This document shows positions 1 through 64,000 of a stretch of 64,000 nt of DNA, in pieces. The notes beneath the pieces are model-generated. The model was not told the DNA's origin. It made no database searches and saw only the letters and a program-made list of their open reading frames with translations. The position numbers and the translations under genes are program-made. Position 1 is the first letter of the stretch; each line of letters begins with the position of its first letter. The DNA is taken from positions 936 to 64,935 of the forward strand of contig CBDVCA010000002.1 in the NCBI GenBank assembly GCA_965372365.1. The letters are read 5' to 3'. Source of the DNA: an uncultured bacterium. GTDB lineage: Bacteria > Planctomycetota > Phycisphaerae > SM23-33 > FEN-1343.

Positions 1-122
1 CCGTTTGGCCGTCGCGCGGCGGCTGGCTACCGATACGTAGGGACCCCATCTATATCTCATTATTACGCTTCCTAACGGATGTCGAGTAATCTTCTATCTG
101 AATCTCGGTGCGAATGCGATTG

Positions 123-2837
123 TCACATCATGGCCTTGTCCACGTCAAGGGTCACGAGTTGGAGCAGATCCTCATCGCTCATTTCGGTCAGCAGCTTCTG
201 GACTCCGCCTTCGAGGACGTCGCGGGCCAGTTGCTGCTTTTCCTCGATCATGGCGTCGATCTTTTCCTCGATCGTGCCGCGGCAGACGAACTTGTGCACC
301 AGGACGTTCTTCTCTTGTCCGATGCGGAATGCGCGGTCGGTGGCCTGATTCTCCACGGCGGGGTTCCACCAGCGGTCGAAGTGGATCACGTGCGAAGCGG
401 CCGTCAGGTTGAGGCCGGTTCCGCCGGCCTTCAGGGACAGTACGAAAAACGGCGGTCCGTCTTCCTGCTGGAACTGGTCCACCAGCGTCTTTCGGCGAGC
501 CACCGCCGTGCCCCCGTGCAAAATGAGCCCCTGTCGGCCGAATATATCCGACAGAAGCGCCTGCAGCGGGTCGGCGATTTCTCGGAACTGCGTGAAGATG
601 AGCGCCTTGTTCTGCCGGGACGCCAACTCCCGGCATATCTCAGCGAGGCGGGCGAACTTGCCGCTGGCGCTGGGGGCGTAGACGCCGTCGCCGAGCAACT
701 GGCTGGGATGGTTGCATATCTGCTTGAACCGCATGATGTACGACAATACCAGCCCGCGGCGCTGGATCCCGTCCAGTCCCTCCATCTGGTCGGCCATCTG
801 GCGGACGGTCTTGGCGTACAACGCGGCTTGCGGTTTGGCCAACCCGCAAAACGCGCGGACTTCGGTCTTGTCGGGCAAGTCGTCGATGACGCTGCGGTCG
901 GTCTTGAGCCGGCGGAGAATGTACGGCGCCACCAGATTGCGTAGCGGCGCGTAGCGCTCGGTCTCGCGGCTTTCCATCGCCTTGACGAACTGCTTGAACT
1001 TGCGGGCCGAGCCCAGCAGGCCGGGACACAGAAAGTCGAACATCGACCACAGGTCGCCCAAGCGGTTTTCCACCGGCGTGCCGGTCAGGGCGATTCGCGT
1101 GCGACTCTTGATCTTCTTGACGGCGCGAGACTGCCGCGTCGACGGGTTCTTGATCGCCTGAGCCTCGTCCAGAACGACCATACCCCACTGGACGTCGAGC
1201 AGCCAATCGCGGCGCAGCAACATGCCGTAGGTGGTCAGCACCGCATCCACGCCGTCGAGCTCGGCCGCCGGGTTCCGGGCCAGGGCGGCCAATTCGTCCG
1301 CGTCGGCTTCGGCCGGATGGACGAAACGCGAGGTCAGGTCAGGAGCGAACCGGGCCATCTCGGATTTCCAGTTCGCCAGCAGCGACGCCGGCAGAACCAG
1401 CAGGGCGGGTTCCCGCACGCGACCGGCTCGTTTCATCGCCAGCATCAGCGAGAGCACCTGGATCGTCTTCCCTAAGCCCATGTCGTCGGCCAGGCAGGCG
1501 CCCAATTGCAGGTTCGACATCAGCCACAGCCAACTCAGCCCCGCCTGCTGATACGGCCGCAACGTCGCCTTGAGCGCCTTGCCCGGATGGACATGCTTGA
1601 GATTCTCCGGGTCACGCAAGTCGGTCAGCGTCTCCCGCAACCACTCGCCTGGCTGGACGAAGGCCCACCGGTGGTCCTGGTCGTCGTCGTCGCTGTCGCC
1701 GTCGAGATCCGCCGGCGCCCCGGCCAGCAGTCGCATGCCCTCGATGAACGACACGCCGTCGGCTCCGGCTTCGGCGGCGACACCCCGCCAGTGGTCCAGG
1801 GCGTCGGCGAGCTTGTCGCGGTCGACCTCCACCCATTGCCCCCTCAGCATGACCAGTCCCTCGTCGGCGGCCATCAGCTCATCCCACTCGGCTCGGCTGA
1901 GTTTCTGGTCGCCAAGGGCCAAGGCGACGTCGAAGTCCAGCATCGCATCGGCGCCGAGGGCGTTTCGCTTGTTCTGGCCGATCGTGACGGCCACGCGGGC
2001 GCGCGGGCGCTTTCGCCACCAGTCGGGCAGCCGCACCACGATGCCGCAGTCTTCGAACAGGGCGACTTCCTTGAGGAATCGGTGGGCCTCGGCGGGCGTC
2101 CAAGCCAGCGGATGGAATACATCGCCGGAGTCCACGAGCTCTTTGACCAGCGGGCTGGACTGCGAAGCCAGTTGGACCGGCGAGAGCAGGCGGATCAGGG
2201 CCTTGCGGTTGCGGGCGCCGGCGTATTCCTGGATGGCTTTGTTCAGCGGCTGGTATTGCACGCGTCCGGCCCGGGACAGGCCAGGGGCGTACGTGGCCAT
2301 GAAGGCGAAGGGGTAGTCCTTGTCCCGCTTGTTCTCGGCCAAGTGGAAACACACGCGTCCCACCTGACGCCACTGCGGGGCGTGCTTGGCGAGGAAGGCC
2401 GACAGCCCCCCGGCGGTCGCGGCGACTTGGTCGCGAACCCATTGGTCCAAGGCTCGCCACAGGCCGCAAAACACCTCGGCGGTGAGATACTCGGCCCCCT
2501 GTATGGGCGGTGCGCTGAGCAATAAAGTGGCCGTCCGCGCCGGCGCCAGCGGCGCGGCCGGCTCGATATCGGTCTCGGCGGTCCGCGGCGTATGGCACAG
2601 TTCGGTCAGGTAGTGTCCGGCGAACCCTCGCCAGAATGCCAGCGACGGCGCCAACCCGGCCGCCAGGCCCCCGGCGGCGAGATGGAACAAACCCTCCCCT
2701 GAGCCGGCGGCGAACGCTTTGACCAACCGCCGGACAGCGGGGCTATCCGGCTCCGATGGCGGCCCGCTGCACACCAGCCGCAGGCGGCCGGACGGGGAAA
2801 CTGCCGTGTCGTAACTCATCATGGCTCTATTCGTCAA
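123..2837 (-). CDS. SNF2/RapA-like superfamily-2 helicase (904 aa)
   Basis: Uninterrupted 904-aa ORF. Helicase motif I LADDMGLGKT, motif II DEAQAIKN, motif III TGTPVENRLGDLWS. C-terminal helicase domain LKAGGTGLNLT ... HFDRWWNPAVENQATDRAFRIGQ. Long non-catalytic N-terminal region typical of bacterial SNF2 proteins. Stop TGA at 123-125. Confidence 0.85.
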   Translation of the reverse strand: MTNRAMMSYDTAVSPSGRLRLVCSGPPSEPDSPAVRRLVKAFAAGSGEGLFHLAAGGLAAGLAPSLAFWRGFAGHYLTELCHTPRTAETDIEPAAPLAPARTATLLLSAPPIQGAEYLTAEVFCGLWRALDQWVRDQVAATAGGLSAFLAKHAPQWRQVGRVCFHLAENKRDKDYPFAFMATYAPGLSRAGRVQYQPLNKAIQEYAGARNRKALIRLLSPVQLASQSSPLVKELVDSGDVFHPLAWTPAEAHRFLKEVALFEDCGIVVRLPDWWRKRPRARVAVTIGQNKRNALGADAMLDFDVALALGDQKLSRAEWDELMAADEGLVMLRGQWVEVDRDKLADALDHWRGVAAEAGADGVSFIEGMRLLAGAPADLDGDSDDDDQDHRWAFVQPGEWLRETLTDLRDPENLKHVHPGKALKATLRPYQQAGLSWLWLMSNLQLGACLADDMGLGKTIQVLSLMLAMKRAGRVREPALLVLPASLLANWKSEMARFAPDLTSRFVHPAEADADELAALARNPAAELDGVDAVLTTYGMLLRRDWLLDVQWGMVVLDEAQAIKNPSTRQSRAVKKIKSRTRIALTGTPVENRLGDLWSMFDFLCPGLLGSARKFKQFVKAMESRETERYAPLRNLVAPYILRRLKTDRSVIDDLPDKTEVRAFCGLAKPQAALYAKTVRQMADQMEGLDGIQRRGLVLSYIMRFKQICNHPSQLLGDGVYAPSASGKFARLAEICRELASRQNKALIFTQFREIADPLQALLSDIFGRQGLILHGGTAVARRKTLVDQFQQEDGPPFFVLSLKAGGTGLNLTAASHVIHFDRWWNPAVENQATDRAFRIGQEKNVLVHKFVCRGTIEEKIDAMIEEKQQLARDVLEGGVQKLLTEMSDEDLLQLVTLDVDKAMM

Positions 2838-3023
2838 TTCTCGGCGTCAGAACGTTCGGGTACGCCCATCCTACACGAAGCCCCCCGCCGGCGACAGCCT
2901 CGCTGTACCGAATCGAAGGCCCGGTCCGCCGCGACGAGAGGGGAGACGCATCCGTTGGTGAACTGCTCAATGCCGTTGTTCTCGCCGCCTCCCAATTTAT
3001 GTCGCACACGGCCTGCGGGTGCT

Positions 3024-3029
3024 ATAATG
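3024..3029 (+). promoter_or_regulatory. Candidate sigma70-type -10 box (TATAAT) in the divergent region between the helicase and the UbiA-family gene
   Basis: Perfect TATAAT hexamer at 3024-3029 in an otherwise GC-rich intergenic region. The upstream -35 candidate is poor (TTATGT, about 20 nt spacing). Sequence-pattern only. Confidence 0.25.
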
Positions 3030-3050
3030 ACTTGCACATCATGACGTTGC

Positions 3051-4244
3051 GTGGGGCGGGTTCATTGCAGCCCAGTGGGTCAATTGTGTCGTAATGGGGT
3101 GAAGCTGATGGGTCATGGACGACATAGCGATCGTCGGAATCTGCGGCGTGACAAGGGGGCAGAAGGTAAGTTGTGGATGGGTGGGGGATTACGAGCTGAG
3201 GCGTGTCCTGTTTCAAGCCCGGAAACTCTCCGGACGGGCCTGGGCGTGTCCCGAAATCGACAGGTGCGGCTCGATCGTCGGGCGAAGATCCTTGCGGGGA
3301 TTCGCGACCATATCTCCATCGCCCGGCCGGGGCAGTGGTCAAAGAACGTCTTCATGTTGCCGGGTGTCCTGTTGGGGACGCTGGCCTGCCACGGCGATCC
3401 GAATCTCGGGGTGCTGAACGGGGCAACTGTGGGGTGGGTCGCATTGGGTGTGCTGTCGACCTGTCTGGTCTGTTCGTCCAATTACACGCTCAATGAGATT
3501 CTGGACGCCTCCAGCGACCGCCATCATCCTCTCAAACGCAACCGTCCCGTCGCCGCCGGTCGAATCCGACTTCCGCTGGCGTACGCCCAGTGGCTCCTGC
3601 TGGGGATGGGCGGGCTTGCAGCGGCGTGGTGGATCGGGCGACCGTATTTCTACGCCCTGTCGGCCCTGTTCGTGATGGGCGTCGTCTACAATTCTCCCCC
3701 CATTCGATCCAAGGAATGTCCCTATATGGACGTCCTGTCAGAGTCGGTCAACAATCCGCTCCGACTGCTGCTGGGTTGGTACGCCGTTGGTTGTCCGCTG
3801 ATCCCCCCGGCCTCGCTGCTTTTGTCGTATTGGATGCTCGGTGCGTTTTTCATGGCGGTGAAGCGGTTCGCCGAACTGCGACACATCGGCGACCCCGAGA
3901 CGGCCGCGGCCTATCGATCGTCCTTCGCCTACTACACCCAGGAACGACTGTTGATCAGCATCGTGTTCTACGCCACGGCGTTCGCCCTCTTCGCCGGCAT
4001 ATTCCTTGTCCGCTATCAGGTGGAGTTGATCCTTGCCGCGCCGTTCCTGGCCGGGTTCATGGGCCTGTACATGCGTATTGGATTCCTGCCCGACAGTCCC
4101 GCCCAGCGACCGGAGTACTTGTACCGCCAGAAGCACCTCATGGCCTATGGGCTGCTGACGTCGGTTGTCCTGGTCGCCTGTTGCCTCATCCGCCTGCCCT
4201 GGCTGCAGCACCTGGTCCGGCCGACCGTTCCCAAGGGATTTTAG
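3051..4244 (+). CDS. UbiA-superfamily polyprenyl-phosphate transferase, decaprenyl-phosphate phosphoribosyltransferase (DPPR synthase)-like
   Basis: Motif NYTLNEILDASSDRHHPLKRNRPVAAGRI matches N-x3-D-x3-D ... RP of the UbiA family, in the form seen in DPPR synthases. N-proximal ARPGQWSKNVF motif. About 8 hydrophobic helices. The ORF as given starts at GTG 3051. A protein of family-typical size (~300 aa) would start nearer 3240-3270, so the start is uncertain. Stop TAG at 4242-4244 overlaps the convergent stop of the next gene (TTAG). Confidence 0.7.
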   Translation: MGRVHCSPVGQLCRNGVKLMGHGRHSDRRNLRRDKGAEGKLWMGGGLRAEACPVSSPETLRTGLGVSRNRQVRLDRRAKILAGIRDHISIARPGQWSKNVFMLPGVLLGTLACHGDPNLGVLNGATVGWVALGVLSTCLVCSSNYTLNEILDASSDRHHPLKRNRPVAAGRIRLPLAYAQWLLLGMGGLAAAWWIGRPYFYALSALFVMGVVYNSPPIRSKECPYMDVLSESVNNPLRLLLGWYAVGCPLIPPASLLLSYWMLGAFFMAVKRFAELRHIGDPETAAAYRSSFAYYTQERLLISIVFYATAFALFAGIFLVRYQVELILAAPFLAGFMGLYMRIGFLPDSPAQRPEYLYRQKHLMAYGLLTSVVLVACCLIRLPWLQHLVRPTVPKGF

Positions 4245-5698
4245 CGCTCTGTTCCGGGGACCGAGTGCCAGTCGGCGACGGTGTCAGTATGACGTGGAAT
4301 CGAAAGCACCAGCACCAACAGCAGCAGTACGGCGAGCGTCTGAGGCTTGTAGGAGTGTGCGACGGTCCACAGCGTCTTGCCGAGCAGTTCCTTCTGAGGC
4401 GCGAGGACGAATAGCGCCGCTGCGCCCAGGGCGATTTTCCGCCATAGTGGTTGCGGCCGGGTCAGCGTGTCACGCATGATCAGAAGCGCCGCCGGAACGC
4501 ACAGCACGAGGTGCTGGCCCCAACAGTAGGGAGATACGATCGCCATCACCATCATCGCGGCCGCCCATTCGGGGGGCAGATCGGCTGGGGCGGTCCGCCG
4601 ACCCCACTTGCGGCGGAATCGAATGGCCAGCGTCAGGCCCAGCAGGGCCGTCAGTCCCGCGGCGATAAGGTTTACGGCGCCATCGGGCAGATCCAGGAAC
4701 TGTACGAACGCCCAGTGCGGCCGGGCGTCGGGGGGCGTGGGCTCGCCTTTGACGACGTCATCGGGATGGGGTACGAACAGTTCGCTGCCGGGGGCGCCGT
4801 CCGGGCGGTAGGTTTGCAGGTACCGGCAGATCGCCAGTTTCAGGCATCGGTTCTGGTGCCTGGCGGGATCGATGCCGTTGGCGGTGGGATGCCCACGAGG
4901 GGCTTGGATGTCTTTGCGAATCTCGGCGCCAAAGATGCGGTGGGCCGCGATGGTCTTGGTCCATCCCAATCCGACCATTGGCGCCGCGACGTTCAACGCC
5001 ACGATGAACGCCGCCATCCATGCGGCCTCTCGCCAGCGGCGTTTGTAGAGCATCAGTGGAAGGAAGAGTACGGGGGTGAGTTTCCAGGTGGCGGCCATCG
5101 CGAGCATGAAGCCGGCGAGAACCGAACGCCGTCTCATGGTCCACCAGGCCGCGGCGGTCAGCATCGCGACCAGAATCAGGTGCAGGCCCGCGTCGTCGAG
5201 GTCTCGCGTGATCCACGGCAGCGTCAGGCCGACGGCGAAGGCGCCGGCCGCGAAGGCGATGGGTTTGTCCATTGTCGCCCCCTTGTGGCCAACCGTCCCG
5301 GCCATGCGACTCCACATCCGTAGCGACAACAGGAGCAATCCCACCGACAGCGCCCAGCAGAGGCCGCGTGTGATACGGTACGAGATCGGTCCGGACGTAT
5401 GATCGATCTCCAAAGCTTCGTCGGCCTCGCCGGTAAGGACCGACAAGGCGCCGAGCGGCGCATTGAGCAGCAGTCGACCGGGCGGATAGTGATGGAGCGT
5501 CGGCGGGCGGTCCGGCGTGAGGTAGGGCTTGCCCTGAATGAAGCCGATCCCCACCTTGAAGTGGAGCAGGAAGTCATTGTGCTTGCGTAGCACGCCGTTG
5601 ACGAACCAGACGCCGAGCACAATCATGAACAGAACCCATGCTGTCCGTCGGAAGATCTTGTTGACGTACCACGCGTGGAACGGCGCCGTGTTCTTCAT
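4241..5698 (-). CDS. Polytopic (~11 TM) membrane protein, putative GT-C-fold glycosyltransferase (DUF2029/GT87-like)
   Basis: ORF runs 4241..5761 (506 aa) with about 11 hydrophobic helices. Function is inferred from topology and from adjacency to a DPPR-synthase-like gene. The upstream ATG at 5761 directly abuts a GC hairpin. The internal start at 5698 (MKNTAPFHAWYV...) is preferred because it is preceded by GGGGAGA 7 nt upstream. Confidence 0.5.
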   Translation of the reverse strand: MKNTAPFHAWYVNKIFRRTAWVLFMIVLGVWFVNGVLRKHNDFLLHFKVGIGFIQGKPYLTPDRPPTLHHYPPGRLLLNAPLGALSVLTGEADEALEIDHTSGPISYRITRGLCWALSVGLLLLSLRMWSRMAGTVGHKGATMDKPIAFAAGAFAVGLTLPWITRDLDDAGLHLILVAMLTAAAWWTMRRRSVLAGFMLAMAATWKLTPVLFLPLMLYKRRWREAAWMAAFIVALNVAAPMVGLGWTKTIAAHRIFGAEIRKDIQAPRGHPTANGIDPARHQNRCLKLAICRYLQTYRPDGAPGSELFVPHPDDVVKGEPTPPDARPHWAFVQFLDLPDGAVNLIAAGLTALLGLTLAIRFRRKWGRRTAPADLPPEWAAAMMVMAIVSPYCWGQHLVLCVPAALLIMRDTLTRPQPLWRKIALGAAALFVLAPQKELLGKTLWTVAHSYKPQTLAVLLLLVLVLSIPRHTDTVADWHSVPGTER

Positions 5699-5761
5699 GA
5701 TCGCATCTCCCCGATTGTGGCCTTCCCCGTATTTCCTCGGCCGATCGGCATAATAGAGCAT

Positions 5762-5790
5762 CGGGGGCAGGTATTCAATACCCGCCCCCG
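5762..5790 (-). terminator. GC-rich stem-loop (about 12-14 bp stem) 40 nt downstream of the giant-gene stop; candidate intrinsic terminator or attenuator
   Basis: On the mRNA strand: CGGGGGCGGGUAUUGAAUACCUGCCCCCG, a near-perfect palindrome, followed by a U-containing tract (AUGCUCUAUUAU). Confidence 0.45.
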
Positions 5791-5828
5791 ATGGGATTCG
5801 CTATGACGATAGAGCTGGACGGGACCTA

Positions 5829-8800
5829 TCAGGGCATTGGAATATTCAGCCCCGTACCGCTCAGTGCGTCGAAGCTGTCGCCTGTCCACGCCGATGGGTA
5901 GCGGCGAGTCCAAGACTGCAGTTTCGGTTGATGCAATCGTCGAACGCGTCTGCGGTTCTCCAGTATGCTCGGGCGACGGTTGGCGGCTTGGACGGGGCCG
6001 ACGTCGGTTGTCTGGGCCTGTTCGGCGGCCAGCAGATCAACCGAATCGCCCAGAACCTTGGCCGGAGGAGCCATCATGGTCCCGAAGTTCTGTTTGAGAA
6101 GGACGAAGTCGTCAAGGTCAACTTTCTGATTGCCGTCGAAATCGCCTTGAGCCCAATTGGAGCCGGTCCCGAAGTTCCGCTTCAAGATGACGAAATCGTC
6201 CAAGTCGACGTCGCCGTCGGTATCGGCATCACCGGCCGTGGCCACGAGGATCTGCGCGGCGTAGTCGTCGCCACCGACGCCGTCGCCGTCGCCATCGAGC
6301 AGGTTCCCGGTCTCATCGGAGACACCCGCGGCGGCGAGGGTGATCGTGTAGTATCCGGCCTGCACGCCAAGGGACGACAGGTCCCACGTTGCGGTGTTGT
6401 TCTGACTGTCGTAGGTCAGGTCGCCCGGCGTCAAGCCCGACAGGTCCACCGGGGTGGAGGTGGTGTCGTTGTGGATCGACAGGTCGCCCACGTCGATCGA
6501 GGCCGAGACGTCCTCGTCGAAGGTGAAGGCCATGCTGGTCAACTCGCCCGGTCGGTCGAGCCCGCCGTTGCGGATCGTGTCGACCACCGTCGGCGACTGC
6601 TGGTCGCTCGGATCGACCATCACATCGAGCGACGCGGCTGCGGTTTCGACTGCATCCTCGGGCACGAAGACCTGCACCGTGTAGACGCCCGGCTCGGCCC
6701 ACGTGTGCGTGACCTGCACCTCGGCCAATACTCTCGGCCCAGGCCCGAACGGCCGGCCGTAATGGACGATCACCGAGCCGGGGGTGTCGAGCCCGTCAGC
6801 GGGGAGCCCGACGGCGACGTCATCGATCCCGTCGCCGTTGGCGTCGGCGCCGCCGGCGAGGAGATGGGTGGAGATAAGCGGCGTCCGCGTCAACTGGGCG
6901 GGGCCCATCTGGAACGGCGTGGTGTCCAGGCCGTCGCCGGAGCCAAGGTAGAGCAGCGTGATGCTGTCGCCGCCGGGCTCGTTGGCCGCGACGAGCAGGT
7001 CACCGAGGCCATCGGCGTTGAAATCTCCAGCCGAGGCCACCTGTCGGCCGAAGTAATTCGCGCCTTCGGGGCCGGTCAGCAGCAGGGGCTGCGGGTCCAG
7101 GCCGCCGGCGGAGCCGAAGTACACAAGAACCGTTCCGTCGCCAGGGGCGCCCAGTGCGACGTCGTCAAGCCCGTCGCCGTTGAGGTCGCCGAGGCCGGCG
7201 ACGCTCGCTCCGAGCATGACCGAGTCGGCCGAGCCCTCGAACATCTCGATCGGCCCGGTCAGCGAAGTGTTCGTTCCGGCGAACAGGCGGACAACGCCTG
7301 TGTGGACGCCGTCGCCGGCAGCCTCCAGCGGGGCTCCGATCAACACATCGTCGCGGCCGTCGCCGTCGACGTCGCCGGCGGCGCCGAGAGCGTACCCGAG
7401 GGCGCCGTTGGCTTGGTCGCCGGTGTAGGTCCAGGCCGGTTCGGTTGACAGGCCTGTGGCGCTACCGAGGAACAACTGAACGCGTCCGGCGCCGGCGATC
7501 TCGATGAGCGTATCGCCGACGATGATCTCGGTGGCGGCGTTCGGGTCCGAGACAAGTACGTCGTCGAACCCGTCGTTGTTGACGTCGCCGGCTCCTGCGA
7601 CCACCGTGGCGTTTTCGGCGTAGATTCCGTCGGTCAGCATCGGCTGGCCCAACGGCGAGCCGAACAGTATGAACACTTGGCCCTGTACCTGGACTTCGGT
7701 CATGCCCACTGTGCCGTCGGGGTAGACGATCGGTACGAGCCGGTAGAGGCGATGGCCGGGCGCCGAGATGGCGACGTCGCCGATTCCGTCGTTATTGACG
7801 TCGCCGGCCGCGGCCACCATTCGCCCGAACTGGGCGTTGTCCTGTGAGCCGTAGAAGGTGAAGGGCTCCGAGACGAATCCTTCGGTGGAACCGGCGTAGA
7901 TCTGCACTCGGCCGGCGTTGATGGAGTCTCCGTCGTCGTATCCGCCTTCGCCCACGATGAGGTCGGCCAGACCGTCGCCGGTGACGTCGACCAAGGCGAC
8001 CGACTGTCCGAATCGGCTGCCGATCCGGTCGGTAGTGATCATGTCCGACGGCCCCGCGAGCATCTCGGTCGGCGCCGGCAGGATCGGGACGCTGAGCGTT
8101 TCGGACGCTCCGTCTCCGTAGTTCACGGTTACGTCCAGGTCGCCGTCAGGATCGAATCGGCCGGTCGTGTCGGTGATGGTGATCGTGAACGTGACCTCCT
8201 CGCCATCGACGATGACTTCGCTGTCCGGCAGGATCTCGATATCCAACGTGTCGCCGGGGTTGATCAGGGCTACCGGCGATTGGATGTCGATACCGACCAA
8301 CTGGCCAACCACCACGTCGGTCAGCGTCAGGGCGCCGCCGGCTTGCAGCGACAGCATGCTCGAGTAGCGGTCGGTCAGCAGTTCCACGCTGCCGGCGATG
8401 ATGTCGCCGGGGGAGGTGACCAGGAGACTGCCGTCGGCCACAATCACGTTGGCCAACTCGACCGAGCCGACCGCGTCGATTTGCAGATCCCCGCGGCCGC
8501 GGATGTCGGCGTCGACGATGCCGACGTCGGTTCGCAGTACGACCCCGGTGTCGGAGGTTATGGTCAGCCGCTCGCCGCGAATCAACGCTTGGTCGCCGCC
8601 GAGGATGGTCTGGGCGGTCATACTGAGATTCAAACCTTCCAGGACGGTTCCGCCGTCGGCGTCGGAGGCGAAGCCGTTAAGCATCACGGCGTCGGTTGCG
8701 ATCAGTGTGGTGTTGCCGAACGTGTTATGGAGGGCGCCGTCGCCGACGAAGATGATGTTGCGTCCTTCGAGGGTCAGGTCGCTGTTGTACAGCCAGATGT

Positions 8801-11800
8801 TCGCCTCGATGATGATATCGTGCTCGGCGATGAGGTGCAGCGGCCCGTCGAAGAGCAGATCGTCGGCCGAGTCGATGACGATGCTCAGGCCGTCGGAGGT
8901 GAGCGTTTCGCCTCCGACGTTGGCGTCGGGCAGGTAGGCGGTCAGTCCGGCCGCCATGGTGAGGGTTCCGCCGATGACGGGGCCGTCGCCGGCTTCCATC
9001 GGAGCGATGCTTCCGACGTTCCTCGCCGCATCGAACAACGCGTCGCCGGTGGCGACGATGTCTCCGACCCTCACGTCGCCCAAGCCCGTCGCGACCAGCG
9101 TCAGGTCGCCGGTATCGACGCCGTCGGCGACGATCGTGCCGTCAGAGAAGACGGACAACTCGCCGCCGTGGACGTTTGTGGCGGTGACCGTGAAGGTGTC
9201 GACGCCTTCGGGGGTCACGTTATGCACGACCACACTGCCGGTGGCGTAGGTGTTGGCCATGAAGATTTCGGCCTGCGTGTAGAGCTCCGCTTCGCCGTCG
9301 GCGGCCACCCAGACCAGCGTGGCTTCCAGCAGGCTGCCCGGGGCGCCCATCACGGGGCCGGCGCCCGCCGAGAGCATGACCGTATCGGCTGAGACGTGGC
9401 CGCCGTCGATGATATAGAGCCCACCGTTGGCGGCGATCTCCACGACGCTGTGGCCGCTGATGCGACCGCCGATTTCGACGGCGTCGTAGCTCTCGATGTG
9501 TACGACGGGGGCGAACAGCCTGGCTTCGTCCAGGCCGGAGACGCCGCCGGTTGCCGCGATCATGTCGATTCGCATAGACGCCGAGATGGCGATGTCGGTC
9601 ATGCGAAGGTTGCCGGTGTCGAGTTGCTCGACCGGCAGCAGTCTGTCGCCGTTGTGGTAAACCTCGGTGAGCAGCGTGGGCGGCGTGACGTAGACTTCAT
9701 TCTCGTGCGACTTGGGATCGTCCAAAGCGATCTCGTGGGTCGGGACCTGATTGAAGATCGGCGTGAAGTCCAGGAACGTCACGAGAATGTCGTCACGTTC
9801 AACGACCTCGATCGCCAGGTCGGCGAGCGTTTGTCCGGGGTACAGTACGATGAGCCGGCCGCCGTCTTGGAGTTGGGCGGCGAGGTCGTCCAGGACGGTC
9901 TGGAAGCTGACGACGTGCTCGTCGTCTTCGGCGTCGCTGGTGAAGAACAGATCGGCTGACGCGAATTCCCGAGCGCTGTCGGCTTTGAGGAATCTCGCTC
10001 GGTAGTCGTCGACGGCGAACAGGTTGCTTTCGATCTCCACCTGTCGGGCCACGCCGGTGTCCTGTCGGATGTCGGTCACCGTCTGGGTCTCGACCTCGAC
10101 GAACGTGCGAACGGTGTAGGCGCCGTCGAAGACGTAGAACTCCGGCAGGGCGCCGGTATCCCATTGGTAGAGGGTTTCGAGGTCGTCGGTGGTGTCGCCC
10201 GGCGTGCCTTCGATGTCGTCGAGGCGCCGGTAGTAGTCCTGTCCGCCATCGGAGTACAGTGCGTGCTGGAGGATATAGAACAGGTCGTCGTCGATGGGCT
10301 TGGTTCCGTTGGCGTCGCGGAAGTAGGTTTGACCGGTTACCGAATGCGTGTAGAGGTAGTAGCCGGAGAACTCATCCTGGGCGACACGGTCGCCGGGATC
10401 TTCGGGCTCGTCGCCGTCCTTCAAGTCGAGGTCCAGTTCGACGTTTCCATTCACCAGCATGGCGTCGCCGGTCAGGCCGAGGGCCTCGATGGTGATGGTT
10501 GTGAGTCCGTCGCCGCCGAGCTGCGCCAATCGCAGATCGCTTTCCAACTGCGATTGCAGGACAAGCATGCCTTCCAAGTCGGTCTGGAGTTGTCCCAGGC
10601 GGTCGATGTCGAGCCACACGCCGTCACGATACCCGGCGGCTGTGTACTGGAGGTCGATGCCGTACTGCAGCGATTGCAGTTCGTGGGCCGCGACGAGATA
10701 GTCGACCTGGAGTTGCTGGAGGGTGACCTCGGCGCCGGCCAAGGCGGTGCGCTGGGTTCCCTTGGTCAGCAGGATGTCAGACAAGTTGCCCTGTATCGTG
10801 GTCTCTTGGGTGTCGAGCCCGGCCAGGACGCTGAGGTGGCCGGTGATATCGATGTTGTAGCCATCGGCGTCGTTCTGCAGGTAGCCCAATTGGAACGTGA
10901 AGTCGCCCTCTTGCTGGACCAGTCCGGGCTCGTCGGCCACGGCGCCTTGGAATTGGGCGTTCAGGTGGGTCCGTTGCGTTTGCAGGGGGGCCAGGTTGGT
11001 CTGGATATCGCCCAGATCGTACGGGAGCTCGCCGTGCGCCAGATCGATTTGTCCGACGACATCCCATCGCTCGGTGGACAGGTTCTGTTGCTGCATGTAG
11101 AGGTCGTTCTGCTGTACAGACAGTTGGCCGATCTCGTCCTCGAACATGCCGGTGGCGTCATTGATGAACCCCTCGATGTCCATTCGCTCGGTACTCAGGC
11201 CGCTCAATTGGACGCCGAGTGCGTCGCTTTGGGCCTGTAGCAGCGAGAGTTCGCCGCCCATGAGTTGCTGGGCCGAGGATAGTTCGGTTTCCAGGCTTTC
11301 GGTGGTCGCCGAGACCTGCGAGTACTGGGTCTGCAGCGGGGCCAACAGGTTGCTCAGACGCGTTTCCTCGCCGCCCAGCAATCCGTCGACGGTGTCGACG
11401 ATGCCCGTCACGGTGTTCCGGTCGGCGATGAAGCCGGCCTCGATCGACTGCAGATGCTGGAGGGAGTGGTCGTCGTATCCGATCATGTAGAGTTCGTACT
11501 CGATCACCGACGCCTGATCCTCCAGTTGCGTCTCGTCGGCGTACAGGCCCTGCAGGGTCACGTTGAGATCGTCGCGTTGGGTCATCAAGTTGAGGATGTA
11601 GTTGCGTTCGGTGGTCAGTGAACCCACTTGGCCCTGCCAGTAGCTTCGGTCAGACAACAAGTCGTTTCGCATCTCATCAAGGGCGTAGCGGTCCGTCGGC
11701 AGTTTCGGGTCGTATGCTCCGTCGCCGCCCTTATTCTTCATGAGCTGGTACGCCTGCGACGTTTCCCCGCTCTTGTCCAACTGCGTGAGCAAGACGTCCC

Positions 11801-14800
11801 GTAGCGACTCCAGATCCGATTGGCCGAGCTTAGCGAAGGTCCGCAGGAACAACGCGTCGGAGATCTCGCTCAATTCGATGTCGTACCCATCACCGAACTG
11901 GAGGTGTCCCAGGTTGAAGTACTCCCAGTCGATCGGGAAAATGTGGGCCGGCTTGGTCGGGTTGGGCTTGCCGCCGGAGCCGATTCGCTCCTCGACTTGG
12001 CCCAGCCAATACTGCAGGCGAGGCAGCATCGGGGATCCCTGGTACCCCAGATAGCGGTAGGCGACCTTGTAGAACTGCAGGTCCACTCTGTCGAGATTAT
12101 CGTTAATCGCCGCCACATAGCTATTCGCCTGGCTCAGATCGTATTCGACGGTCTCCAGCGGACGCTGCTGGTTCAGGCTGGCCAAGACCACGTTGAGAGC
12201 CGACTCGTTGTTGTAGATATCCTGCCAGACGATGTTCAGGTTTTCCCAGATCAGGTTCAGGTCCTGGGTCCAGACGATGGCGGTCTGAACGGTGGACAGG
12301 TCGCTCAGGATCGTCGACAGCATATCGAATTGGCCGAGCATGTTGACTTGGGACGTGATCGCCGGCGAGAGGGTCATCTGTTCCACATCGCCCATGTTCC
12401 GCAACTCTTCGTCGAGCACCGACGGGTCGGAGACGCCTCGCCACGTCTGGACGGTCTGGAGCGTTTGCTGGAGCGGGGAGATCTGTTGCCAGAGCCCCGA
12501 CAGTTGGGTTTGCAGGCTGTAGTAGTTCTCGTACCCGTCTACCGCGTTGATTGTCGACTGCATCGACGGGCTGAGCAGGTCGGCGTATTGCGACAGGCCG
12601 CGGACGCCGGAGTCGAGGGCGGAGAAGTCGGTCGTCCACTGCAGCCACTCGATCTCATAGGTCGCCATGCCGACTTGGCCTATGTCGTTGTTGACGATGT
12701 CGATGTCGGACTGAACCACGGTGTAGGTTCGCGTGGTGCTCAGGGCGCTGATGGCGTTCACCAGACTCTGGGTCAGCACGCTGTCGTACGTCGCCAGCGC
12801 CCGGACGCCCGGATCGAGGTCTTCGTACAGTTGCAGGCCCCACAGTATGTAGACGGCGTCGGCGGCGTTCTGCACCAACGTTGCCTGGTCATTGACGATC
12901 TGGATGTCGGTATCCACATTCGCCAACGACCGCACCTGCAGCGCCGCGATGACGTCGCTGACAGTGTCTCCCAGCAGGGCGGCGTGGTCGTCGCCCAGCG
13001 CCAGGAGCAGTTGGTCGATCACGGTGGGGTCGGTGACGCCCAGAAGGATGCTGATATCGTCGATCGCCGCTTCCATCGGGATGATCTGGGCGTCGAGGGC
13101 CGCGATCTGTCCGGGCAGGACGGTGATGAGATTCTGGACGATCGCCAGGTCGTCCTGCACGAAGGCCAGGTCGCCCTGGTTCTCGTAGATCTGCCATTGG
13201 AGTGACGACTCCTGGTTGGCCAGGTCGTACAACTCCATGGAGACGGTGTCGAACCCTGAATCGACGGTGGCCAGGAGGCGTCCGAGTTGATCGTCGCTGA
13301 GGCCCCCGAGATCCAAGGCGTTCAGCGCCCCCAGGTCGAGGGCGGCGGTCTCGGGGTTGATCCCCGTTGGCGGTACGTAGTTGGGGCGGCTGAGGATCTC
13401 GTCGTTGATGCCGGCTCTGACGGCGTCCAGCCCGCCCTGGAAGCTCTGGCTGTCGAGGATTGTCGTCTGGAGGTCGCCCAGTTGCAGCGTCAGGTCGGCG
13501 GTGTCGCCGCCGATCTGCCAGATCTGCGACTGTACGCCGCCCAGGAGGCCCTCGACGCTGCTCAGCAGCGACTGGGTCTGGTTACGCTGCTGGATGAGGG
13601 TCGCGTAGCCGGGCATCTGGTCGATCGTATCGGGCCAGGTGTCCTGCACGGCCAGCATGTCGCCGATATCGGCGAGCTGGAACTGAATCTGCTGGCGATG
13701 GATATCCAGCGGCACCCGGATCAACTGCTGAATCTGGCTGTCGAGAAGCTGGCCGAGGACGACGCCTTGGCCCGCTTCGGTGGTAACGCCCATCGCGGCC
13801 AGTCGCTGCCACGCGGCGACCGTGTCGATCTGATCCTGCAGATTCGCGGCCAGCGCGTCGAGCAACTGCTGCTGCTGGGAGAGCGTCTGGTTGACCACGC
13901 GGAAGCCGGGGAAGTTATCGGCCTCGCCGAAGAGGTTCACGTTGCCGCCGCTGCGGAGAGTGACCTCGCCCAGCGAACTGAGCTTCCCGGCCAGCGTCAA
14001 ACTGCTGGCGGCGTTGACCGACAGACTGGCTGCGTCCAGGTCGACCGGCCGGCCGAGCGAACTGATCGTGCCGAGTGTCTGGAGGTCCAATTCGCCGCCG
14101 GCCCTCACGTGTCCGGTAATCACCAGATCGGCGTCCGGGGTGAGTGTGATCAGTGAGACGCCGGCTCCGGCGACGAGCGAGTTGGCCGCACCGTTGGACT
14201 CGACGTACAAGCTTCCCAGTTGCGACTGGAGCGTCAGTTCGGCGCCCAGACCCGGCGCCAGCGCCCGTCCGACGATCAGCCCGTTCTGAGCGGCCACGAA
14301 GACCGAGCCGAGGTTCGCGTTGACCATCCCGACCCTGACGCCCGGGGACATTTCGCCCACGCCGTCGACGTCGAGAATCTCCACCAGACTGCCGTCGATG
14401 GAGTTGGCGATCGTCACCTCGTTGACGGCCGTCATGAGGCCGGTGATCGAACCTCTGGCCATCGCCATCAGCGTGCCGGCGACGATGCTCGGGGCGGGGC
14501 CTTCTCCGGCTTCGGTGGGGATGGAGAACTCGCTGATCGGCAGGGTGAGCCCGCCTCGAATCTCGCCGTCGGCGAACAGTTGGACGCGGCCGGCGGAACT
14601 GAACTCGCGCGAGAACGTGAACAGATCGCGTGCTTCGCGTTCGACGGTTTCGGGGTCTGCGCCTCCGAAGGAGCCCTCGTACGCCAGGCCCAACAGCCCC
14701 AGCACCTGCGAGTACATCGTGAAGGCGACGCCGGCGGTCATGTAGGCGCCGTTGGCGGTGAAATCGCTGATCGCGATGGCCCGCAAGTCGCCGGGTTCGT

Positions 14801-17800
14801 CTCGCACGTCGTTCTCGAGTTCGACGAAGGTGATGGGCAGGCCGAACTCGTCCAGGATGGGCTCGCCCGCCGAATCCAGCAGCGTCGAGATGAACTCGGC
14901 GGGGATGCCGGCCGGATCGATCTGGCGCAGGAGGCCGTTGAGCATTTCAAGTCGAATCGCCTCGGCTTCGGCGTCGTCGGCGGCGTACACGCCGCCGGTG
15001 ATCGAGCCGACGGTGATCGTCCCGCCGCTGCCGCCGGTGGTCTGGAGGCGAATGACGTTCGCATGAGGCGCGGCGCCCGACGTATTCCAGTCGGTCAGCA
15101 GTGTGACGTTCTGAGCGTCGATGTCGCCTGCGTTGACGATGGTGATATCGCCGTCGAGGATCTGCACGTTCGACAACACCAGGGCGCCGACCGAACTGGT
15201 CACGGTCAGGTCGCCTTCGGTCCCCACGTCGATGTTCAACGTGTTGGCTTCGGTGGTCAGCGTGGTCGGCCCGAAGGTGCGAACGGTCAATTCGTCGGCG
15301 ATGACGGCGCCGTCGGGATGGGTCATCTGGCCGTAGACGGTGAGGAACACGTCGGCGCCGCCGGCGGCCTCGATATCGTGAACTTCGAGCGTGACGCCGG
15401 CGAGGCCGATGGCTTCGGCGATCAGCGTGATGTCGTTATCGTCGGAGCCGCCCAGCGAGCGGATCTCGGTGGCGATGACGCCGCCGCCGATCGCCGAAAT
15501 GGTGATCGGCCCATCGGCGGTCTGAACCTGCGTAAGCGTCAGCCCGGCGGTATCGGGGCCGTCGCCGCCGGCGAGACCGACGATGTCGCTGTCCTTCAGG
15601 ATAATGGCGCCCGGGCCGGTGACGACGGCGCTGACCTCGGCGACGTGGAGGTTCTCCAGCGTGATGCTCCCGCCGGCGATCACGCCCAAGGTGACGGCGA
15701 CGAGGCGTCCGCCGGTGCCGGGGGCGTCGTCTTCGGTCGGCGCCATCTCGGCCGCGGCCTGGATTACTTCGCCGGCCGGGGCCGACAAGGTAATCGTGGC
15801 GGCCTGCAGTTCGGCGTCGATCAGCGAGATGTCCCCGGCGATGCTTCCGGCGGTCAGTGAGATTGTGCTACCGGCGCCCGACGCCAGCAGGAATCCGCCG
15901 ATGGTCGGTCGCAGATCGTCGTCGCCAAACATCGTCTCGGGCGTCGCGGCCGGATCGTGTATGTACACGCCGCCGGCGCCGTCGGAACCGGCCTCGACGG
16001 AAACGCCCTCCAACGCCTCGATGGCGGTGGTGATGATGACGTTGTCGCCGGCGGTGACGGCCACGTTGTCTCGGGCGAAGATGGCCCCGTTGATGACGAT
16101 GGCTCCGTCGGCGTCGATGGAGATGTCCTGGACGGGGTCGCCGTCTTCGGCGGGCGCCTCGGCTCCGAGGGTCCGCAGTTCGGCGGTTTCGCCGACGGTG
16201 ACGGCGCCGGCCGCGGCGTCGATATCGATCGCTTCGTCGGCATGGAGGTGGATCATGTCGTAGACCTTCGGGTCGACGGGCATCGGCTCGCCGACGACGA
16301 TCGATCCGGCGGCCGAGTTCACCGTAATGGCCCCGCCGGGGGCCGAAGCGTCGATGCCGGCCCGAACGAGGATGTCCGTCCCGGCGTTGATGTCGATGTC
16401 GCCGGAGGCCGACAGCGTGTCATGATCGAAGATCGACAGTTCGGTCAGTCCGTCGGCGGCCACGGCGCTGCTGGCGTAGTCCAGTCGCTTCTCGGTGGTC
16501 GCGACGTATCGCCAGTTGGTGATCTGCTCCATCTTGATGACCGGTACGATGCTCTCGATGGTTTCGTAGAGCGGACGCTTGTCGACGATGTCGTGGGCCT
16601 GGGTGAACGCCCGGTAGGTGATGTTCGTCCGCACGTCTTCGATGTCCCGCCAGTCGGTGGTCATCTTGTAGATATAGTCGTGCTGGGTCTCGCCGGTATC
16701 GTAGGCCGGAAGACTCCAATCGGGCTCGCGCTCGTAGACGGCGTGAAGCTCCTCCACGCCGTTGAGATCGTTCCACAGCCCCGAGGTCCACATCTGCAGG
16801 TGGTCTTCGTCGTTGTAGGGGCCTGCGTTGTTGGGCTCGTTCGGGTGGAAATTACTGTAGCCTGTCCAATTGGCGATCCAGCCGTTGGCGACCCGATCCA
16901 TCGACCAGGAGTCGTGGCTGAGGCCGTTGATGTTGTACCCGCCCAGCCAGACCGGCGAATCGATCATGTCGCGGACCAGGTCGTTCTCGGCCTGATCGTT
17001 GATCACCACCAGATGCCAGGGCCAGGAGAAGAGGGCGTTGGCGTCGTCCCAGTCGTACATGTAGTACGACAGGTAGTAATCCCTGCCCTCGAATCGGCGG
17101 ACGTTGGCCACGTCGTCCTCGTGCCTCGCCGAGTCGTTGAGGAGTTGGAGGTTGATGTTGGCCTGCTTGACGGCCACGCCGGCCTCGGCGTCGCCGGGGT
17201 TGATCTGGGCGTACACCCGTCGTCCGAACATGTCTACGTCGTACTCCCAGTTGCCGCCGGTGAACCCCGAGACGTTCCCGTACTCGTCGACGGTTCCGGC
17301 GTCGCCGAGGTTCCAGTCCTCCGGTAGCCAGTCGACTTTCACCGAACTGTCGTAGGTCGTCGCCGGCAGATAACCCAGGCCGTCCATCAGGAGCGTCTGG
17401 ATGATCAGGTTGGTCTCCTCGGAGGCCGCCTCGGTGGAGAAATTCGCGGCGAGCAGTTGGAGCAAGCCCGTGTAGACGCCGGCCACATTTGGCATCGACA
17501 GTTCGTTCGCCGACCGCCCGTCATAGATGCTCCACTGCTCGTAGGCGGTCGGGTCGTCGTCGGTCCAGACGTTGTGCGGGGTGTCCCTGTAGGTTACGAC
17601 CCACCGGCCCGGTTCGTTGTCGTAGTCTTCCAGCACCCACAGGTCACCCTCGACGGGGTTGCTGGGGGCGCCCTCGGTCAGCGAGGACCACTCCTGGATG
17701 TATTCCAGTTGTGCGACTTCGCGAACCTGGCCGACCAACTCGTACTCGTTGATGGTGTTGCCCACGAACTGCAGCTTCTTGGCGTCGGATTCGACGCTGT

Positions 17801-20800
17801 CGGCGCCCAGGGCGGTCACCTCGTACTCGGTCCACCATTGCTCCGGCGCCCGGACGTAGATGTCGGTTCCGTCGTCGAGCGTGTAGGGGTACACGTTCCA
17901 CTGCTGGGTGCTGAGGTCGACTTCCCACAGTTGGGCGGTGGGGATGCCCTGGTAGTTGCGGTTGATCCGCCCGAGGGCGACTTCGGTCCCATAGACCTTC
18001 TCCCATCCGTAGTTGCCGAGGATGGTGTCTTCGCGTTCGAAGAAGCTGGCGATGTAGATGTACGTGCCCGTGGTCTTGGCGGGGTTGCTGTACTCCTCGC
18101 GGTAGTCGCGCCCGGCGATGAAGAAGGTATCCGACCATTCGAGCAGGACGCTCTCGTAGTCTGTGGGGTCGACGCCTTCGAGCAGTTCCTCAACCCTATC
18201 CGACGGCGGCAGCCAGTGGCGGTAGGCGGCCTCGGCGACCGAGTCGTGTTCGATGGGATCATAGTGCTCGTCCCGGTCGAACGGCGTGAACTCCGGGAAC
18301 CAGAAGTCGAAGTACTTCTTGGTGACCGTGTAGCTGTCGGTGTAGATCCTCCAGTTCGGCCCCGCCAGCATCAGCGTCTCCGACGGCGTCGCCTGGAACC
18401 TGCCCTCGACGATCACGCCCGGTACGAACGTTTTGGATCCGACGCCGTCGTCGACCAGCACGCCGGACAGACCCAACGCCGACTGGCCGGCGAAGGCGAA
18501 TTCGCCGGCGGCTTCGGCCATGGCTTCGGCGATCCCCTCAGCGTTCTCCTCGTCATCGTCGGTGGCGAACACCAGTGAAACATTGGTGACCACCGTGACG
18601 CTGTCGTCCTGGGAAAGGTCGAAGATGGACCTGTCGTTGAGCTGCTGGTACACGCCGAGGTCGTCGGCAAGCCTGTGCTGGGTCAACGGATCGTAGGTGT
18701 AGATCGTCTTCTCGAATTCCTGGATGAACTGCACGTCGAAGAGCTTGCGGTAGTTCTTGCCGCCGCCGGCCAGGATGGCGGTGGCCTTCTCGCCGGCGGT
18801 CAACTCGTCCCAGGGCTTGTAGGGCTGTTGGACGTAGGAGCCCTCGATGAGGGCGTGGACGTCGTTGGCCATCATGTCCAGCACATCGCCGTAGGAAGCG
18901 GAGTCCTGGCTTGCGAACAGGTCGATGATCAGCTTTCCGTCGCCGCCTTCGGTGAGCGCCATCGCGCCGCCGTCCTGGAAGATGCCGCCCATTTGCGGAT
19001 CGCGATCATTGCGGAACGAACTGATCGCCTCGTTGACGGTCACGCCTTGGGCGAACGTCGTTCCCGGGTCGATGACCGGACCCTGGTAGTCGGTGACCGC
19101 CCGAATCAGTTCGAACATGTCCGGGTCGATCGGCTCGAATGCCGGTTCGCCGCCAACATCCAGCAGCAGGAACAGGCCGCCGTCGTCGTCGGGCGCCTTG
19201 CCGGGCCAATCGAGATCGTCGATGACGTAGTCGACGCCCGGTACGAAGTACTCGCGGAACTTGTCGGCGGCCGGCACGTTCTCCGACCAGTACCCGTCCT
19301 GGAACAGCCGCACTTCGGCGCTGCCGAACTCGCTGCCGACCTTCACGCTGATCATGTCGGTCTGCTCGGTCGTGATCGTCGGGATGTAGTGCACCACCGG
19401 ACGCTCGATGAAGCTGTCGGCCACACGATTGGAGCCGGTGACCACGTCGATGTAGACCGGCTCGTAGGTTATGTACGCCGGGGCGAACTGCAGGTCGTCG
19501 TTCATCGCGTCGTCGTAGGCCAGCAGCGTCACCTGGCCGGGGGCGTCGACGGTGATGTTTCCCGTCGCGGCCGATTGGAACCCGGCCGCCAATTTGCCTT
19601 CGGCGGCGATGACCACCGAACCGGCCGAATCGACCAGACCGGCGTCGACGTCGATATCCGCACCCGAAAGCACCTCGCCGCGAATCACCACGTGCCGGTT
19701 CGCCTGAAGCGACGCCAACGCCGGGTCGGCTCCGCCGTTGCGTGTTTCGCCTTCGACGGCCACGGTGCCGTAAACGTTAATGTCGTCGCCGATCAGCGAC
19801 ACCTGGCCTTGGGCGGCCACTAGCGCCCGGAAGTAGTACACCTGGCTGCGAGCTACGTAGACGGTTCCGCCGACGTCGGTGGCCGTCAGCGTCGTATGGG
19901 AGTCGGGAGCCCGGGCGATGGTTACACTCTCATCCAACGCCCAGACGTTGGCGCCTGTCACGTTGATTATGTCCTGGGCGTTCACCAGGGCGTCGGTCGT
20001 GATCTCCACGTCCGATAGCGACGTCAGATCGACTTGCCGTACGTCGACGGTCGACTCGCTCGCGCCGCCGTCGAGCTTCACCAGGCCGACCATGCCGTGA
20101 ATCCAGATGTCCTGGTCGCCGGTGACAACGATATGCCCGGCCGGGCCGGTGGTGTTCAGCACGCCGCCGCTGCGGCGGGCGGGCAGGTCGACCATGACCG
20201 GACCGGTCGTCGTCATCAGTTCGGCGATGCTGAGCTGGATCTCGCCGCCTTCGAGGCGATCGGCGCCCGGGACGCGGGCTTCCAGAACGAGGGGATCCTG
20301 CACCACGCGATTCCCGCCGGCGACCGGGGCGTCCAGGTGCGTCAGCGGTACGCCGTCGGCGCCGATAAGCTCGCCGCGGTCGTTGATGAGGTCGCCGGTT
20401 TGATTGATCAGGGCGCCCTGGTCGCTGATGAGATTGCCGTACACATCGGCGCGATAGTCGATTCCCAGGAGGTTCAGGACGGTCCAGTACTCCCCGGCGC
20501 CGTCGTTGAGCAGCGTGCCGGAGCCATTGAGCAGCAGCCCGTTGACGGCGATTAAGTAGCCCTTGGAACTGATCAGATCCAGATTCGTGTCGATCAGGTT
20601 GCCGGCGGCGTCCACGCGGTCGCCGTAGACATTGATCGCGACCCCAAATTCGTCGATGAAGTTGCCGTTGGGGTCGATGAGGTAACCGAACTCATTCATC
20701 AGATCCCCGTCGGCGTTCAGTCGCCGGCCGTCCACGTTGACGACGCGGCCTGCGGCGTCGAGATACTGGCCGATCTCGTCAACCAGGAACCACGCGCCGC

Positions 20801-23800
20801 TGACATCCTCGACGAGTTCATGGCCTTCCTTGTCGACGGTGACCGGGTCGCCGAGATCGTTGTACGTGATGTAGACGATGCCGGCGCCGAGGACTTCGAC
20901 GCCGCCTTCGGTGGCGCGGATCGGGACGCCGCCGTCGTCGACCACGACCTCGTCGAGGCCGTTGACTTCCAGCACGAAGCCGTAGTCGTCCACGAAGTCG
21001 CCGTTCATATCGATGGCGAAGTCGACCACGGCGCCGAGCGTGGTGGTGGCCGCGGCGGTTTGGGTTTCGTATAGCAGCTTGTCGACCCACACGCTGATGG
21101 CCTGTCCGCCGGCGAGCGTGGCGCCGGTGAGCGTCAGGTCGCGCCCGGCTTCAACGTGTCCGCTGACCCACAGCAGGCCCTCGCCGGAGACGATCGTTAC
21201 GTCGGAGTTGGGATCCATCGCCTGGATCGCCCCGAAGATGTTCACGCCGTCGCCGGCGTTGACGTTGATCGAACTGGGGGTGGGCAGCCCCTGGCTATCG
21301 GTGACGATGGCGCTGAGTTCGTTGACGGTGAACAGTTGCGCGCCGCCGCCGAGCACCTGGACGTCGACCAGGCCGGTCGCCTGGACGTACGATCCTCTGG
21401 TGATCGGGTCGCCTTCGTTGGCGGCCAGGCCGGCGGCCACGTCCAGATCGGTGGCGATATCCGGCCCGCCGAAGGTGACGGTGTCGGTTGCGACGATGCT
21501 GATCCCGGCGTTGTCGCCGCTCCAGGTCAGCGTGGACGGATCGCCGCCGTTGGCCAGGCGGCCGCGTTCGGCGCCGGCGTGGAGGGAGCCGATCATATCG
21601 AAGGTGGCGCCGCTGATCGTGATTCGGCTGTCGGCGTCTCGGGTACGGACCTCGCTGGCCGCGGCCACATGGACGCCTCCGGCGCCGGCGAGCAGCAGAA
21701 CGTACTGCGAACCGACCACGGCGGCGCCAAGTGGGAAGGTGTCGCCTTCGGTGAGGTCGCCGAAGACTTCCCCTTCGGCGAGTTCGCCGGTGGCCCCGCC
21801 GATGGTGATGCCCGGCGAGACGACCCGCACCTGTTCGCCCGGTGCGGTCAGGAAGTCGGTGGCTTCGGAGACGAACTCGAAGGTTTCCACGCCGCCGGCT
21901 TCGACCGAGCCGGTGATGGCCAAGGCGGTCGGCGAGTTAATCAGCACCGAGCCGAGGGCGTCGACGTCGCCGGTGAGGACGACCTCGGTGGCCGCGTCGA
22001 TCACGACTTCGAAGTTTTCCGGCAGCGGAGCGTTCGGGTCGGCCGGGGCCGGGGCGGCGAGTCCGGCGTTCTTGATCACGCCGTTGACGGTGATAACGTC
22101 GCCTTCCAGGACGATCCGGCCGTTGGTCTCCAGCCAGCCGCTCTCGGCGGTGACCAGTATGTCGTCGGTCTGGCTGACCACGTGGATATCGCCGTAGGTT
22201 CGGGGTTCTTCCTGCTGCAGCGAGCCGATGGGTCCGTCGACCACGACGCGTTTGTAGCCGTCCAGTTCGATGGTCTGAGGCGGGGCGGCCCCGCCGGTGG
22301 TCCCCAGCCAGGCGGTCGCCTCGAGGGTGATGCTGTCGGCGCCGGCCGCGGCGGCCAGGACATGACCGGCGGAGATGAGGATATCGCGTTCAGCGTGGAT
22401 CATGCCGCTGATGGTCAGCGTATCGTCGGCGGTGAGGATCACGTCGCCTTCGGTCCCGCCGGCGGTGAGATCGCCCTTGAGATGGCCGTTGGCGCCGAGG
22501 TCGAGGATGATGGGGCCGTCGATGGTCTCGAGGAAGCCGGACCAGTCGAGTTCGAGGCCTTCGGGGCCGCCGCTCATCTGAATCATCGCATCGCTGCGGA
22601 CCGAGCCGGCGATGTAGAGTTTGGCGTCGGGGTCGGTCGAGGTGAAGCTGACGACCGAGCCGTTGGCTTCGGCGATGATATTGAACGGTCGCGACGATAC
22701 GCGCGTCTGGCCGTCGGCCACCCGGTCGAGGCCGAGGTGCTGTTCGTTGGCGCCGGTGAGGGTTTGCAGCGCCGGGGCCGGGTTGTGGGGGTTGCTGAAC
22801 GTCGGATAGATACGGAACTCGTACTGGCTGGCGAACAGCAGCTTGCCATGCTTGAACTTCACGCGGACGATCGGGTCGGCGGCGCCGCCTTCGGTAATCG
22901 GGTCGTCGGCGAAGTCGTCCGGGTCGTATGGATTGCCGTCGAGATCGAAGAAGCTGCCGCCCCGGATGGCGCCGGGGATGGCTCCGTTGAGGGCGTTCTG
23001 CACGTCTTGCACCAGGGCGGTAATCTGGTCGCCGGTGGGATTGTCGGAGGTCGAGATGGCCGGGATAGTCACCTCGCCGACGATCTTCTTCACGCCGAGG
23101 TTCACCCAGACGACGACGGTGACGTCTTCGGGGATCTCGCCCTTGTTGCTGGCCCGGTTGGCCTCGATCACCTCGTTGGGCATGTCGGTCATGCCCAGCA
23201 GATGCTCGTTTTGGGAGGAGTATTCCAGTTGGAATTGCTCGAAACTGACCAACGAGAATTTCCCGCCGCGGTACTCGGCCCAGACGTCCTGACTGCCGAT
23301 CGTCAGCAGCAGGGCGTCGTTGATGTCCTCGAGGAGATCGTCGATGCTGGTGTTGTCGTCGGTGTCGGAGGCGTAGATGGTGACGGTGTACTCGTCCACC
23401 GGCGCGGCGGCGGCCAAGTTCGCCGGCAGCATTCGCAGGTCGAGCGTGACGTCCTCGCCGAAGGTCCGCCTGGGCGGCAGAACCTCGTCGGCGGCCAACT
23501 GCTGGCCGATTGGCGGCAGGACGGCGATGGCGATGTTGCCTGGCGTGACGTTGGTGAGGCCGAGTTCGGCGGCGGCGATTGAGCTATTGCCGTCGATGAA
23601 GAAGGGCGCGTCGCCGGTTAGAACCAGGTCGTACTGCTGTGTGGTCTCATTGAGTCGCAACTGGGCGACGATGTATTGCCCGGCGTACGTGCCGATCGGA
23701 TCGACGTGGCCGGCCTGATAGATCGGCGTAGCCGCCAGCGCCGTCTGAATATCCAGCAGCAGGTCGGTTGCGGAAGTGTTGTCGGCGGTGTCGGTTTGAC

Positions 23801-26800
23801 GCACGAGGACCTGTGCGGTCAGGAACACGCCTGGGCCGGTGTTGATGACCAGTAAGAGCGTGGCGTCGGCGGCGGTTACGCCGTCGCCGGGCAGGGCGGC
23901 GGGGGCGTCGATCTCGTAGTCCGGGACGGTCGCCGAAGAGTTGAGTACGCCTTGAGCGAAGCCCAACTGATCCAATTCGTCGGTAGGCCCGCTGGTGAGC
24001 GTGAAGTCGATGTCGCTGAGCAGGACGATCCGCCCGGTCGCATCGGCGGCGGAACCGACGCCGGAGCCGCCGGGGGTAGCTTCGAAACCGCCGACGGCGG
24101 TCGCGCGGATGTAATCGCCGAAGAACTCTCCCGGATGGCTCGGAATCGCCGTCGCCGCCAGCGCCACATTGATGTCGCGGACCAGGTCGGCGATGCTGGT
24201 GTTGGCCACCGTGTAGGGGGTCTCGCCGTTGGTGTCGACTGCGAGCACCGTTACCGAACCGACGCCGCCGTCGCCGCCGTCGAGCGACAGTTGCAGCGTG
24301 ATGTCTTCGCTGAGCACGCCGTCGATCATGCTGTCGACCGGCAGCACCCGGTACGTCTCCGGCGGACGAACCGCGGCCTCTTCGGGGGCGGCGATGATCG
24401 TAACGCCCAGCAGGTGGGCGTTGGTCGAGTCGTCGCCGATCGAGAAGGCGTGGGGGCTGGACAGCACGATTGCGCCGGCGTCGACGTAGGCGGTAATTTC
24501 GCGGAACCCGCCGCGGATCAACGCCGCCGTCACATCCTCAGCCAGGGCGGCAAGCGAGTCGGCCTCGGTGGCCCCGGTATTGTCGATCGTATCGGCCCGG
24601 AAAATCGTGATCGACCCTTCGACCACGGTGAAAACGTCGCGATCGATCTCCAGGGGCAGATCGGGCGAGAGGCGGATCGGGTCGTCGTTGGGATCGACCA
24701 GGGCTCGGACGATCGTGAGGGTGACGTTGTCGGGGAGGATGCCGGTGGTCCACAGATCCTCGTCGGGGGTGATGTCGAAGACGGCGTCGGGACGGACGGA
24801 GGCCGCGTCGGCCCCGTCGTAGACGCCGGTCAGACCCAGCAGGTCGGCCGCGGCGGACGTGGCGTAGACGTCGAAATCGACGGTCATGCTCGTGAAGGAG
24901 AGCGTCCCGCCCACGTCGGCGACCTGGATATCGAACCCGGCCGCGGCCAGGGCGGCCTCAACGTCCGCCGCTAGGTCGGCGACGGTGGTGTTGGCCGGAC
25001 CGCTTGTTCGGTCCGTGTCGGCGCGGGCGATGGTGACCGACGCTGTGGTGATAACGTCGTCGCTGTCGACCGCTTCGATGTCGAGCGTGACGTCCTGGGC
25101 GAGGACGCCGGTGGTCGGCGCGTCGCGTTCGCCGATCAGTTCGAATACCGAAGGCGCCCGGAGAGCGTTGACGCTTGCCCCGCCGTCGAGGGTCGTCAGG
25201 CCCAGCAGGTTCGCGTTGACCGAAACGGCGCCGTCGAGGGTGTAGTTCCATCCGCTGACGAATTGGATTCGATTGCCGTCCAAATGCGCCCGGATGCCGG
25301 GGAATCCGGCGAGGGTCAACGCGGCGTTCACATCGACGATAAGATCGGCCGGCGTTGTGTTGGTGGGGTCGACGGCGATCGTCACCGGGGCGGTTTCGAT
25401 CATGCCGTTGCGGTTGACCATGACGTCCAGCGTGACCGGATCGGTCAATACGGCGGCGGGGATATCGGCCTCGCCGGTGATGTAGGCGTCGTAGAAGATC
25501 TCCGTCGCCGGCAGTTCGTCGCCGCTGGTGAGGCCGACGAGTTCGAGATCCCCCGAGGCGACCTTGAGCTTGAATTCGTGCGCGCCGGTCAGCAGGATCT
25601 TGCCGTCCCGCAGCGATGCGGTGATGTAGTCGGCGAAGTCGCGGCCGCCTTCGTAGCGAGGAATGGCTGTCGCCGCCAGTTGGGCGTTGATGTCGTCAAC
25701 GAGATCGGCCAGACTCGTGTTCAGCGTCGTGTCGCCGACCGGTACGATGACCGCCCCGAGCAGTTCGTCGTCGATGTCGGTTTCTTCGATGCGGAGGATC
25801 AGCACCAGATCGCGAATCAACTGCCCCGTCGTCGGTACGGGCGCGTCGGGGGTAAGCACGGCCGGGTCGCGATGCTCGACGGTGTCCCAGTCGCCGCGAA
25901 GGCCCAGCAGGTTGACGTTCTCGGAGGTGTCGGCGATCTCGAAGTCGTACCCGAGCGTGCTGAACACGATCTTGCCGTCCACCTCGGCGGCCTCGATTGC
26001 GGCGAAGGCGCTTGTCGCGAGTTGGGCGTTGATGGTTGCGATGAGTTGGGCCTGGCTGGTGTGCAGGGCGGTCAACGCGGCCGGGATGATTACCGAGCCG
26101 GTGATCTCGCCGCCGAGGCCGTCGTCGATGCTGAGAACGAGCGTGACGTCTCGCACCAGTCGGCCGGTGGTCGGCAGGGCGACATCGCCGTGGATTTCGG
26201 CCTCGGGGTAGACGATCCGCGCCGTCAGCACGCTGGTGAGGCCCAGCAGGTCGAGGTTGACCGACGACATCAGCAGGTCGCCGGAGATCGGCAGGACGCT
26301 GAAGTCGTACGGCGCGTGGAGGATCAGCGATCGGCCGGTCCAGGTGGCGTCCATGTCGCTGAAGTACGTGCTGTCTTCCAACTCGTCGTCGAGCGTGACG
26401 ATGACCAGTGCGTCGTTGCCGTAGTCGCCGGCGTCGAGGGTTACGATCTCGGTGAAGTACCCCCCCGACCCGTCGCGCCGCTGTAGAAGGATGTCCACGT
26501 CGGCCGGCAGTACGCCGAGCAGCTTGAATTGGCCTTCGCCCACGAGGTAGGCTCGCGGGCCCTTGGCCCATTCGTTCGGTTCGATCTCGTGGAAGTGGGT
26601 CGGCGAGAGCACCTTGATGTCGTTGACGCCCTCGATTTCGATGTTGCTGAATTCGCCCCACGTTTGCACAAGGGCCGACCCGTAGATCAGCACGCTGGCG
26701 CCGGTGAAGTTGAACGGGTCGAGCGGATCGCCGACCAGAGGATCGGCGCCGCCTTCGATGTGAATCAGATCGCTGGCCTTGATCGTGGTGCCGATTCTCA

Positions 26801-29800
26801 CCTGGTGCTCGGCGATGATGATGATCTCGGTTCCGGTGGCGTCGAGGAACGGTTGGAGCTCCGAGCCGATGAACCCGCCGGTGGCGCCGTCGCGGACGGT
26901 GGTGATCTCGCCGCCGGCGATGAGGTGGCCTTCGATCTCGGCGTCGAATTTGGAGTCGATTTCGATAACGCTATCGTTCTCGTGCGTGGTGATCTCGCTG
27001 GAGCCCTGGATACGGACGCCGATCTCCCCGCCGGTATAGGGGTGTTCGGTGGTGTCCAAGTTCATGAGGGTGATCCGGTCGCTGGCGGCGATGTAGCCGC
27101 CGGTGGGGACCACGCTGCCGAACAGCGAACTGCCGGCGACGACTTCGTACCACGACGAATCGCGGCTCGACGCTACCGTCGCCGGGGAAGCGACGGTGGT
27201 GAACCCGAACAGATCGGCGTTGACCGAGCCGGCGTCGATTTCGAAGTCGTTGAGGCTGGTGAACTGCAGCCGTCCGCCGTCTTGGCCGGCGACGATGTTG
27301 TCGAGGTCGGCTGCGGCGAGGGCGTCGTTGAGGATGTCGACGAGTTGGGCGAGCGTCGTAATCCCGGCGGTGTCGGCCGGTGTGAGGGTGACCCCGGGGT
27401 CGTTGCCGGCGTCGCCGTCGTTAATGATCAGCGTGACCGACAGACCGGGGGTCAGCGACGCCGGGGCTTGGTCGGCGGTGACGGCCGCGTCGGCCCAGGC
27501 GAGGTTGGCTTGGTGGTCGCCGGCGAGCATGCCGAGCAGATCCATGCGGGTGCTGGTCGACTCGATCGTGAACGGTGCGCTGCTGGCGAATACGAGGCGG
27601 TTGTTGCGGATCTGGACCCGCAGGGCGTCGCCGAACTGGGCGGCCAGGGCGTCGGCGATCTGCGTACGCAACTCGTACAGGCGGGTGTTGCCCGCCGTGT
27701 CGGCGGCGTCGAGGGTCGTCGAGGCGGCCATGGGGGTTCCGCTCGGGTCGAGGGTGATGTCGAGTACGACGGTGTCGGCCAAGACAACTTCGGTCGCCTG
27801 GTTGACGGCCCAGCCGCCGATATAGACCTGGCCGGACGATTCGATGGACACTTCGCCGCCGACGGAGGCGTCCCAGTCGATCGTTTCCTTGATGAGGTTG
27901 CCTTCGCCGTCCCACAGTTGGCTCTTGGTGGCGCCGGCGTAGAGGTAGCCCATCATCTCGACGCCGCTTTCGCCGAAGATGCGAATCACGCCGGGGCTGC
28001 CGTCGGAGGTCCGCCCGGCGGCGGTCATGCCGCCGGCGGTGGTGACGATCACGCTGACGCGGCGTTTCTCGGCAAGGGGCAGACCGTCGTTGTCGGGGTC
28101 GAGGCTGACGTCGTCGTCGCTGGCCGCCCCACCGATGATGGTGACCGAGTCGCTGGCGAGGACGCCGCTATCGATGTAGACCTGCTCGCCGGCGGTGATG
28201 ATGACTTCGGAATCGGTACCGGACCACGTTACGCCCATTGGGCCGATGGCTCCGCCGGCCAGCACCGTGCCGAGGATGTCGACGTCGTTGGCGCCGTCGA
28301 TATGGATATTGCTGCCGTTCTGGAACGACGTGATCACGGCGGTGGCGTCGACGAATACGCTGGAGAGAATGCCCGTCTCGACGTCGACGGTCTCGCCGCG
28401 GCCGTAGATGTCGATGCCGTCTTCGACTTCGACGAAAGAGGTAGCGAACTTCACCCGCTGCCCGCTGTCGATCAGCAGGCCCGAGTTCGCCCCTCGCACG
28501 AAGATGCTGCCCTCGATAATGATGTCATCAGGGCCTTCCAGTCGCAGCAGGCTGTTGTCGGCGTAGGAGGTCAACTGGCCGGTGAGGTGGATGCTCGCGT
28601 CGACGGCGTCCCGCTCGTTGTAGTCATGGTCGATCGCGCCGGTCAGTTCCATGATGTTGGTGGAGGTAATGGCGCCGAAGATTCGCAACTCGTGCGGCGT
28701 GTTGATGACGACGTCGGCCCGGACGCCGTCGATCGGTCGCTTGACCCCGCCGACCCAGTGGGCGCCGGCGAGAATCTCGCCGCTGATGTAGACGGCTTGG
28801 GGGGCTTCGATGTGGATCAGGCTGCCGTCGCCGTCAGCGGAGATGACGCCGGCGATCTGGACCAGTTCGAAGAACGTCCCCGGCAGAATCTCGATGGTTC
28901 CGCCGGCGCCGTGGACCCAGTTCTGGCCTTCGAGCACGACGGAATTCTTCGTGATGATCTCGATGGTTCCGCCGGAGGCGAACGTTTCCATCGTGCCGGT
29001 GACGCCCTGGATGAAGTTGTTCAGCCACTTGCTGCTGTTGACCGGCGCCACGTCGGACATCATCGCCGAGGTGTACTCCTCGCCGTCACCCTGGATGTTC
29101 ACGCGGATATCGCCGTCGGTGCGGACCCAGCCGTCGACGATCATTCGGTCGCGGATCCCGTCGAAGTCCAGCAGATCGCCCCGGATACCGGAATCGGTCC
29201 GGCCGATGGGGTTGTTGATGTTCTTGTCCTTGATCTGCAGCCGATCGGTGTTCATCTGCATCACGACGGGCGGCTCGGCGCCGGGGGCGATCGCCTCGAC
29301 TTCGCCTTCGATGAAGATCTTGGCCGCGTTGAGGACGACGTCGTCGCGGAAGGCCGAGTCGCGGTCGCGGTCGGTCTGGTCGAACTTGACGATCGCGGCG
29401 TCCATCGCATCGCCGAATCGCATCACCAGAGTCGGGTTCGCGTCGCCCTGATCGTCGCCGATGGTGATCAGCGTGAAGCCGTTGGCGATGCCCGACAGGT
29501 CTCGCGTGGAGATCAACGCCGTGCCTTGGAAGATGCTGCCGTCGTTGTCGTAGGTCTTGTTCCCTTCGGGGCCGGAGAAATTTCCGCCGACGTGCCAGGG
29601 GAAGTTGGTGAACTCGGGGTAGTCGTCGGCGATGGCCGTCCAGTCGTTGCCCAACTCATGCTCGGCGGCCGTGCCCATGACGAACGTGGTGGCGTGGGGC
29701 GCGCGTAGCACCAGTTCGCCGGTTCCGATGACGCCGCCGACGGGTCGGTCGGTGGTGAGGTCGCGTCCGGCCGCGGCCGGGACGAAATCGAAGTCGTCGG

Positions 29801-32800
29801 CCAGCAGGATGATGTCCCTGTCGGCGGTGGGCGTGATGATGCTGCCGGTGTGCAAGGTCAGTCTGGCGTCGACGCCGAGCAGTTCCACTTCGATCGCGCC
29901 GTGGGCGCTGTAGAGCCCCACGGGGTTCTGGGCGGGCGTGTCGGAGAGGTCGACGCCGTAGACGACCAGGCTGTCGGTCTCGCGGACGAGGATTTCGCTG
30001 CCGTCTGCGAGGCCCTCGGTGCGGGTCAGCACCGTCAACCCGGCGACGGTGGTGATGATGGGGTTGGAGCCGGCGTACGAGGTGTTGTAGATGTTGTCGC
30101 CGGCCAGGATCAGGTGCGATCCGGCGCCGACGAATTCCATGTCGCCGGACAGGGTGATCACGCCCTCGGCGACCAGTCGCATCGATCCGCCGCCGGCGCC
30201 GTCGGTGGTTTCGCCGGTCGAGGAGGTAATGTCCACGTTCAGGTCGATGTCGGCGGGCGTTGCGGTATTGGCGGCGTAGATGTCCAGGCGGCCGTCGTTG
30301 ATCGCGTTGATCCGCTGGTTGACGATGATGTCGCTGAGGCGGATGAGCCAATCGAGGTCATGGGCGTCGATGGTGTGGTCGATGCGGCCTTCGCCGGCGC
30401 TGGAGCCGATGGTGTCGGAGGTGATATCGAAATCGCCCCGGGCCAACACGCTGCCGTCGAGCACGACATCTTCTTCGACGGTGAAGACGAAGTCGTCGCC
30501 TTCCAGATCGGTCGAAATCGTCAGGTTGCGAGCGTCGATGATCAAGTCGGTGTCGCCCAGCACGGCTCCGCCGGCGGTGGAGATGATCTCCAGGTCTCGC
30601 ATGTGGAAGGTCGTCTCGCCGGTATCGTCGATTTCCGAATCGACGACCGGCAGCGAGATCTGCTCGACGCCGTCGGTGTACCGGATGATCTCGCGGCCGT
30701 TGACGAGTTCGTGATCGTTGATGGTGAGTTGGTCGAACGGGCCGTCGACGGCGTTCATGCCGGTGAGGTTGTTCAGGATGATCCGGTCGAAGTCGGCGTC
30801 GTTGTCGATGATGCTGATGACGCCGTCGGCCTTGCTGGAGTTCTGCAGCCCCATCTCGAACGTGTACGTCGCCGACCCGCCGGTATCTTCGAGGGTCAGC
30901 GTTCCTTCGGGCAGATCGCGGAGGCGAAGCTCGTCGTCGCCGGTTCCCAGGATGATCGTGGAGATCAGGCCGCGGCCGAGGCGGAGTTCGGTGTCGCCGG
31001 TGGCGATCTTGACGCCGGTCTTGCTGATGTCGACGACCAAGTCCTCGGTCGTGCCGCTCATATCGATGATGCTGGCGCCGGCGGAGTCGGAGTAGCGATC
31101 CTGGCCGTAGCCGGCGATGAAGACGTACGTATCGATTCCGTCGCCGCCGCTGAGGGTGTCGTCGCCGGAGCCGCCGTCGATGAGGTCGGCGCTGTCGCCG
31201 CCGGTGATGCGGTCATTGCCGGCGCCGCCGATAAGCGTGTTGGCGCCGGAGCCGCCTTGGAGCGTGTCGTCGTCGTCGCCGCCGTCGAGGCTGACGGTTC
31301 CGGTTGAGGCGCTGGCGTACAGCCGATCCTCCCCGGCTCCGCCGGTCATGGCGGCGTCGCCGGTTCCGGCGGTGAGGGTGTCCTTTCCAGCGCCGCCGTC
31401 GAATTCGACAGCCACGCCGTCGAGGCCGGAAGCGTCGAAGCTATCGTCGCCGGATCCGCCGTCAGCGATAACCTTGGTGAAATCGCCGCTGGCGGTGAGA
31501 TCATCGTCGTAATCCCAACTCCAGTCGCCGTAGGAGACCTTGATCGAATCGGCGTCGCCGGTGATGGTGAAGCTTTCGCCGCCGTCGTCGGTGTCGAGGT
31601 ACTCGCGCTGGCCGGCCCGACTGCCGGAGTGGATCACCAGCGTATCGCCTTCGACGTGGGCCAGCACCGGCTGGACCTTCGGCGCGTTGTACTCCCACTC
31701 GGCGATGGTGACGTCGACGATGGTCCAATCGACCACGCGGGACATGATCTTGCCCACGAACGGGATGGAGATGCCCACGTCGACGAAGACATAGGCCTCG
31801 ATGTAGGCGCGACCGTGAATATTGACCAGGTTGGCGAATCCGCCGGCTGCGTCGTTGCCGGTGTAGTTCCACATGGTGTCGAATTCGGAGAAGTGGATCT
31901 TGCCGTCGTCGTTGACGTCTTGCAGGTCGATGCCGGTGGTGAAGCCGATCACGCCGCCGAGGCCCGCTTCGACCACCAGCGCCCAGATGGAGGCTTCGAG
32001 GCCGATTTCGGCGCCGAAGGAGAACTCGTCTTTCTCTGCGGGGTTGTCGCCGAGGCTGTAGTCGGCGATGAAGAATCCGTCCAGCGCCAGCCAGGGGTTG
32101 CCCGTTTCGATGGCCCGGCGGATGCCGTAGGTGTCGTACCCGAACCCGAGGTCGGCTTCGAGGTTGAACCCGCCGACGGCGCTGATATTGATGAGCACCG
32201 GCCCGGCGGTGATCGTCGCGATGACCTGGCTGAACCGCATGTCGTAGGTCAGCAGGGGCATTTCGTAGGTGAACAGGGTGGCGTCGCCGCCGGTGAGCAG
32301 CTTCATCCAGTTGCCGATGTCGGTGAGGTGGTCGAGGATCTCGAATCCGCCTCGTGCGGTGGACGAGCCGCCGCCGGAGACGCCGGAACCGCTGGAGGCG
32401 CCGGTGGAGTCTTCGGAGACGCCTGCGAGGAAGTCATCGAGGAACCCCGGCGCGTCGCCGTCGCCCCGGTTGGCCGAGGGCGAGTCGGTTCCCAGCCCGA
32501 GGATGTCGCCGAGCATGATTTCGCCGTCGGCGCTGAGCATCTGGTCGACCTGCTGGACGAGATCGAGCATGCTTTGTGCGGCGTAGAAGAACTGCGGGGG
32601 AATCTGCGAGTACCCGGCCAGTTCGGCGACGAAGTTGATCAGCCCGAGCAGGTTCGGGTCGTCCAGCATGATGTCGAGGCCCGGGATCGGCTCCAGCAGC
32701 ACGTCGATGATTGGCTCGATGGGCTCGAGGACGCCGCGGATGTTTTCGGCGATCGGCTTGAGTACGTCGCTGACGAAGGAGCCGACGTCGAGGCGCAGGT

Positions 32801-35800
32801 CATAGAGGCCGATTTCCGGTTCGGAGGCGCCGTTGGCCAGGTCCCAGCTCCAATCGAGGACGAAGTTGGCCTTGAGTTCGGGCAGGCCGTCGAAGCCGTC
32901 CAGCGACAGTGCGAACTCGAGGTTCATGGCCGCGTCGACGCCGAAGTTGACGCCGAACAGTTCGTCGATCGGCGACGAGAGCAGGTGGTTGAGCGTCATC
33001 CGGCTGGTCGCGGGGTCGCCCTTGATGTCGATATCGAGGAAGCCGAACAGTCCGCTGGGCTGGAAGCCCGTGACGCCGGCCTCGCGGTCGACGTCGGTCG
33101 CTTCGAGCTTGAGGAACAGCAGTTTGCCTTCGGCGTAGAAGGGCGTGACCTGGACGTTGTCCAGGGGCTTGCCGTCGAGGAACACGCCGATGCCGATTTC
33201 GAGTTCGGGGTCGGGGTCGAGTTCGGGGTGCTCTGCGTCTGCTTTGTCGTTGGTGCTCAGGTAGAAGCCGTTCAGGAGGCTCAGGCCCATGCCGAAGTCG
33301 AAGCTCCAGTCCATTTGCACGGCGAACCCGCCGTCGACGTTGAGCGCGAATCCCGGCACGTCGATGTCCAGCGGGATATCGACGCCGGTGCCGAACGCCA
33401 CGCCCCCCAGAGGCAGGTTGAATTGGATCGCGTCGGTGTCTCTGACGATCTGGGAGCCGCCGGGGGGGACGACGCTTTCGCCCGGCAGGTAGACGCCGTC
33501 GGAGTCGTAGACGAAGCCGTTCTCGGGCACCGGTTCGCCGACGACCCAGTCCTTGATTGCCACGCCGGCGGCGTCGTACCAGCCGACCAGAATGTCGCTG
33601 ACCTCGACGGTTCCGTTGCCGTCGCCGTCGAGGATGATGTTCAGCCCGGTGGGTCCGAACACGTCCCACATGCTGTCGCGGAGGAACTCGATGGCCTTGC
33701 CCGGCCCGTTGAGTTTGGCTCGCAGGTCGGCGAGGAGCCCGAGGCGCATGTCGCTGATGAAGGCCGCGGCGCTGCCGAGTTTGTCGCCGATCATCGGGAT
33801 ATCCTGGGCGAAACTGGAGCCGAGGACGTCTTCGACGCCGCCGAGGGCCATGTCGATGCCGTCGAGGATATAGGTGGGATCGTTGAGGATGCCCAGCAGG
33901 CCGAAATCGCCGCCGAGGGAGCCGACGATGTTGGGGAACGCGAACGTCACCGGCGAGGCGCCGACCCAGTCGTCGGAGTTGGTGATGTACTCGAACATCT
34001 TCAGCAGCGCCTGGTCGCCGTAGGCGGCCGAGTTGGTCTGGATTTCCAACGTACCGATGGTGATGCCGAAGATCTCGATCGGCAGATTCACGTCGAAGTT
34101 GCCCTTCAGGTCGAAGGTGAGGCTGTCCTTGATGAGTTCTTCGCCGCCGAAGTGGAACTTCTCGTCGTTGGGTACGCTTGCACTGGGCTGCTGGTCGACC
34201 GCCAGGGTGAAGGTGATCGCGTCGTCGGTCAGCGGGTTCTGGTCGCCGTCGAGCAGGACGCTTCCGCCCTTGATGCCGATATCGAACGGCTGGATGGACA
34301 GTTCGAGGTCTTCGGCGGCGATGGACGCCCCCAGTTGCAGGCGCGTGCCGATGTCGTCGGTTAGCAGCAAGGGCGTTCCGCCGTCGTCGTAGTCCCACAG
34401 GAAGAAGTCCAGACCGCTGAGGCCTTCGGTGTCGACGTCGCTGAAGTCGATGCCCAGTTCAATGGTGACGTTGGCGAAGGCTTTGAGCGTGAGCATGCCG
34501 CCGGCGTCGACGAAATCACTGAGCCCCTGCAGCGCCGCGGCGGCCGAGTTTCCGGTCATTTCCTTGAACGTCGCCAAGTCCAGCGAGAAGACGAACTGCT
34601 CTTCGAACAGCATCTCCCACTCGATGTGCATGTTGAGCGTTTCGCCGTCGAGGTAGATCGAGAAGATCTGATCGCGCCACGGCGTCGGGTCGGGGTAGTC
34701 GTCCTCGTGGTAGGTTCTGCTGAACCCGCCGACGCCGTCGGTCCAGTTGTCGTCGTCGATGCCGAGAGCGTTCTCGATAAGCAGTTCAACTTCCTGAATC
34801 ACGCCGGCGGGATTCTCGGCGGCCTCTTCGACCTTTTCGGCGAGGTCGTCGACGAAGTCCATCACGTCGGCCAGCGAGCGGTTCACCAGCGGAATGGTGG
34901 TGTTGTAGAAGGGTGTATCGCCCAAGGCGCTGTCGAGGAACCCCAGGCCGGCGCGGATGGCTTCGATGATGCTGGCGAAGTCCATGTCGCCGAAGTTGAA
35001 CACGTCGTCGAAGGTCGGGATGATGACCACGACGTGGCCGAGATCCTTGATCGCGTCGAGTTCGGCGGCGGTCTTGTCGCCCTGGGTGAACACGTCGATC
35101 TCGGACCAGTCGATGAGGTTCCCGATGGTGATCGACAGTTCCTTGCTGGCCAGGGACGACGCATCGACGCCGGGGATCGGGGTCTCGAGCGCCAGTTGTT
35201 TCAGCGCCGCGGAGGCGTACCCTTCGAAGTTGAAGTTGAATGCGTCGATCAGGGCGCCGCCGACCAGTTCGGTGAAGGAGAACTCGCGGTCGTCGGTGGT
35301 TTCGAGGTCACCGTCGGCGTCCAGCAGGATCTCGGCCTTGGCGTACAGGTGCACGCCGCTGCCGGCGCCGGGGCCGCCGGCGGTGAGGCCGATGAATCCG
35401 AGCCGGGCGTAGAATTCGAGGTCTTCGACATCGAGCCACGCTTCGCCCTTGATGTGGACGTTGTCGATGAGCATCGTGAGGCCCTCGGTCCCGGTGGGGC
35501 CGTCGAGGTCCAGCACCCAGTCGAAGCCGGCCTCGACTTGCGCCAGTACGTCCACCGTCGCCGACGTGCCGAGTTCGGCGATGTCGCCGAGGTCGATCCC
35601 CAAGTCCAGCGGGATGTCCTGGAGCCCGAAGCGGTCGTAGACGAACGTCGAGATGCTCGACTGGTCGATCAGACCGAGGTCGACCAGCCCGTACAGGTCG
35701 AAACCTTCCACGCCCAGGGCGCCGATCGCGACGTTCCCCAGTTGCAGGTCGCCTTGGGCCAGCATCAGATGGGTGATCAGATCGGCCACGGCCACGCTGA

Positions 35801-38800
35801 CGCCGGACTCGGCGCCGAGAAGATCTTCCAGCGATATCTCCCCGCTGACGACCAGCGGACTGCCGTCGAGGGCGTCGACGGTGATCAACTCGGCCGCTTC
35901 GAGGGCCGCGACCGAAATCATCGTCGTCGGGTCGAATTCGTTGCTGCCGATGAAGCCCATCTCCAGCAGGTCACGCAGTGTGTACGTGCTGGCGTCGGTC
36001 AGCAGGTCGAGGCTGACGTCGATAGCGTCGGAGACCTGGTCGGTCACGACCATGATCTCGTCGCGCTCGGTGCGAAGCGTGACGCCCAGGGCGATCAGTT
36101 GCGAAGCGGTAATCAGCCGCGAGCCGATCAGGTCGTCGTAATCGATGTACTGCCCGGCGGTGAGATCGCCGGCGTCGACCAGGTCCAAGTCGATCAGGTC
36201 CATCAGGCCGACATTGACCACGTCGGTGTTGATGAGGTCTTCGAGCGATACGTTGCCCCCCGAGACGATCCCGCTACCGTCGAGTGCGTCTTCGTCGATG
36301 GCCCCGAGGCTCTCCAGCGTGGCGACCGACAGCAGGGCGCCGCCATTGAAACTGGCCAGCGTGATCAGGTCGAAATCGACCAGATCACGCACGTCGATCA
36401 GCGACATATCCAGCATGTTGTTGAGGATATCCAGCTTGGGCAACTCGAAGTTCGGGTCGATGGCGCCCAGTTCGACGAGCGTTTCGAAAGACGCCTCACC
36501 GAGATTCTGTAGATTGCGAAGATCGAATTCGTGCAGGTTGAAGTCGAACAGGCTCGGCAGGCGGAGGATCTGGGTTTCGGGGTCGAAGGAGATTTCGACG
36601 CCTTCGGGGAGGATGCCGGCGTCGGAGAACTCGCGGATGAAGTCCTGCACGCTGCGGATCTGGGCGGGGTCGATCTTGCTGAGAATCTTGTCGTTGAACG
36701 CCGTCGCGAAGTCCAGCAGGTCGCCGAGGTTCTTGTTGATCAGCGGGATCTCGGTCTGCATGAAGTCGGCGCCGCTGAGGCTGTCCAGCCAGTTCAGCGT
36801 GCCCTGTAGCATGGCGATGAGCGTGCCGATGTTGAAATCGCTGAAGTCCAGCAGGCGGTCGAGGTTTTCGGTGGTGAACTCCAGCGGCGGCGCGCCCGCT
36901 GTCGGGAACAAGGCTCCCTCCAGCCCCACACGCGGCGTACCTTCGGCGGTGCTCCCCAGCGCGACCCCGCCCAGTTCGGCGTAGATGGGCAGGTCGGCGT
37001 GGACGGCGTTGCCGGGTTGGCCGCCGACTTCGTCGAACAGGCGGAATGCGATATCGGCCGCCGAGAACAGCAGGTCGCCGCGGGCCAGTTCGGTTGCGTT
37101 GTTGTACGAGAGCCGTCCGCCGAGGGTCAGGGACATCTCGCCCTTCTCGGCGTCGATGTCGCCGATTCCCACTTCCAGCGGGCCGACGGTGGCGCCGATG
37201 ATGAGGTCGTTGACCGAGCCGGTGGCGGTGAAGTCATAGTGGTCCAGTTCGAAGCTCACGTCGCCGCCGCTGGACCAGTCGAACGTCAGCTTCGCCTCGA
37301 CATCCTGGGTGATATTCAGGTCCAGCGTCGCGTCGCCGTCAATCGCCAGGCCGATGTTCTGGGCGCCGGCGCCGAGGTTGATGCCGACCGATCGCTCGAA
37401 CGGCATGCTCGTGGCGAAGGTGATCTCGATCGCGTCGCTTCCGATCAGTTCCCAACTGAGGGCCCCGGCCTCGCCGCCGAGGGTGGGCAGCCAGTTCTCT
37501 TGCAAGTACTGGAAGAACCCGCCCATGGTGGGCGCCCCGCCGCCGTAGTAGTCGGTGTCGCCCTGCCCTAGCGGGATGAGCGGATCGCGGACGAAGTCGC
37601 CCTGGTCCATGTGGGGGTTGAGGTAATGGCGAACGAAGTGGCCGATATTGAGGATCGAGCCGATACCCAGCACGCCGTCGAGGGTAATATCGGTTCCCGG
37701 GAGCGTGTCGGAGAGGAAGCTGCCCGAACTGATCGCCTCGCCGGTGGCCGCGTCGTATTCGATGACCAGGTCGCCGCGGAGGTCGATAATCGTCGAGCCC
37801 AGCATATCCATCGCGAGGAAGGCCAACTCGTCCAGGATGCCGCTGATATCCCGCAGGTCGGCGTCGAAGCCGGGGCTCAACTGGCCGTCGAAGAAGTCCG
37901 TATCGGCGAACGTCACCGTTGCCAGCGGCACAGCCGCGCCGCCGGCGCCCAGTTCCAGCGGCAGCGAGATGCTGACCTGGTTGGTGTGGACGGCGGCGCC
38001 GTCGCCGTTACGGATCGAGTCGAACCCGAACGAGCCGTCGTCGTAGGTCACCGTACCGCCGATATCGAGAGAGAGGCTGCCGCCGCCGTCGGTGCTCAGC
38101 TCGATGCCCTGGTAGCTGACGCCGAGGTCGATTGTGCTGGTCGAGAAGGCCCCGTCGAAGCCGAATTCGTCGAAGTCGAACGTGAACTCGCCGGTCGACA
38201 GGTTCACGCCCATGCTGAATTGCAGCAGCGTCGAAAGGGCGATGTCGGCGTCGAGGGAGCCGATCAGCGTAAGGCCGACGTCGCCGAGGTCGGTTCCGAC
38301 GTCGAGTGAGAAGTCGTCGTTGAAGCTGTAGCTGCCGTCGAAATGGATGGTGAGCTGGTCGCCGACGATGCTCGGTGTGATAAACCCGCCGCCGAGCCCC
38401 GCCCCGATGCCCGGCAGGGTGGGTACGTAGTGGGCGGTGAGGAACGTGACGAGGTCGTCCCAGATTTCCGTCGTCGTAACGCCGCCGTCCTGTACGGAGT
38501 CGACGCCGACCCAGTTGATTTCGTCAAGGTAGTCGAAGAGGTACGAGTCGATATCGAGCAGGGCCTCAAGCCCCGAGGCGGTGGGGACGTCGCCGAGGCC
38601 GTTGTCGTTGCCGGCGCCGAAGAAGCTGTCCAGCGAGCGTCCCGTGCCCGGCAGTTGGATATCCAGCAGTCCGGCATCCAGGAGGCCTTGCTTGAGGTCG
38701 CCGATGACGCCGGCGAGGTCTTCCAGCAGGCTTCGGATGACGCTGTTGGCCAGGCCGCCGAGGCCGCCGACGATATCGGGGGAATTAATCAGGATCGGAT

Positions 38801-41800
38801 CGTGGGCGCCGGGGGTTGCGCCGAACAGGTGGCGAAAAACCTCTTCCAGGCCGGTATTGGCCGTTCCGCTGCCTACGGGGGTGTTGGCGTAGGCGGGGTT
38901 GGAGCGGATCCACAGCGGCCACGTACCCAGGCCTTCGAATTGCGTGGTGACGCCGAACAGGTCCATCTCCAGCGGCAGCAGGACTTCGAACCCGCCGTCG
39001 ACGCCGGTGAAGATCACGTTATCGCCGAGGAGGGTCTCGCTGAAGCGGTACAGCCCGTCGTTGGTGACGCCCGTGCCGGGCTGCTGCTGGAGTTCGAAGG
39101 TGATCGTCACGAAGTCGGAGTGGTCGTCCGGGTCGCCCAGTTCGGGGTTGGTGGTCGAATCGCCGTCGGCGTCGATGGTGATGGCCGGATGGTAGAGAAC
39201 CGGGTCGAGGACGCCGTTCTCGTCGAGGTCGAACTGGGCGTTATCGAAGGTCGACAGGCCGATCGAATCGAAGATACTGAAGCTGATATCGAGCGATTGC
39301 CCCAGCACCTTAAAGCCGGCCGCGACGCGAGTGCCTTGCTGGAGCGGGGCGTCCCAGTCGTACAGGAACACGTCGACGGGCTGTCCGTCGGCGCGTGGGC
39401 CGAGGTCGACGCCGGCCTGGATCTTCAGTTCGGCGAAGGCGCTGAAGACCAGTTCGCCGGCGGCGTTGATCGAGACGAGATTATCAAGACCGGCCAGTCC
39501 GCCGGGCAGTCCGCCCGCCATCAGCCCCGCCAGGGCTTCGAGGTCGAAGTTGAACGGGACGGTTTCGGAGATGTCCTGGTCGAGGTTCAGGCTGAGCCGC
39601 AGGATGTTGCCTTCCATGCGGACGCCAAAAATGTCCGAGTCGGTATTGATATCGAGCCCGAGGACGTCCATCAGCATCCCGACCAGCGCCTGAACGTCGT
39701 TACCCGGATCGTGCAGGAACCGTTCGACCTTCGTCACGGCGTCTTCGAGATCGGTGATGACGCTCAGTAGTTCGGCGGGCGACTTGTTGATGATCGGCAG
39801 CTTCATATCCGGCAGCAGTTCGTACAGCGGCGACTCGGCGTCGGTCACCCAGAACGGCAACTGGTCGATCGCGTCGCGTACGTAGTCCCTCGCCCGCAGC
39901 AGCATGCTCATCAGGTCTTGGAGCCCGAGCAGTTCGCTGACGCCGAAGACGCCCGGCAGGTCTTGCAGATCAAGGGAGATGTAATTATCGTCGCTTTTGG
40001 ACAGCGACAGGTCGTCGACGCTCAGGACGATTTGTCCGCCGTGACCGATCGGGATGCCGCCAAGGCCGGTGTTGACCTTGATGCCGCGGAGCGTGGCCCG
40101 GGCCTCGCCGGTGGTTTCGACGACCCATTCGTCGTCGTCGGCGCCGGTGATCAGTTCGGAGACGAGGAACTGGCGGTCGCCGGTGGTGGCGAGGGCGCCG
40201 TCGGCGTCCAATACGCCGGTGCGGGTGATGTCGACGTGTACGAGGCTCTGGAGCCCGGCGACGTCGGCGAGCGTTACGCCGATGAATCCCAGGCGAGCGG
40301 CGACGTCCAGATCGCGAACGTCGAAGCCGACTTCGCCGGTAGCCGCGGCGTCATCGACCCACCACGTCAGCCCCTCGCTTCCGGTGGGGCCGTCGATGTC
40401 GGCGATAAGATCGAAGGTGGCCGCGGCGGCCGCGCTGATGTCGGCGACGGCGTCGGTGACCATGCCCACCAGGTCCAGGCCGTACTCGCCGGCCAGCGAG
40501 ATCGTCTGGTCGCTGAGGCCGAAGACGTTGGCGTCGTGGCCGTTGACGTCGCGAGGGGTGATCAGGCCCATTTGGGCCAAGTCCGCCGCCGAAAGCAGCG
40601 GCTCGTTATCGCCGGCCATGATCGTATCGATCAGGTCGTCGAGGTCGACGTGATCGTTCTCGTCGATCAGGCCCGAGTCGATCAGTCGCGCCAGCGGCAC
40701 GGGGGCCAGGTCCAGCGCGTCGTAGTCGACGGCGCCCAGGTCATCGAGCTCCGCTCGGGGGATAATCGCCTCGCCGGTGAGGCTGACTCCGTCCAGTTGC
40801 CCCTGCGTCGCCAGGCCGGCGTTGATGACGCCTTGGGTGCTGATCGTCACGTCCAGCAGGTCGGCGGCGACCAGGTCGGCTTCGGTGACGGTCTCGCCGG
40901 TGGCGGCGGTGTAGGCGCCGGCGGTCAGGTCGCCGGCGGCGACCGTAGCGGTCACCAATCCCGCTTGGGCGAGGGCGGCCGCGGAGATCAGTTCGCTGGC
41001 CAGCAGTTGGCGCGGGTTGATCGAGGCGCCCGACATGCCGGCGGCGGTGAGGGCGGCGTCGGCGACCAGTCCCGGGCCGGTCAGATCCGTACGGGTAATA
41101 TCGGCGCTGAAGAACCCGTACATGCCGAGGTCCGCAGCCGTAATCAGGTGCGACTCGGGATCGCCGCCATCCAGCAGCGTCGCCAGCAGTGCAGCCAGTG
41201 GCTCGGCGGTGAAGACGCCGCTGTCCACTTCGTCTTGTGTGGCCAGGCCGGTATCGACGAGTTGATCGCCGGTGAGCAGGTTCAGCGCGATCAATTCAGC
41301 CAGATCGACGGTCGCCTCGACGAGGCCGGCGTCGATGAGATCCTGCGCCGTCGCCAGACCCGACCCCAGCAGATCGGCGATGTCCACGCCGGTCGAGTAC
41401 AGGCCGTTGTCGATCAGGAGTTGCTCGGTGATGCCCAGCCCGGCGCCGATCAGATCGTCCTTGGCGGCTCCGCTGCGGAGCAGCTGGTCCAACGTGACCA
41501 GTTCCGACTCGATCAGGTCGGCGATCGCCACGTCGCCGGGCGCTACGCCGGCCGATTGCAGTTGCCCCAGCGTAACCAGCGGCGAGCCCACCAGCGCCTG
41601 CAGCGGCACGCGTCCGCTGCGGTCGTCCAGCGAGTTGTCTCGCAGTTGCTCCAGCGTGACCACGCCGGCGGTCAGCAACTCGGCCAAGTCCACGTGCGTA
41701 CCCAAGAGCCCCGCGGCCACCAGTTGCGACGCCGTCACCAGCCCCGCCCCGACGAGGGCGGCCGTCGCGACCGTGTCGAGCCCGTTGATGGCGTCGGCCG

Positions 41801-44800
41801 TCGCCAGACCCAGGTTCACCAGCAACTCCGGGTCGCCCAGATCGTCCAGGTCCATCGCCACGGTTCGCTTCAGACCGTCCAGACTCACTTCGGTCACCGT
41901 CAGGTCGCCCGGTTGGACGAGCCCGGCGTCGAAGAGTCCGCCGGGGGTGAGCAAGTGGATCACGCCGGCGTCGTACAGGTGCGTATCGGCGACCAGATCG
42001 AGCGAAAGCAGATCGTCCTTATCGACCGTCGCGGCCGGGTTGAAGTGGGACGGATCGATCACGCCCGTCCAGACGAGATCATACAGGTGAGCCAGATCGT
42101 CGCCCAGCAGGCTGGCGGCTCCGTTGAGGACGACTTCGTCGCCGACGATTACGCCGGCGGCGTCCAGCAAAGTCTGGTCGAGTACGTCGGCGTCCAAGAC
42201 GTCCTCGGTCTGCCGTGCGATTACCGACGCGGCCAAGTCTCCCGAATCCACCAACCCTTCGTCAATCAGCGACTCCAGCGACACCAGCCCCGATTGCAGC
42301 AGCGCGTGCAGCGAAACGTTCCCTTCGTCGATCAGCCCGTTGCCGGTCAGCGCCACCGACGTCGTCAGTCCCGACGTCGTCAGATCCGTCGCGGCCATCG
42401 CGATATTCTGGAAATGCCACCTAGCCAAAATCCCCTGATCGACCAAGTCTCCCAAGCCGGCGAAATTGCGGACGATCAGGTCGTTCACATCGACCAGTCC
42501 CGCCGCGGCGAGGTCGCCGATGTAGTGGTCTTCGACCACGTCGTACAGCCGAACCTCGTGGGCGCTGATGAAGTTGTTCAGGTCGCCGGGCTCGAACAGG
42601 CTCGACGCTTCGAGGTCGCGGATATCCAGCCCGATCGCCTGGTCGGCCAGGTCGGCCTCGGAGATGAATCCGGCGTCGATGAGCGAGGTGAGCGTTACGC
42701 CGGGAAGATCCAGCGTAAGCAGGTCGTACAGGTTGACGATCGGCTCGCGGTCGGCCGGTACGTCCACGCCGAAGTCGGCTTCGATAGTGGCCGCGGTCAG
42801 CGGCGCATCATCGAAATCGAAGTGCGTGAGGAATCCGGCGTCGATGAAGTCGGTCAGCGTGACGGTGAACAGGATCGAGCCCAGCAGCGTGTCCTCGGCG
42901 GCCACCGCGCCGTGAGCGACCAGCGGGGCGTTGCCTACGTGTACGACGCGGTCGAACTCGCCGTCCTCGAACATCGGCTCCCCGCCCAGCAACATCGCTT
43001 CCAGGACGCTCTGTTCGAAGACTTTGTTAATAAACGCGTCGGCGCGGAGCACGCCGCCGGCGACCAGCGACGCGAACGACAGATTCGGGTCGGTCAGCAG
43101 CGCCTCGATGAGGATGTAGTCGTCCATCCCCGCCACTTCGCCGGCAAGCCCGTTGTCGTCGACATATTTCTGCCCGACGGCGTTGGACTCCAGCAGGTCT
43201 TCGAGGCTCACGCGGCCGTCGACGAGCAGATCGCTTGCGGTCACCAAACCCACGTCGACCAGGTGTCGCAGGGAGACGGCGCTGTCGTCCCACAGGTCGG
43301 TCCATCGCGTCAGGCCGCTCCCGACGACGGTTTCCAGGTCGGTCAGCCCCGATGCCAGCAGGTCTTCCAGGTCGACCGTATCGCCGGTGACGCCGTTGTC
43401 GGTGAGGGCCTTGTTGCTGACGGCGTTGGTCGACAGCAATATCGCCAGCGTAACGGCGGTCGTCGTCAGGGGGGCGCCGGCGAGCCAGCCTTGGGCGGCC
43501 GCGTCGGAGAGGCTGAGCAGTTCGAGGTCGAGCAGGTCGTCGAGAGAGGCGATCCGGTCGTTGGGGCCGCCCGCCACCTGCAGCAGGGCGTTGTCGTCCA
43601 GCGCCCGCGGCGAGACCAATCCCGACGCCAGCAGGTCGTGTTCGCTGACGGTCACCGCGCTGAGGTCGAAGTCGCTCGCCGTCAGAACCCCGGCGTCGAT
43701 CAGGTCGCTGGTGCTCGCCAACCCTGCGCCCGCCAACGCGGCCGGCGAGACGATATCGACGCCGGCGGCGTTCTGGGTAACGTGCGGGGCCAGCAGGCCG
43801 GCGCCGATGATATTGGACGCCAGCAGGTCGTCGCGGTCCACGCCGCCTTGGACGAAGATCTCGTCCAGCGTCGCGTCGCCCAAGTCGGCCAGATTGTCGT
43901 TGGTCAGTAGCCCCAGTTCGTGCAACTGTTGCACGGTGACGGACGTACTGGCGACCAGGGCCGCGATCGATACGGTGTCGCCGTGGTCGATCAGCGACAG
44001 GTCTTGGAGGCTTTGAACGGTGGCCGCGTCGAGCCCCACGACGTCCAGGTCCACCTGGCCGAGGTCGTTCAGGTCGGCTACGTGGAGTTCGCCGAGCGTG
44101 ACAAGGTCTTCAATCGTCAGCAGGCTCGACTCGATCAGCGCCGCGGCGCCGAGGCGTTCGAGCAGGTTAGTGTCGAGCAGGTTGGTCGCCAGCAGGTCGG
44201 TTCGCGTGACGGTTCCCAGGTCGGGGAGGTCTTCGTGGGTGATGAACTGGAAGTAGACCAGGTGCCTTAACTGGATGGGGCTGTCGGCGAGGAGCGTGTC
44301 GAGGTCGATGATCGACCCGGGGCCGATGAGGCCGCCGTCGGCGATAATGTCGGTGAGAAGATCGCCGGCGACGTCGGCGATTTCGGAGGTCTTCCAGGCG
44401 TCCAGTATGGCGTCGGCGGGGCCGAGGATGCTCTGTCGGGCCAGATCCTCGAGGGTCATCAGGGTCGAGTCCAGCAGCGAGCGGATGGGCAACTGCTCGG
44501 TGATCAGATCGCGGAGGTCGACCAGGGATCCGGAGACCAGATCGGCCAACGTCGCGGCTTCGGAGTCCAGCAGTTCGTGGACATCCAGAGCGTTCAGCGT
44601 TAGGTCGGCTACGTTCAACAGGCTGCGGTTCACCAGTTCGGCCGCATCGAACAACGCCGCGTCCAGCACCTCAGACAGCGCCGCCGTCGTCGGTAGGAGG
44701 TTGCCGACGGTGACGAGGCCGGCGTCGAGAAGCTCCAGCAGGTCGACGATTCCCTCGTTCACGATCTGATGCAGCGAGACGGTTCCGCCGTTGACCAGCG

Positions 44801-47126: not shown

Positions 47127-47877
47127 GGCAAGCTCGACAAAACGAATGCGGCGACCCGGAGGGGGCTGATGTTGCCCCGGTAAGAGGTGACCGTAACGAA
47201 GTGACGAACCTGCCTTGACCTACAGGTTACGGGACCCCCCGAAAGAGCGCGACGTCAAACCGTCGCATGCCCCATCGAATACAGGAACCCGCCGCGTCTT
47301 GCTCCAAGCAAGCCGGCGCTGCTCCCGAATGGATCCCGATCGCATGGCATATCTTACGCGCATTTGGCGAAATCCAGTGCTGCATTCCTGGGCACATTGG
47401 GGCTCTTTGGTGTAAGTCCAGAGGAGATATACATGTAGGAGGGGGCGGAAAACGCCGTTCGCCTCGCCGTTCGCTATCGGAGCGGTCTCAGTGTCTCTGT
47501 TGAGGATCTTATCCGTATAAATGACACTGGTTTACCGGACTTTGAGCCGTGACGATGTGAGGACCCGATTCACAGATGAAGTATGCTTCGAATCGTCGAT
47601 TCCAGCCCCTTGGCGATCCGCATGAAGCCTTCGGCCCTATCACCCTCCCCCTCAAAACTCCGAATTCTCCTAGTTTGGGTTCGTTTGATTTCTTGCCTGC
47701 CAGTCCGTCTCTCCTTTCTACTCTCTCCGTTCTCCTCTCTATGCCGCCCTGCGGCATCCCCCCCCTCACTCTAATGGCGCGTTTCAGAGGTATCCCCCGT
47801 TCAGCCGGCCGGATTAGCTTGACGAGCGGGTGGGTCGCCGTAGGTTGTCGGCCGTATCGGGGTCGTGAATAGGGCAA

Positions 47878-48277
47878 GGCGCTTGTCGTTAGCCCCGTAG
47901 GGGCGTTTGGTAGTAGCCTCGGGCGCGAGCCCGTGGAATGGAGATACCCAACCGGGGGACGAGCCCCTGTAGGGGGCGATTGAAAGGGGCGCACATAGTC
48001 GAATCTCGGGCGGGCGATTGTCATCGGCGGCGACGTCGTTGATTACAGCCGACGCCAGACGGACCGTCATCGGAAGGTGACGTGTGAGGAGCCGGGTTCA
48101 ATCGCCCCCTGCGGGGGCTCTTTCCTTGTGGGCGCGCCGATTCCACGGGCTCGCGCCCGAGGCTACTACCAAACGCCCCTACGGGGCTAACGACAAACGC
48201 CTTGTGGGCGCGCCGATTCCACGGGCTCGCGCCCGAGGCTACTACCAAACGCCCCTACGGGGCTAACGACAAACGCC
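47878..48277. repeat. Long imperfect inverted repeat (arms ~107 nt, ~95% identical, spacer ~112 nt) with one arm terminus tandemly duplicated; MITE-like or structured-RNA element about 750 nt upstream of the giant-gene start
   Basis: The 62-nt core at 47878-47939 is the reverse complement (1 mismatch) of 48140-48201. That core, with a 15-nt leader, is repeated in tandem (77-nt units at 48125-48201 and 48202-48277). A second inner inverted pair lies at 47961-47984 (gagcccctgtagggggcgattgaa) and 48097-48120 (ttcaatcgccccctgcgggggctc), with 2 mismatches. Confidence 0.8.
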
Positions 48278-48403
48278 CCATGCGTCGGCGCCGGGGACTC
48301 GCGGCAGTTCCGAGCAAACGTGACTCGAAAGGCGAATTAAGTATGGTGTCCCCGGAACCAGCCGGAACCAGCGATCGGACTCAATTCCAAGCACGCTCTT
48401 GCA

Positions 48404-48883
48404 TCATGGCCGCGAATCGAGCAGGGTCGTTACGGCGGCGGGCAGGTCGGCATAGAAGTAAGCGACTCGGTGCTGTTGGTGGAGCTGGCGAATTCGCTCG
48501 TGATAGCGGCTGTAGAGATCGTGCTCGAATTCGTCGCCGGCGCTCTCGCATGAGAACACGCGGCAGCCCAGCGCGCGACGTTCGCGAGCAGTGCATTGCG
48601 ACTCTTGTTGGTAGGGGCAGCGATCGGCGGCCGCGGCGGCGGGGTTGACGGGGGTCGCGTGGATGAGCAGGGCCAGTTCGATCGTTGAGACGTAGAGCCG
48701 ATGCCCGAAGGCGGCGAAGTCGCAGCAGCGGCCGCAGGCGGTGCAGGTCTGGCCGGAGCCGGCGAGTTCGGCGTCGACGTCGCGGTACAGATCGGCCATC
48801 GCGGCCATCAGCGCGGGAATCGCCTGTGCTTGCCGAACGGCCGCGACCAAGTCGGGGTCAGGTTCGGTTCTTTTCATCTTCAA
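48404..48883 (-). CDS. YkgJ-family cysteine-cluster protein (CxxCxxCC putative Zn/Fe-chelating domain), copy 1
   Basis: CTACGRCCDFAAFGHRLYVS has the CxxCxxCC signature, with additional Cys at RCPYQQESQC and CRVFSC. 159 aa. Overlaps the upstream paralog by about 20 nt. Confidence 0.65.
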   Translation of the reverse strand: MKMKRTEPDPDLVAAVRQAQAIPALMAAMADLYRDVDAELAGSGQTCTACGRCCDFAAFGHRLYVSTIELALLIHATPVNPAAAAADRCPYQQESQCTARERRALGCRVFSCESAGDEFEHDLYSRYHERIRQLHQQHRVAYFYADLPAAVTTLLDSRP

Positions 48884-49313
48884 TATAGCCCAAGTCCCGC
48901 AGTTGCCCCCGATTCACGCCCGGGCATCGCACCCCGGCCATCGACCAGTCGGCGGGCCTGCGGAGGTTGCTCGGCCAGAACGGCCACGTTTGGCATTGCG
49001 ACGGTCGCACGGTGTAGATGGTGCAGTGTTTGACGCCGTCGCCGTCGGCTTCAAGGAACACGCAGTCCATGTTGGCTGCTTCGATCAGGCTTGTTCGCCG
49101 ACCCACCTTGCGCGTGTACGTGGCGCTGAACGCCTCGGTCGTCATCCCCAAATGCTCGGCCGCGGCGGCGATCTCTTCGGAGGTGATCCAGACGTACCCT
49201 TCTTCAGGGCCGCTGCAGCAGTGGCCGCATTCCTGGCACTCGAAAGCGAGACCATCGGCGTACCAGGGTCTATTGGGTTTTAGAGCATTTTGCATAATAC
49301 CTGTCGCCTTCAT
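48858..49313 (-). CDS. YkgJ-family cysteine-cluster protein (CxxCxxCC), copy 2
   Basis: CQECGHCCSGPEEGYVWI has the CxxCxxCC signature, plus C-x-F-L, HCTIY and RCPGV cysteines. The ORF extends to 49361. Starts at 49313 (MKATG) or 49295 (MQNALK) are more plausible, because the N-terminal codons there are AT-rich, as expected for a real start. Confidence 0.6.
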   Translation of the reverse strand: MKATGIMQNALKPNRPWYADGLAFECQECGHCCSGPEEGYVWITSEEIAAAAEHLGMTTEAFSATYTRKVGRRTSLIEAANMDCVFLEADGDGVKHCTIYTVRPSQCQTWPFWPSNLRRPADWSMAGVRCPGVNRGQLRDLGYIEDEKNRT

Positions 49314-49484
49314 GCTGGTTGCGGCATCGGTTGGCGGCGTCCGTTTCCATCGCCATAGCAACGGCTATGGCTGCTTCAACGTCCTTGCCAGCCTCGTCCT
49401 CACCGACGCCTGAACACGACATCTATTATGCAAAGTGCTCTAGCCAGGCCATACGGTTCGTTCCTTACTGTGGAGCGAACCATT

Positions 49485-52400
49485 CTACCGTCCGCCGGCG
49501 AGTTTCTGCAAATAGCTTTGCAGGATCTTGCGATATCGCTGCGGCAACGGGCGCTGGCGGGCCTGGTCGATGTCGTGACGGATGTGCTTGGGGACGGGGC
49601 CGGAGGCGTCTCGGATTACCTCGACGGGGCCGGCCAACGCATCGCGGCTGTCGCGAAGGGCCTCCAGCACCGTGTCGCGCCGACGCAGGGCGCTGCGGTA
49701 GTCGTTGCGGGCCAAGTCGCCGCCAACCCGGTTCATCAGCGTCACGGCTCGCTGGAAGGCGAACCCGCTGTAATCGGATGCGGCGAACCGTTCTCGCATC
49801 CGCTCGGCGTTGTTGATCAGATGAGCCTGCCGGCCGGCGAGCCGCTCCAGTTCCCGTTGCAACGGCGGCGGAACCGGCCCTTCGAGACCCTCGCCGGCGG
49901 CTCCGCCGATCTTGCCTCCGCCGGTGGCGCCCCCGGGGGGCGTGGTCGATTCGTCCTTGATCTGCCCGGTGCTGAACGGCTCGGGGGTCAGTCGCGTGGA
50001 CGTGCGGCGGCCGCCCTTACCGACGAAGGTGTCCTGGACGAACTCGCCGGTGCTCTTGCCTTGGCGACCTTCGCCCGAGCGGCCGCTGATTTCGCTGCTG
50101 TTGGGCAGCATGTTGCCCGTGACGCCTTGGGCGTTCATCGACGAGATCGGCCCGTCCATCGCCAGCCAGCCGGCGCCCTCGTCGAGGCTGTCGGCCGCCT
50201 GGGAGGTCACATCCTGCATCTCGGCGAACAGGTCCTCCTCCTGCTCCAGCAAGTCGCCGATGAGGTCCTCCAACTCGCTGGGCAACTCTGGAAGCTCCAC
50301 GTTGTCGATTCCCCCGGGGTCTTCCATATTCCACTGCTGGCGGTCGGGTGCGTCGGGGAGCCACTTCTCGATATTGGCCGTCAACTCCTCGGCGTTCTCG
50401 CCGGCGGAGGTCATGGCTTCGGTGGCGACGGCGATCTCGACGGCCCGGGCGGCCAGGGCGTCCTTGGCCATGGTTACGTCGGCCCGGACGCTGAGCAGTT
50501 CGGTCAGCAGCGAGGGGTTGGAGAAATCCTGCTGGGTCAGTTTGCTGAAATCGGTGAACGCATCGGTGAGGAAGCTCTCCCACTTGTCCTCGATGGCCCG
50601 CAACTCGTGCAGCAACCGCTCGTCGTCGGGGCTGAACTGATCGACGGGCTTCTTGGCCAGTCGCTCCGCGGCCGGAATGACGCGAGCATGCTCGCCGGCC
50701 AATTGCGTCAAATCCGCAGCCAATTCCCGCAATCGCTCGGCGTACTCGGGCGCCAGATCCTCACCGCCCGCTGTATCGAGGCGGTCGGCGGGGTCGCGAG
50801 CCATCATGGGCAGATACGCCAGCAGCATCTGGAGGCCTTCGATGATTCGATCCTGCGTCCCGATCAGCAGGTCGCAGGGTCTGCCGCGAGCGGTCAGGTC
50901 GGCCACGGTCGCTACGACGGCCGCCTGATTGCACGCTTGGGTCATCTCGTTGGTTCGCATCATCGCCAGGGCGTCTCGGGCGGGCGCCATCGGTGCGGTG
51001 AAGGGGAATTCGGCCAGGATGCGAGCCGTTTGGGTGCGGATTCCGATTTGCCCCTCGGTCGCGGCCGAGGCGTAGCCGTCGAACGCCGCCTTGGCACTCC
51101 CACGGTCCCGGGCGCCGATCGCGGCCAACTTCGTTCGCAACTGGGTCCGCAGTAACGCCTCGATCAGGCTGTGCAATTCAGCGAATCGCTCGGCCTTCGC
51201 CGCTTCGAGGGTCTGGGGATTTTGCACGAGGATCTCGAAGCCGTTGGCCGCCGCGGCCGTTTGCGGGCCCAGGTCGCCCAATCGCCGATTGTCGGTGGCC
51301 GTGGCTGTGCAGGTGAGCACCGTACCCACGGGCGTATCGGCGGGGATGTCGATCGAGTGCGTCAGTGCGGCCTCAGTGGGGATTGCGGCCAGCGGGAATT
51401 CATGCCGGCTTCGTCTTGAACCGTCCGCATCGCTCACCGACAGCGTCGCGGCCGTAAGGCCGTAGTCGTCCCGCGCGTGGAGGGTCACGTCGACCGAACC
51501 GCCGGGTGCGACGATGACGTTGGCCGTTGGTCGGCGGAACGCCACGACGGGAGCCGCGTCGGCGAGGGCGGTGATGGCGAACCAGCCGTCGGAGTCGTCG
51601 CCATCGGGGAGTCGCTGAATCACGCGGCCGCCGTCGTCGGTGAGCCGGATTCCGTAGCCGCCGTCGGCCAGGATGCTCATATCGGCCGTGAAGGTCCGCC
51701 CATCGTCAGCCGCGACCATGGGAGCGGGGGGGGCGTTCTTCCGTCGCAGTATCGCGCCGGCCGCCCGATGATGCAGGCGGATCGTCAAGGCGACCTTCGT
51801 GCCGGCCGGCGCCCGAATCGGCCCGGCGATATCGGTGTTCCGCTCGGCGTCGCGACCGATGTAGTCCGGGTACCGGTACGTCGCGTCGAGGCCCGCTACA
51901 CCGGGCTGATCGATCACGGTGATGAGATACCCCGGGCGGCCGGAGGGGATTCGGGTATCGCCGATACGAACGAAGTATCGCAGGTCGTCGGTTGGCGTAC
52001 CCAGGGGCAGCGAGTACGTGCGGCGGTCGGTCGCGATCATCATGGATCGGGCTCGGCCGGTGGGGTTGGCCGCGTCGGTGCAGACGATCTGTCCGGCGTA
52101 GTCGATCTGCTCATCGTTGGCGATGGTCACCGTCACGGCCACGCGGCTGCCGCTGTAGACCGTCACGTCGCCGGGGGTCACGCTCAGTACCTCGACCGCC
52201 CCGACCGTCGGCACGTACGCCCCGGGGCGGAAGACCGCCGTCATCGCTCGGGTCACTCGCGGCCATTGGGTCAGGCAGAGCGCCAAGGCTATCACCATCG
52301 AAGCCGCGGCCAGCCACGCCAGGCGTCGCAGGTGCTCGGTCCCGGCCGCACGGGTCAAGTCCAGCTTTCGCACCTTCGCCGCCGTCTCGCGAATCGCCGC

Positions 52401-52784
52401 GGCCGCCAGCCGGTCGCCGGCCTTGGCGTCGGCGGACAGTTGCAGCGTATTGATCAACCCGTTGTCCAGCCCGCCAATCCTCTCCTCGGCGAACCGGGCG
52501 TTCTGCGCGTCGTTCTGCCGCCACAGCATCGCCCGCACCGGCCCGGCCGCCGTCGTCGCCGTCGCAATCGCAATCGTCGCCGCCAGCAGCACCCACCGCA
52601 GCACCTCGGGCGGCTGGCCCGGCCAGTACCCCGCCGCCAGCGTTATCGTCACCACCATCGCCGCGGCCATCGTCAGCATCGCACACGCCGCCGTCGCCAT
52701 CGCCACCCGCCGCCGGCGCACCCACAGCCGGCGCAGTTCGGCGCCGATTACAGCCGCCGGTCGGTATGTGGGCATGGTTGTCAT
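49485..52784 (-). CDS. Large (~1,100 aa) membrane-anchored hypothetical protein with two N-terminal TM helices, a large beta-rich extracytoplasmic region and a Glu-rich, coiled-coil-like C-terminal region
   Basis: TM1 is MATAACAMLTMAAAMVVTITLAAGYW and TM2 is LAWLAAASMVIALALCLTQW. The ORF continues upstream to 53312, but that 176-aa extension is Arg/His/Pro-rich junk overlapping the MFS gene. ATG at 52784 (MTTMPTYRP) is the preferred start. Confidence 0.55.
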   Translation of the reverse strand: MTTMPTYRPAAVIGAELRRLWVRRRRVAMATAACAMLTMAAAMVVTITLAAGYWPGQPPEVLRWVLLAATIAIATATTAAGPVRAMLWRQNDAQNARFAEERIGGLDNGLINTLQLSADAKAGDRLAAAAIRETAAKVRKLDLTRAAGTEHLRRLAWLAAASMVIALALCLTQWPRVTRAMTAVFRPGAYVPTVGAVEVLSVTPGDVTVYSGSRVAVTVTIANDEQIDYAGQIVCTDAANPTGRARSMMIATDRRTYSLPLGTPTDDLRYFVRIGDTRIPSGRPGYLITVIDQPGVAGLDATYRYPDYIGRDAERNTDIAGPIRAPAGTKVALTIRLHHRAAGAILRRKNAPPAPMVAADDGRTFTADMSILADGGYGIRLTDDGGRVIQRLPDGDDSDGWFAITALADAAPVVAFRRPTANVIVAPGGSVDVTLHARDDYGLTAATLSVSDADGSRRSRHEFPLAAIPTEAALTHSIDIPADTPVGTVLTCTATATDNRRLGDLGPQTAAAANGFEILVQNPQTLEAAKAERFAELHSLIEALLRTQLRTKLAAIGARDRGSAKAAFDGYASAATEGQIGIRTQTARILAEFPFTAPMAPARDALAMMRTNEMTQACNQAAVVATVADLTARGRPCDLLIGTQDRIIEGLQMLLAYLPMMARDPADRLDTAGGEDLAPEYAERLRELAADLTQLAGEHARVIPAAERLAKKPVDQFSPDDERLLHELRAIEDKWESFLTDAFTDFSKLTQQDFSNPSLLTELLSVRADVTMAKDALAARAVEIAVATEAMTSAGENAEELTANIEKWLPDAPDRQQWNMEDPGGIDNVELPELPSELEDLIGDLLEQEEDLFAEMQDVTSQAADSLDEGAGWLAMDGPISSMNAQGVTGNMLPNSSEISGRSGEGRQGKSTGEFVQDTFVGKGGRRTSTRLTPEPFSTGQIKDESTTPPGGATGGGKIGGAAGEGLEGPVPPPLQRELERLAGRQAHLINNAERMRERFAASDYSGFAFQRAVTLMNRVGGDLARNDYRSALRRRDTVLEALRDSRDALAGPVEVIRDASGPVPKHIRHDIDQARQRPLPQRYRKILQSYLQKLAGGR

Positions 52785-52888
52785 GTTTGGCTCTCGACGC
52801 GACCAATGAGTATACCGTCGATTATACACCGTCCACACGTATCGACTAACGTGTTCCGACCCCAAACAGTGCAGAGGATGCGACCCGA

Positions 52889-54028
52889 CTACCGGGTCGC
52901 ATCGCTCAGGGCCAGCCGCTTCCTTCCTATCCAGAGCAGCACCAGCCCCGCCAGAGGCGCCGCGGCGTAGATGAGGTACATGCGCCGATAGCCGGTGTGG
53001 GTGACGAGCAGGCCTCCGCCGGCGGCGCCGATCGTTTGGGCGAGGCCCACGACGATGGAGATGTAGATGGTCATGGCCAGTCCTTGGCGGGCGCGGGGAA
53101 CCTTGCGGCGGATGAAGTCGATCGCGGCGGTGTGGCTCATGCCGAACGTGAACGCGTGCAGGCATTGGGCGGCTACGATGGCCGCCAGCGGGAGGGCGGT
53201 CGCGTAGAGGCTCAGGCGGATGGCGACGGCGAGCAGGGAACAGGTGAGCATGCCGACGACGCCGAGGCGGCGCAGGAAGAATCCGGCGCAGAAGAGCATG
53301 GGCACTTCGCATAGGGCGCCGACCGACCAGATGACTCCAGGGCTGGCGACGTCGTAGGCCTCGGTGAGGAATAGGGAGAAGAACGCGTAATGGGAGGCCA
53401 TGCCGAGTTGGCAGAGGAAGATCACGGCCATCAACAGCCAGAACGATCGGTCGAAATCGCCGTAGCCGCTGACGGCGCGGTGGTGAGCGGCCTTATGACT
53501 GTCGGGCAGGGCCGGCATGAACGGCAGGGCGATTGCCGTCGTGACGGCGAAGCAGGCCAGGATCGATGTGGATGAGTTCTTGTCGATGAGGCCGAAGCCC
53601 CAGATGACCAACAGCATAACAATGAAGCCCAGCGATCCCATCGCCCGCACCCGGCCGTACTGGCGGGCCGGGTCGTCCAACTCGCTGGCCGCGAGGGCGT
53701 CGGCGAGGGGGATGGTCGATCGGTAGGCGACGCCGAACAGGACCGTCAGTGGGGCGACGAGCCAGAAATGGCTCAGCCAGTTCATGGGCGCCAGTGCAGC
53801 CAGGGATACGAGCATGCAGACCCACAGCAGCATGCGTCGTTTGCCGAGCCGGTCGGCCAAGTGGCCCACCGCCACGGACCCCAAAGCTCCCGCCAGACCG
53901 AACACGCCTTGCAGCAGCCCGACGTCGGTAGTGTTGAACCCGCGAGCGGCGAGGAAGACCTGGAAGTACGGGGTGATGACCCCGAAGGTGACGAAGAAGA
54001 AGAAATAGTACAGGGCGAACCGGGTCAC
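52889..54028 (-). CDS. MFS-family transporter (about 380 aa, 12 TM-like)
   Basis: Hydrophobic 12-helix pattern. Loop motif GHLADRLGKRRML between TM2 and TM3 resembles the MFS signature G-x-L-a-D-r-x-G-r-r. The ORF extends to 54367, but that N-terminal 113 aa is Arg-rich junk. GTG 54028 overlaps the TGA stop of the upstream gene (GTGA). Confidence 0.7.
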   Translation of the reverse strand: MTRFALYYFFFFVTFGVITPYFQVFLAARGFNTTDVGLLQGVFGLAGALGSVAVGHLADRLGKRRMLLWVCMLVSLAALAPMNWLSHFWLVAPLTVLFGVAYRSTIPLADALAASELDDPARQYGRVRAMGSLGFIVMLLVIWGFGLIDKNSSTSILACFAVTTAIALPFMPALPDSHKAAHHRAVSGYGDFDRSFWLLMAVIFLCQLGMASHYAFFSLFLTEAYDVASPGVIWSVGALCEVPMLFCAGFFLRRLGVVGMLTCSLLAVAIRLSLYATALPLAAIVAAQCLHAFTFGMSHTAAIDFIRRKVPRARQGLAMTIYISIVVGLAQTIGAAGGGLLVTHTGYRRMYLIYAAAPLAGLVLLWIGRKRLALSDATR

Positions 54029-55611
54029 TGGCCGGCCTCGGATCGACCGGCCTGGCGGGGCGTCTTGCGATGAAAAGCGCTGGTCGGGCACAGATCGGCG
54101 TAGGCGGGGCCGTCCTCGCCGAGGGCGTCGGCGATGGGCCCTTCGTAGGGGCCGCTGACGCGTGCGGCGAACCCGCGTCCGACGTAGGTGAGAGCGTCCG
54201 GGCCGTCTGAGGATTCGGACTTTGCGACGCAGGCGCCGCAGAGGATGCACTTGTGGGGCTCGTAGGCTACCAGCGGGTGCGAGGCGTCCCGGTCGAGATG
54301 TCGGCGCTCGCCGACGTAATGGCTGCGGCTGGCGTCCAAGTCGGTGGCCAATCGTCGCAGCTTGCACAGGTCGTTATCGCGGCAGCCGCAGATGAGGCAG
54401 CGGCCGGCTTGGGCGACGGCCGACGTGTCGTCATCGACCGGCCCGGGCTCGGGTGCGTTGTGGGTCGGGCGCGACCAGAGCACATCCTGCTCGTCGTCGT
54501 CCAAGGACCCGTAACGGAGGGCGATGGGTTTTTGGGGCGTGATATCGCTTTCCCCGTTGATGTAGCGATGGATCGATTCGGCCGCGGCCAGTCCGTCGGC
54601 GACGACGCGGACCGCCAGGCCCTTTCGCCCGGCGCACGCTCCGGCGGCGAAGATGCCCGGTACAGTCGTGGCGTGCGTGGCGCGGTCGATGGTGATGACG
54701 CCGTCGGTCCAAACGATCCCCGCGGCCGTCAGGCCGTCGAGGTCGGCCTCGGCTCCGACGGTCAGCAGCAGGGCGTCATGGGTTGCGGCCAACTCGGTGA
54801 TCGATCCTTCATCCCTGATCGGCACGTTATATGCGAAGGCGACGCCCGCGGCTTCGACGGCGGCGATGTCGGCGGCTAAGACGTTAGGGGGTAATTCCGA
54901 TGCGTCGAGGGCTCGCAAAGATCCCCCTGACGCCTCGGCGGCTTCGTGGACGGTGACGGCGTATCCCAGATTCGCCAGTTTGTAAGCGGCCGCGAGGCCG
55001 GCGGGACCGGAGCCGATAATGGCGATGCGGCCGGAAGGTTCTTTGGCCCCTTCGCCGCTGACGGGGGCGGACGGGGCGATGACGCCTTCGGCGCCGGCGG
55101 CGTAGCGGTGCAGGTCGCGGATCGCCACGGTCTGGTCGCGGTCGTTGCGGCGGCAGGCTTTCTGGCAGGGGGCGGTGCAGATGCAGCCCAAAACGCCGGG
55201 GAGTACGAGCCCGGCCCGGGCGATCGCGGCGGCGGCCGGGAGGTCGCCCTGCTGAAGGGCTTCCATGAAGCCGGGGACATTCCACGTGGCCGGGCAGGCC
55301 AGTTCGCAGGGGGCCAGGCATTCGCCGAGGTGATCGGACAGCAGCAATTCCAACGCCGATTTGCGGGCCGCCTTCACTTCCTCCGAATCGGTCACCACCT
55401 CCATGCCCTCATGCACCGGCATGGCGCAGGAGGGTACGAACTTCTTGTGCCCGGCGATATGCACCGCACAGACGAAGCACGACTCCAGCGGCTTCATCCC
55501 CGGCGCGTAGCAAAGCGTGGGGATGTTGATTCCCAACTTCTCAGCCGCGGCCAGAATCGTGGTCCCGGCGGGAACCTCGACCTCTCGTTTGTCGATCGTC
55601 AGTTTGGGCAT
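54025..55611 (-). CDS. Iron-sulfur flavoprotein: N-terminal NuoG-type [2Fe-2S] ferredoxin domain fused to a GltD-like (glutamate synthase small-subunit family) FAD/NAD(P)-binding oxidoreductase, with extra C-terminal Cys clusters
   Basis: MPKLTIDKREVEVPAGTTILAAAEKLGINIPTLCYAP ... CFVCAV resembles the NuoG N-terminus. CLAPCELACPATWNVPGFM resembles the GltD Fe-S motif. RIAIIGSGPAGLAAAYKLANLGYAVTVHE is a dinucleotide-binding fold. CLICGCRDNDLCK and HKCILCGACV are C-terminal clusters. Confidence 0.75.
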   Translation of the reverse strand: MPKLTIDKREVEVPAGTTILAAAEKLGINIPTLCYAPGMKPLESCFVCAVHIAGHKKFVPSCAMPVHEGMEVVTDSEEVKAARKSALELLLSDHLGECLAPCELACPATWNVPGFMEALQQGDLPAAAAIARAGLVLPGVLGCICTAPCQKACRRNDRDQTVAIRDLHRYAAGAEGVIAPSAPVSGEGAKEPSGRIAIIGSGPAGLAAAYKLANLGYAVTVHEAAEASGGSLRALDASELPPNVLAADIAAVEAAGVAFAYNVPIRDEGSITELAATHDALLLTVGAEADLDGLTAAGIVWTDGVITIDRATHATTVPGIFAAGACAGRKGLAVRVVADGLAAAESIHRYINGESDITPQKPIALRYGSLDDDEQDVLWSRPTHNAPEPGPVDDDTSAVAQAGRCLICGCRDNDLCKLRRLATDLDASRSHYVGERRHLDRDASHPLVAYEPHKCILCGACVAKSESSDGPDALTYVGRGFAARVSGPYEGPIADALGEDGPAYADLCPTSAFHRKTPRQAGRSEAGQ

Positions 55612-55649
55612 CAGTCACCGTGCTCGATCATCATAGGCCGTTCGTTTTT

Positions 55650-55675
55650 CAATCCGCAATCCGCAATCCGCAATC
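55650..55675. repeat. Heptanucleotide tandem repeat (CAATCCG)x3.7 in the 67-bp spacer between the NuoF-like and GltD-like genes
   Basis: The run caatccgcaatccgcaatccgcaatc is read directly from the sequence. It begins 3 nt past the NuoF-like stop codon. Confidence 0.85.
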
Positions 55676-55678
55676 AAG

Positions 55679-57505
55679 TCATTCCCACCGTATGGCGTCG
55701 ACCGGACAGACCGGCACGCACATGTGGCATCGGGTGCATTTGTTCATATCGATCATGTGCTTCTCATAGGGCGTCTCGGCGATCGCATCGGCCGGGCACG
55801 CTTTCGCACAGCGTGTGCAGCCGATGCAATCGTCGGTGACGCTGTAGTGGATCAGCGCCTCGCACTTGCCGGCGGGGCAGCGGCCGGCGATGTGGGCCTC
55901 GTATTCCTGGCGGAAGTACTTCAGCGTCGTCAGCACCGGATTGGGCGCGGTTTGCCCGAGGCCGCACAGGCTGGTGGTGCGGATTTGCAGCGCGAGCCGT
56001 TCCAGGGTGTCGAGGTCGGCGGTCTCGCCTTGGCCGTTGCACAAGCGGTTGAGAATCTCCAGCATTCGCTTGGTGCCGATCCGGCAGAAGGTGCATTTGC
56101 CGCAGGATTCGTTCTGCGTGAACTGGAGGAAATAGCGGGCGATGTCGACCATGCAGTCGGAATCGTCGAGTACGACAAGGCCCCCCGAGCCCATCATGGC
56201 GCCGATGCCGATCAGGGCCTCGTAATCGACGGCGGTGTCGGCGTGCTCGGCGGGGATGCATCCGCCGGAGGGTCCGCCGATTTGCACGGCCTTGAACTGG
56301 CGACCGTTCTTGATGCCGCCGCCGAGGCCCATGACGATCTGGCGGATGGTCATGCCCATGGGGATTTCGATGAGTCCGCCGCGAGCGACTTTTCCGGCCA
56401 GGGCGAAGACCTTGGTGCCGGGGCTCGACTCGGTGCCGAGTTTGACGTACTTGTCGGCCCCATGGCGGATAATCCACGGCACGGCCGCGTAGGTTTCGAC
56501 GTTCGAGACCAATGTAGGCTTGCCCCACAGCCCGCTCTCTGCCGGATACGGCGGTCGCAGCCGCGGGGTTCCTCGCTTGCCTTCGACCGACGCGATGAGT
56601 GCGGTTTCTTCGCCGCAGACGAAGGCGCCTGCCCCCTGTTTGATCTGCACATCGAGGTCGAAACCGCTGTCGAAAACATTATCGCCAAGCACGCCGGCGG
56701 CTTTCGCCTGGTCGATGGCTTCGCTGATGTGCTGGACGGCCAGGGGGTATTCCTGGCGAATGTACAGGAACGCCTGGTGAGCGCCCACGGCCCGGGCGGC
56801 GATCGCGATGCCTTCGAGAATGCGGTGGGGGTAGGCCTCCAGCAGCATGCGGTCCATGAAGGCTCCGGGGTCGCCCTCGTCGCCGTTGCAGATGAGGTAC
56901 TTCACGTCCTCGGCTTGCCGCGATACGAGGTCCCACTTGAGCCCCGTGGAGAAGCCCGCTCCCCCGCGGCCGCGAAGGCCGGAATCGTGAACCTGCTGGA
57001 TCAGTTGCTCCGGCGTCAACTCGCCGACGGCTTTGGCCAGGGCCTCGTAGCCGCCGCGTTGGCGGTACTCGTCGATGCTGGTCGGGTCCATCCGCCCGTA
57101 GTCGGCGGTGGCGATGTGGACCTGCGGGTCGAGAAAGTCGCCGGCCGCCTGGCTTGCCGGGTCGATGCGGTATTGTTCGGCGTCTTCCCACGCTTCGTCG
57201 CGTGTGAGCTTTCGCCACACCGAGCGCACGGCCGCGGCGGGGCTGGTCTGCGGTACGTGCCGGCCGAGGATGGCGCTGACGGCCCCGGGGGTGACGTTGC
57301 CGTACAGGGTCGTGGCGCCGTCGGGGTCGGTTACTTCCAGCAGCGGCACCCTGTGGCACATGCCGACGCACCCGCCTTCGCGAACGTCGACGGCGTTGCC
57401 GAGCCGCTTCACTTCGTCCATCAGCGCCCGGTAGACGTCGGCGCTGCCGGAGGCTTGGCAGCAGGAGCCCAGGCCGATGCGGATTTCGGTGGTCCCGGCG
57501 GTCAT
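55679..57505 (-). CDS. NuoF-like NAD(P)H-binding FMN flavoprotein (HoxF/HndC-type) with N-terminal thioredoxin-like [2Fe-2S] domain and C-terminal 2x[4Fe-4S] ferredoxin domain
   Basis: GSCCQASGSA...CVGMCH is a [2Fe-2S] motif. GRGGAGFSTGLKW and ICNGDEGDPGAF are NAD/FMN-site motifs. ESCGKCTFCR is the NuoF [4Fe-4S]. C-terminal CIGCTRCAKACP and CTRCHMCVPVCP. A strong SD (GAGGAGGAGG) lies 5 nt upstream. ATG 57505 overlaps the TGA stop of the upstream gene (ATGA). Confidence 0.85.
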   Translation of the reverse strand: MTAGTTEIRIGLGSCCQASGSADVYRALMDEVKRLGNAVDVREGGCVGMCHRVPLLEVTDPDGATTLYGNVTPGAVSAILGRHVPQTSPAAAVRSVWRKLTRDEAWEDAEQYRIDPASQAAGDFLDPQVHIATADYGRMDPTSIDEYRQRGGYEALAKAVGELTPEQLIQQVHDSGLRGRGGAGFSTGLKWDLVSRQAEDVKYLICNGDEGDPGAFMDRMLLEAYPHRILEGIAIAARAVGAHQAFLYIRQEYPLAVQHISEAIDQAKAAGVLGDNVFDSGFDLDVQIKQGAGAFVCGEETALIASVEGKRGTPRLRPPYPAESGLWGKPTLVSNVETYAAVPWIIRHGADKYVKLGTESSPGTKVFALAGKVARGGLIEIPMGMTIRQIVMGLGGGIKNGRQFKAVQIGGPSGGCIPAEHADTAVDYEALIGIGAMMGSGGLVVLDDSDCMVDIARYFLQFTQNESCGKCTFCRIGTKRMLEILNRLCNGQGETADLDTLERLALQIRTTSLCGLGQTAPNPVLTTLKYFRQEYEAHIAGRCPAGKCEALIHYSVTDDCIGCTRCAKACPADAIAETPYEKHMIDMNKCTRCHMCVPVCPVDAIRWE

Positions 57506-59199
57506 GACGCCTCCTCCTCACCGACGGTCGCGGCGGAGTTGGCGTCGTCCAGCGGTCCGATCATCGGCGACGCGGCGGCCGCGTCGACCTTGCCTTCGGC
57601 GACGTTTGTGATAGCCTTTCGGGCGGTTTCGCCGGAGAGATGCCCGTAGGTAACCCCGTCAATCTGCATGCACGGGGCGAGGGAGCAGCAGCCGAGGCAG
57701 GCGACCGATTCGACGGTGAACTTGCGATCGGCGTCGGTGTCGGCGTCGCCTTCGAGGCCCAATTGCAGGCGAATCGCCTCGGTGATCCGCGGCGCCCCGG
57801 CCACGTGGCAGGCGGTGCCGTGGCAGACGCACACCAGATGCTCGCCGATGGGAGCCAAGCGGAACTGGTTGTAGAACGTGCTGATGCCCAGCAGTCGAGC
57901 CATCGGCAGACCGGTCAGCTCGCACACCTTCTCCAACGCCGGCCGCGGCAGGTAGCGGTGCTTGGTTTGGATCTGCTGCAACAAGGGCAACGCGGCCTGC
58001 AGGTCGGTTCCGAAATGATCGACCAACGTGGCGACATACGATACGTCGATCTCTTCGTCTTCGCCGACGATCCGCTTGACCGCGACCGACCCTCGCATGG
58101 CGGGGGCGGGCTCCATCGTTTCGACCGGGGGGGGGATGTACGTGGGTTCGGCCGGAGGCAGGCCGAGCCGCTCCAGCTCCAACGGGCAACTCTTGTAGCA
58201 TCGCGCACACGCCAAGCACGAATGGCTCTGGGATGCGTGCTCTTCGATCGCCCCGAACGGGCAGGCGTCGTTACACAGTTCGCAGTCGCAGCACTCCTCG
58301 GGCATCACCGTGACGGTTCGCTTGGCGACTCGCGAGCAGGCGCCGAGGATGGCGCCGTAGGGGCAAATCCACCGGCAGTAGGGCCGGCCGACGAACATGG
58401 CGACCGCCAGCAGTCCGCCGGTGACGATCCACATCCACCCGACCCCGGTCACCTCGAACACGCCGGCGAAGTCGCCGGCGAGAGCCGCCCGAAGGTTGAT
58501 GGCCCGGAACAGACCCACGAACGGGTCGAATCGGCAGATGATGAAGTCCGGATCGACGGCCAGGTTCCACCGGCCGAACAGCACCACACCCACGCCCCCG
58601 ACGGAGAAGTAGATCGCCATCGCGAGGTAGCCCCATCGCAGATACCGCAGGGGCTTGTCGATCCACAACGGAACCTGAATCTTGACCCGCAGCAATAGAT
58701 CTTGCACCACGCCGAACGGGCAAACGCCTCCGCAGAAGACGCGGCCGACCAGCAGCGCCGCCAAGATCGGCAGCAGGAAGATCAGCGTGACGACGATCGA
58801 GATCGTGTAGCTCGGGTCGGCCAGCGAGAGGGCGACGTTCTGGATCGACCCGATCGGGCAGACGCACCCGCTGCGGTAGAAGCCAAGGTACAGCAGGCTC
58901 GCGGCCATCAGGGCGATGAGCCACCTGCGGCTGCGTTTAGCCAGGATGATCCACGCCGCCATCGCCAACGCCGCGGCGTACGCGACGACGTCGACCACTC
59001 GCATGGCCTGGGAGCGGGGCTCGGGGTAGGTCGGCGTCGGCTTGGTTCCGACCTCGGCCTCACTGGGCGCCGGCTGGGCGTACCCGACTTCGCCTGCGGG
59101 GGCGAGTAGGAATGCATCGCCGCCGGTGTCGTCATCCCGGGCCGCGGCCAGGGTCGCCAAACAGAGGATCGCCACGCCGGTCAGCCCTGTCGCGAGCAT
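57502..59199 (-). CDS. Fusion protein: NapH/MauN-like integral-membrane polyferredoxin (N-terminal ~400 aa) + NuoE/HoxE-like thioredoxin-fold [2Fe-2S] ferredoxin (C-terminal ~170 aa)
   Basis: Membrane part has the NapH hallmark intramembrane motifs CVCPIGS and CGGVCPFG, plus two cytoplasmic 4Fe-4S motifs (CCDCELCNDACP and CLACARCYKSCP). C-terminal CVCHGTACHVAG ... CLGCCSLAPCM is the NuoE [2Fe-2S] signature. The ORF extends to 59436 but overlaps the upstream gene by 220 nt. ATG 59199 (MLATGLTGVAILCL) is the preferred start. Confidence 0.7.
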   Translation of the reverse strand: MLATGLTGVAILCLATLAAARDDDTGGDAFLLAPAGEVGYAQPAPSEAEVGTKPTPTYPEPRSQAMRVVDVVAYAAALAMAAWIILAKRSRRWLIALMAASLLYLGFYRSGCVCPIGSIQNVALSLADPSYTISIVVTLIFLLPILAALLVGRVFCGGVCPFGVVQDLLLRVKIQVPLWIDKPLRYLRWGYLAMAIYFSVGGVGVVLFGRWNLAVDPDFIICRFDPFVGLFRAINLRAALAGDFAGVFEVTGVGWMWIVTGGLLAVAMFVGRPYCRWICPYGAILGACSRVAKRTVTVMPEECCDCELCNDACPFGAIEEHASQSHSCLACARCYKSCPLELERLGLPPAEPTYIPPPVETMEPAPAMRGSVAVKRIVGEDEEIDVSYVATLVDHFGTDLQAALPLLQQIQTKHRYLPRPALEKVCELTGLPMARLLGISTFYNQFRLAPIGEHLVCVCHGTACHVAGAPRITEAIRLQLGLEGDADTDADRKFTVESVACLGCCSLAPCMQIDGVTYGHLSGETARKAITNVAEGKVDAAAASPMIGPLDDANSAATVGEEEAS

Positions 59200-59216
59200 C
59201 GCCGAGCGGAGGCGGT

Positions 59217-59927
59217 TCACGACTGGCCCCCTCCGTTGGCGGGCTTGCCCGGGGGTGGTGTGTAGCCGGGACGTTTGGATCGGACCGAGCCTCGATAGTA
59301 GGCTTTGGGGGGGCAACTGGGGGCGATGGCGCACTGGTTGCAGTCGAGGCACAGGTTGTGCCGCACTTGGAGGCGAAGCGAGGCGTTGCCCATCGGCGGT
59401 TTGCACGCCTCGACGCACAGGCCGCAGCCGTTGCACTTGGCTTCGTCGATGGTGTACTCGAAGAAGTTGTTGTACGGGTCGCCGAGGTCGACTTCACCTA
59501 CGACGCGTCGGGCGATGGCGTCCTGGGGGCAGACTAACTTGCTATGCGTGCCCTCGCGGCTTGTGCCGTCGGGGTAGGGGCCGAGGGTCTCGGCTTCCTC
59601 GTACGAATACACGTCGCTGTTGACGTCGAAATAGGCCGGGCAGATGAAGCAGTATCCGCAGACGTTGAAATCGTTGACGACCTTCACGGCCGAGTTGGGC
59701 AAGACGCATTCGGTCGCGCAGCGGCCCCAGCCCTGATCGTTCCGGTAGCTCTTGCACGTCGTGCAGGTGTTCGGGTCCAGTTGCCACACCTTGTCGGCGT
59801 CGGCCCGTACGGTGAGCCCGGCCGCGACCGATCCGGCGGCCACGATGCCGGCTCCGCGAGCGCAGTTCTTCAAGAAGTCGCGTCGCGTTGGTTTCTTAGG
59901 GTCACTCATCGCTATCTCCGCTCTCAA
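59217..59927 (-). CDS. Tat-exported poly-[4Fe-4S] ferredoxin, NapG/MauM-like
   Basis: Canonical twin-arginine motif TRRDFLKNCARGAGIVAAGSVAAG. Cys clusters CGYCFICP, CNGCGLCVEACKP and CLDCNQCAIAPSCPP. Confidence 0.75.
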   Translation of the reverse strand: MRAEIAMSDPKKPTRRDFLKNCARGAGIVAAGSVAAGLTVRADADKVWQLDPNTCTTCKSYRNDQGWGRCATECVLPNSAVKVVNDFNVCGYCFICPAYFDVNSDVYSYEEAETLGPYPDGTSREGTHSKLVCPQDAIARRVVGEVDLGDPYNNFFEYTIDEAKCNGCGLCVEACKPPMGNASLRLQVRHNLCLDCNQCAIAPSCPPKAYYRGSVRSKRPGYTPPPGKPANGGGQS

Positions 59928-60003
59928 AGCGAATCGTAAGTATACCAGAACCCGCCGTCTGAAGGTATCCCCGAAGCCGGTTTTCAGACCCGGTCGTTCA
60001 GCG

Positions 60004-60987
60004 TCAATGGGTCGGTTTGAACAGTCGCACGCGGCCGCCGGCGGTGTCGGCGACGTAGATGCGGCCGCCGGCGTCGACGGCTACGTCCATCTGCGTATTC
60101 TCCGGGCTGAAATGCGACGGGTCGATGACGGCCAGCAGCGAGCCGTCGGCGTCAAAAACCTTCACGCAGGCCGGGGCCTTTTGAGCGGCGACCACGACGC
60201 CGTCGTCGGCGATGGCGAGGTTGATGGGGTTGCAGCAGCCGGGGAACAGGGCCCGGTCGGTCGCGCCGTATCCGCCGAACGATGCGATCCGGGCGCCGTG
60301 GCGATCGTACGTTTCGATTGTGTGTGGGCCGGAGTGGGTGACCAGGACCCGCCCGGCGCCGTCGAGGGCGACGTCGAGGGAGTTGTTCGGCAGGCGGAAG
60401 CGTCTGGTGGGGGGGGTGTCGGGGACGATGTCGCCGATGTGGACGCCGCCAGTGTCGAAGACCCGCACGACCCCGGCGTCGGCGTCGGCGACCAGCACGC
60501 CGTTGGCGTCGGCGGCCAAGCCGGTTACACGCCCCAGCACCCCGTCGCCGATCACGCCGGACGATTCGCCTTCGGAGGTGTACTTGTCGACTCGCCCGGT
60601 GTGACCCACGTAGACATTGCCGCCGGCGTCAACGGCGATCGCCGTCGGGGCCTCGGGCAGATCCCACCCGCCCACGCGTGCGGCGCAATGATCGAAGACG
60701 ACCACCCGCCGGTCGCCCGCGGCGTACAGCCTGTTATCCGCCCCGACCGCTACGCCGACTGCACGCTCTCGGAAGAGGCGATCCCCGCCAATGACGCCCG
60801 CCGGTGCGTACCTTCGGGGCAGGCCGGTCGCCATGGCTGACGGCGCGGGGGGTTTCTGAGCCGGAGGGTTGACCGTATCGACCGGCCGGGTACGCCTGAC
60901 GGCCGCCCAAATCGAAAGGACGACGATCAGCGTTGTCATCGCCGCAGTAACCATTGTAGTGTGCCGCGTGCGGCTGGTATTTCCCAT
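60004..60987 (-). CDS. NHL-repeat beta-propeller protein with N-terminal signal-anchor
   Basis: Repeated ~40-aa units with (V/I)AxDxxGxxYVxD-type motifs (AVDAGGNVYVGHTGRV, ADANGVLVADADAGVVRVFD, VALDGAGRVLVTH, VAVDAGGRIYVADTAGGRVRLF). Hydrophobic N-terminus MVTAAMTTLIVVLSIWAAV. Confidence 0.7.
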   Translation of the reverse strand: MGNTSRTRHTTMVTAAMTTLIVVLSIWAAVRRTRPVDTVNPPAQKPPAPSAMATGLPRRYAPAGVIGGDRLFRERAVGVAVGADNRLYAAGDRRVVVFDHCAARVGGWDLPEAPTAIAVDAGGNVYVGHTGRVDKYTSEGESSGVIGDGVLGRVTGLAADANGVLVADADAGVVRVFDTGGVHIGDIVPDTPPTRRFRLPNNSLDVALDGAGRVLVTHSGPHTIETYDRHGARIASFGGYGATDRALFPGCCNPINLAIADDGVVVAAQKAPACVKVFDADGSLLAVIDPSHFSPENTQMDVAVDAGGRIYVADTAGGRVRLFKPTH

Positions 60988-61015
60988 CGCAATGATCCTT
61001 CTCTGTCGCTGTGCG

Positions 61016-62509
61016 TTATTGAGGCGCCGCCACCTCGATGCAGACCATCTTGCCCATATCCCGCAGGATGAGCTTGCCGCCGGCGTAGGCCATCGGCGCC
61101 CAGACGTCGTGGCCGCTCAGGACGGCCGCGGCCGCCTTCTGCCTATATCCCCCGGTGTCGGCGGCGATCATCCGCAGCGTTCCGGAGTCGCCGTCGAGGG
61201 CGAAGAGGGTTTCGTCGCCGATGAGCATCCAGTTACCCAGCCCGAAGGTTGCGTCGGGATGCCGCCACGCGACCTCGCCGTCGAGGCCCAGGCAGGCGAA
61301 TTGGCCCTTCTTGCTCGCGGCGTGATCGACGCCGAAGAGATGATTCCGGTACAGTACGGGCGTGTGGCAGTCGAAGTTGAACTGCTCGGGCGTCAGCGTG
61401 TAGGCTGTCTCGGCGGTGAAGACCCCGGCGTCGTCGGCGCTGACGGTGAGCATGACCGATCCGGCCTTGTAGCCGGCCGACATGAAGATCCGGCCGTCGT
61501 CGATCACGATCGGCGAAGGCGCCACGGCGGTATTGGCTCGCCACGGGGAGACCGTCACGTTGGGCCTGTCGGCGGCGTAGGCTTTGATCTTGGCCGCGGA
61601 GGCTTCGCTGTTGGGGGTCCAGAGAACTTCCCACAGCAGTGTCCCGTCGGCGGCGTCGACGCCGACCATGCCTTGCAGCGTACACCAGACGTATTGACGT
61701 TTGCCGCCGATGACGCCGGGCATCACCGACGAATGGCTCAGTTTGTGCTTGGCCTCGTTGGGCGTGGTCCAAACCACTTCACCCGTCGCCAGGTCGAACG
61801 CGGCCATCAGAGCCTTGCGACCGCCGACGCCCACGATGATGCGGCCTTCGTCGAGCAAGGGGCATTGGCCGTTGTACCACGGGGGGTTGCGGGCGCCGTA
61901 CTCGGCGGTGATGTTCCTCGCCCACACCCGCTCGCCGGTGGCGGCGTTGAACCCGTGCAGCGTGGCCTTGGGGTCGAAGCTGACGACATGGGTTCCGTCG
62001 GTGGCCGGGACCGTTCGGGTGATCGCGTGGTTGGGGCGGATCGGTCGGCGGTACGACCATCGCCAGATCTCGGCGCCGTCGGCGAGCGAGACGCATCGCA
62101 TCATCCAGTGCTGTTGGGTGCGATCGTAATCGTTGAAGAACACGCGCCCGCCTTCGATAACGGCGCCGCTATAGCCCATGCAGAGGTCGTCGAGCGTCCA
62201 CAGCACCTTCGGCCCTTCGGCGGGCCAGGTGTCGTACAGGCCGGTCGCGTCGGTCGCCGGGACGATTCCATCGCGATGGGCGCCCCGGAACTGCGGCCAA
62301 CTGCCCGTGTCGGTCGAAGGCTCCCCTTCGCCCGGCGTGAGGACGCCGACGTCGAGACGGGTCACGTCGACCTTCTTGGCCGGCGCCCGGGTCGCGGCCG
62401 GTTGGGCGGCCGGTTGAGCGGGGGGCGGGTCTTTGGATTCGTCCCCGCCGCCGCAGCCGGTCAGCAGGAGGGTTGTCGCCAGGACGGCGGCCGGCAGTGC
62501 GTTCTTCAT
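61016..62509 (-). CDS. Lipoprotein with PQQ-like (BamB/YVTN-type) beta-propeller repeats
   Basis: Signal peptide plus lipobox MKNALPAAVLATTLLLTGC. SWPQFRGAHRDG motif typical of PQQ-like propeller proteins. Repeated W-containing beta-propeller blades (AEIWRW, ERVWAR, EVVWTT, TLLWEV, EVAWRH). Confidence 0.75.
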   Translation of the reverse strand: MKNALPAAVLATTLLLTGCGGGDESKDPPPAQPAAQPAATRAPAKKVDVTRLDVGVLTPGEGEPSTDTGSWPQFRGAHRDGIVPATDATGLYDTWPAEGPKVLWTLDDLCMGYSGAVIEGGRVFFNDYDRTQQHWMMRCVSLADGAEIWRWSYRRPIRPNHAITRTVPATDGTHVVSFDPKATLHGFNAATGERVWARNITAEYGARNPPWYNGQCPLLDEGRIIVGVGGRKALMAAFDLATGEVVWTTPNEAKHKLSHSSVMPGVIGGKRQYVWCTLQGMVGVDAADGTLLWEVLWTPNSEASAAKIKAYAADRPNVTVSPWRANTAVAPSPIVIDDGRIFMSAGYKAGSVMLTVSADDAGVFTAETAYTLTPEQFNFDCHTPVLYRNHLFGVDHAASKKGQFACLGLDGEVAWRHPDATFGLGNWMLIGDETLFALDGDSGTLRMIAADTGGYRQKAAAAVLSGHDVWAPMAYAGGKLILRDMGKMVCIEVAAPQ

Positions 62510-62545
62510 GGATGTTCCCGTGGGCGTATCGCCGAGGTTGTCAGG

Positions 62546-63985
62546 TCAGGTGAGTATCAGTTCAACCAGGAACCCGCACAGATCGGCCAGTGCGGGTGGG
62601 TTCATGTGCTCGGCCCCGGCGGCGGCCCGGGCCTTCAGTCGGCCGACGAGGCTGTTGGCGGTCTTGAACACGCCGAGGCTGTCGAGCAGGGCGGTAAGGT
62701 CGTCGAGCGCCCGGGGCGACTGGGCCGCGGCGGCCAGCAGTGCGTTCAGTTGCTCCCGTTGGGTCGGGGAGGCCGTTTCGGCGGCCAGCGCGGTCAGGTA
62801 CGTTGGCCTCGCGGCGCGGGCGTCGTCGGCCCAGCCGGATAGGTCATTGAGCACCTGGAAGCCCACGCCGATGTGCCGGGCGAAGACGTCCAACCCCCGG
62901 TCGTCGGGGATTTGTCCGCCCCCCAGAAGCACCCCCGAAGCGAGAGCCGCGGCGAAGGCCGGGGCGGTCTTGAGGGCGTACACCTTCAGCACCTGCTGCG
63001 ACGGCGGGGCCGGCGCCCCGTCGCGTCGCCAGAGCAATTCGGCGCCTTGGCCCTGGGCGAGGTGTACGTGGGCCCGGCTCATGTGTTCGGCGACGCCGGC
63101 TCCGACGCCGTCGGGCAGTTCGCCGGCGGCCGTCGCGATCAGCCGATATCCGAGCCCGAGCAGGTAATCGCCGACGTTGATGGCCATGGCCTGCCCGTGG
63201 GCGCGGTGCAGCGTGGGGCGGCCGTATCGCTGATCGTCATCGTCTTCGATATCGTCGTGGGCCAGCGAGGCTTTGTGGAACGCTTCGATAGCGACGGCTA
63301 CTCGGGCGGCGCCGTCGCCGAGGGTTTCGGGGGGCGCGTCGCTGACAGCCGCGGCCGCGGCCAGGGCGATGAACGGTCGGAGCCGCTTGCCGTCGCCGGC
63401 GAGCCATCGGCGGGCGATTTCGCTGGTGGCGTCCAGGGCCTCACCGTGGGCGTTGGGTTCGGCGGGGGCGAGCAGGGCGTCGAGTCGCGGCGGTTCGAAG
63501 ACCGCCCCGGTCACTTGCAGCAACCCCAGCCACGAGCCTTTGGGCCGCGGCGCGGAGGGGTCGTGGGTTTCGACGTATTCGGCCAGCCACGACAGATCGG
63601 CGGAGGTGTCGTGGCAATTGCTGTTGAGCAGCGGCACGGCGACGGCCGGCACGCCGAGGCGCCAGATCTTGTCGAAGACCGCTTCGAGGCTGTCCAGGCA
63701 AGCGACGCCGACGACCGCCTCGATCGACCCGGAGGCCAGCGTCTTGACGACGATGGGGGTGCCGTCGGCGATGAGCGTGCGATACCCCAACTGCTCGGCT
63801 CGGCGGCGGATCGCGCCGATATCGCCGGGCCGATCGTCCTGGCCGCCGACGTGCTCCAGGCACCGGGGCAGCAGCAGCAGTCGACGCTCGTAGGGGACGC
63901 CGGTCAATGGATCGGCCCACCAGGCGTTGGCGGCCAGGACCATGGCGAAGCCGAGGTAATCATCGGGTAAGGCCAGTCGAGTCAA
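62546..63985 (-). CDS. trans-Polyprenyl diphosphate synthase-family protein with ~180-aa N-terminal Cys-containing extension (DUF116-like)
   Basis: First Asp-rich motif LAHDDIEDDDDQRYGRPTLH (DDxxD...RRG-type). Degenerate second motif GFQVLNDLSGWADD. The N-terminal region LLLPRCLEHV...AVVGVACLDSLEAVF...PLLNSNCHDT resembles DUF116. This is recollection and is unverified. The start lies within 15 nt of the window edge. Confidence 0.65.
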   Translation of the reverse strand: MTRLALPDDYLGFAMVLAANAWWADPLTGVPYERRLLLLPRCLEHVGGQDDRPGDIGAIRRRAEQLGYRTLIADGTPIVVKTLASGSIEAVVGVACLDSLEAVFDKIWRLGVPAVAVPLLNSNCHDTSADLSWLAEYVETHDPSAPRPKGSWLGLLQVTGAVFEPPRLDALLAPAEPNAHGEALDATSEIARRWLAGDGKRLRPFIALAAAAAVSDAPPETLGDGAARVAVAIEAFHKASLAHDDIEDDDDQRYGRPTLHRAHGQAMAINVGDYLLGLGYRLIATAAGELPDGVGAGVAEHMSRAHVHLAQGQGAELLWRRDGAPAPPSQQVLKVYALKTAPAFAAALASGVLLGGGQIPDDRGLDVFARHIGVGFQVLNDLSGWADDARAARPTYLTALAAETASPTQREQLNALLAAAAQSPRALDDLTALLDSLGVFKTANSLVGRLKARAAAGAEHMNPPALADLCGFLVELILT

Positions 63986-64000
63986 GGTTTTGCGTGCGAC

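Follow-up and report, generated by a model that had tools for sequence, protein, structure and literature searches.

A candidate polyprenyl-phosphate phosphoribosyltransferase gene next to a GT87 glycosyltransferase gene in a planctomycete genome

Organisation of the locus

The window, a 64-kb stretch of planctomycete DNA, contains near one end an open reading frame at 3051..4244 on the forward strand that matches the Pfam UbiA family (PF01040, E 1e-22). Its translation includes NEILDASSDRHHPLKRNRPVAAG, which is exactly the N-x3-D-x3-D-R-x-H-P-x-K-x-x-R-P motif named in the original prediction. The GTG at 3051 is almost certainly too early as a start codon; the other candidates are ATG 3177, GTG 3246 and GTG 3264, and the conserved core begins at about position 3290. 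The public call of this protein (P0021) has 355 aa, corresponding to ATG 3177, while a typical family member has 310 aa and one member of the cluster has 332 aa, which would equate to the GTG 3246 start. The gene is placed here at ~3177..4244 (+) and is described, on the basis of Pfam, NCBIfam, PDB profile and fold comparisons, as a UbiA-superfamily gene for a candidate polyprenyl-phosphate 5-phosphoribosyltransferase (PPPRS/DPPR-synthase-like). An Rfam scan of the whole window, covering for example a PRPP riboswitch 5' of the UbiA gene, returned no family at threshold.

A glycosyltransferase of the GT-C type and family GT87 is encoded on the reverse strand at 4241..5698. Its reading frame was initially given as 4241..5761, while the likely start is ATG 5698, with GGGGAG just 5' of it, yielding a protein of 485 aa, the same length as in the public calls P0001 and P0143. 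The UbiA and GT87 genes are convergent and overlap by the four nucleotides TTAG, which provide the TAG stop on the forward strand and the TAA stop on the reverse strand, an arrangement already described in the original prediction and evident in the sequence; being convergent, the two genes cannot be co-transcribed.

The neighbouring gene on the reverse strand (5829..47126, by ORF call) codes for a giant protein of 13,765 aa whose last 1500 residues contain FG-GAP repeats; it is included as context, and its membership in the system is not supported. The GT87 gene follows it on the same strand at the distance originally reported, namely 67 nt from the giant-gene stop at 5829 to ATG 5761, or 130 nt to ATG 5698. 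Between the giant-gene stop and the GT87 start, scanning and folding revealed a 16-bp G+C-rich terminator-like hairpin (5793..5759, reverse strand), followed by CTCTATTATG, with a dG of -35.6 kcal/mol and a z-score of -4.83 against shuffled sequences, none of 200 shuffles being equally stable. The alternative GT87 start, ATG 5761, falls within the 3' arm of this hairpin.

The two membrane proteins

The highest NCBIfam scores of the UbiA protein (72-89 bits) are those to PRK08238, a HAD-UbiA model, and to three DPPR synthase models, and the same families are the top matches of all 32 examined members of its clade. Other prenyltransferase models score at most 34 bits, about 50 bits lower than the phosphoribosyltransferase models. 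The protein falls below every NCBIfam equivalog cutoff (88.9 bits where 351 are required, 86.4 bits where 207 are) and is, judged by its sequence, a distinct subfamily inside the PPPRS/DPPR synthase branch. Rv3806c (8j8j) is the closest PDB entry by sequence, with 26% identity, and a profile of the clade matched Rv3806c at 2.4e-24, AfUbiA at 2.7e-11, and DGGGP and chlorophyll synthases at about 1e-4. The AF2 model (pLDDT 93.8) has the UbiA fold, which is characterised by nine TM helices and a central cavity; its top Foldseek match is again 8j8j (TM 0.84, rmsd 3.4), other UbiA structures, including AfUbiA, giving a TM of about 0.73 and an rmsd of about 6.

The UbiA protein has counterparts of Rv3806c residues R22, K28, Y70, N73, D77, K87, R90, Y138 and K191, none of which varies across the 32 clade members, and K143 has invariant R144/K146 as its counterpart. 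In Rv3806c, Asn73 and Asp77 serve Mg2+ and ribose binding, R22, K87, R90 and K143 form the pyrophosphate cluster, and K28 and Y70 contact the 5'-phosphate (PMC10994848). Position D74 of Rv3806c is Glu in the UbiA protein, where the loop motif stretch reads NEILDASSDRHHPLKRNRP. Three ribose/phosphate contacts, Q135, Y157 and K208, are unmatched, being replaced with Gly, Asn and Ser; Y157 is reported to contribute only moderately to activity and to differ between mycobacteria (PMC10994848). Where true prenyltransferases have the second Asp-rich motif, the UbiA protein has KRFAEL (KRYAEL in Rv3806c) and no invariant DxxxD occurs there.

The clade is also linked with phosphatases. Protein P0072, which is 58% identical to the UbiA protein of the window, is a fusion of an N-terminal HAD and a C-terminal UbiA domain, the same order as in the experimentally characterised PRP-PPPRS encoded by Citrobacter ORF15 (PMC11127046), and separate HAD genes adjoin clade members in three loci (L008, L009 and L065) and lie close by in one further contig. 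NCBIfam scores, PDB profile, conserved residues and modelled fold place the UbiA protein in the PRPP-dependent polyprenyl-phosphate phosphoribosyltransferase branch (Rv3806c/Citrobacter ORF15 type), so that the DPPR-synthase-type grouping proposed originally holds against quinone, heme and chlorophyll prenyltransferases, and no clustering with the menaquinone, ubiquinone or chlorophyll enzymes was observed. It is highly improbable that the protein is a conventional prenyltransferase of the quinone, heme, chlorophyll or ether-lipid type, unconnected with sugars: its superfamily, the source annotation '4-hydroxybenzoate polyprenyltransferase' carried by some relatives and the missed DPPR synthase cutoffs would fit such an enzyme, but the score deficit of the non-PRTase UbiA families, the missing second Asp-rich motif, the retained PRPP-binding K/R cluster of Rv3806c, the HAD phosphatase fusions and neighbours, and Rv3806c as top fold match argue against it.

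The HMM assignment of the membrane protein encoded within 4241..5761 is GT87 (PF09594, 54.9 bits, well over the cutoff of 25), a domain carried by 20 of 20 homologues; an NCBIfam scan of the protein gave no match. A PDB sequence search returned only a spurious match to TodA, which made a fold search necessary. The AF2 model (pLDDT 89.6) is that of an all-helical, polytopic membrane protein, and Foldseek identified PimE (9dm5) as the top match (E 1e-5, TM 0.72), followed by ArnT, ALG6, PIGU, Emb, PglB and OST; the GT-C_A fold with its conserved N-terminal TM module is recognisable in the model. The invariant residues include D42, H46, R165, D166, D168, K206, W393 and H396. Residue D42, invariant in 19 sequences, is located at the N-terminus of helix 42-54, directly past TM1 (14-38), in the first outer loop. 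The GT-C call is upheld by the family assignment and by this invariant acidic residue, and a lack of conserved acidic loop motifs, which would have spoken against it, was not encountered.

PimE is a GT87 polyprenyl-P-mannose:PIM4 alpha-1,2-mannosyltransferase (PDB 9dm5; PMC12041525). In both proteins an invariant Asp after TM1 is followed four positions on by a conserved residue, and from this position and the D-x3-[YH] spacing (D42/H46 against D58/Y62 in PimE) D42 is probably equivalent to the catalytic D58 of PimE. The two differ in that they share only 19% identity and the window protein exceeds PimE by about 100 residues and has an additional outer loop (~270-338) that is conserved. The GT87 enzyme is predicted to work at the outer face of the cytoplasmic membrane with a polyprenyl-phosphate-sugar as its donor; while the donor of PimE is mannose, the conserved UbiA neighbour, and it alone, points to a pentofuranose here.

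Conservation of the pair and a possible pentofuranosylation pathway

The UbiA/GT87 pair is retained in two related loci. In L001 the genes are likewise convergent, with identities of 72% (GT87) and 75% (UbiA), and in L006 they are co-directional with one gene between them, with identities of 61% and 68%, respectively. All genes flanking the pair in L001 and L006 differ from those in the window, and the occurrence of the pair in these independent loci indicates that the pairing is beyond chance. It was seen in only these three non-redundant loci (the window, L001 and L006); relatives at 56% (L066) and 50% (L064) lack a UbiA neighbour, as do about 57 GT87 loci at greater distance, and the pairing could represent a recent linkage by descent. 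A metagenome scan with the single GT87 protein found nothing, and a scan with an alignment of the GT87 subclade added five loci, none of which has a UbiA neighbour. In about 12 of the more distant GT87 loci a GT2 gene adjoins the GT87 gene instead, which we interpret as a polyprenyl-phosphate hexose donor synthase, that is, another donor synthase in the same role; no GT2 gene was seen beside the GT87 gene in the window, L001 or L006. Both L001 and L006 have radical-SAM genes close to the pair, and a role for them in the system was considered; the enzymes are of different classes in the two loci, and the window contains none.

On balance, the pair probably represents the donor-synthase and transferase core of a known type of extracytoplasmic pentofuranosylation system. 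The UbiA-like enzyme, as its family and residues suggest, would transfer 5-phosphoribose from PRPP to polyprenyl phosphate at the cytoplasmic face of the membrane. A phosphatase would then remove the 5-phosphate and a flippase would bring the resulting polyprenyl-P-ribofuranose to the outer side, both presumably encoded outside the window, and an epimerase encoded elsewhere could yield Araf or Xylf. Finally, the GT87 GT-C enzyme, with the invariant Asp42 as the putative catalytic base, would pass the pentofuranose to an extracytoplasmic acceptor, by default a glycan or glycolipid of the envelope; this step is suggested by the fold, the family and the conserved pairing. Conservation of the pair in L001 and L006 and clear precedents (PMC11127046) speak in favour of the lipid-linked pentose glycosylation module anticipated by the original prediction.

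Other components of such a pathway were looked for in the 64-kb window. No phosphatase (HAD, PAP2), flippase (GtrA, SMR, MATE) or epimerase was found, and searches of the window with HAD, SDR, Metallophos, B12 radical-SAM, GT2 and PMT_2 proteins from related loci gave no matches. Pfam and NCBIfam assigned 11 of the larger ORFs outside the giant gene only to redox, MFS, PQQ, NHL and polyprenyl_synt families; no dedicated flippase lies next to the pair, the sole transporter in the window being the MFS protein encoded 47 kb away. Among the 10 ORFs at 48.4-64 kb, Pfam revealed neither a short-chain dehydrogenase nor a dedicated oxidase of the DprE1-like (FAD/ALO) type, and the FAD-family matches there are weak and confined to a GltD-like oxidoreductase (54025..55611). 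Arabinose as the sugar is not supported: the window showed no DprE1/DprE2-like, SDR or other epimerase gene, and enzymes of this type make polyprenyl-P-ribofuranose by default; with no phosphatase, flippase or epimerase in cis, ribofuranose and arabinofuranose are equally likely. The DUF116::polyprenyl synthetase fusion also drawn into the system does exist, being encoded on the reverse strand at 62546..63985 (Pfam), and its assignment to glycosylation was not borne out. The carrier lipids of bacterial glycans are made by cis-prenyltransferases, while the fusion is of the trans type (FPP/GGPP/octaprenyl-like), lies 57 kb distant and is separated from the pair by unrelated redox and transport genes; it was rejected as the carrier-lipid source.

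The mycobacterial DPA pathway comprises the DPPR synthase Rv3806c, Rv3807c, DprE1/DprE2 and the Aft/Emb GT-C arabinofuranosyltransferases, and AftC, like PimE, has been placed in GT87. Rv3806c is the nearest solved relative of the UbiA protein, and the GT-C partner belongs to a family of mycobacterial origin (PimE); unlike in mycobacteria, no DprE1/DprE2 or PAP2 phosphatase was found near the pair, and the changed contacts and missed DPPR synthase cutoffs noted above set the UbiA protein apart from Rv3806c. The three-component system of Citrobacter youngae O1/O2 consists of the PRP-PPPRS ORF15, the MATE flippase ORF14 and the GT136 GT-C enzyme ORF12 (Kelly et al., PNAS 2024, PMC11127046). It resembles the window, L001 and L006 in combining the gene of a UbiA-type phosphoribosyltransferase with that of a GT-C enzyme; the N/D-rich loop II (N73, E74, D77, D81) and the R..E loop IV (R197, E200) are conserved, and HAD-UbiA fusions of the ORF15 architecture occur in the clade. 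However, the GT-C enzyme is GT136 there and GT87 here, the window lacks the PRP phosphatase domain or gene, the MATE flippase and an epimerase, and an O-antigen operon in Citrobacter corresponds to convergent genes in the planctomycete.

Several observations count against the proposed core, namely the use of polyprenyl-P-mannose by characterised GT87 enzymes such as PimE, the missing cis phosphatase, flippase and epimerase, the convergent genes, the restriction to three loci, the missed equivalog cutoffs and the altered Q135, Y157 and K208. With a smaller yet appreciable probability, the two proteins are functionally independent, the GT87 enzyme using polyprenyl-P-mannose or another hexose donor made elsewhere and the UbiA protein supplying another GT-C enzyme. 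Independence would agree with the convergent orientation, with the lack of a UbiA neighbour in most GT87 relatives (at most 56% identity), some of them with an adjacent GT2 gene, and with the neighbours of UbiA clade genes elsewhere, which are not GT87 but different polytopic membrane proteins, some of them matching PMT_2 weakly; it is opposed by the persistence of the pair in three loci with otherwise unrelated flanks and in two arrangements, and by the absence of another donor synthase (GT2) adjoining the GT87 gene in any of the three.

If the pentofuranosylation reading is right, planctomycetes have a pathway for modification with PRPP-derived pentofuranose in a minimal form of two genes, a pathway already described for the arabinan of mycobacteria, the pili of Pseudomonas and the O antigens of enterobacteria. 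The published framework would then take in a further phylum and another GT-C family, and current concepts would stay unchanged. Within one GT87 clade the neighbour is either GT2 or a PPPRS-type UbiA, and, should the GT2 be a hexose donor synthase, the neighbouring gene may serve as a guide to the sugar that a GT-C enzyme takes from its donor. The HAD- and methyltransferase-linked UbiA clade is very large, with thousands of metagenomic members, and constitutes a pool of uncharacterised pentofuranose systems.

Relationship to the giant gene

The pair was originally suggested to be dedicated to the giant protein, which its conservation does not bear out, since L001 and L006 keep the pair with no giant gene nearby. 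No ORF of >2000 aa was found within 10 kb in the 53 GTDB GT87 loci or the metagenomic loci, except in a 98%-identical strain (L063), the only locus to share the giant-gene/GT87 layout. Linkage to a giant gene was rejected as a conserved feature, and the siting next to it appears to be a peculiarity of the species and not a functional coupling.

The sole precedent for a substrate encoded beside the enzyme is the D-Araf glycosylation of group IV pilin in P. aeruginosa by PsPA7_6246-6249 and TfpW (bioRxiv 10.1101/2020.04.19.049825), in which a lipid-linked pentofuranose made by a PPPRS is used and the GT-C gene lies directly beside that of its protein substrate. The window differs in lacking DprE1/E2 and GtrA-like genes, substrate adjacency is not conserved in the relatives, and TfpW has a large C-terminal periplasmic domain which the GT87 proteins have not. 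That the pair is a dedicated system glycosylating the adjacent 13,765-aa secreted protein in the manner of pilA-tfpW is improbable: the same-strand position of the GT87 gene 130 nt downstream, the identical layout in the 98% strain and the PPPRS-dependent TfpW precedent favour it, while the loss of adjacency in L001, L006 and every other GT87 locus, the lack of ORFs >2000 aa within 10 kb across more than 50 loci and the strong terminator-like hairpin between the two genes stand against it. We know of no characterised GT87 enzyme that is a protein glycosyltransferase. Still less probable is the specific version in which the GT87 enzyme, using polyprenyl-P-ribofuranose with no epimerase, O-glycosylates the FG-GAP-bearing giant protein; were it true, GT87 would have its first protein glycosylase, with a giant surface protein of a planctomycete as the target, and to our knowledge protein pentofuranosylation has no earlier example outside Pseudomonas pili. 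The hairpin is identical in the 98%-identical strain, and a promoter-like TTGAAT-17-TATTAT match at 5778..5750 overlaps it.

The UbiA-family protein and its clade

The UbiA-superfamily ORF (3051..4244, + strand; Pfam PF01040, E 1e-22) converges with the ORF of a polytopic membrane protein (4241..5761, - strand), which matches Pfam GT87 with 54.9 bits at a gathering threshold of 25, and the stop codons of the two genes share the tetranucleotide TTAG. Both mechanical ORF calls are probably too long. Members of the UbiA family typically have 310 aa, and the exact protein from the window is publicly annotated as either 355 aa (ATG 3177) or 332 aa (GTG 3246 equivalent). The public call for the GT87 protein is 485 aa, starting at ATG 5698 with GGGGAG just ahead; the alternative start ATG 5761 falls within the 3' arm of a 16-bp hairpin (5793..5759, dG -35.6 kcal/mol, z = -4.8, with none of 200 shuffles as stable), which is positioned after the stop codon (5829) of the giant gene encoding a 13,765-aa product. 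The ORFs, convergence, overlap and hairpin described in the original prediction were all recovered, as was the motif N-x3-D-x3-D-R-x-HP-x-K-x-x-RP, present in the UbiA protein as NEILDASSDRHHPLKRNRP.

The four top NCBIfam models for the UbiA protein are PRK08238 (HAD-UbiA fusion) and three models of decaprenyl-phosphate phosphoribosyltransferase (70.6-88.9 bits), whereas none of the prenyltransferase models for heme o, chlorophyll, ubiquinone or ether lipids exceeds 34 bits. The ranking is identical in all 32 aligned members of the clade. In a search of PDB sequences, the clade profile matched Mycobacterium tuberculosis Rv3806c (8j8j) with 2.4e-24, AfUbiA with 2.7e-11, and DGGGP and chlorophyll synthases with about 1e-4. 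The AlphaFold2 model (pLDDT 93.8) is best superposed on 8j8j (TM 0.84, rmsd 3.4 Å), and conventional UbiAs yield a TM of about 0.73 and an rmsd of about 6 Å. No clustering with quinone or chlorophyll prenyltransferases was seen; model ranking, PDB profile and fold all favour the decaprenyl-phosphate phosphoribose (DPPR) type originally proposed.

A HMMER alignment to Rv3806c and the invariant columns of the clade were read against the residue roles reported with the Rv3806c structure, namely N73 and D77 as Mg2+/ribose ligands, R22, K87, R90 and K143 as the pyrophosphate cluster, K28 and Y70 as 5'-phosphate ligands and K191 as a lipid-phosphate ligand (PMC10994848). In this alignment N73, D77, R22, K87, R90, K28, Y70, Y138 and K191 are conserved in the window protein, and K143 is conserved as R/K. 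The second Asp-rich motif, needed for the second Mg2+ by UbiAs that use prenyl diphosphates (PMC10994848), is absent, and KRFAEL is found in its place, similar to KRYAEL in Rv3806c. Q135, Y157 and K208 are not kept, being replaced by Gly, Asn and Ser, respectively, and the protein lies below every curated NCBIfam equivalog cutoff. The conserved and missing residues, together with the failure to reach any equivalog cutoff, indicate that it forms a subfamily of its own in the phosphoribosyltransferase branch and is not an orthologue of Rv3806c.

The UbiA clade is large (more than 2,800 matches, many of them 50-65% identical). One relative, P0072, is a fusion with a HAD hydrolase at the N-terminus and a UbiA domain at the C-terminus, the latter sharing 58% identity with the window protein; this architecture matches that of Citrobacter youngae ORF15, a biochemically demonstrated fusion of phosphoribose phosphatase and polyprenyl phosphoribose synthase (PMC11127046). 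In four further contexts the UbiA-clade gene has a HAD gene next to it or nearby. In many cases a SAM methyltransferase is joined or fused to the HAD protein, and the neighbouring genes encode large polytopic membrane proteins, some of which match PMT_2 (GT-C) weakly. A partner phosphatase would be of use only with a product from which a phosphate can be removed, such as polyprenyl-P-ribose-5-P, and these neighbourhoods provide independent support for the phosphoribosyltransferase identity.

Across the wider clade, a HAD hydrolase and/or SAM methyltransferase precedes the UbiA gene (loci L065, 4189..5748; L009, 7021..8004; L008, 7275..7997), typically overlapping it or spaced by 3-4 nt; in L065 it is a 519-aa HAD-methyltransferase fusion. 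This arrangement is a hint that the donor made by this very large and uncharacterised UbiA family may be a methylated pentofuranose.

The GT87 membrane protein

All 20 database relatives of the membrane protein carry the GT87 domain. Its AlphaFold2 model (pLDDT 89.6) has its best fold match in the GT87 mannosyltransferase PimE (9dm5, E 1e-5, TM 0.72), followed by ArnT, ALG6, PIGU, EmbA/B/C, PglB and OST, which represent the GT-C_A fold set. Two residues are invariant among 19 aligned relatives: Asp42, N-terminal in the first helix that follows TM1, and His46, four residues beyond it. This arrangement mirrors that of the PimE catalytic base D58 and its partner Y62 (PMC12041525), and the invariance of Asp42 agrees with the conserved acidic loop motif expected of a GT-C enzyme. 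The invariant residues R165, D166, D168, K206 and W393-x-x-H396 are plausible counterparts of the phosphate-binding residues of PimE.

Residues 164-173 (about 5180..5209, - strand) read TRDLDDAGLH in the UbiA-paired subclade, which consists of the window protein, P0002 and P0003, and the corresponding region is RDxD[D/E]CGxQ in the 15 other aligned relatives (P0005-P0020). C170A and Q173H are changes specific to this subclade within the otherwise invariant RDLDDxGLx, the most conserved motif. They could reflect a switch of donor, which is a lead and not evidence.

Linkage of the two genes and the predicted pathway

Convergent genes cannot be co-transcribed, and therefore the case for a common function rests on conserved linkage. 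Two independent relatives have the pair as well. In locus L001 (GT87 72% and UbiA 75% identical to the window proteins) the genes converge and overlap as they do in the window; on one side they are flanked by radical-SAM genes and a HEPN/nucleotidyltransferase pair, on the other by Metallophos and YidC. In L006 (61% and 68%) they lie on the same strand in the order UbiA, B12 radical SAM, GT87, B12 radical SAM. No flanking gene is common to the window, L001 and L006, which argues for selection on the UbiA/GT87 linkage rather than residual synteny.

A UbiA neighbour is missing at the 56% identical relative L066 and the 50% identical relative L064, and a close one occurs in none of 53 GTDB species-representative loci (at most 46% identity), with a distant one in L037 only. 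Where the UbiA neighbour is missing, a GT2 gene directly adjoins the GT87 gene in about 12 of the more distant loci; we read this GT2 as a putative polyprenyl-phosphate hexose synthase of the Dpm1/GtrB type. The simplest reading is that the neighbouring gene provides the lipid-linked donor, and that the window subclade swapped a hexose for a pentose donor synthase. It is fairly probable that UbiA and GT87 are functionally coupled.

Radical-SAM enzymes flank the pair in both informative relatives, with B12-binding members in L006 (1647..3068 and 4655..6067) and SPASM and Zn-ribbon members in L001 (4901..9028); the window contains no counterparts.

In mechanism, the pair may well be the core of a three-component extracytoplasmic pentofuranosylation pathway (Kelly et al. 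2024, PMC11127046), related to the mycobacterial DPA/Aft pathway and to pilin arabinosylation in Pseudomonas. Such systems were already reported to be widespread in bacteria with unknown glycans (Kelly et al. 2024, PMC11127046), so the window pair fits an already known kind. It differs from the known systems in that its GT-C is a GT87 instead of a GT136 or TfpW-type enzyme, its genes are convergent, accessory genes are absent in cis and the host is a planctomycete.

The published systems need a phosphatase and a flippase, as well as an epimerase for sugars other than ribofuranose (PMC11127046; bioRxiv 10.1101/2020.04.19.049825); genes for none of these were found within the 64-kb window. Scans against Pfam and NCBIfam covered 11 of the larger ORFs that lie outside the giant gene, at 48.4-64 kb. 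Among their products are a CxxCxxCC protein, an MFS transporter, the Fe-S flavoproteins of a NuoE/NuoF/GltD-like cluster, a PQQ beta-propeller, a protein with NHL repeats and a DUF116::polyprenyl synthetase fusion; two of the ORFs matched neither database. Probes from related loci gave no matches in the window. Since no DprE1/DprE2 genes were found in the window, polyprenyl-P-ribofuranose is predicted as the donor, in place of the arabinose form first suggested.

The carrier lipids of bacterial glycans are made by cis-prenyltransferases. The polyprenyl synthetase fusion, initially regarded as a component of the system, is a trans-type FPP/GGPP/octaprenyl-like enzyme according to NCBIfam, encoded 57 kb from the pair, and should not be counted in. 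This unusual fusion of DUF116 (PF01976) to a trans-type polyprenyl synthetase (PF00348; 62546..63985, - strand) is unrelated to the UbiA/GT87 pair; its best NCBIfam match is 'family 2 encapsulin cargo polyprenyl transferase' (110 bits against a cutoff of 450).

The giant gene and other genes of the window

The giant gene (5829..47126, - strand) is a single ORF of 13,765 aa, and its product, or an associated glycan, was originally proposed as the substrate glycosylated by the adjacent pair. The idea is not absurd, since in the pilA-tfpW arrangement of P. aeruginosa a GT-C dependent on polyprenyl-phosphate phosphoribosyltransferase can adjoin the gene of its protein substrate (bioRxiv 10.1101/2020.04.19.049825); in the window, adjacency in one species is the sole support. 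The layout of giant gene, hairpin, GT87 and UbiA is common only to L063, a strain of the same species, which at 98% identity is uninformative on this linkage. In L001 and L006 the pair is present but a giant gene is not, and no ORF longer than 2000 aa occurs within 10 kb of the other GT87 relatives. The hairpin lying between the giant and GT87 genes is also terminator-like; a promoter-like match overlaps it, and promoter matches in this region are not more numerous than expected by chance. Glycosylation of the giant protein by the pair is therefore improbable, and the more specific proposal that the GT87 enzyme pentofuranosylates a giant surface protein is very improbable.

The N-terminus of the giant protein contains an 'EALEPRLMLS' motif, recognised by eye, and its first 600 aa match no Pfam family. 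In the C-terminal 1500 aa, Pfam finds FG-GAP repeats (1.6e-23) and matches PKD weakly, and Asp-rich dockerin-like repeats were recognised by eye near the extreme C-terminus. The region of about 1.3 kb upstream of the gene (47127..48404) contains no convincing ORF, the longest being oddly composed, and no Rfam match at the gathering threshold; possibly it serves the giant gene as a long leader or for regulation.

A SNF2-family helicase with DUF3670 (123..2837, - strand; Pfam and NCBIfam) is divergent from the UbiA gene across an intergenic region of 340-430 nt, and its best NCBIfam match is the SCO1167/SCO6262 family helicase (584 bits, below the cutoff of 1200). A large ORF of at least 1037 aa (1275 aa in the mechanical call; 49485..52598, - strand) has no Pfam or NCBIfam match. 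The Fe-S/flavoprotein gene run (54025..59927, - strand) encodes a GltD-like 2Fe-2S/FAD protein and a NuoF-like protein, together with a fusion of a membrane Fer4_5 domain and a NuoE-like thioredoxin-type ferredoxin, and a further ferredoxin that weakly matches a Rieske-type TAT-signal domain (PF10399). The run resembles a membrane-linked NADH-dependent or bifurcating oxidoreductase.

Follow-up and report, generated by a model that had tools for sequence, protein, structure and literature searches.

A 13,765-residue LEPR-XLL protein from a planctomycete is a candidate megadalton extracellular fibre or adhesin with many undescribed modules

The window analysed here is a 64-kb (64,000-nucleotide) stretch of DNA from an uncultured planctomycete, and it carries one exceptionally long gene on the minus strand, bordered downstream by a hairpin.

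5829–47126, minus strand: whole open reading frame (ORF), 13,765 codons plus stop, with an ATG start and a single terminal stop
5759–5793, minus strand: 16-bp perfect hairpin directly after the stop codon, overlapping the start codon of the downstream GT87 gene

A preliminary description of this DNA had proposed a single 41.3-kb frame encoding an acidic protein with few basic residues and one Cys near the N terminus, and exact counting bears out each of these points. The product has a mass of about 1.45 MDa, a pI of 4.05 and a net charge of about −1,650, with 10.8% Asp and 5.1% Glu (15.9% combined), 1.02% Lys and 2.96% Arg (4.0% combined), 11.7% Leu and a single Cys at residue 38. Negative charge is evenly spread along the chain, amounting to −46 to −79 per full 500-residue block and −25 in the 265-residue end block, while the last 90 residues (net +5) form the only net-basic part of the protein.

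At the base composition of the ORF, the probability that 13,765 codons stay free of stops by chance is ~10^-147, and the longest stop-free run in 20 shuffles spans 526 codons. The earlier argument that such a frame cannot be accidental thus holds, although the 67% GC it assumed becomes 64.9% for the ORF itself (66/42/87% by codon position); the third-position value of 87% is like that of the neighbouring genes. Tandem Repeats Finder detects only eight tiny arrays, and the internal repeats of the protein are 20–47% identical by self-BLAST. An assembly artefact is unlikely because there are no near-identical repeats to collapse or expand.

The gene has collinear orthologues. One, in an uncultured Planctomycetaceae MAG (L002), aligns over aa 43–3817 with 60% identity (3,783 aa), and another, on a long-read metagenome contig (L003), aligns over aa 2657–10745 (~8,000 aa) with 42–64% identity. 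The latter totals 14,179 aa and is split into five ORFs; these overlap at the breaks, a pattern that indel errors in the assembly would produce. Conservation is highest in the centre of the protein.

27777–30929, minus strand: best-conserved central stretch, aa ~5400–6450, with identity to L003 as high as 64%; R2b units of beta-helix type appear from aa 6086 on

A 1,001-aa central query matches only the L003 orthologue, and a homology search with aa 1–460 returns one match among 5.8 billion proteins. The C-terminal 766 aa, searched against metagenomes, yield no C-terminal orthologue and only generic FG-GAP propellers at 26–39% identity. Collinearity and a dN/dS of ~0.43 relative to the L002 orthologue support the earlier view that the gene is intact and under selection. 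Conserved synteny, also raised in the preliminary description, was not found, the flanks of the giant gene not being shared with those of the orthologues. The giant gene is genuine, intact and constrained.

The domain inventory of the chain, weak matches and the C-terminal tail included, is as follows.

31071–31484, minus strand: RTX beta-roll with six nonapeptide repeats, aa ~5215–5352 (Pfam HemolysinCabind 4.2e-9; NF033943 partial)
16707–17084, minus strand: Cys-free C-type lectin-like domain (CTLD), aa ~10015–10140, with EPN at aa 10097 and WND at aa 10118
6717–8030, minus strand: integrin-alpha-type FG-GAP propeller with six blades, aa ~13033–13470 (Pfam FG-GAP 4.8e-25)
6618–6788, minus strand: PKD-type Ig-like domain, aa ~13447–13503 (Pfam PKD 24.8 bits, cut-off 23.5)
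6297–6599, minus strand: weak Big_5-like Ig domain, aa ~13510–13610 (Pfam Big_5 18.6 bits, below cut-off)
6087–6236, minus strand: dockerin-type double F-hand, aa 13631–13680, DADTDGDVDLDDFVILKRNFG and DFDGNQKVDLDDFVLLKQNFG
5832–6086, minus strand: C-terminal 85-aa tail with an RRRVRR cluster

The RTX block matches CyaA, lipase and AlgE in the PDB; it is the only one in the protein and lies ~8,400 residues from the C terminus. The CTLD scores 13.2 bits (E 0.15) against Pfam Lectin_C (PF00059), below the cut-off of 22.6. A profile built from the window and L003 sequences matches 69 PDB chains, and among the matches listed all adopt the C-type-lectin fold (best E 1.9e-4, positions 3–112 of 132). 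Its EPN motif aligns to the QPD of CLEC10A, and both EPN and WND are kept in L003. Because the sole Cys of the protein is residue 38, the domain contains none and is a disulfide-free variant.

The FG-GAP propeller is matched by integrin alpha chains in the PDB down to 3e-13. A DxNxDGxxD Ca2+ loop is present in each of the six blades detected (aa 13109–13428), and no seventh blade was resolved. The dockerin-like pair reaches 16.8 bits against Pfam Dockerin_1 (PF00404), below the 22.9 cut-off; the dockerin of the preliminary description is a putative one, visible as two F-hand segments at aa 13632–13682. No cohesin was found in the 64-kb window. The RTX, FG-GAP, CTLD and novel tandem modules named earlier were each recovered, and we found no characterised giant adhesin with such a mix of domains, in agreement with the earlier assessment.

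About 93% of the residues fall outside any database-recognised domain. This sequence is organised into repeated modules and arrays, which we delineated by self-BLAST, HMM searches, periodicity and inspection.

45777–46934, minus strand: module A, aa ~65–450, no Pfam or PDB match; self-BLAST copies at aa 3113–3500 and, weaker, aa 2800–3066
40527–45779, minus strand: R1 array, aa ~450–2200, Leu/Asp-rich, with an 11-residue period xLxDLLxxGLx grouped into ~34-aa repeats
38427–40529, minus strand: module B, aa ~2200–2900, no Pfam match; self-BLAST copy at aa ~3800–4520, 24–42% identity
33567–37790, minus strand: second A-R1-B super-module, aa 3113–4520, with a short R1 array at aa ~3430–3850
22671–27776, minus strand: R2, 12 copies of a ~100–120-aa alpha/beta module, aa 6451–8152, mostly tandem, with intervening R2b-type units at aa ~6662–6874
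21027–22526, minus strand: beta-helix-like stretch by sequence inspection, aa 8201–8700, with a GxIxIxAGxDIxV pattern and R2b HMM copies
20247–21029, minus strand: DxxGxLIDxxG short-repeat array, aa 8700–8960 (weak DUF3659, 21 bits, below cut-off)
13947–16526, minus strand: beta-helix-like stretches, aa 10201–11060, paralogous to aa 12700–12990 and aa 8640–8750
10827–13739, minus strand: Gln/Leu-rich heptad-periodic region, aa ~11130–12100, with lag-7/14/21 autocorrelation and low Pro+Gly
8247–9329, minus strand: beta-helix-like stretch, aa 12600–12960, from self-BLAST and sequence pattern

The R1 array has a lag-11 autocorrelation of 0.29 and 29 HMM copies, and finds no match among PDB profiles. 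An AlphaFold2 model of a 293-aa segment predicts ~6-residue helices alternating with ~5-residue loops; because its pLDDT is only 52, we use it for the secondary-structure pattern only. The R2/R2b module pair occurs in about 400 other giant proteins, and R2 has no Pfam family. The R2 modules bear a modest resemblance to flagellin outer domains, and Foldseek returns nothing significant for the fold.

The heptad-periodic region comprises windows with lag-7 values of at least 0.15 and a Pro+Gly content of 7–13%, and contains paired ~150-aa repeats (R5 and R6) 201 aa apart. It probably forms a coiled coil or helical bundles. For the ~1,100-aa helical segment proposed earlier, support comes from the periodicity and composition of this region of ~1,000 aa. 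Sequence patterns likewise suggest beta-helices in several of the stretches listed above. Orthologue-assisted PDB profile searches over aa 43–3817 and aa 7523–10745 return nothing besides the CTLD, and a permissive Pfam pass over ten dark tiles gives noise-level matches only, Lectin_C excepted. The ~93% of unannotated sequence may hold further functions, enzymatic or toxic ones included.

The N terminus links the protein to a known class of giants, marked by the LEPR-XLL motif and spread over several phyla.

46962–46994, minus strand: LEPR-XLL motif FEALEPRLMLS, aa 45–55 (NCBIfam NF012209, 20.5 bits, cut-off 17)

The motif is preceded by a 44-aa hydrophilic leader without a hydrophobic core, the maximum Kyte-Doolittle value in the first 80 residues being 0.99, and is kept in the L002 orthologue and in a further orthologue, P0001. 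About 30 relatives that share R2 also begin with a hydrophilic, coreless leader followed by LEPRxLLSAD; these proteins are giant, acidic and nearly Cys-free and contain many RTX nonapeptides. Among relatives sharing one module of the giant protein, median Cys is 0.03% and K+R 5.4%. Judged from these sequences, an acidic, near Cys-free make-up is typical of LEPR-XLL giants and not special to this gene.

Membership of the LEPR-XLL class follows from the ~24-aa N-terminal LEPRxLL signature, which scores above the curated cut-off, in a large, repetitive, acidic, Cys-poor protein with no classical signal peptide. Across all 13,765 residues we detected no Sec signal peptide, transmembrane (TM) helix or anchor, or recognised C-terminal sorting signal, and aa 1–460 have no Pfam, NCBIfam or PDB match besides LEPR-XLL. 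The LEPRxLL motif has been reported in 36,806-aa and 20,647-aa proteins of Chlorobium (Chl.) chlorochromatii and in a ~8,000-aa RTX protein of Vibrio, and LEPR-XLL proteins of Vibrio have C-terminal RTX and serralysin-type domains.

The ten ORFs that flank the giant gene in the window, up to 17 kb away, include no genes for a type I secretion system (T1SS; ABC, MFP, TolC) or for other secretion machinery, and neither do the seven that precede the L002 orthologue. Envelope genes adjoining the giant gene encode a GT87 glycosyltransferase and a UbiA-type prenyltransferase. The hairpin after the giant gene is a probable terminator and, standing between the giant gene and GT87, argues against a simple operon. 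GT87 was considered as an operon partner that glycosylates the giant protein, and was rejected because the strong hairpin overlaps its start codon. Rfam finds no RNA family in the whole window.

We consider it probable, though well short of assured, that the gene product is a megadalton extracellular fibre or adhesin of the LEPR-XLL giant-protein class. Its Ca2+-dependent, extracellular-type domains point to a location at the surface or beyond it. Because the chain lacks a Sec signal and is essentially Cys-free, it would be exported unfolded by a Sec-independent route, either through a type-I-like pathway that runs C-terminus first and has its genes elsewhere in the genome, or along a route not yet described in which the N-terminal LEPR-XLL region takes part. 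Outside the cell, it would fold and stiffen on binding Ca2+, as its extreme acidity, RTX beta-roll, six FG-GAP calcium loops, dockerin and lectin domain suggest. The folded product may be a very long modular filament of two 11-residue-period helix-loop arrays, twelve R2 modules, several beta-helix-like shafts and a ~1,000-residue coiled-coil-like region. Binding functions would reside in the distal third, in the EPN-type CTLD, expected to bind mannose-, GlcNAc- or fucose-type sugars through Ca2+, and in the integrin-like propeller. The C-terminal dockerin may tether the protein to a cohesin-like partner. Counted on the other side are the RTX block, which is small, internal and unlike those of T1SS substrates, the sub-threshold scores of the dockerin and Big_5 domains, the lack of a Sec signal, TM anchor and recognised sorting signal and of secretion genes nearby, the modest fold resemblance of R2 and the unreliable R1 model.

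T1SS substrates are typically acidic and Cys-poor. An RTX adhesin secreted in the classical type I manner, like LapA, MpIBP or SiiE, would leave the cell C-terminus first through ABC-MFP-TolC, lodge an N-terminal plug in the outer-membrane channel and present a repeat rod with ligand-binding domains near its tip. The acidic, nearly Cys-free chain without a Sec signal, the RTX beta-roll, the CTLD and propeller in the distal third and the domain content of the Vibrio LEPR-XLL proteins all fit this picture. However, RTX is not C-terminal here, the last 730 aa being FG-GAP, PKD, Big_5-like and dockerin-like domains and a basic tail; ABC, MFP and TolC genes are lacking both from the 64-kb window and upstream of the L002 orthologue, and neither a LapA-type retention module nor a BIg-repeat rod is detected by Pfam or NCBIfam. 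We regard such an adhesin as rather doubtful. The same filament-type architecture would also suit a structural polymer without adhesive function, belonging to the planctomycete envelope or to appendages (a holdfast, stalk or crateriform-structure fibre, or a matrix scaffold); its lectin and propeller domains would then recognise glycans of the producing cell instead of foreign surfaces. In reviews, the giant proteins of planctomycetes are given a part in cell-surface structure, and the GT87 and UbiA-type genes lie next to the giant gene. Yet any link to an appendage is conjecture, the hairpin speaks against a simple operon with GT87, the flanks are not syntenic with the orthologue, and the family is very sparse in public data, which would be unexpected of a core envelope component; this reading is unlikely.

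That the giant protein acts as a contact-dependent effector, or delivers a polymorphic toxin in the manner of CdiA, MARTX or Rhs proteins, is very improbable in our assessment; a long beta-helical and coiled-coil shaft would then present a toxic or enzymatic payload hidden in unannotated sequence. The beta-helix-like stretches and long helical region do resemble FhaB/CdiA-type shafts, the unannotated share is large, and the Chl. chlorochromatii LEPRxLL giants are reported to transfer between cells. Pfam and PDB profiles, however, reveal no TPS domain or haemagglutinin repeats (Haemagg_act, Fil_haemagg), and Pfam, NCBIfam and PDB sequence and profile searches reveal no autoprocessing protease, toxin domain or Rhs/YD core. 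The C terminus consists of binding-type domains, not a variable toxin, and no small immunity-like gene follows the stop codon. The split of the L003 orthologue into five ORFs could be taken as a sign that the gene is not functional, whether an assembly chimera, a decaying pseudogene that is still open or an ORF that is never expressed. The minute chance of remaining open, a GC3 like that of the neighbours, the lack of near-identical repeats to mis-assemble, a dN/dS below 1 and collinearity with three independent assemblies leave this next to no probability.

Returning to the extracellular fibre or adhesin, we put forward one bolder conjecture, which we ourselves think improbable. The short hydrophilic leader and LEPRxLL(SAD) would together form the signal by which megadalton, Cys-free, Ca2+-folding proteins of PVC bacteria and other phyla are recognised for export or sorting, in a pathway not yet described. 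Among the largest cargoes of that pathway would be the giant protein, as a fibre of micrometre scale with a lectin tip, consisting for the most part of folds without a solved representative, among them an 11-residue-period helix-loop solenoid over about 2,000 residues and the R2/R2b pair.

Giant proteins typify the Planctomycetes and demand a large metabolic outlay, yet none has been characterised. The modules of this one are open to individual study because the gene is intact, has collinear orthologues and contains no near-identical repeats. Its disulfide-free CTLD with an intact EPN/WND site predicts Ca2+-dependent, mannose-type sugar binding. Two further testable handles are the ~100-aa alpha/beta module, which recurs with its partner beta-helix unit in about 400 giant proteins, and the 11-residue-period helix-loop array, about 2,000 residues long and beyond the resolution of AlphaFold2. 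The LEPR-XLL N terminus without a Sec signal bears on how giant proteins leave the cell.

In comparison with the T1SS RTX adhesins LapA of Pseudomonas fluorescens, MpIBP of Marinomonas primoryensis and SiiE of Salmonella, the giant protein is similarly acidic, Cys-poor, presumably Ca2+-dependent and free of a Sec signal, and it shares a long repetitive extender with sugar- or ligand-binding domains placed distally. It differs in its internal, small RTX block, which replaces the C-terminal arrangement of RTX and secretion signal, in the absence of T1SS genes nearby and of a detected retention module, and in an extender not made of BIg repeats. The dockerin-type giants of Omnitrophota (West-Roberts et al. 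2023, preprint) also come from PVC-related lineages, combine giant size with dockerin/EF-hand-type calcium elements and large unannotated regions predicted as regular repetitive architectures, and have been proposed to act in attachment. Those proteins, however, reach at least 30,000 aa and carry many dockerin and thrombospondin-3 (TSP3) repeats and C-terminal TM anchors, whereas ours shows a single dockerin-like unit and neither TSP3 repeats nor a TM segment. At the level of a single domain, the CTLD resembles the EPN-bearing, mannose-binding C-type lectins of animals (collectins, MBP-A, langerin) in a profile match spanning almost the whole domain and in the ordered presence of a WIGL-like VWLGG, EPN and WND, but all its structural cysteines are replaced, it is embedded in a 13,765-aa bacterial protein, and it scores under the Pfam gathering threshold.

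The LEPR-XLL giants (NF012209, 'LEPR-8K') share with our protein LEPRxLL within the first ~50 residues, a leader without a hydrophobic core, giant size, acidity, near absence of Cys, RTX-type calcium repeats and a lack of recognised transport signals. Here, in contrast, the leader before the motif is not basic, the body consists of R1, R2, a Cys-free CTLD and helical repeats, the C terminus is FG-GAP-PKD-dockerin and not RTX/serralysin or MtxA-like, and there are no TolC or SapC-type neighbours. The preliminary description had held that bacterial proteins longer than 10,000 aa number no more than a handful, a view now outdated: 7,478 of the longest BV-BRC proteins are left after filtering, and even the shortest of these has 10,624 aa. 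In planctomycetes, proteins of this size are well documented, giant genes being a hallmark of the group, where the criterion is a length >5 kb, and genes above 30 kb had previously been seen only in the family Planctomycetaceae. The huge proteins of the phylum are enriched in HemolysinCabind and Dockerin_1 and have been assigned surface and Ca-binding roles. The gene described here, like the planctomycete giants of the 2016 survey (Fuerstia marisgermanicae and Gimesia maris) and of Amaral and Devos 2024 ('huge proteins'), falls in the size class above 30 kb and uses the HemolysinCabind and Dockerin_1 vocabulary with presumed surface and calcium-binding roles, and it has an orthologue in a Planctomycetaceae MAG; with every published gene of this kind still uncharacterised, the comparison goes no further than annotation. 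Its 41.3 kb are more than the largest gene of the 2016 survey reaches (36.2 kb). Cadherin and Big_9 repeats, which typify the group, are missing from it, and most of its length is unannotated. The giant protein thus extends a known class and overturns no current view, its undescribed modules being its chief point of interest.

The giant gene reads as a single minus-strand ORF of 13,765 codons, which opens with an ATG at 47126 and whose stop codon ends at 5829. Given its base composition, the probability of this many stop-free codons is ~10^-147, and the longest stop-free run in 20 shuffles of the sequence is at most 526 codons, which bears out the intact frame proposed in the preliminary description. 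The GC content of the ORF is 64.9%, lower than the 67% quoted there, and is distributed as 66/42/87% over codon positions 1/2/3, in agreement with the flanking genes; this is the signature of genuine coding sequence in a GC-rich genome. Tandem Repeats Finder detects only eight tiny arrays, and the internal protein repeats, at 20–47% identity, are old, so repeat mis-assembly is unlikely.

Many long plus-strand ORFs lie antisense to the gene at 5928–45770, the longest (1,330 aa) at 39918–43910. In other parts of the window, similar ORFs on the plus strand show the high GC1 and lower GC3 of a shadow frame, and the antisense ORFs most likely arise as a non-coding side effect of the 87% GC3. ARAGORN also places a 92-nt tRNA-Asp (GTC) at 30771–30862 on the plus strand, antisense to the giant ORF and, in protein terms, just past the RTX block. 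Rfam at gathering thresholds returns no tRNA or other match there, and the call is probably a false positive.

Residue counts uphold the description of an acidic protein with few basic residues and one cysteine. The exact cysteine count is one, at residue 38, alongside 1.02% Lys, 2.96% Arg, 10.8% Asp, 5.1% Glu and 11.7% Leu, for a pI of 4.05 and a mass of ~1.45 MDa. Negative charge is spread evenly along the chain (between −46 and −79 in each full block of 500 residues, and −25 in the 265-residue end block), and the only net-positive part is the last 90 residues (+5).

A one-genome-per-species scan retrieves just one relative. It lies on contig CAYLPJ010000003.1, from an uncultured Planctomycetaceae MAG, and aligns with residues 43–3817 in one collinear segment at 60% identity; its frame runs without a stop as far as the retrieved locus extends. 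The 140-kb metagenome contig ctg93666l (ENA ERZ21869602) is collinear with residues 2657–10745 at 42–64% identity. This second orthologue (1–25169) is called as five successive same-strand ORFs of 3569, 881, 1650, 1722 and 6357 aa, totalling 14,179 aa, whose ends overlap or abut; the breaks may be either indel errors of long-read assembly or genuine disruption. Its last ORF has Cadherin_4, Cadherin_5 and Big_9 matches, whereas the window protein has none of these. A third, shorter contig is 43–47% identical to the giant protein, with a contracted R1 array. Measured against the MAG orthologue by the Nei–Gojobori method, pN is 0.255 and pS 0.462, for a dN/dS of ~0.43, a value that indicates relaxed purifying selection and that strong GC3 bias probably inflates. 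Such relaxation is common among surface proteins. Together, the three orthologous contigs and the dN/dS show that the gene is real and conserved.

Beyond these orthologues the giant protein has almost no relatives: residues 1–460 find one match among 5.8 billion clustered proteins, as do residues 5400–6400. A further metagenome contig, Ga0209521_10000286, matches residues 10334–11257 (37% identity) and the FG-GAP propeller in two stretches ~7 kb apart (86–2758 and 10001–11542), which points to a more distantly related giant protein that differs in the region between the two matches.

Database-recognised domains (the LEPR-XLL, RTX, CTLD, FG-GAP, PKD, Big_5-like and dockerin entries below) account for only ~6.7% of the residues, and the other ~93% is made up of self-similar blocks.

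Domains and modules of the giant protein (residue positions; gene on the minus strand)
45–55: LEPR-XLL motif, NCBIfam NF012209, 20.5 bits against a cut-off of 17
~65–2900: A-R1-B super-module, with a partial duplicate at 3113–4520
~450–2200 and ~3430–3850: R1, Leu/Asp-rich, 11-residue hydrophobic period (autocorrelation 0.29–0.33)
~5215–5352: RTX beta-roll, six nonapeptides
6451–8152: R2, twelve copies, mostly tandem, of ~100–120 aa each
8200–8700, 9000–9200, 10200–11060 and 12600–12960: beta-helix-like stretches, pattern GxIxIxAGxDIxV
8700–8960: short-repeat array, DxxGxLIDxxG
~10015–10140: C-type lectin-like domain (CTLD), from a two-sequence profile; weak in Pfam
~11130–12100: helical-looking region, Gln/Leu-rich, low in Pro and Gly, peaks at lags 7, 14 and 21
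~13033–13470: integrin-alpha-type FG-GAP propeller, six blades detected, DxNxDGxxD loop in six of six
C-terminal part: PKD domain
C-terminal part: Big_5-like domain, weak
C-terminal part: dockerin, sub-threshold, two F-hand halves visible

The domain calls of the preliminary description are largely right. Its helical segment agrees with the periodicity and composition of residues ~11130–12100, where ~150-aa repeats are paired at a spacing of 201 residues; as a pattern in sequence, this makes helical structure a prediction. For R1, AlphaFold2 returns ~6-residue helices alternating monotonously with ~5-residue loops, at a pLDDT of 52 that leaves only the secondary-structure pattern usable. The R2 consensus is ...DVTL.L...VTI.A.DT..NTS.ADL..DIN.ALAA...G.L.F.S..F.....N..LLGL, and its core is modelled with block-mean pLDDT of 80–95, mostly ~90, in a beta-beta-alpha-beta-beta-beta topology. 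Foldseek finds nothing significant for this fold, and PDB sequence profiles and Pfam are likewise without a match.

The CTLD scores only 13.2 bits in Pfam (E 0.15). Its sequence runs in the order HLVVINDQAENDLV ... VWLGG ... YSNFHPNEPNN ... DEDHLQMWTSGLWNDL, with all canonical CTLD cysteines replaced, and EPN and WND are both kept in the ctg93666l orthologue. A profile built from these two sequences matches 69 PDB chains, all those listed being C-type-lectin-fold proteins, among them CLEC10A (E 1.9e-4), CD23, collectin-11, MBP-A, SP-D, langerin and E-selectin. Since the profile finds C-type lectins and EPN aligns with the QPD triplet of CLEC10A, the original CTLD call is correct. Going by established C-type lectin biochemistry, a domain with this EPN triplet is predicted to prefer sugars of the mannose, GlcNAc or fucose type.

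The N terminus has no Sec-type hydrophobic segment (the Kyte–Doolittle maximum over residues 1–80 is 0.99), and the ORF begins at the furthest upstream start codon available. No convincing transmembrane helix is found in the protein, nor any secretion gene within the 64-kb window. The flanks encode an SNF2 helicase, UbiA, GT87, an unannotated 1,275-aa ORF, an MFS transporter, NuoF-like Fe-S oxidoreductases, a BamB-like protein and a polyprenyl synthase. The genes found upstream of the MAG orthologue include those for pyruvate dehydrogenase E1 and E2 and none for secretion.

Several other features flank the gene. A perfect 16-bp GC-rich hairpin at 5759–5793 (minus strand), 36 nt past the stop, is probably a terminator; it overlaps the annotated ATG of the downstream GT87 glycosyltransferase ORF, which casts doubt on that start codon. 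The ~1.3-kb non-coding stretch upstream contains an exact tandem duplication of a 76-nt unit (48124–48199 and 48200–48275) and an inverted copy at 47875–47939 (98% complementary); these may form a regulatory structure or belong to a small repetitive element. The stretch yields no sigma-70-like promoter. Next to each other at 48404–49361 on the minus strand are two small ORFs (159 and 167 aa). Their GC3 is coding-like, their cysteines are clustered, as in CGHCCSGPEEGYVW and CTACGRCCDF, and they look like paralogous Cys-cluster (Zn/Fe-binding) proteins. The 1,275-aa ORF, at 49485–53312 on the minus strand, has no Pfam or NCBIfam match, and no homologue is found beside the MAG orthologue. Its first ~175 residues, rich in Arg, Pro and His, do not look genuine; if translation began near Met176, the product would have hydrophobic segments at its N terminus and a large soluble part after them.

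All recognisable domains of the giant protein belong to Ca2+-dependent extracellular types, and the chain has no disulfides and is acidic throughout. On these grounds we favour, with moderate confidence, a model in which the unfolded chain most likely leaves the cell by a Sec-independent route and most likely folds outside upon Ca2+ binding. The product would be a very long modular filament, its distal third bearing the lectin domain, of the mannose/GlcNAc/fucose EPN type, and the integrin-like propeller, with a dockerin-like tether at its end. The main rival, a classical LapA/MpIBP-type adhesin secreted by a type I system (T1SS), is expected to have a C-terminal RTX block, linked T1SS genes and a retention module. 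Here the RTX block is not C-terminal, no T1SS genes lie in the 64-kb window, and Pfam and NCBIfam detect no retention module. A T1SS-like system encoded at an unlinked locus may still export the protein. Ranking below the T1SS adhesin are a purely structural envelope or appendage fibre and a contact-dependent toxin carrier, the latter because no two-partner secretion, toxin or immunity features are found. A non-functional ORF is essentially excluded.

The value of this gene lies in its clean gene model, a lectin domain of EPN type that has no disulfides, two recurrent and so far undescribed modules (R2 and the beta-helix-type R2b) plus a private ~2,000-residue array of 11-residue period, and the question of how megadalton proteins lacking a Sec signal are exported.

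An exhaustive R2 profile search recovers 427 cluster representatives among 1.84 billion proteins, 126 of them at E < 1e-10. Many are 4,000–7,800 aa long with several R2 copies, 42 of 158 have 3,000 aa or more, and one comes from a Verrucomicrobiota MAG; where sources name them, it is as 'Ca2+-binding RTX toxin-like protein' or 'hypothetical'. Their composition (medians of 0.03% Cys, 13.6% Asp+Glu and 5.4% Lys+Arg) is accompanied by frequent RTX nonapeptides, and R2b occurs together with R2 in 44. About 30 begin with a 25–60-aa hydrophilic, mostly basic leader without a hydrophobic core, followed by (F)E.LEPR.LLSAD. The best relative (MEM2990727.1; nine copies in 1,199 aa, E 1.7e-175) is incomplete and comes from a 3.6-kb contig that was binned as 'Halobacteria archaeon', probably in error, because the other relatives show a PVC distribution. 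R1, the helical repeats and the CTLD are absent from the R2 relatives and so are private to the orthologue group.

Giant genes are characteristic of Planctomycetes. A 2016 survey put the largest at 36,239 bp and saw genes >30 kb only in Fuerstia and Gimesia of the Planctomycetaceae; a 2025 review describes planctomycete giant genes as encoding proteins >10,000 aa with roles at the surface and in calcium binding. HemolysinCabind and Dockerin_1 are enriched among planctomycete 'huge proteins', and the LEPRxLL motif is reported in a ~8,000-aa Vibrio RTX protein. The preliminary description counted only a handful of bacterial proteins above 10,000 aa; the pool of longest BV-BRC proteins still holds 7,478 sequences, the shortest of 10,624 aa, so such proteins are uncommon, yet beyond a handful. 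The giant gene is less exceptional than first proposed: it forms a new orthologue group, and a variant in architecture, in the already known class of giant LEPR-XLL/RTX/dockerin calcium-binding proteins of PVC bacteria.

Follow-up and report, generated by a model that had tools for sequence, protein, structure and literature searches.

Results

Domain layout of the giant ORF

The window analysed here, a stretch of 64,000 nucleotides of DNA from an uncultured bacterium (GCA_965372365.1 CBDVCA010000002.1:936-64935), carries on its minus strand, as are all features given below, a giant ORF of 13,765 aa (5829..47126) that by ORF listing and translation contains every segment and module described here; positions 8300-16000 correspond to aa ~10376-12943. 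The host is likely a planctomycete, and the product appears to be a surface-type protein that is presumably exposed. Neighbouring genes encode SNF2 helicase, UbiA, GT87, MFS, NuoF/E-like, PQQ and NHL proteins; no secretion genes lie near the giant ORF and no T1SS components (ABC/MFP/TolC) were found within the window, and the annotated N-terminus lacks a classical signal peptide. RTX nonapeptide repeats are present (Pfam HemolysinCabind E 1.8e-9, ~aa 5299-5333), distant from the helical segment that concerns us here. A C-terminal RTX block with secretion signal was not found, the C-terminus being dockerin-like and followed by a basic tail.

The C-terminal part is made up of FG-GAP, PKD, Big_5 and dockerin-like sequences. 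Downstream of the second of two related beta-type modules lies an FG-GAP region with repeats of the integrin-alpha propeller type (6867..8129; Pfam FG-GAP E 2.3e-23 in 6 stretches, FG-GAP_3 E 7e-14), and closer to the C-terminus a dockerin-like double Ca-binding repeat (6087..6236; Pfam Dockerin_1 E 0.014, short of the curated cut-off).

The core of beta-type module A occupies aa 10601-10700 (15027..15326; ends ...NVTLLTDWNTSG...) and that of module B aa 12841-12940 (8307..8606; ends ...SVELLTDRYSS...). Each is the other's sole significant match in the whole giant protein, reciprocally by HMM and by blastp (33-36% identity across 73-80 aa, E 1e-6 to 5e-6), which bears out the preliminary description's view of them as paralogs (34% identity, E 1e-6). 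The strings quoted there were both located, at aa 10672-10705 and 12912-12939, but what was given as IIAEAIGLAGVTLEV actually reads LIAEAIGLAGVTLEV. Neither module, putatively a parallel beta-helix with its stacked rungs of ~18-25 residues, has a sequence match in Pfam, NCBIfam or PDB, and both display a weak hydrophobic autocorrelation at a lag of ~20 (0.14-0.16). The paralogous cores do not adjoin the helical segment: ~380 aa separate module A from it and ~630 aa separate it from module B. Part of the latter distance is taken up by a conserved domain directly after the segment (aa 12211-12500, 'ITIEALG...VAQDEFSGYYLY...'; 9627..10496), which aligns with four relatives at 32-36% identity and has no PDB or Pfam match.

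A conserved, Gln-rich, all-alpha segment

Composition, AlphaFold2 (AF2) prediction with an MSA and heptad autocorrelation together delimit a Gln/Leu-rich all-alpha segment of 1,130 aa, aa 11081-12210 (10497..13886), which starts with 'TLSQQQQLL' at window position 13886 and ends with '...LGGDGLTT' at 10497. A flip from D/G/T/V-rich to Q/L/A/E-rich sequence had been proposed at ~13900, and back at ~10500, and it is real and correctly placed; its make-up, however, needs amending. Gln rises 4.1-fold (10.8% vs 2.6% in the rest of the protein), making the segment the Gln-richest of all 1,130-aa windows of the giant protein, and Leu rises mildly (15.0% vs 11.4%), but Ala (0.73x) and Glu (0.89x) are both scarcer than elsewhere in the protein, and the drop in D/G/T/V is slight only (0.71-0.93x).

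A search of 1.84 billion proteins returned 17 relatives of the segment. In ~13 relatives, mostly from Planctomycetota MAGs and every one labelled hypothetical, the order beta module A, helical segment, VAQDxxSGFYLY domain, beta module B, FG-GAP is kept throughout, and the C-terminal ~3,500 aa of the giant ORF are collinear. Because all ~13 relatives found carry the helical segment, the idea that it was inserted between the two modules is not supported. The segment is a member of a small, so far undescribed family.

With a 15-sequence MSA, AF2 predicts 81% helix at a mean pLDDT of 69.7, with 721 of the 1,130 residues at pLDDT >=70 (most of the segment falling between 70 and 90), and builds ~30 helices, the longest of 126, 94 and 69 residues; pTM is 0.31. 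Hydrophobic autocorrelation in the query peaks at lags 7/14/21/28 (0.20/0.14/0.09/0.06) and is stronger in a homologue-only profile (0.33/0.22/0.16/0.12). Where the query has a hydrophobic residue, so do homologues at 69% of positions, vs 16% elsewhere. Within the predicted helices a/d-type occupancy reaches 0.5-1.0, with shuffle p<0.002 for the two longest, and 28-residue windows that exceed the 99th percentile of shuffles cover ~40% of the segment. The segment is an all-alpha module, structured and conserved, whose amphipathic helices have a heptad core of coiled-coil or bundle type; a helical, coiled-coil segment is what the preliminary description had proposed.

These data also bear on whether the segment might simply be a disordered or low-complexity Gln-rich linker devoid of defined structure. 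Single-sequence AF2 yields a pLDDT of only 32.7, 199 residues stay under 50 despite the MSA, and the segment belongs to no Pfam family. Against such a linker, the heptad pattern is position-specific and kept in relatives at just 25-30% identity, most residues gain good pLDDT once the MSA is supplied, relatives share the break points and a central element, and pLDDT is low where this protein carries insertions of its own; we regard this reading as extremely improbable.

Sub-parts of the segment and their lengths

Six parts can be distinguished. The N-arm (aa 11081-11328; 13143..13886) consists of heptad helices of ~33-44 residues, cut by conserved G/P breaks about every 42 residues, and its length of ~250 aa is constant in the family (~248-260 aa in relatives). 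It is followed by four tandem ~67-aa helical-hairpin repeats (aa 11329-11597; 12336..13142), detected with an HMM built from motif instances (D.G[LV]R.L..Y..LLSP; per-copy E 2e-15 to 2e-22) and by profile self-alignment, of which relatives have 2-6 copies. AF2 and family lengths then define pre-central helices of 51, 41 and 16 residues (aa 11598-11733; 11928..12335), a part that varies from 0 to 170 aa across relatives. The central element (aa 11734-11812; 11691..11927) is non-helical or mixed, with W.YF, a short beta hairpin and LP.T, AF2 strands falling at segment residues 661-671; it is conserved in relatives as two sequence types, has no Pfam or PDB relative and contains no CxxC motif. Beyond it, AF2, heptads and lengths define long post-central helices (69 + 126 residues in the model; aa 11813-12036; 11019..11690), which range from 81 to 224 aa in relatives and include part of an internal duplication (2 x ~117 aa). 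The C-arm (aa 12037-12210; 10497..11018) is made of long heptad helices with no conserved internal Gly/Pro and is again constant in length (~161-192 aa, mostly 174).

The preliminary description had envisaged a coiled coil spanning more than 100 nm, or else a hairpin folded at a central break. One unbroken coiled coil is not compatible with 88 Gly and 28 Pro, a longest G/P-free run of 57 aa, ~30 helices, the 67-aa hairpin repeats and the conserved G/P breaks. Most of these features also weigh against an extended, parallel, intermolecular coiled coil (dimer or trimer) of >100 nm in the manner of trimeric-autotransporter or M-protein stalks, as does the globular character of the central element. 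The heptad periodicity is genuine, the polar, low-charge composition recalls extracellular trimeric coiled coils, and a profile search of PDB sequences weakly matches proteins with such coils, among them coronavirus HR1 (E 4e-5), reovirus sigma-1 and a phage short tail fibre. Nevertheless, no YadA-type anchor or head was found with Pfam/NCBIfam, and a chain of 13,765 aa would probably be sterically hard to oligomerize by way of a segment in its interior. We hold this arrangement to be very improbable.

A break of the kind that a hairpin would call for does exist, namely the non-helical stretch at aa 11734-11812, and the lengths on its two sides co-vary in the family (Spearman 0.72, permutation p 0.012, n=10 lineages with no phylogenetic correction; rho 0.62, p 0.08, without P0003). 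In P0003, the shortest relative, the strand totals are balanced (~247 vs 255); in the protein studied here the post-central side exceeds the pre-central side by 88 aa. The breaks on the two strands are not obviously matched: conserved G/P interrupts the N-arm every ~42 residues or so, whereas on the C-side stretches of ~150-170 aa are free of conserved G/P.

The same observations have to be weighed for a different arrangement, in which consecutive local helical hairpins or three-helix bundles form a linear rod, spectrin or Ebh/Embp style, along which the chain travels end to end and which spaces the beta modules apart. In its favor, many helices measure 30-45 residues and are linked by conserved G/P turns of very short length, the helix-turn-helix nature of the 67-aa units is clear, and internal repeats of ~67 and ~117 aa are present. 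There is also precedent in the staphylococcal Ebh/Embp proteins, giant (~1 MDa) surface proteins whose extender is alpha-helical and not Ig-like and is built of tandem helical-bundle repeats (PMC7587433). Those rods, however, are linear arrays of 40-50 near-regular 126-170-aa three-helix-bundle repeats, unlike the segment with its very long helices, its central break and its short repeat arrays, limited to 4 x 67 aa and 2 x ~117 aa. Nor does a linear rod account for outer arms of fixed length next to pre- and post-central parts whose lengths co-vary; the conserved, break-free C-side helices of ~150-170 aa exceed what local bundles of ~40-residue helices could hold, and Pfam Spectrin, FIVAR and GA, which would recognize tandem three-helix-bundle repeats of ~106-170 aa, have no match in the segment. 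We therefore treat it as a possible but lesser contender.

Structural matches

Searched with Foldseek against the PDB, the AF2 model matches MukB (E 1.3e-6, TM <=0.12), condensin, Smc5/6, JetC, Rad50 and PrgA, and in BFVD SMC/Rad50/SbcC-like proteins. TM-scores of 0.05-0.28 and rmsd values of 13-90 A indicate that these matches convey only 'long antiparallel helices'. With SMC/MukB/Rad50/JetC arms, the top matches, the segment shares what would be an antiparallel, intramolecular course with discontinuities and a non-helical apex, and also a comparable length per strand of several hundred residues. The whole 13,765-aa protein, however, has no Walker A motif ([AG]xxxxGK[ST]), and SMC_N, AAA, hinge and zinc-hook families of Pfam/NCBIfam have no match in it, the sole NCBIfam match, to ASRP, stemming from coiled-coil overlap and falling below threshold (13.5 bits vs a cut-off of 300). 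Lacking ATPase head, hinge and zinc hook, and with TM-scores <=0.28, the segment was rejected as a member of the SMC/Rad50/MukB group; given the apparently extracellular, adhesin-type context, the likeness is geometric only.

Trimeric autotransporters (YadA-type) share with the segment heptad coiled coils in a surface adhesin, but always assemble as parallel trimers and are anchored by a beta-barrel at the C-terminus. They were rejected likewise: aa 10001-13765 contain no YadA head, stalk or barrel match in Pfam/NCBIfam, a membrane anchor of that kind was not found in the giant protein, and Gly/Pro and hairpins interrupt the segment. The architecture may recall both groups, as had been remarked, but a family link to either is not supported.

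A further reading, that the segment is a membrane-active or pore-forming alpha-helical module, akin to a Tc-toxin shell or XaxB/PaxB, that rearranges to insert into a target membrane, has in its favor Foldseek matches of low rank (TcA toxins, XaxB/PaxB, Umb1 toxin particle; E 0.02-0.15). Their TM-scores are <=0.19, though, the maximum Kyte-Doolittle 19-residue mean of 1.47 denotes no TM-grade hydrophobic stretch, and neither a toxin domain nor partner genes were detected, which leaves this a very unlikely proposition.

Discussion

We consider an intramolecular, antiparallel fold-back arm to be the most likely arrangement of the segment, giving it about an even chance of being right. Helicity, a conserved heptad core, the repeats, the central break, conservation in the family and length co-variation are established by the results above, whereas the arm's pairing topology, length, surface exposure and function are what we infer. 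The suggestion that a hairpin would unite the two beta modules is the best-supported option in view of the length co-variation, the constant outer arms and the Foldseek matches. AF2 is known to fold long coiled coils wrongly back on themselves, as happened with UmbC1/2 (PMC11062931).

In the arm that we propose, the N-arm (~250 aa) would pair with the C-arm (~174 aa), both constant, and the variable pre-central helices would pair with the variable post-central ones, thus placing the non-helical element at the tip or apex of the fold-back. The four hairpin repeats would form a knob on the ascending strand, and the two beta-rich modules would come together at the base. At ~385-400 residues per strand and 0.148 nm per residue, less kinks, such an arm may project ~40-55 nm. 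It could perceivably serve as a passive mechanical element in either of two ways. First, it may be a stalk that holds out the tip element. Second, it may be a spacer or hinge that determines how the lectin/putative beta-helix part upstream is placed relative to the putative beta-helix/FG-GAP/dockerin part downstream.

Two described proteins offer instructive comparisons. The closest architectural analogue, combining paralogous modules with a coiled-coil hairpin, is UmbC (Foldseek match 8w20_A), a secreted Streptomyces protein in which two paralogous repeat sets accompany a pair of extended coiled-coil domains, which come together in a stalk of ~30 nm (PMC11062931). The giant protein differs from it in its ALF-free beta-type flanks and in that no toxin domain or UmbA/B partners were detected; the two share no sequence similarity, and phylum and size class differ. 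Enterococcal PrgA (PDB 6z9l) uses a long helical stalk of ~40 nm to present a domain far from the cell (PMC10588982), and this stalk ranks 6 in the Foldseek search, again with no sequence similarity to the segment. PrgA, however, is a Gram-positive LPXTG protein of 0.9 kDa per nm whose tip domain is protease-like, whereas the arm here would be internal to a 13,765-aa chain with beta modules on both sides. To call the architecture unusual is fair for Gram-negative-type RTX/FG-GAP giant proteins, but among surface or secreted proteins of bacteria helical stalks or rods are known from PrgA, Ebh/Embp and UmbC.

Taking the argument further, we tentatively put forward, as a possibility rather than an expectation, that an SMC-style fold-back arm evolved independently as an extracellular mechanical element in giant proteins mainly of Planctomycetota. 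Fixed proximal arms, an elbow-like knob of hairpin repeats, a distal arm of tunable length and a tip domain that is small and conserved would make up this element, with two paralogous, putatively beta-helix modules held together at its base, and the tip would extend a reach of ~50 nm to a ligand or partner. If true, such independently evolved arms would constitute a new family of surface 'arms', one to which no described protein is related in sequence.

Results

The helical segment lies within a single giant ORF

ORF listing and translation place the whole finding in a single minus-strand ORF (window 5829..47126) of 41.3 kb, which encodes a protein of 13,765 aa; residue i starts at window position 47126-3(i-1), such that window 8300-16000 corresponds to aa ~10376-12943. 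This ORF is larger than the largest planctomycete gene in a 2016 survey, the 36.2 kb gene of Fuerstia marisgermanicae (PMC5177795). Giant genes, presumed to encode surface proteins and almost entirely devoid of annotation, are a hallmark of the Planctomycetota (PMC5177795; bioRxiv 10.1101/2023.11.21.568195), and Pfam coverage of the present protein is minimal: one RTX block, FG-GAP repeats (E 2e-23) and, at the C-terminus, weak PKD/Big_5 and dockerin-like matches, with no Pfam match at all in aa 1-5000 and 7500-10000. In these matches, it has the features expected of giant proteins of the surface or adhesion type. The RTX nonapeptide block (Pfam HemolysinCabind, E 1.8e-9; window 31128-31232, minus strand, aa ~5299-5333) sits in the middle of the protein, near aa 5300 and away from its C-terminus; there are no type I secretion genes in the window and no secretion genes adjoining the giant gene. 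Near the N-terminus, the motif 'EALEPRLMLS' (window 46962-46991, minus strand, aa 46-55) is the sole occurrence in any frame of the window, and no classical hydrophobic signal peptide precedes it. It is of the LE.R.LL[SA] type, which large secreted planctomycete proteins commonly carry at their N-termini.

A second unusual region occupies aa ~400-2300 (window ~40227-45929, minus strand), where Leu makes up 18-25% of residues and a degenerate motif of ~25-35 aa, h.L.DL(V/L)..GL(V/I), recurs, for example as 'ATLRDLVEAGFV' and 'LASLHDLVDRGLI'. It was missed by self-blastp, and Pfam returned only a sub-threshold match of the helix-hairpin-helix type; it may be another helical repeat array. The G+C content of 65% is, like the 'EALEPRLMLS' motif and the C-terminal dockerin-like repeat, consistent with an origin in a planctomycete. 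A 1,275-aa ORF (49485-53312, minus strand) has no Pfam match, and neither do two long plus-strand ORFs that overlap it (49428-51155 and 51477-52970). Upstream of the giant gene, a redox gene cluster (54025-59436, minus strand) encodes a NuoF-like protein (Complex1_51K and NADH_4Fe-4S), a NuoE-like 2Fe-2S thioredoxin-like/Fer4 fusion and a Fer2_4/Fer4_20/pyridine-nucleotide-disulphide oxidoreductase, all on the minus strand, and is followed by an MFS transporter (52889-54367). These redox and transporter genes appear to bear no relation to the helical segment.

Composition and helicity of the segment

Reading the translation, the sequence character switches at aa 11081 ('...FRVVNQ|TLSQQQQLLDALAANLQ...'; window 13886) and again at aa 12210 ('...LRLAQLGGDGLTT|ITIEALG...'; window 10497), which delimits a segment of 1,130 aa and puts both composition flips of the preliminary description, at ~13900 and ~10500, within a few codons of where it had them. 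Its view of the segment as rich in Gln, Leu, Ala and Glu stands for the first two residues only. Gln reaches 10.8% against 2.6% elsewhere in the giant protein (4.1-fold), more than in any other 1,130-aa stretch of it, and Leu 15.0% against 11.4%, whereas Ala (0.73x) and Glu (0.89x) are underrepresented; Lys and Arg together stay below 4%, and D/G/T/V is slightly lower than in the flanks. Such a composition is unlike that of classic charged coiled coils and resembles polar, low-charge extracellular heptad sequences. This is consistent with a PDB sequence-profile search, which returned only weak, generic coiled-coil matches, the best to coronavirus HR1 (4e-5) and lower ones to sigma-1, a short tail fibre, lamin, Rad50 and SMC. 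Within the segment, nothing in Pfam or NCBIfam rose above sub-threshold noise (COG2_N 0.005, ASRP 0.021).

That the segment is helical and heptad-patterned, as had been proposed, is borne out by several lines of evidence. Autocorrelation of hydrophobic residues is 0.20, 0.14, 0.09 and 0.06 at lags 7, 14, 21 and 28 (expected SD ~0.03), a series of peaks not seen in the flanks, and it is stronger (0.33, 0.22, 0.16 and 0.12) in a profile of the relatives alone, with the query excluded. AlphaFold2 run on the single sequence gave a pLDDT of 32.7; with a 15-sequence family alignment (A1) it gave a model that is 81% helix and has a mean pLDDT of 69.7, 721 of the 1,130 residues scoring at least 70. 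Hydrophobic occupancy of a/d-type positions is 0.6-1.0 in most predicted helices, compared with 0.13-0.38 at other positions, and 3.5-residue periodicity is significant in the two longest helices (shuffle p<0.002). Relatives are hydrophobic at 69% of the positions that are hydrophobic in the query but at 16% elsewhere, even though overall identity is only 22-33%; selection thus acts on the core pattern, and this speaks against a disordered linker, a reading to which we accord only a small probability. Small, too, is the probability of a membrane-active module, given that the segment contains no hydrophobic stretch of transmembrane grade.

Internal anatomy

Had the segment formed one fully extended helix, it would measure ~135-165 nm. 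The idea of a single coiled coil of more than 100 nm does not, however, survive the presence of 88 Gly and 28 Pro, which leave no G/P-free run longer than 57 aa, or the ~30 helices of the model, mostly of 10-51 residues but including, in the C-terminal third, three long ones of 69, 126 and 94 residues; about 20 of the G/P positions are kept across relatives and match predicted helix breaks. An extended oligomeric coiled coil, for which the heptad pattern alone might have spoken, accordingly retains a small probability.

Numbering the segment from its first residue, we distinguish an N-arm (1-248) of heptad helices of ~33-44 residues with conserved G/P between them and one Pro-rich loop (167-197); four tandem ~67-aa repeats (249-517) with the motif D.G[LV]R.L..Y..LLSP; pre-central helices (518-653); a central mixed element (654-732; window 11691-11927, minus strand); long post-central helices (733-956); and a C-arm (957-1130) with no conserved G/P inside. 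Each ~67-aa unit is a helical hairpin whose first helix has ~28 residues and whose second, after the turn, has 17+11. Copies score E 2e-15 to 2e-22 against their HMM; relatives carry 2-6, and the giant protein has one more than most. In addition, profile self-alignment revealed a ~117-aa duplication (817-933 versus 934-1050) sharing 'LAPLQTQ' and 'L[ST]TER'. Self-blastp detected no internal repeats; they surfaced with motif-seeded HMMs and profile self-alignment.

The central element contains a short beta hairpin with the pattern W.YF...G...LR.(D)LL...LP.T and provides the non-helical or mixed break that a central turn would call for. It found no relative in Pfam or PDB searches but is conserved in the family (relatives P0003, P0004, P0010 and L002), where it comes in two types, 'W.YFD...LR.DLL.SWGKGNK...LP.T' and a shorter 'YDP.RGG...'; the giant protein has the W.YFD type without the SWGKGNK loop.

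A conserved C-terminal cassette

Searched exhaustively with HMMER, 1.84 billion representative proteins yielded only 17 that are related to the segment (E 5e-48 to 9e-5, 27-44% identity). All 17 are fragments of very large proteins, labelled 'hypothetical protein' apart from one 'VCBS repeat-containing protein'. A word-indexed search with the segment or with A1 gave no hits, which is uninformative, since A1 includes proteins present in the searched collection and the prefilter is evidently overwhelmed by frequent Q/L words. Over its whole C-terminal ~3,500 aa (aa ~10005-13574), the giant protein is collinear with the 17 relatives and with eight loci of genomic or metagenomic origin, in the order lectin-type region, beta module A, helical segment, 'VAQDxxSGFYLY' domain, beta module B and FG-GAP repeats. 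Named genomes with the cassette are Thermoguttaceae, Planctomycetaceae, Phycisphaerae and Anaerohalosphaeraceae MAGs and one Candidatus Eisenbacteria MAG. Three cassette fragments (P0006, P0007 and P0009) were deposited under the names of Candidatus Methanomethylicaceae archaeon, Myxococcota and Burkholderiaceae MAGs; since their contigs span just 1.5-5.6 kb, these are likely mis-binned planctomycete-type contigs. Every relative has the helical segment (761-1,130 aa), which diverges more (22-33% identity) than its flanks (32-38%). It is therefore an old, integral component of the cassette, and the insertion event implied by calling it 'inserted' cannot be demonstrated.

The paralogy claimed for the flanking modules is real but narrower than described. 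Within the giant protein, the cores of beta modules A (aa 10601-10700) and B (aa 12841-12940) match each other reciprocally and match nothing else (33-36% identity over 73-80 aa, E 1e-6 to 5e-6), and a two-copy HMM found no third copy there; the similarity is confined to ~100 aa, and the cores do not adjoin the segment, which is ~380 aa away from the upstream core A and ~630 aa away from the downstream core B. A beta-helix fold is plausible for both from their sequence character; searches of Pfam, NCBIfam and PDB sequences gave no match for either, and their lag-20 periodicity is no more than weak. Immediately after the segment comes a well-conserved domain (aa 12211-12500; window 9627-10496, minus strand; 'I(R/T)IEALG ... 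VAQDEFSGYYLY ... YYRD ... DD.LY'), likewise with no relative among Pfam, NCBIfam or PDB sequences, and peptide patterns taken from it retrieved all the related loci.

Topology of the segment

A Foldseek search of the model against the PDB was headed by MukB (1.3e-6 and 2.3e-6), condensin Smc (8e-5), Smc5/6 (4e-4) and JetC (8e-4). Next in rank came the PrgA stalk of enterococci, Rad50, dynein stalks, the Umb1 toxin particle, TcA toxins and XaxB/PaxB; hits in the viral library were SMC/Rad50/SbcC-like and tape-measure or minor tail proteins. With TM-scores of 0.05-0.28 and rmsd of 13-90 A, these matches tell us no more than that the model is made of long helices packed antiparallel.

Sub-region lengths were taken with motif and HMM anchors in ten independent lineages. 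Both arms keep a constant length (N-arm ~248-260 aa, C-arm mostly 174 aa) and the central element spans 52-99 aa, whereas the pre-central (0-170 aa) and post-central (81-224 aa) lengths range widely and co-vary (Spearman 0.72, permutation p 0.012, n=10, ignoring kinship among the lineages; rho 0.62, p 0.08 without P0003). Correlated shortening on both sides of the break is what a fold-back hairpin with the break at its apex predicts, and a misplaced central anchor would be expected to produce a negative correlation, not the positive one observed. With the hairpin repeats excluded, the two strands come close to balancing, at 384 and 398 residues in the giant protein and ~247 and 255 in the shortest relative.

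On the other side, breaks occur every ~42 residues on the N-side and have no mirror on the C-side; the N-side count is too high for matching breaks by eye between putative strands to be informative. Moreover, AF2 is known to fold long coiled coils back spuriously, as for UmbC1/2 (PMC11062931). We regard a linear rod of local helical bundles as a possible but less likely alternative to a fold-back. Pairing of the two longest C-side helices with each other was also considered and rejected, because P0003 lacks most of the post-central helix yet has a complete 174-aa C-arm. On this indirect evidence, the hairpin suggested in the preliminary description is plausible and favored, and we put at about even the chances of a global fold-back arm of ~40-55 nm that brings the beta modules together at its base.

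Discussion

Neither kinship suggested for the segment is upheld. Its arm would work like those of the SMC/Rad50 class, yet it is no member of that class, as the whole giant protein has no Walker A and we found no hinge, hook or SMC family match. Trimeric autotransporters possess an anchor and a head, both of which the giant protein lacks, and its segment is interrupted by hairpins. Functionally closer precedents are PrgA, whose ~40 nm stalk presents a domain (PMC10588982), UmbC, in which two sets of paralogous repeats and two coiled-coil domains converge into a ~30 nm stalk (PMC11062931), and the helical-bundle rods of Ebh/Embp (PMC7587433). None of the three has detectable sequence similarity to the segment, which, unlike them, is an internal arm between beta-type modules of a 13.8-kaa, probably planctomycete, protein.

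No signature of catalysis or binding marks the segment. It is most economically read as a mechanical element. It could serve as a stalk displaying the conserved tip element, with the length-variable distal arm tuning its reach. Alternatively, it could be a spacer or hinge that fixes how the adhesion modules upstream and downstream of it are placed relative to each other.

Helical stalks and arms in bacterial surface proteins are already known; what is new is the family, of which, as of the segment itself, literature searches returned no description. We regard the finding as a structural curiosity that does not resolve a long-standing question. It defines a conserved ~3,500-aa C-terminal cassette common to about a dozen giant proteins. 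The center of the cassette is a helical arm that is structured, built on heptads and 760-1,130 aa long; its sub-architecture is clear, and its distal part varies in length. At ~125 kDa, this arm is a tractable recombinant target that could give a first structural handle on planctomycete giant proteins. If the fold-back is true, these proteins would have a coiled-coil arm where other large Gram-negative adhesins have Ig-like extender domains, and thus an independent solution for reaching across distance on the cell surface.

Follow-up and report, generated by a model that had tools for sequence, protein, structure and literature searches.

The question raised by this locus is what kind of domain is repeated in tandem inside a giant open reading frame, and what such a run of repeats may contribute to its protein. 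The window, i.e. the whole stretch of 64,000 nucleotides that was analysed, encodes a protein of 13,765 aa, in which a sequence-only reading had noticed about 12 tandem copies of a module at 22900-27800; it could not assign the domain to any known family and expected a rod-like stalk of Ig-like or novel beta-sandwich domains in a giant surface protein. An HMM derived from the array itself delimited exactly 12 units of 98-147 aa (median ∼122 aa; Table 1). The proposed copy number was thus right, except that the array is interrupted once: a module of 188 aa parts units 1-2 from units 3-12, giving a 2 + 10 layout. All three motif blocks described earlier (DVTL, DIN.AL and LLGLT) are present in the alignment consensus, as P..GVL..DVTL, DT..NTS.ADL..DIN.ALAA and G.L.F.S...F.I...S.N..LLGLT. 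Pairwise identity among units is only ∼25-44%, and the charge per unit ranges from -5 to -19. The interrupting module is kin to segments in both flanks of the array, and no match was found when flank and insert module were searched against PDB sequences. In many other proteins, this module stands directly N-terminal of a single copy of the repeated domain (IN-like, see below), and together with unit 3 it forms a recurring two-module cassette.

Table 1. Features of the giant ORF and its repeat array in the window
Feature	Window position	Strand	Protein position	Remark
Giant ORF, host of the array	5829..47126	-		13,765 aa
LEPRLMLS N-terminal motif	46962..46985	-	aa 48-55	LEPR-XLL-type of giant proteins, by eye
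RTX calcium-binding nonapeptide repeats	31128..31232	-	aa ∼5299-5333	HemolysinCabind
Insert-like module, two copies	27807..28451	-	aa 6226-6346, 6370-6440	just upstream (N-terminal) of array
Array of 12 IN-like domains and interrupting module	22752..27818	-	aa 6437-8125	
Unit 1	27525..27818	-	aa 6437-6534	without N-terminal strand
Unit 2	27195..27524	-	aa 6535-6644	
Interrupting module	26631..27194	-	aa 6645-6832	conserved, 188 aa
Unit 3	26232..26630	-	aa 6833-6965	most divergent
Unit 4	25896..26231	-	aa 6966-7077	modelled with AlphaFold, pLDDT 92.3
Unit 5	25524..25895	-	aa 7078-7201	
Unit 6	25191..25523	-	aa 7202-7312	
Unit 7	24825..25190	-	aa 7313-7434	
Unit 8	24396..24821	-	aa 7436-7577	loop insertion past strand 2
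Unit 9	23952..24392	-	aa 7579-7725	insertion past helix
Unit 10	23550..23951	-	aa 7726-7859	
Unit 11	23184..23549	-	aa 7860-7981	
Unit 12	22752..23183	-	aa 7982-8125	long insertion past helix, degenerate C-terminal LLGLT
Insert-like module copy	21360..21686	-	aa 8481-8589	downstream (C-terminal) of array
FG-GAP repeats	6990..7397	-	aa ∼13244-13379	best-scoring of the C-terminal FG-GAP region
PKD-like segment	6618..6746	-	aa ∼13461-13503	under Pfam cut-off

A non-circular profile was built from 85 domain copies in other proteins, none of which reaches 35% identity with a unit of the window. It recovered 11 of the 12 units with i-E values of 1e-9 to 1e-19 and matched none of 20 shuffled versions of the giant protein; unit 3 was detected only by a window-derived or mixed profile. 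Profile search of the 13,765 aa yielded no further copies outside the array. For every unit, a copy at the matching position of another protein scores higher than all sister units do, and the order is colinear. Since units are closer to their counterparts in other species than to their sisters, the array is judged to be old; a recent expansion was ruled out by the absence of any DNA-level tandem repeat in it.

For the repeat, nothing significant came from Pfam (whole giant protein and each unit), NCBIfam (units) or PDB sequences (window-only profile), hence the domain is uncurated, and in this respect the sequence-only reading, which had looked for a confident Pfam repeat family as a refutation, was borne out. 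In an exhaustive HMMER search, 526 representative carriers were found at E ≤ 1e-3 and 171 at E ≤ 1e-10. Most carriers are giant proteins without recognisable domains, many of them 5,000-7,800 aa long with up to 15 copies each, and relatives bear names such as ‘Ca2+-binding RTX toxin-like’, ‘calcium-binding’ or ‘LEPR-XLL domain-containing’ protein (the last is the NCBI name of carrier P0019). One carrier, 7,259 aa long, comes from an isolate, Maridesulfovibrio frigidus (WP_031484953.1). Scans of 10 single-copy carriers revealed no other domains, and in 150 carriers no match to E. coli FliD or FliC was seen outside the IN region. When the window profile was used in an indexed homology search, three orthologue fragments from metagenomes were all that came back, and a diverse profile retrieved nothing, which we attribute to the word-index limit because the exhaustive search gave 526 carriers; a single-protein query returned one relative, from Phycisphaerae bacterium SM23_30 (52% identity). 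Judged by these searches, the domain is a widespread uncurated family and not an orphan.

The earlier verdict that the domain could not be assigned held for curated libraries and failed beyond them, as profile comparisons and the best matches among PDB sequences and structures all point to the IN outer domain of FliD and flagellin. In Foldseek searches of the PDB, all 7 leading matches of a single unit, and 13 of the 15 leading matches of a two-unit query, were FliC, FliD or FlaB, at E-values ≥0.01 and TM-scores of ∼0.45-0.5. When a 97-sequence profile was run against PDB sequences, the best match was P. aeruginosa FliD (5fhy, E = 0.004), over the strand-helix-strand-strand core. Flagellin_IN (PF07196) was the commonest Pfam match, below threshold throughout: a single one of the 12 units in the window matched, at E = 0.064, and of the 97 family copies five did, the best at E = 0.027; as E. 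coli FliD itself is missed by PF07196 at E ≤ 0.1, this model is insensitive. Against 21-37 genuine FliD IN regions, hhalign gave a probability of 94.7-95.3% (P = 2-6e-8) over 79-81 columns, compared with ≤1.7% for 60 column-shuffled profiles, 1.2% for the reversed profile and ≤1.9% for other FliD regions; the window-only profile reached just 29%.

The Ile-Asn pair is the defining feature of the IN motif (PMC9751261). At the corresponding mid-helix pair, 597 aligned family copies have I/L/V in the first position (96%) and N/Q in the second (84%); the exact IN occurs in units 4, 5, 9 and 11, and a hydrophobic residue followed by N/Q in 8 of the 12 units. The N-x-S/T ahead of the helix was considered as a glycosylation sequon and set aside: the same N-x-S/T-L is found in FliD, and a loop or helix-cap feature is simpler. 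A viral fold search (BFVD) returned tail-sheath and baseplate decoration domains (TMq 0.54-0.58, probability 1.0). By four partly independent lines, drawn from sequence and modelling, the domain is most likely a remote homologue of the FliD/flagellin IN outer domain.

The AlphaFold model of unit 4, from an alignment of 12 rows, had a pTM of 0.84 and a pLDDT of 92.3, and predicts a domain rich in strands, against which a helix of 14 residues packs. Such a fold differs from the classical all-beta sandwich of Ig, cadherin or Big domains, which speaks against the Ig-like domains first proposed. Moreover, Big, cadherin and Ig models of Pfam gave isolated single-member sub-threshold matches only (Big_3_3, Ig_VWA7, SpaA_3), and Ig chains appeared in Foldseek at a probability of ≤0.2 only; an Ig, Big, cadherin or SbsA identity was rejected on these grounds. 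The nearest flagellin outer domains are termed ‘Ig-like’ in one paper (PMC11532411). For two consecutive units, the model had a pTM of 0.53 and a linker pLDDT of ∼52, and a linker of such low confidence speaks for beads that fold independently. The modelled arrangement thus points to beads on a string rather than a rigid Ig rod, and the rod-like stalk of the sequence-only reading is disfavoured.

The giant protein itself has a net charge of -1647 and a single Cys. Pfam identified RTX nonapeptide repeats (HemolysinCabind, E = 8e-10), and no Flagellin_N/C or FliD_N/C match was found across the 13,765 aa. Without the D0/D1 helical domains, it is neither a flagellar nor a type III-exported axial protein. 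An NCBIfam scan of aa 1-2000, which include the LEPRLMLS motif, gave no match of any kind at E ≤ 0.01. From its RTX, FG-GAP and PKD matches, the lone Cys, the acidity and the names of relatives, the protein is probably secreted or extracellular, in agreement with the giant surface-type host originally suspected. The repetitive segments on either side of the array look like beta-solenoid by eye. The neighbouring genes in the window encode GT87, an SNF2 helicase, an MFS transporter, NuoF-like oxidoreductases and beta-propeller proteins, and no T1SS genes (ABC transporter, membrane fusion protein, TolC) lie beside the giant gene within these 64 kb.

The explanation we favour, and hold to be probable, is that the array consists of 12 independently folding IN-like domains, related to FliD, that act as exposed spacers in a giant non-flagellar protein. 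Each unit, ∼110-145 aa long, would have three strands in its N-terminal part and a loop that closes with N-x-S/T; a helix of 14 residues with the signature D-(I/L/V)-(N/Q)-x-A-L would follow, and then three further strands with a terminal LLGLT turn. The domains would be beaded between the beta-solenoid-looking repetitive segments of an acidic, virtually cysteine-free Phycisphaerae-like planctomycete protein, and, like their counterparts in flagella and phage tails, may be modules exposed to solvent that act as spacers or decoration. If extended, the array could lengthen its giant protein, whether secreted or at the cell surface, by ∼40-50 nm and lend it a strongly negative, possibly adhesive surface, presumably with no catalytic function. 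Most likely, the run of units would serve a giant surface protein as a spacer or an adhesive stretch that is exposed and very acidic.

Several known systems resemble this array in part. The core of Flagellin_IN (PF07196; residues ∼120-210 of E. coli FliD, and P. aeruginosa FliD 5fhy) has the same order of elements, i.e. strand, N-x-S/T loop, helix and strands, with a central Ile-Asn-type pair in the helix and two or three strands behind it, and the IN motif in flagellar proteins can repeat 1-5 times (PMC9751261). In contrast, the array units lie below the Pfam cut-off, carry extra N-terminal strands and the C-terminal LLGLT turn, and occur as 12 tandem copies (up to 15 in relatives) in a giant host without D0/D1. 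Domains D2/D3 of flagellin (P. aeruginosa FliC 4nx9, Vibrio FlaB 9p7r) are the top Foldseek match with a probability of 0.98-0.99, although the TM-score against a unit is just ∼0.44; they are surface-exposed, non-essential, fast-evolving decoration inserted in a polymerising helical core, whereas the units stand in series in a giant protein that is monomeric. The likeness of the decoration domains on phage tail sheaths and baseplates, as far as found, is one of fold and of an exposed, decorative position; they occur as single insertions instead of an array. The finger domain of T4 gp11 is noted as similar to a beta-domain of flagellin (PMC9751261). Giant RTX/LEPR-XLL proteins of PVC bacteria, whose phyla frequently encode proteins of at least 10,000 aa (bioRxiv 10.1101/2023.11.21.568195), and tandem-domain adhesins (Big, cadherin-like, BapA/SiiE-type stalks) are likewise long, acidic and Cys-poor, and, like the giant protein, combine RTX, FG-GAP and PKD parts with many small domains in tandem. 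Unlike in those adhesins, the domain here is not Ig, Big or cadherin, and T1SS genes are not adjacent.

Within the same family, the units might instead be putative ligand-binding modules (lectin/polysaccharide, mineral or Ca2+), each with its own specificity, and not passive spacers. Their preservation position by position across species, with no homogenisation, is consistent with this; outer domains of flagellin and FliD are reported to bind alginate and mediate adhesion (PMC9751261, PMC11532411), the units are strongly negative, and a negative flagellar surface was proposed to stick to positively charged minerals (PMC11532411). However, a conserved pocket or metal-binding motif was not found, and conservation falls on the hydrophobic core and helix cap; we regard specific ligand binding by each unit as quite improbable.

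If the homology itself is questioned, the units would form an orphan repeat domain, and their likeness to FliD and flagellin would be convergence on a simple strand-helix-strand-strand fold with Ala/Asp-rich helices. The failure of all curated HMM libraries, the Foldseek E-values of at least 0.01 with TM-scores of ∼0.45-0.5 and the weak hhalign result of the window-only profile suit this interpretation, yet all four methods pick the same flagellar domain, the hhalign probability of 95% over ∼80 columns comes with clean shuffled, reversed and other-region controls, and the conserved positions coincide, N-x-S/T followed by L and then D-I-N-x-A. Convergence is hence unlikely in our judgement. Sub-threshold Pfam matches among the 97 copies also named RodZ_C (4/97), DotD (2), YscD BON-like (2) and LytR_C (1), which would suit a small alpha/beta domain of ring-building, BON or secretin-N type involved in oligomerisation or peptidoglycan contact. 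These matches are fewer and no better than those of Flagellin_IN, such folds are not near the top in either Foldseek search of the PDB, and the families were not found by PDB sequence search, which leaves this assignment very improbable.

Under the favoured reading, that of exposed IN-like spacers, the array does not reveal a new mechanism. It allows a fold to be assigned to ∼1,700 residues here, plus hundreds of otherwise unannotated giant proteins, and the seed alignment is ready for a new Pfam or InterPro entry. Descriptions of Flagellin_IN are confined to flagellins and hook-associated proteins, and its function is unknown (PMC9751261), and flagellin outer domains have been proposed to be co-opted from other proteins, with cellular homologues for a few clusters only (PMC11532411). 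A large uncurated IN-like family, arrayed in tandem in non-flagellar giant proteins, is one more candidate for such a relationship. It is conceivable, though doubtful, that the IN-motif domain is not specific to the flagellum and is a general extracellular decoration module, for which the pool in giant proteins and phage tails acted as donor or recipient of flagellar outer domains; if this were true, work away from the flagellum could address what the IN motif does, a question of long standing. The largest and most diverse IN pool would then be that of the giant surface proteins of Planctomycetota, Verrucomicrobiota, Desulfobacterota and relatives.

The repeat units were delimited with an HMM that started from eight clear-cut units and was refined by iteration over the giant protein, which gave exactly 12 units (98–147 aa, pairwise identity 25–44%) and, with broader profiles, no more copies elsewhere in this protein. 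The sequence-only reading had described about 12 tandem copies, and its motifs were seen directly on translating its interval; the count holds, but the contiguity does not, as a 188-aa insert module splits the array 2 + 10. The consensus of the aligned units is P..GVL..DVTL / VTI.A.DT..NTS.ADL..DIN.ALAA / I.A....G.L.F.S...F.I...S.N..LLGLT. As a non-circular test we used a profile of 85 copies, all from other proteins and none reaching 35% identity with a window unit, which retrieves 11 of the 12 units (i-E 1e-9 to 1e-19) and had zero matches in 20 shuffled giant proteins. Unit 3 is the divergent exception, found only with window-derived or mixed profiles.

Features of the giant gene and its neighbourhood in the window
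Feature	Window position	Strand	Location or basis
GT87-family (GT-C type) glycosyltransferase gene	4241-5761	-	68 bp downstream of giant ORF, same strand
Giant ORF, 13,765 aa, uninterrupted	5829-47126	-	translation
Two D-x-D-x-D-G...DLDDF(V/I)LK.NFG repeats	~5900-6250	-	C-terminal ~120 aa of giant protein; by eye
Insert-module copy, array flank	21360-21686	-	sequence similarity
Array of 12 units	22752-27818	-	aa 6437-8125; iterated HMM
Insert module, 188 aa	26631-27194	-	aa 6645-6832; interrupts array
Two insert-module copies, array flank	27807-28451	-	sequence similarity
LEPRLMLS, LEPR-XLL-type motif	46962-46985	-	aa 48-55; N-terminus of giant protein
ORF, 171 aa	47509-48024	-	upstream of giant gene; no Pfam match
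ORF, 1,275 aa	49485-53312	-	upstream of giant gene; no Pfam match

Pfam found nothing over the array region of the giant protein, and Pfam searches of the 12 units plus 97 diverse family copies, as well as NCBIfam searches of each of the 12 units, gave sub-threshold scatter only, with no consistent match to the Big, cadherin or Ig Pfam models. Thus the confident Pfam repeat match that had been named beforehand as evidence against a novel unit did not appear. The commonest sub-threshold Pfam match was Flagellin_IN (PF07196), in 1/12 units and 5/97 family copies, with a best E of 0.027.

Genuine FliD fragments were gathered with an E. coli FliD query (many carried PF07196 annotation) and their IN regions were aligned. 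Comparison of the family with this alignment by hhalign gave a probability of 94.7–95.3% (P = 2–6e-8 over 79–81 columns) and a score of 43.8, whereas 60 column-shuffled FliD profiles reached ≤1.7% with scores ≤15.4, a reversed profile 1.2%, and three other FliD regions 0.1–1.9%; a window-only profile was weaker yet above every control (score 25.1, P = 6e-4). Against PDB sequences, the 97-copy profile scored best with P. aeruginosa FliD (5fhy); the alignment (E = 0.004) spans the strand-loop-helix-strand-strand core. Moreover, the signature of 597 aligned copies, N(86%)-x-[ST]-[LIV]-x-D-L(92%)-x-x-D(76%)-[ILV](96%)-[NQ](84%)-x-A(77%)-[LI], parallels N-S-S-L-x-G-I-R-D-A-I-N-x-A of FliD, and its [ILV]-[NQ] pair mirrors the Ile-Asn pair that gives the Pfam IN motif its name (PMC9751261).

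AlphaFold2, with the 12 units as alignment input, predicted for unit 4 (pLDDT 92.3, pTM 0.84) strands at 10–18, 29–36 and 42–49, a short turn, a helix at 60–73, strands at 79–84, 87–93 and 97–99 and a terminal helical turn. In Foldseek searches of the PDB, the best match of this single unit was P. aeruginosa FliC (4nx9, E = 0.02, probability 0.98), and the top seven comprised this FliC, Salmonella and E. coli FliD D2–D3, Vibrio FlaB and the Campylobacter cap complex; for units 4 and 5 modelled together, 13 of the best 15 were FliD or FliC, each match being weak singly (E ≥0.01, TM-score 0.44–0.50). In a viral structure library the unit matched decoration domains (TMq 0.54–0.58) from tail-sheath, baseplate-J-like and structural proteins, in agreement with the published likeness between a flagellin beta-domain and the finger domain of T4 gp11 (PMC9751261). 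The rod-like stalk that had been proposed for the array is not favoured: the model of units 4 and 5 (pTM 0.53) shows the single-unit fold twice with a low-confidence linker (pLDDT ~52), which suggests that the units fold independently, like beads, and do not interlock into a rod.

Membership of the units in PF07196 was rejected because they fall below the Pfam threshold. Nor do we regard the giant protein as flagellar, since Pfam found no Flagellin_N/C or FliD_N/C in the whole protein and the best 150 carriers, i.e. proteins with at least one IN-like domain, had no match to E. coli FliD/FliC beyond the IN region. We therefore place the domain in a new, uncurated family of its own, outside PF07196 and with remote homology to the IN-motif outer domain; the earlier view that it could not be assigned to any family is correct for curated libraries, but not at the level of remote homology. 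Our search of the accessible literature found no description of IN-like domains in giant non-flagellar proteins.

A word-indexed homology search returned three metagenomic orthologue fragments only. When 1.84 billion representatives were searched exhaustively with HMMER, 526 carriers scored E ≤1e-3, of which 171 had E ≤1e-10 and 15 had E ≤1e-30. Lengths of 5,000–7,800 aa are common among them, with up to 15 copies per protein. The carriers go by the names 'hypothetical', 'Ca2+-binding RTX toxin-like', 'calcium-binding' or 'LEPR-XLL domain-containing' protein; by taxon label they come from, among others, Verrucomicrobiota, Deltaproteobacteria MAGs, Zixibacteria and the isolate Maridesulfovibrio frigidus, and a relative in Phycisphaerae bacterium SM23_30 has 52% identity. 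No Pfam family covers the domain in the relatives scanned, and ten single-copy carriers are without any Pfam domain. The best-scoring carrier, P0004 (NCBI MEM2990727.1), is a nine-copy orthologue fragment on a 3.6-kb MAG contig labelled 'Halobacteria archaeon'; the label probably stems from faulty binning and not from a true archaeal carrier. Units 4–6 have a metagenomic orthologue in L003 (JGI 3300033141, Ga0366833_1057943) that is divided over three genes (1627, 199 and 444 aa), adjacent and on the same strand, which look like one frameshifted or mis-assembled giant gene and illustrate database fragmentation of giant proteins.

Tandem Repeats Finder detected no DNA-level repeat. Each unit scores higher against its positional counterpart in another organism than against any sister unit, in colinear order (in P0004, units 6, 7, 10 and 11 correspond to residues 94–202, 206–317, 702–827 and 828–948). 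Thus the array is old and each unit has been conserved on its own, and a recent or homogenised expansion is ruled out.

The insert module, which has no match in Pfam, NCBIfam or PDB and by eye looks like a beta-solenoid, is kept at the equivalent position in orthologues. A module of this kind, followed after ~25 aa by a single IN-like domain, is present in at least 13 other giant proteins, so that the two form a recurring cassette; the insert and unit 3 have the same arrangement. Because the module occurs in both flanks and before single IN-like domains, the array appears to depart from a repetitive shaft, putatively a beta-solenoid.

The giant protein has a single Cys (aa 38) and far more Asp (10.8%) than Lys (1.0%); its net charge is −1647, with −180 in the array alone. 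Pfam recognises only RTX repeats (aa ~5299–5333) and, near the C-terminus, FG-GAP repeats and a weak PKD segment, which leaves >95% of the protein without annotation. At the N-terminus, NCBIfam did not call LEPR-XLL and no Sec signal was obvious; one relative is named LEPR-XLL domain-containing protein. The paired C-terminal repeats resemble, by eye, dockerin-type calcium-binding repeats, with no Pfam dockerin at E ≤0.01, and are followed by a basic Arg-rich tail.

No secretion system genes were found near the giant ORF. Flagellin outer domains are often glycosylated, and by this analogy the adjoining GT87 gene may point to a glycosylated giant protein. The related domains of flagella and phage tails are exposed decorations without catalytic function that serve adhesion or shape surface properties (PMC11532411, PMC9751261). 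By analogy, we infer that the array most likely acts as a spacer or adhesive segment that is exposed, acidic and flexible.

What the first reader, a model, noticed from the sequence alone, without database searches (positions are those of the whole stretch)
31500..46780. Internal duplication of a multi-kilobase supermodule (copy 1 ~9.1 kb, copy 2 ~6.2 kb)
The N-terminal third of the protein is two paralogous supermodules, each with the same ordered set of sub-domains: HYL(H/N)P N-domain, IPxxNxSL helical module, acidic DL-array, DGPTGxEGLT domain, second IPxxN module. Copies are diverged (roughly 30-40% identity by eye), so the duplication is ancient and both copies are retained. The size difference is due almost entirely to the acidic repeat array (about 1,750 versus 350 aa).
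Basis: seen in the sequence. Interest (0 to 1): 0.6.

Follow-up and report, generated by a model that had tools for sequence, protein, structure and literature searches.

The report
Ancient supermodule duplication in giant protein
The front third of a 13,765-residue secreted-type bacterial protein contains an ancient, conserved duplication of a large uncharacterised module, and each copy is split at the same point by a long array of a previously undescribed 11-residue repeat; this is a solid but not startling result, useful mainly for defining a new module family.

Summary

Corrections:
- The homologous part of copy 2 ends at aa ~4410, not 5200.
- aa 4411-5210 is a unique tail and the best-conserved part.
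- aa 2801-3100 is a third N-domain copy.
- N-H and D-H' are themselves distant homologues (96% probability), so the duplication is nested.

About 17 orthologous loci from independent assemblies keep the same order, so the duplication predates all of them. Array 1 spans 1,263-2,008 aa and array 2 spans 308-427 aa. Both arrays are as conserved (~44% identity) as the globular parts and show no DNA-level repeats, so they are not fast-turnover repeats.

An exhaustive profile search found 359 related clusters. Most carry one contiguous N-H-D-H'-tail cassette followed by RTX repeats and have no array. Copy 2 plus tail is therefore the canonical cassette, copy 1 is a derived partial duplicate, and the arrays are lineage-specific insertions at one junction. 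Function is unknown; a spacer role is inferred. Pfam, NCBIfam and PDB give no match except LEPR-XLL, RTX and C-terminal FG-GAP.

The parts
5829..47126 (-). Giant ORF, 13,765 aa. It is acidic (net charge -1647), has one Cys and no TM-like segment.
46962..46994 (-). N-terminal LEPR-XLL motif (aa 45-55, 'ALEPRLMLS').
   Evidence: NCBIfam NF012209, 20.2 bits against a cutoff of 17
45927..46949 (-). N1: N-domain of copy 1 (aa 60-400; RHYLHP at 119).
45717..45926 (-). H1: first IPxxN helical module of copy 1 (aa 401-470).
40530..45716 (-). Array 1 (aa 471-2199, 1,729 aa). About 85 clear units of the 11-residue repeat, consensus LADLLDAGLVT, with the rest degenerate.
39807..40529 (-). D1: DGPTGxEGLT beta-domain of copy 1 (aa 2200-2440).
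38727..39806 (-). H1b: second IPxxN module plus following region of copy 1 (aa 2441-2800).
37827..38726 (-). N1b: third, extra N-domain copy with no following H module (aa 2801-3100).
   Evidence: hhalign 99.1% to N2 and 96.6% to N1
36750..37826 (-). N2: N-domain of copy 2 (aa 3101-3459; RHYLNP at 3166). This is the canonical type.
36537..36749 (-). H2: first IPxxN helical module of copy 2 (aa 3460-3530).
35577..36536 (-). Array 2 (aa 3531-3850, 320 aa). About 14 clear units of the same 11-residue repeat.
34893..35576 (-). D2: DGPTGxEGLT beta-domain of copy 2 (aa 3851-4078).
33897..34892 (-). H2b: second IPxxN module plus following region of copy 2 (aa 4079-4410). The duplicated sequence ends here.
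31497..33896 (-). Tail A+B (aa 4411-5210). Not duplicated, best-conserved segment (63-73% identity to orthologues), and part of the canonical cassette in relatives.
31122..31460 (-). RTX nonapeptide repeats directly after the tail (aa ~5223-5335).

Best explanation
The window encodes a 13,765-aa, highly acidic giant protein of the LEPR-XLL / RTX class with no transmembrane segment. It is presumably secreted or surface-exposed.

Its first ~5,200 residues are built hierarchically from one uncharacterised half-unit, a beta-rich domain followed by an 'IPxxN' helical module.

1. Shown: an old duplication of this half-unit gave N-H and D-H'. Together with a conserved ~800-aa tail they form a ~1.8-kaa cassette, N-H-D-H'-tailA-tailB, usually followed by RTX repeats. 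This cassette occurs once, contiguously, in hundreds of other giant proteins.
2. Shown for position, inferred for order: in this protein's lineage an array of an 11-residue repeat (consensus L-a-D-L-[LVI]-d-[AS]-G-L-[VIL]-[TD]) was inserted exactly at the H|D junction.
3. Shown: the array-bearing N-H-array-D-H' block was then duplicated, and an extra N-domain (N1b) arose. The result is N1-H1-array1-D1-H1b-N1b-N2-H2-array2-D2-H2b-tail. Copy 2 plus tail keeps the canonical character and copy 1 is the more diverged derivative.
4. Shown: the order is fixed in all orthologues. Array 1 is always 3-6 times longer than array 2. Both arrays are conserved position by position and change length only by occasional block indels.

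Inferred mechanism, probability about 0.4: each 11-residue unit is a short Gly-capped helix plus turn. The arrays fold into extended, Asp-lined (possibly Ca2+-stiffened) rods that set fixed distances between the N-H and D-H' halves, in the way extender regions work in giant adhesins.
For: Duplication:
- BLAST blocks at E 6e-47 and 3e-45.
- hhalign probabilities of 99.5-99.9%.

Third N-domain.

Nested N-H ~ D-H' homology: hhalign 96.2%, E 2.4e-9, 206 collinear columns. Collinear cross-hits appear in many relatives.

Conservation of architecture:
- Loci L001-L019 come from independent assemblies and all have the same order.
- Paralogue groups are separated in every genome.

Canonical cassette:
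- The exhaustive hmmsearch gave 359 hits at E <= 1e-3 and 93 at E <= 1e-30.
- Relatives show NH-DH-tailA-tailB contiguously.
- H-to-D linkers are 0-3 aa or ~65 aa in the array-less cassettes (47 cassettes examined), and the same flanking motifs run directly into each other.
- RTX follows the tail in most relatives.
- 53 of 59 N-domains are N2-like.

Arrays:
- Period 11 in both.
- The unit is specific to the arrays: 85 observed vs 14.7 in shuffles, and 14 vs 2.0.
- Cross-validated between arrays and in L003, and absent from array-less relatives.
- Orthologue identity in the arrays is 43-44%, within the 35-57% range of the duplicated globular sub-domains.
- One shared 417-aa block indel explains the array-1 length classes.
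- Lengths across loci are tabulated.
- No DNA tandem repeats.

Helix-turn unit: low-confidence AF2 helices fall on unit positions 1-6 and loops on 7-11.

Protein class:
- LEPR-XLL hit.
- RTX.
- FG-GAP, PKD, Ig and dockerin-like hits at the C-terminus.
- Acidity and lack of TM-like segments.
Against: - No experimental or high-confidence structural evidence exists for any sub-domain. The AF2 models had mean pLDDT of 50 and 40 and the fold search gave nothing significant.
- The spacer or rod role of the arrays is pure inference. Calcium binding is not shown and no EF-hand or dockerin model matches the arrays.
- The order of events (array before duplication) rests on parsimony. The array-1 and array-2 unit models correlate only at r = 0.44.
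- N1b is not clearly closer to N2 than N1 is, so its origin is unresolved: either a late tandem duplication of N2 or an ancestral N-N tandem as in P0049 and P0062.
- The secretion route is unknown and no export genes lie in the window.
- MAG taxonomic labels of the orthologues are heterogeneous, so vertical and horizontal history cannot be separated.
Confidence: 0.8

Rival explanations
1. The apparent duplication is a compositional artefact. Two Leu/Asp-rich low-complexity stretches would give spurious alignments.
For: The arrays are strongly biased (L ~19%, D ~13%), and some BLAST HSPs are array-to-array.
Confidence: 0.01
2. Assembly artefact or chimeric ORF. The two copies would come from mis-joined contigs or collapsed paralogous genes.
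For: Giant repetitive genes are prone to mis-assembly, and some related loci are frameshifted (L001, L007).
Against: The copies are only 27-44% identical, with no DNA-level repeat to cause mis-joins. About 17 independently assembled loci show the same order, several within one uninterrupted frame; for example L003 aligns in a single 7,759-column HSP.
Confidence: 0.01
3. The arrays were acquired independently in the two copies after the duplication, by convergent insertion at a permissive junction, rather than inherited from an array-bearing ancestor.
For: The H|D junction is an insertion hot spot. Distant relatives (P0109, P0131, P0140, P0099, P0107) carry a different ~100-aa repeat at the same junction. 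The unit models of the two arrays correlate only at r = 0.44.
Against: Both arrays share the same 11-residue period and consensus, and each model recognises the other array far above shuffles: 13 vs 1.6, and 52 vs 15.1. An array-2 HMM hits all along array 1 (E 1e-7 to 7e-15). No relative was found with a duplicated block and only one array.
Confidence: 0.12
4. The arrays are intrinsically disordered acidic linkers, acting as entropic springs or Ca2+ buffers, rather than folded helical rods.
For: AF2 confidence in the array is low (pLDDT 25-62). The arrays are highly acidic (D+E 17-19%, K+R ~2.5%). No known repeat family matches.
Against: The arrays are very hydrophobic for disordered sequence (L+V+I+A ~45%). 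They have a strict amphipathic 11-residue pattern with conserved Gly and capping residues. They are conserved position by position at ~44% identity with few indels across orthologues, which is untypical of disordered linkers. The low pLDDT is expected from 7-sequence alignments.
Confidence: 0.2
5. The arrays are fast-evolving variable-number repeats, serving contingency-type length variation or antigenic variation of a surface protein.
For: Array 1 ranges from 1,263 to 2,008 aa and array 2 from 308 to 427 aa among orthologues.
Against: There are no DNA-level tandem repeats and the units are degenerate. Orthologous positions are alignable at 43-44% identity. The array-1 length classes among the seven aligned orthologues come from one shared 417-aa block indel. 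Indel lengths are not enriched for multiples of 11.
Confidence: 0.03

Closest known systems
LEPR-XLL domain-containing giant proteins (NCBIfam NF012209, 'LEPR-8K')
   Same: The N-terminal LEPR-XLL motif scores above the curated cutoff. A relative carrying the same cassette, P0033 = NVK17780.1 (7,008 aa), is annotated with this name. A Vibrio ~8,000-aa LEPR-XLL plus RTX protein is mentioned in PMC10868602.
   Different: The family is defined only by a ~24-residue N-terminal motif and says nothing about the body of the protein. Neither the N-H-D-H'-tail cassette, nor its duplication, nor the 11-residue arrays are described there. No function has been tested.
Giant RTX adhesins with repetitive extender regions (LapA, MpIBP, SiiE type; from general knowledge)
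   Same: Very large, acidic, Ca2+-associated (RTX) extracellular proteins in which a long repetitive region is thought to act as a length-setting extender between functional ends.
   Different: Known extenders are tandem ~100-aa Ig-like domains, often nearly identical at DNA level, whereas here the units are degenerate 11-residue repeats with no DNA repeats. RTX repeats here are internal (aa ~5,220-5,340), not C-terminal. No T1SS genes lie in the window. No BIg or cadherin arrays were detected in the N-terminal third.
Giant proteins of the PVC superphylum and Omnitrophota (bioRxiv 10.1101/2023.11.21.568195)
   Same: Proteins over 10,000 aa occur in Planctomycetota, Verrucomicrobiota and relatives. 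They are largely unannotated, repetitive, and proposed to mediate surface adhesion. Some orthologues here come from Planctomycetota and Verrucomicrobiota MAGs.
   Different: The domain content described there (Archaeovorins with GT, TPR and other domains; Dockerin/TSP3-type proteins) does not match. The modules here have no Pfam or PDB match.
Hendecad (11-residue) helical repeats, e.g. apolipoprotein, alpha-synuclein or LEA-type 11-mers (from general knowledge)
   Same: An 11-residue periodicity with hydrophobic positions spaced i, i+3, i+4.
   Different: Those form long continuous amphipathic helices and lack a conserved Gly. Here a conserved Gly at position 8 and T/D/S at position 11 suggest one short capped helix per unit. 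No sequence-family match was found.

Membership tests
LEPR-XLL domain-containing protein (NCBIfam NF012209) | N-terminal LEPR-XLL motif scoring above the curated cutoff | tested here: met
   aa 45-55 score 20.2 bits against a cutoff of 17, E 3e-4. The same motif is at the N-terminus of orthologues and many relatives.
LEPR-XLL domain-containing protein (NCBIfam NF012209) | Very large protein (thousands of residues) | tested here: met
   13,765 aa. Relatives are 3,000-8,000 aa.
N-H-D-H'-tail cassette family (defined here; no public name) | Contiguous, collinear N, H, D, H', tailA and tailB modules | tested here: met
   Copy 2 plus tail matches all family HMMs end to end: NH 3102-3528, DH 3832-4408, tailA 4411-4800, tailB 4801-5206. 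The same order appears in 20+ large relatives. The difference is a 320-aa array at the H|D junction.
N-H-D-H'-tail cassette family (defined here; no public name) | RTX nonapeptide repeats directly after the tail | tested here: met
   Six GGxGxD motifs at aa 5223-5332. Pfam HemolysinCabind hit. Three to eight such motifs follow the tail in most relatives.
T1SS-secreted RTX adhesin (LapA/MpIBP type) | C-terminal RTX block plus secretion signal | tested here: not met
   RTX repeats are at aa ~5,220-5,340 of 13,765. The C-terminus carries FG-GAP, PKD, Ig and dockerin-like segments instead.
T1SS-secreted RTX adhesin (LapA/MpIBP type) | Adjacent T1SS genes (ABC transporter, MFP, TolC) | tested here: not met
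   None among the window's neighbours. A distant relative (L021) has OEP, MFP-like and SecA-like neighbours, but the window's ORFs are unrelated to them.
T1SS-secreted RTX adhesin (LapA/MpIBP type) | Extender made of tandem Ig-like domains | tested here: not met
   No Ig, BIg or cadherin Pfam hits in aa 1-5,300. The repetitive region is an 11-residue array.
Variable-number tandem-repeat surface proteins | Near-identical repeats at DNA level, with unit-wise length variation | tested here: not met
   TRF finds only four trivial rows. Indels are not multiples of 11. The arrays align position by position between orthologues.
Known short helical or Ca-binding repeats (TPR, HEAT, ANK, LRR, EF-hand, dockerin) | Match to the family profile | tested here: not met
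   Pfam and NCBIfam scans of the arrays give no hit apart from a sub-threshold HhH-like match (16.7 bits against 29.8).
Known protein folds (PDB) | Sequence-profile or structural match for N-H, D-H' or tail | tested here: inconclusive
   No PDB sequence-profile hits. Foldseek with a low-confidence model gave nothing at E <= 1e-3. The models are too poor (pLDDT 40-50) to exclude a known fold.

The most novel reading that the evidence does not exclude
The N-H-D-H'-tail cassette is a previously undescribed, widespread structural module of LEPR-XLL/RTX giant proteins, with about 360 clusters at 50% identity. The 11-residue Gly-capped helix-turn arrays would be a new kind of repeat fold: a rod of up to ~180 units, conserved in sequence and length class, inserted at one defined junction. 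It would work as a molecular ruler that spaces the two halves of the cassette differently in the two paralogous copies, with a long arm and a short arm.
Probability: 0.3. Interest if true: 0.6.

Novelty: new variant of a known kind. Interest (0 to 1): 0.42.

Why it matters
Giant bacterial proteins are mostly unannotated. Here the first ~5,200 residues of a 13.7-kaa protein resolve into a small set of recurring modules with defined boundaries, a nested duplication history, and a family of about 360 clusters that could be turned into domain models (N, H, D, H', tail).

The arrays are an unusual case of a very long short-period repeat (up to ~2,000 aa of 11-mers) that is conserved like a folded domain rather than evolving as a variable repeat. 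If they form rigid rods they would be a new natural spacer architecture.

None of this bears on a long-standing open question. Internal duplication in giant surface proteins is expected, so the value is descriptive and enabling rather than surprising.

Tried and rejected
- **Whole-protein self-BLAST** returned only the identity hit. I replaced it with 400-aa chunk comparisons.
- **HMMER with an 11-residue model** under-counted units. I replaced it with a PSSM scan and shuffle controls.
- **Regex landmarks** failed on diverged orthologues. I replaced them with MSA and HMM landmarks.
- **Word-indexed protein searches** found only 2-3 fragments each.
- **Exhaustive profile job** failed twice because overhanging rows pushed the profile above 1,200 positions. 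It succeeded after trimming.
- **PDB sequence-profile searches** for N-H, D-H' and tail found no hits.
- **Source organism:** exact look-ups of two window proteins found nothing, so the organism remains unknown.
- **Synteny:** no conserved upstream synteny between the window and orthologous loci. The window's 1,275-aa upstream ORF is unrelated to the export-type neighbours of relative P0033.
- **Higher-order periodicity in array 1:** none found beyond lag 11. Array-2-HMM hits on array 1 overlap without a fixed register.
- **Unit-wise slippage:** rejected.
Full report
**1. What is at the coordinates**

The window carries one uninterrupted ORF on the minus strand, 5829-47126, encoding 13,765 aa. 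The finding (31500-46780) corresponds to aa 116-5209. The window is about 65% G+C.

The protein is extremely acidic: D+E 2,195 against K+R 548, net charge -1647. It has a single Cys and no hydrophobic segment of transmembrane type.

Pfam and NCBIfam recognise very little of it:
- An N-terminal LEPR-XLL motif at aa 45-55 (NF012209, 20.2 bits against a cutoff of 17).
- RTX nonapeptide repeats at aa ~5,220-5,340.
- FG-GAP repeats at the C-terminus, plus weak PKD, Big_5 and dockerin hits.

**2.

BLASTP of aa 101-3150 against 3151-5210 gives two long collinear blocks:
- 106-746 ~ 3153-3820, 29% identity, E 6e-47.
- 1915-2791 ~ 3535-4406, 27% identity, E 3e-45.

A 400-aa chunk matrix shows this is the only such off-diagonal in the first 5,200 residues.

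Because the arrays are compositionally biased, I tested the non-array sub-domains separately against 100 composition-preserving shuffles.

|---|---|---|
| N1 / N2 | 38.6% | 43 |
| H1 / H2 | 36% | 16 |
| D1 / D2 | 44% | 27 |
| H1b / H2b | 34% | 30 |
| N1 / D2 (negative control) | - | 1.6 |

Profile-profile comparison using seven orthologues gives probabilities of 99.5-99.9% for the four pairs.

**3. Corrections to the anatomy**

It matches N2 at 99.1% and N1 at 96.6% (alignment; HMM hit 2798-3099). It has no H module after it.
- The duplication begins near aa 60, not 115.
- The 'second IPxxN module' has a deeper meaning. The N-H profile aligns collinearly with the D-H' profile over 206 columns (hhalign 96.2%, E 2.4e-9). 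The same cross-hits recur in many relatives. The basic building block is therefore a beta-rich domain plus an IPxxN helical module.
- The window protein has five copies of the beta-domain (N1, D1, N1b, N2, D2) and four of the helical module.
- For the truly homologous parts (2,740 vs 1,310 aa), the arrays (1,729 vs 320 aa) account for 1,409 of the 1,430-aa difference.

**4. The arrays**

Both arrays show a sharp 11-residue autocorrelation peak that is absent from a control region. An iterated PSSM gives the unit L-a-D-L-[LVI]-d-[AS]-G-L-[VIL]-[TD].

Unit counts:
- Array 1: 85 clear units, against 14.7 in shuffles.
- Array 2: 14 clear units, against 2.0 in shuffles.
- Essentially none in any other part of the protein.

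Cross-validation:
- A model trained only on array 1 finds 13 units in array 2 (shuffles 1.6).
- A model trained only on array 2 finds 52 units in array 1 (shuffles 15.1).
- The unit is also present in the arrays of orthologue L003.
- It is absent from array-less relatives.

There is no higher-order period and no DNA-level tandem repeat.

The low-confidence AF2 model places short helices on unit positions 1-6 and loops on 7-11, often exactly 11 residues apart. This fits the conserved Gly at position 8 and the T/D/S at position 11 acting as helix caps, which is my inference.

**5. Orthologues**

Word-indexed searches of 5.8 billion clusters found only fragments. Scans of genome and metagenome contigs gave loci L003-L019, and L001/L002 came from the fragments.

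The loci come from MAGs labelled Phycisphaerae, Pirellulales, Planctomycetaceae, Desulfobacterales/Deltaproteobacteria, Gammaproteobacteria and Roseibacillus. They are 37-50% identical to the window protein and collinear with it. For example, L003 aligns in one 7,759-column HSP.

With sub-domain HMMs as landmarks, every informative locus shows N1-H1-[array 1]-D1-H1b-N1b-N2-H2-[array 2]-D2-H2b-tailA-tailB.

Identity within each paralogue group (>= 37%) exceeds identity between groups (<= 31%). The duplication, including N1b, therefore predates all sampled orthologues.

Non-array sub-domains have nearly fixed lengths. Array lengths:
- Array 1: 1,263-1,313, 1,657-1,741, or 2,008 aa.
- Array 2: 308-427 aa.
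- Ratio of array 1 to array 2: always 3.1-6.0.

The two main array-1 classes differ by one block indel at window aa 1778-2194, shared by three loci.

Arrays are as conserved between orthologues (43-44% identity, few gaps) as the globular parts (35-57%). Indel lengths are not enriched for multiples of 11. The arrays therefore behave as structured, selected sequence, not as variable-number repeats.

**6. The wider family changes the interpretation**

An exhaustive hmmsearch of 1.84 billion representatives, using a profile of copy 2 (aa 3140-4290), found 359 proteins at E <= 1e-3 and 93 at E <= 1e-30. Many are 3,000-8,000 aa long.

I scanned them with family HMMs. The common architecture is one contiguous cassette, NH-DH-tailA-tailB, at variable positions in the protein.
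- Forty-seven cassettes were examined. In the array-less ones the H-to-D distance is 0-3 aa, or ~65 aa where the diverged D start is simply unmatched.
- The sequence runs directly from '...YDPxTxxFxIPLxF' into '...PLDFGFDLGD..STSA..VDLDG'. These are the motifs that flank both arrays in the window protein.
- Only fragments orthologous to the window protein (P0001, P0008, P0016, P0028) have arrays.
- RTX motifs follow the tail in most relatives.
- Many relatives start with a LEPR motif.
- One relative is annotated 'LEPR-XLL domain-containing protein'.
- 53 of 59 N-domains in relatives score best with the N2 model.
- The tail is the best-conserved segment among orthologues, at 63-73% identity.

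Taken together:
- Copy 2 plus tail is the canonical cassette with an array inserted at the H|D junction.
- Copy 1 is a derived partial duplicate that lacks the tail.
- One relative, P0062, has independently duplicated the whole cassette.
- Some distant relatives carry a different ~100-aa repeat at the same junction, which marks the junction as permissive.

**7. Mechanism**

What is shown is the modular anatomy, the nested duplication history, the fixed insertion point, and the conservation pattern.

What is inferred:
- The protein is exported. The grounds are the LEPR-XLL motif, RTX repeats, acidity, absence of TM segments, and C-terminal FG-GAP, PKD, Ig and dockerin-like parts.
- The arrays form extended helix-turn rods, possibly stiffened by Ca2+ bound to the Asp-rich surface. 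These would hold N-H and D-H' apart by a long distance in copy 1 and a short distance in copy 2, analogous to extender regions of giant adhesins. I put this at roughly 0.4.
- The main alternative is a disordered acidic linker (~0.2). The hydrophobic, strictly patterned and positionally conserved sequence argues against it.

No fold or activity can be assigned to N, H, D, H' or the tail. There are no PDB profile hits, no significant Foldseek match, and the relatives are equally blank in Pfam.

**8. Comparison with what is known, and novelty**

The protein meets the only defining feature of the NCBIfam LEPR-XLL class. It fails the defining features of T1SS RTX adhesins: no C-terminal RTX block, no adjacent T1SS genes, and no Ig-like extender.

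Giant proteins over 10 kaa are documented in the PVC superphylum (bioRxiv 10.1101/2023.11.21.568195). An ~8-kaa LEPR-XLL plus RTX protein is mentioned for a Vibrio clade (PMC10868602). Neither source describes these modules.

Internal duplication in such proteins is expected. The cassette family and the conserved 11-residue arrays appear to be undescribed.

I rate the finding a new variant of a known kind, with interest about 0.4.

Noticed in passing
window 31497-33896 (aa 4411-5210): The non-duplicated 'tail' is the most conserved part of the N-terminal third: 63-73% identity to orthologues, with about 100 invariant columns across distant relatives. It belongs to the canonical cassette. It has no Pfam, NCBIfam or PDB match.
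   Followed up: partly
window 35240-35323 vs 40127-40210, and 35475-35510 vs 40365-40400: These are the only DNA-level similarity between the copies: 84 nt at 77% and 36 nt at 86%, in register in D2/D1. They lie at the DGPTGxEGLT motif, which only the window's D1 shares with D2; orthologues' D1 reads DGQPGG.. instead. Window D1-D2 identity is 39.7% against 22-28% in other genomes. This is compatible with a short gene-conversion tract or a slowly evolving D1.
   Followed up: partly
L021:5638-35414 (Methylocystaceae MAG, relative P0033): A 7,008-aa LEPR-XLL protein with the same cassette is flanked by a TolC-like OEP, two membrane-fusion-like proteins, DUF3467, an M50-like protein and a SecA-like ATPase. 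This may be a dedicated export system. The window has no such neighbours.
   Followed up: partly
P0109 aa 750-1178; also P0131, P0140, P0099, P0107: Distant relatives carry a different ~100-aa repeat (motif '..DDLVADLNAALAAAGL..') inserted at the same H|D junction where the window protein has its 11-residue arrays. The junction looks like an insertion hot spot.
   Followed up: no
window 46782-47126 (aa 1-115) compared with L003, L005, L006, L010, L011: Orthologues have about 230-290 extra residues between the LEPR motif and N1 that the window protein lacks. In loci L004, L014, L015 and L016 the N1 domain is not detected, so it is truncated in that clade.
   Followed up: no
L008 and L017 (and P0003): Insertions of ~100-116 aa sit inside N1b, N2 and H2b in these loci. 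L017 also has the longest array 1, at 2,008 aa.
   Followed up: no
window ~23127-27929 (aa 6400-8000) and ~6327-8729 (aa 12800-13600): There are further weak internal repeats elsewhere in the giant protein, unrelated to the supermodules. About 8,000 aa between the RTX block and the C-terminal FG-GAP region have no annotation at all.
   Followed up: no
window 5832-7331 (C-terminal 500 aa): The C-terminus has FG-GAP repeats, weak PKD, Big_5 and dockerin-type I hits, and a basic tail ('NRRRVRRLHQPK'). This may be a binding or anchoring end.
   Followed up: no
window 4241-5761 (-) and 49485-53312 (-): A GT87-like glycosyltransferase lies immediately downstream of the giant gene. A 1,275-aa ORF with no Pfam or NCBIfam match lies upstream, and further upstream is an NADH-oxidoreductase/ferredoxin-type cluster. 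No synteny with orthologous loci was detected.
   Followed up: partly
arrays, e.g. aa 1303, 1248, 3623, 3761: An element 'G-x-V-[SD]-L-x-[DE]-L-L', resembling the second half of an EF-hand or dockerin loop, occurs 12 times in array 1, twice in array 2, and nowhere else in the 13.7-kaa protein. Spacing is irregular.
   Followed up: no
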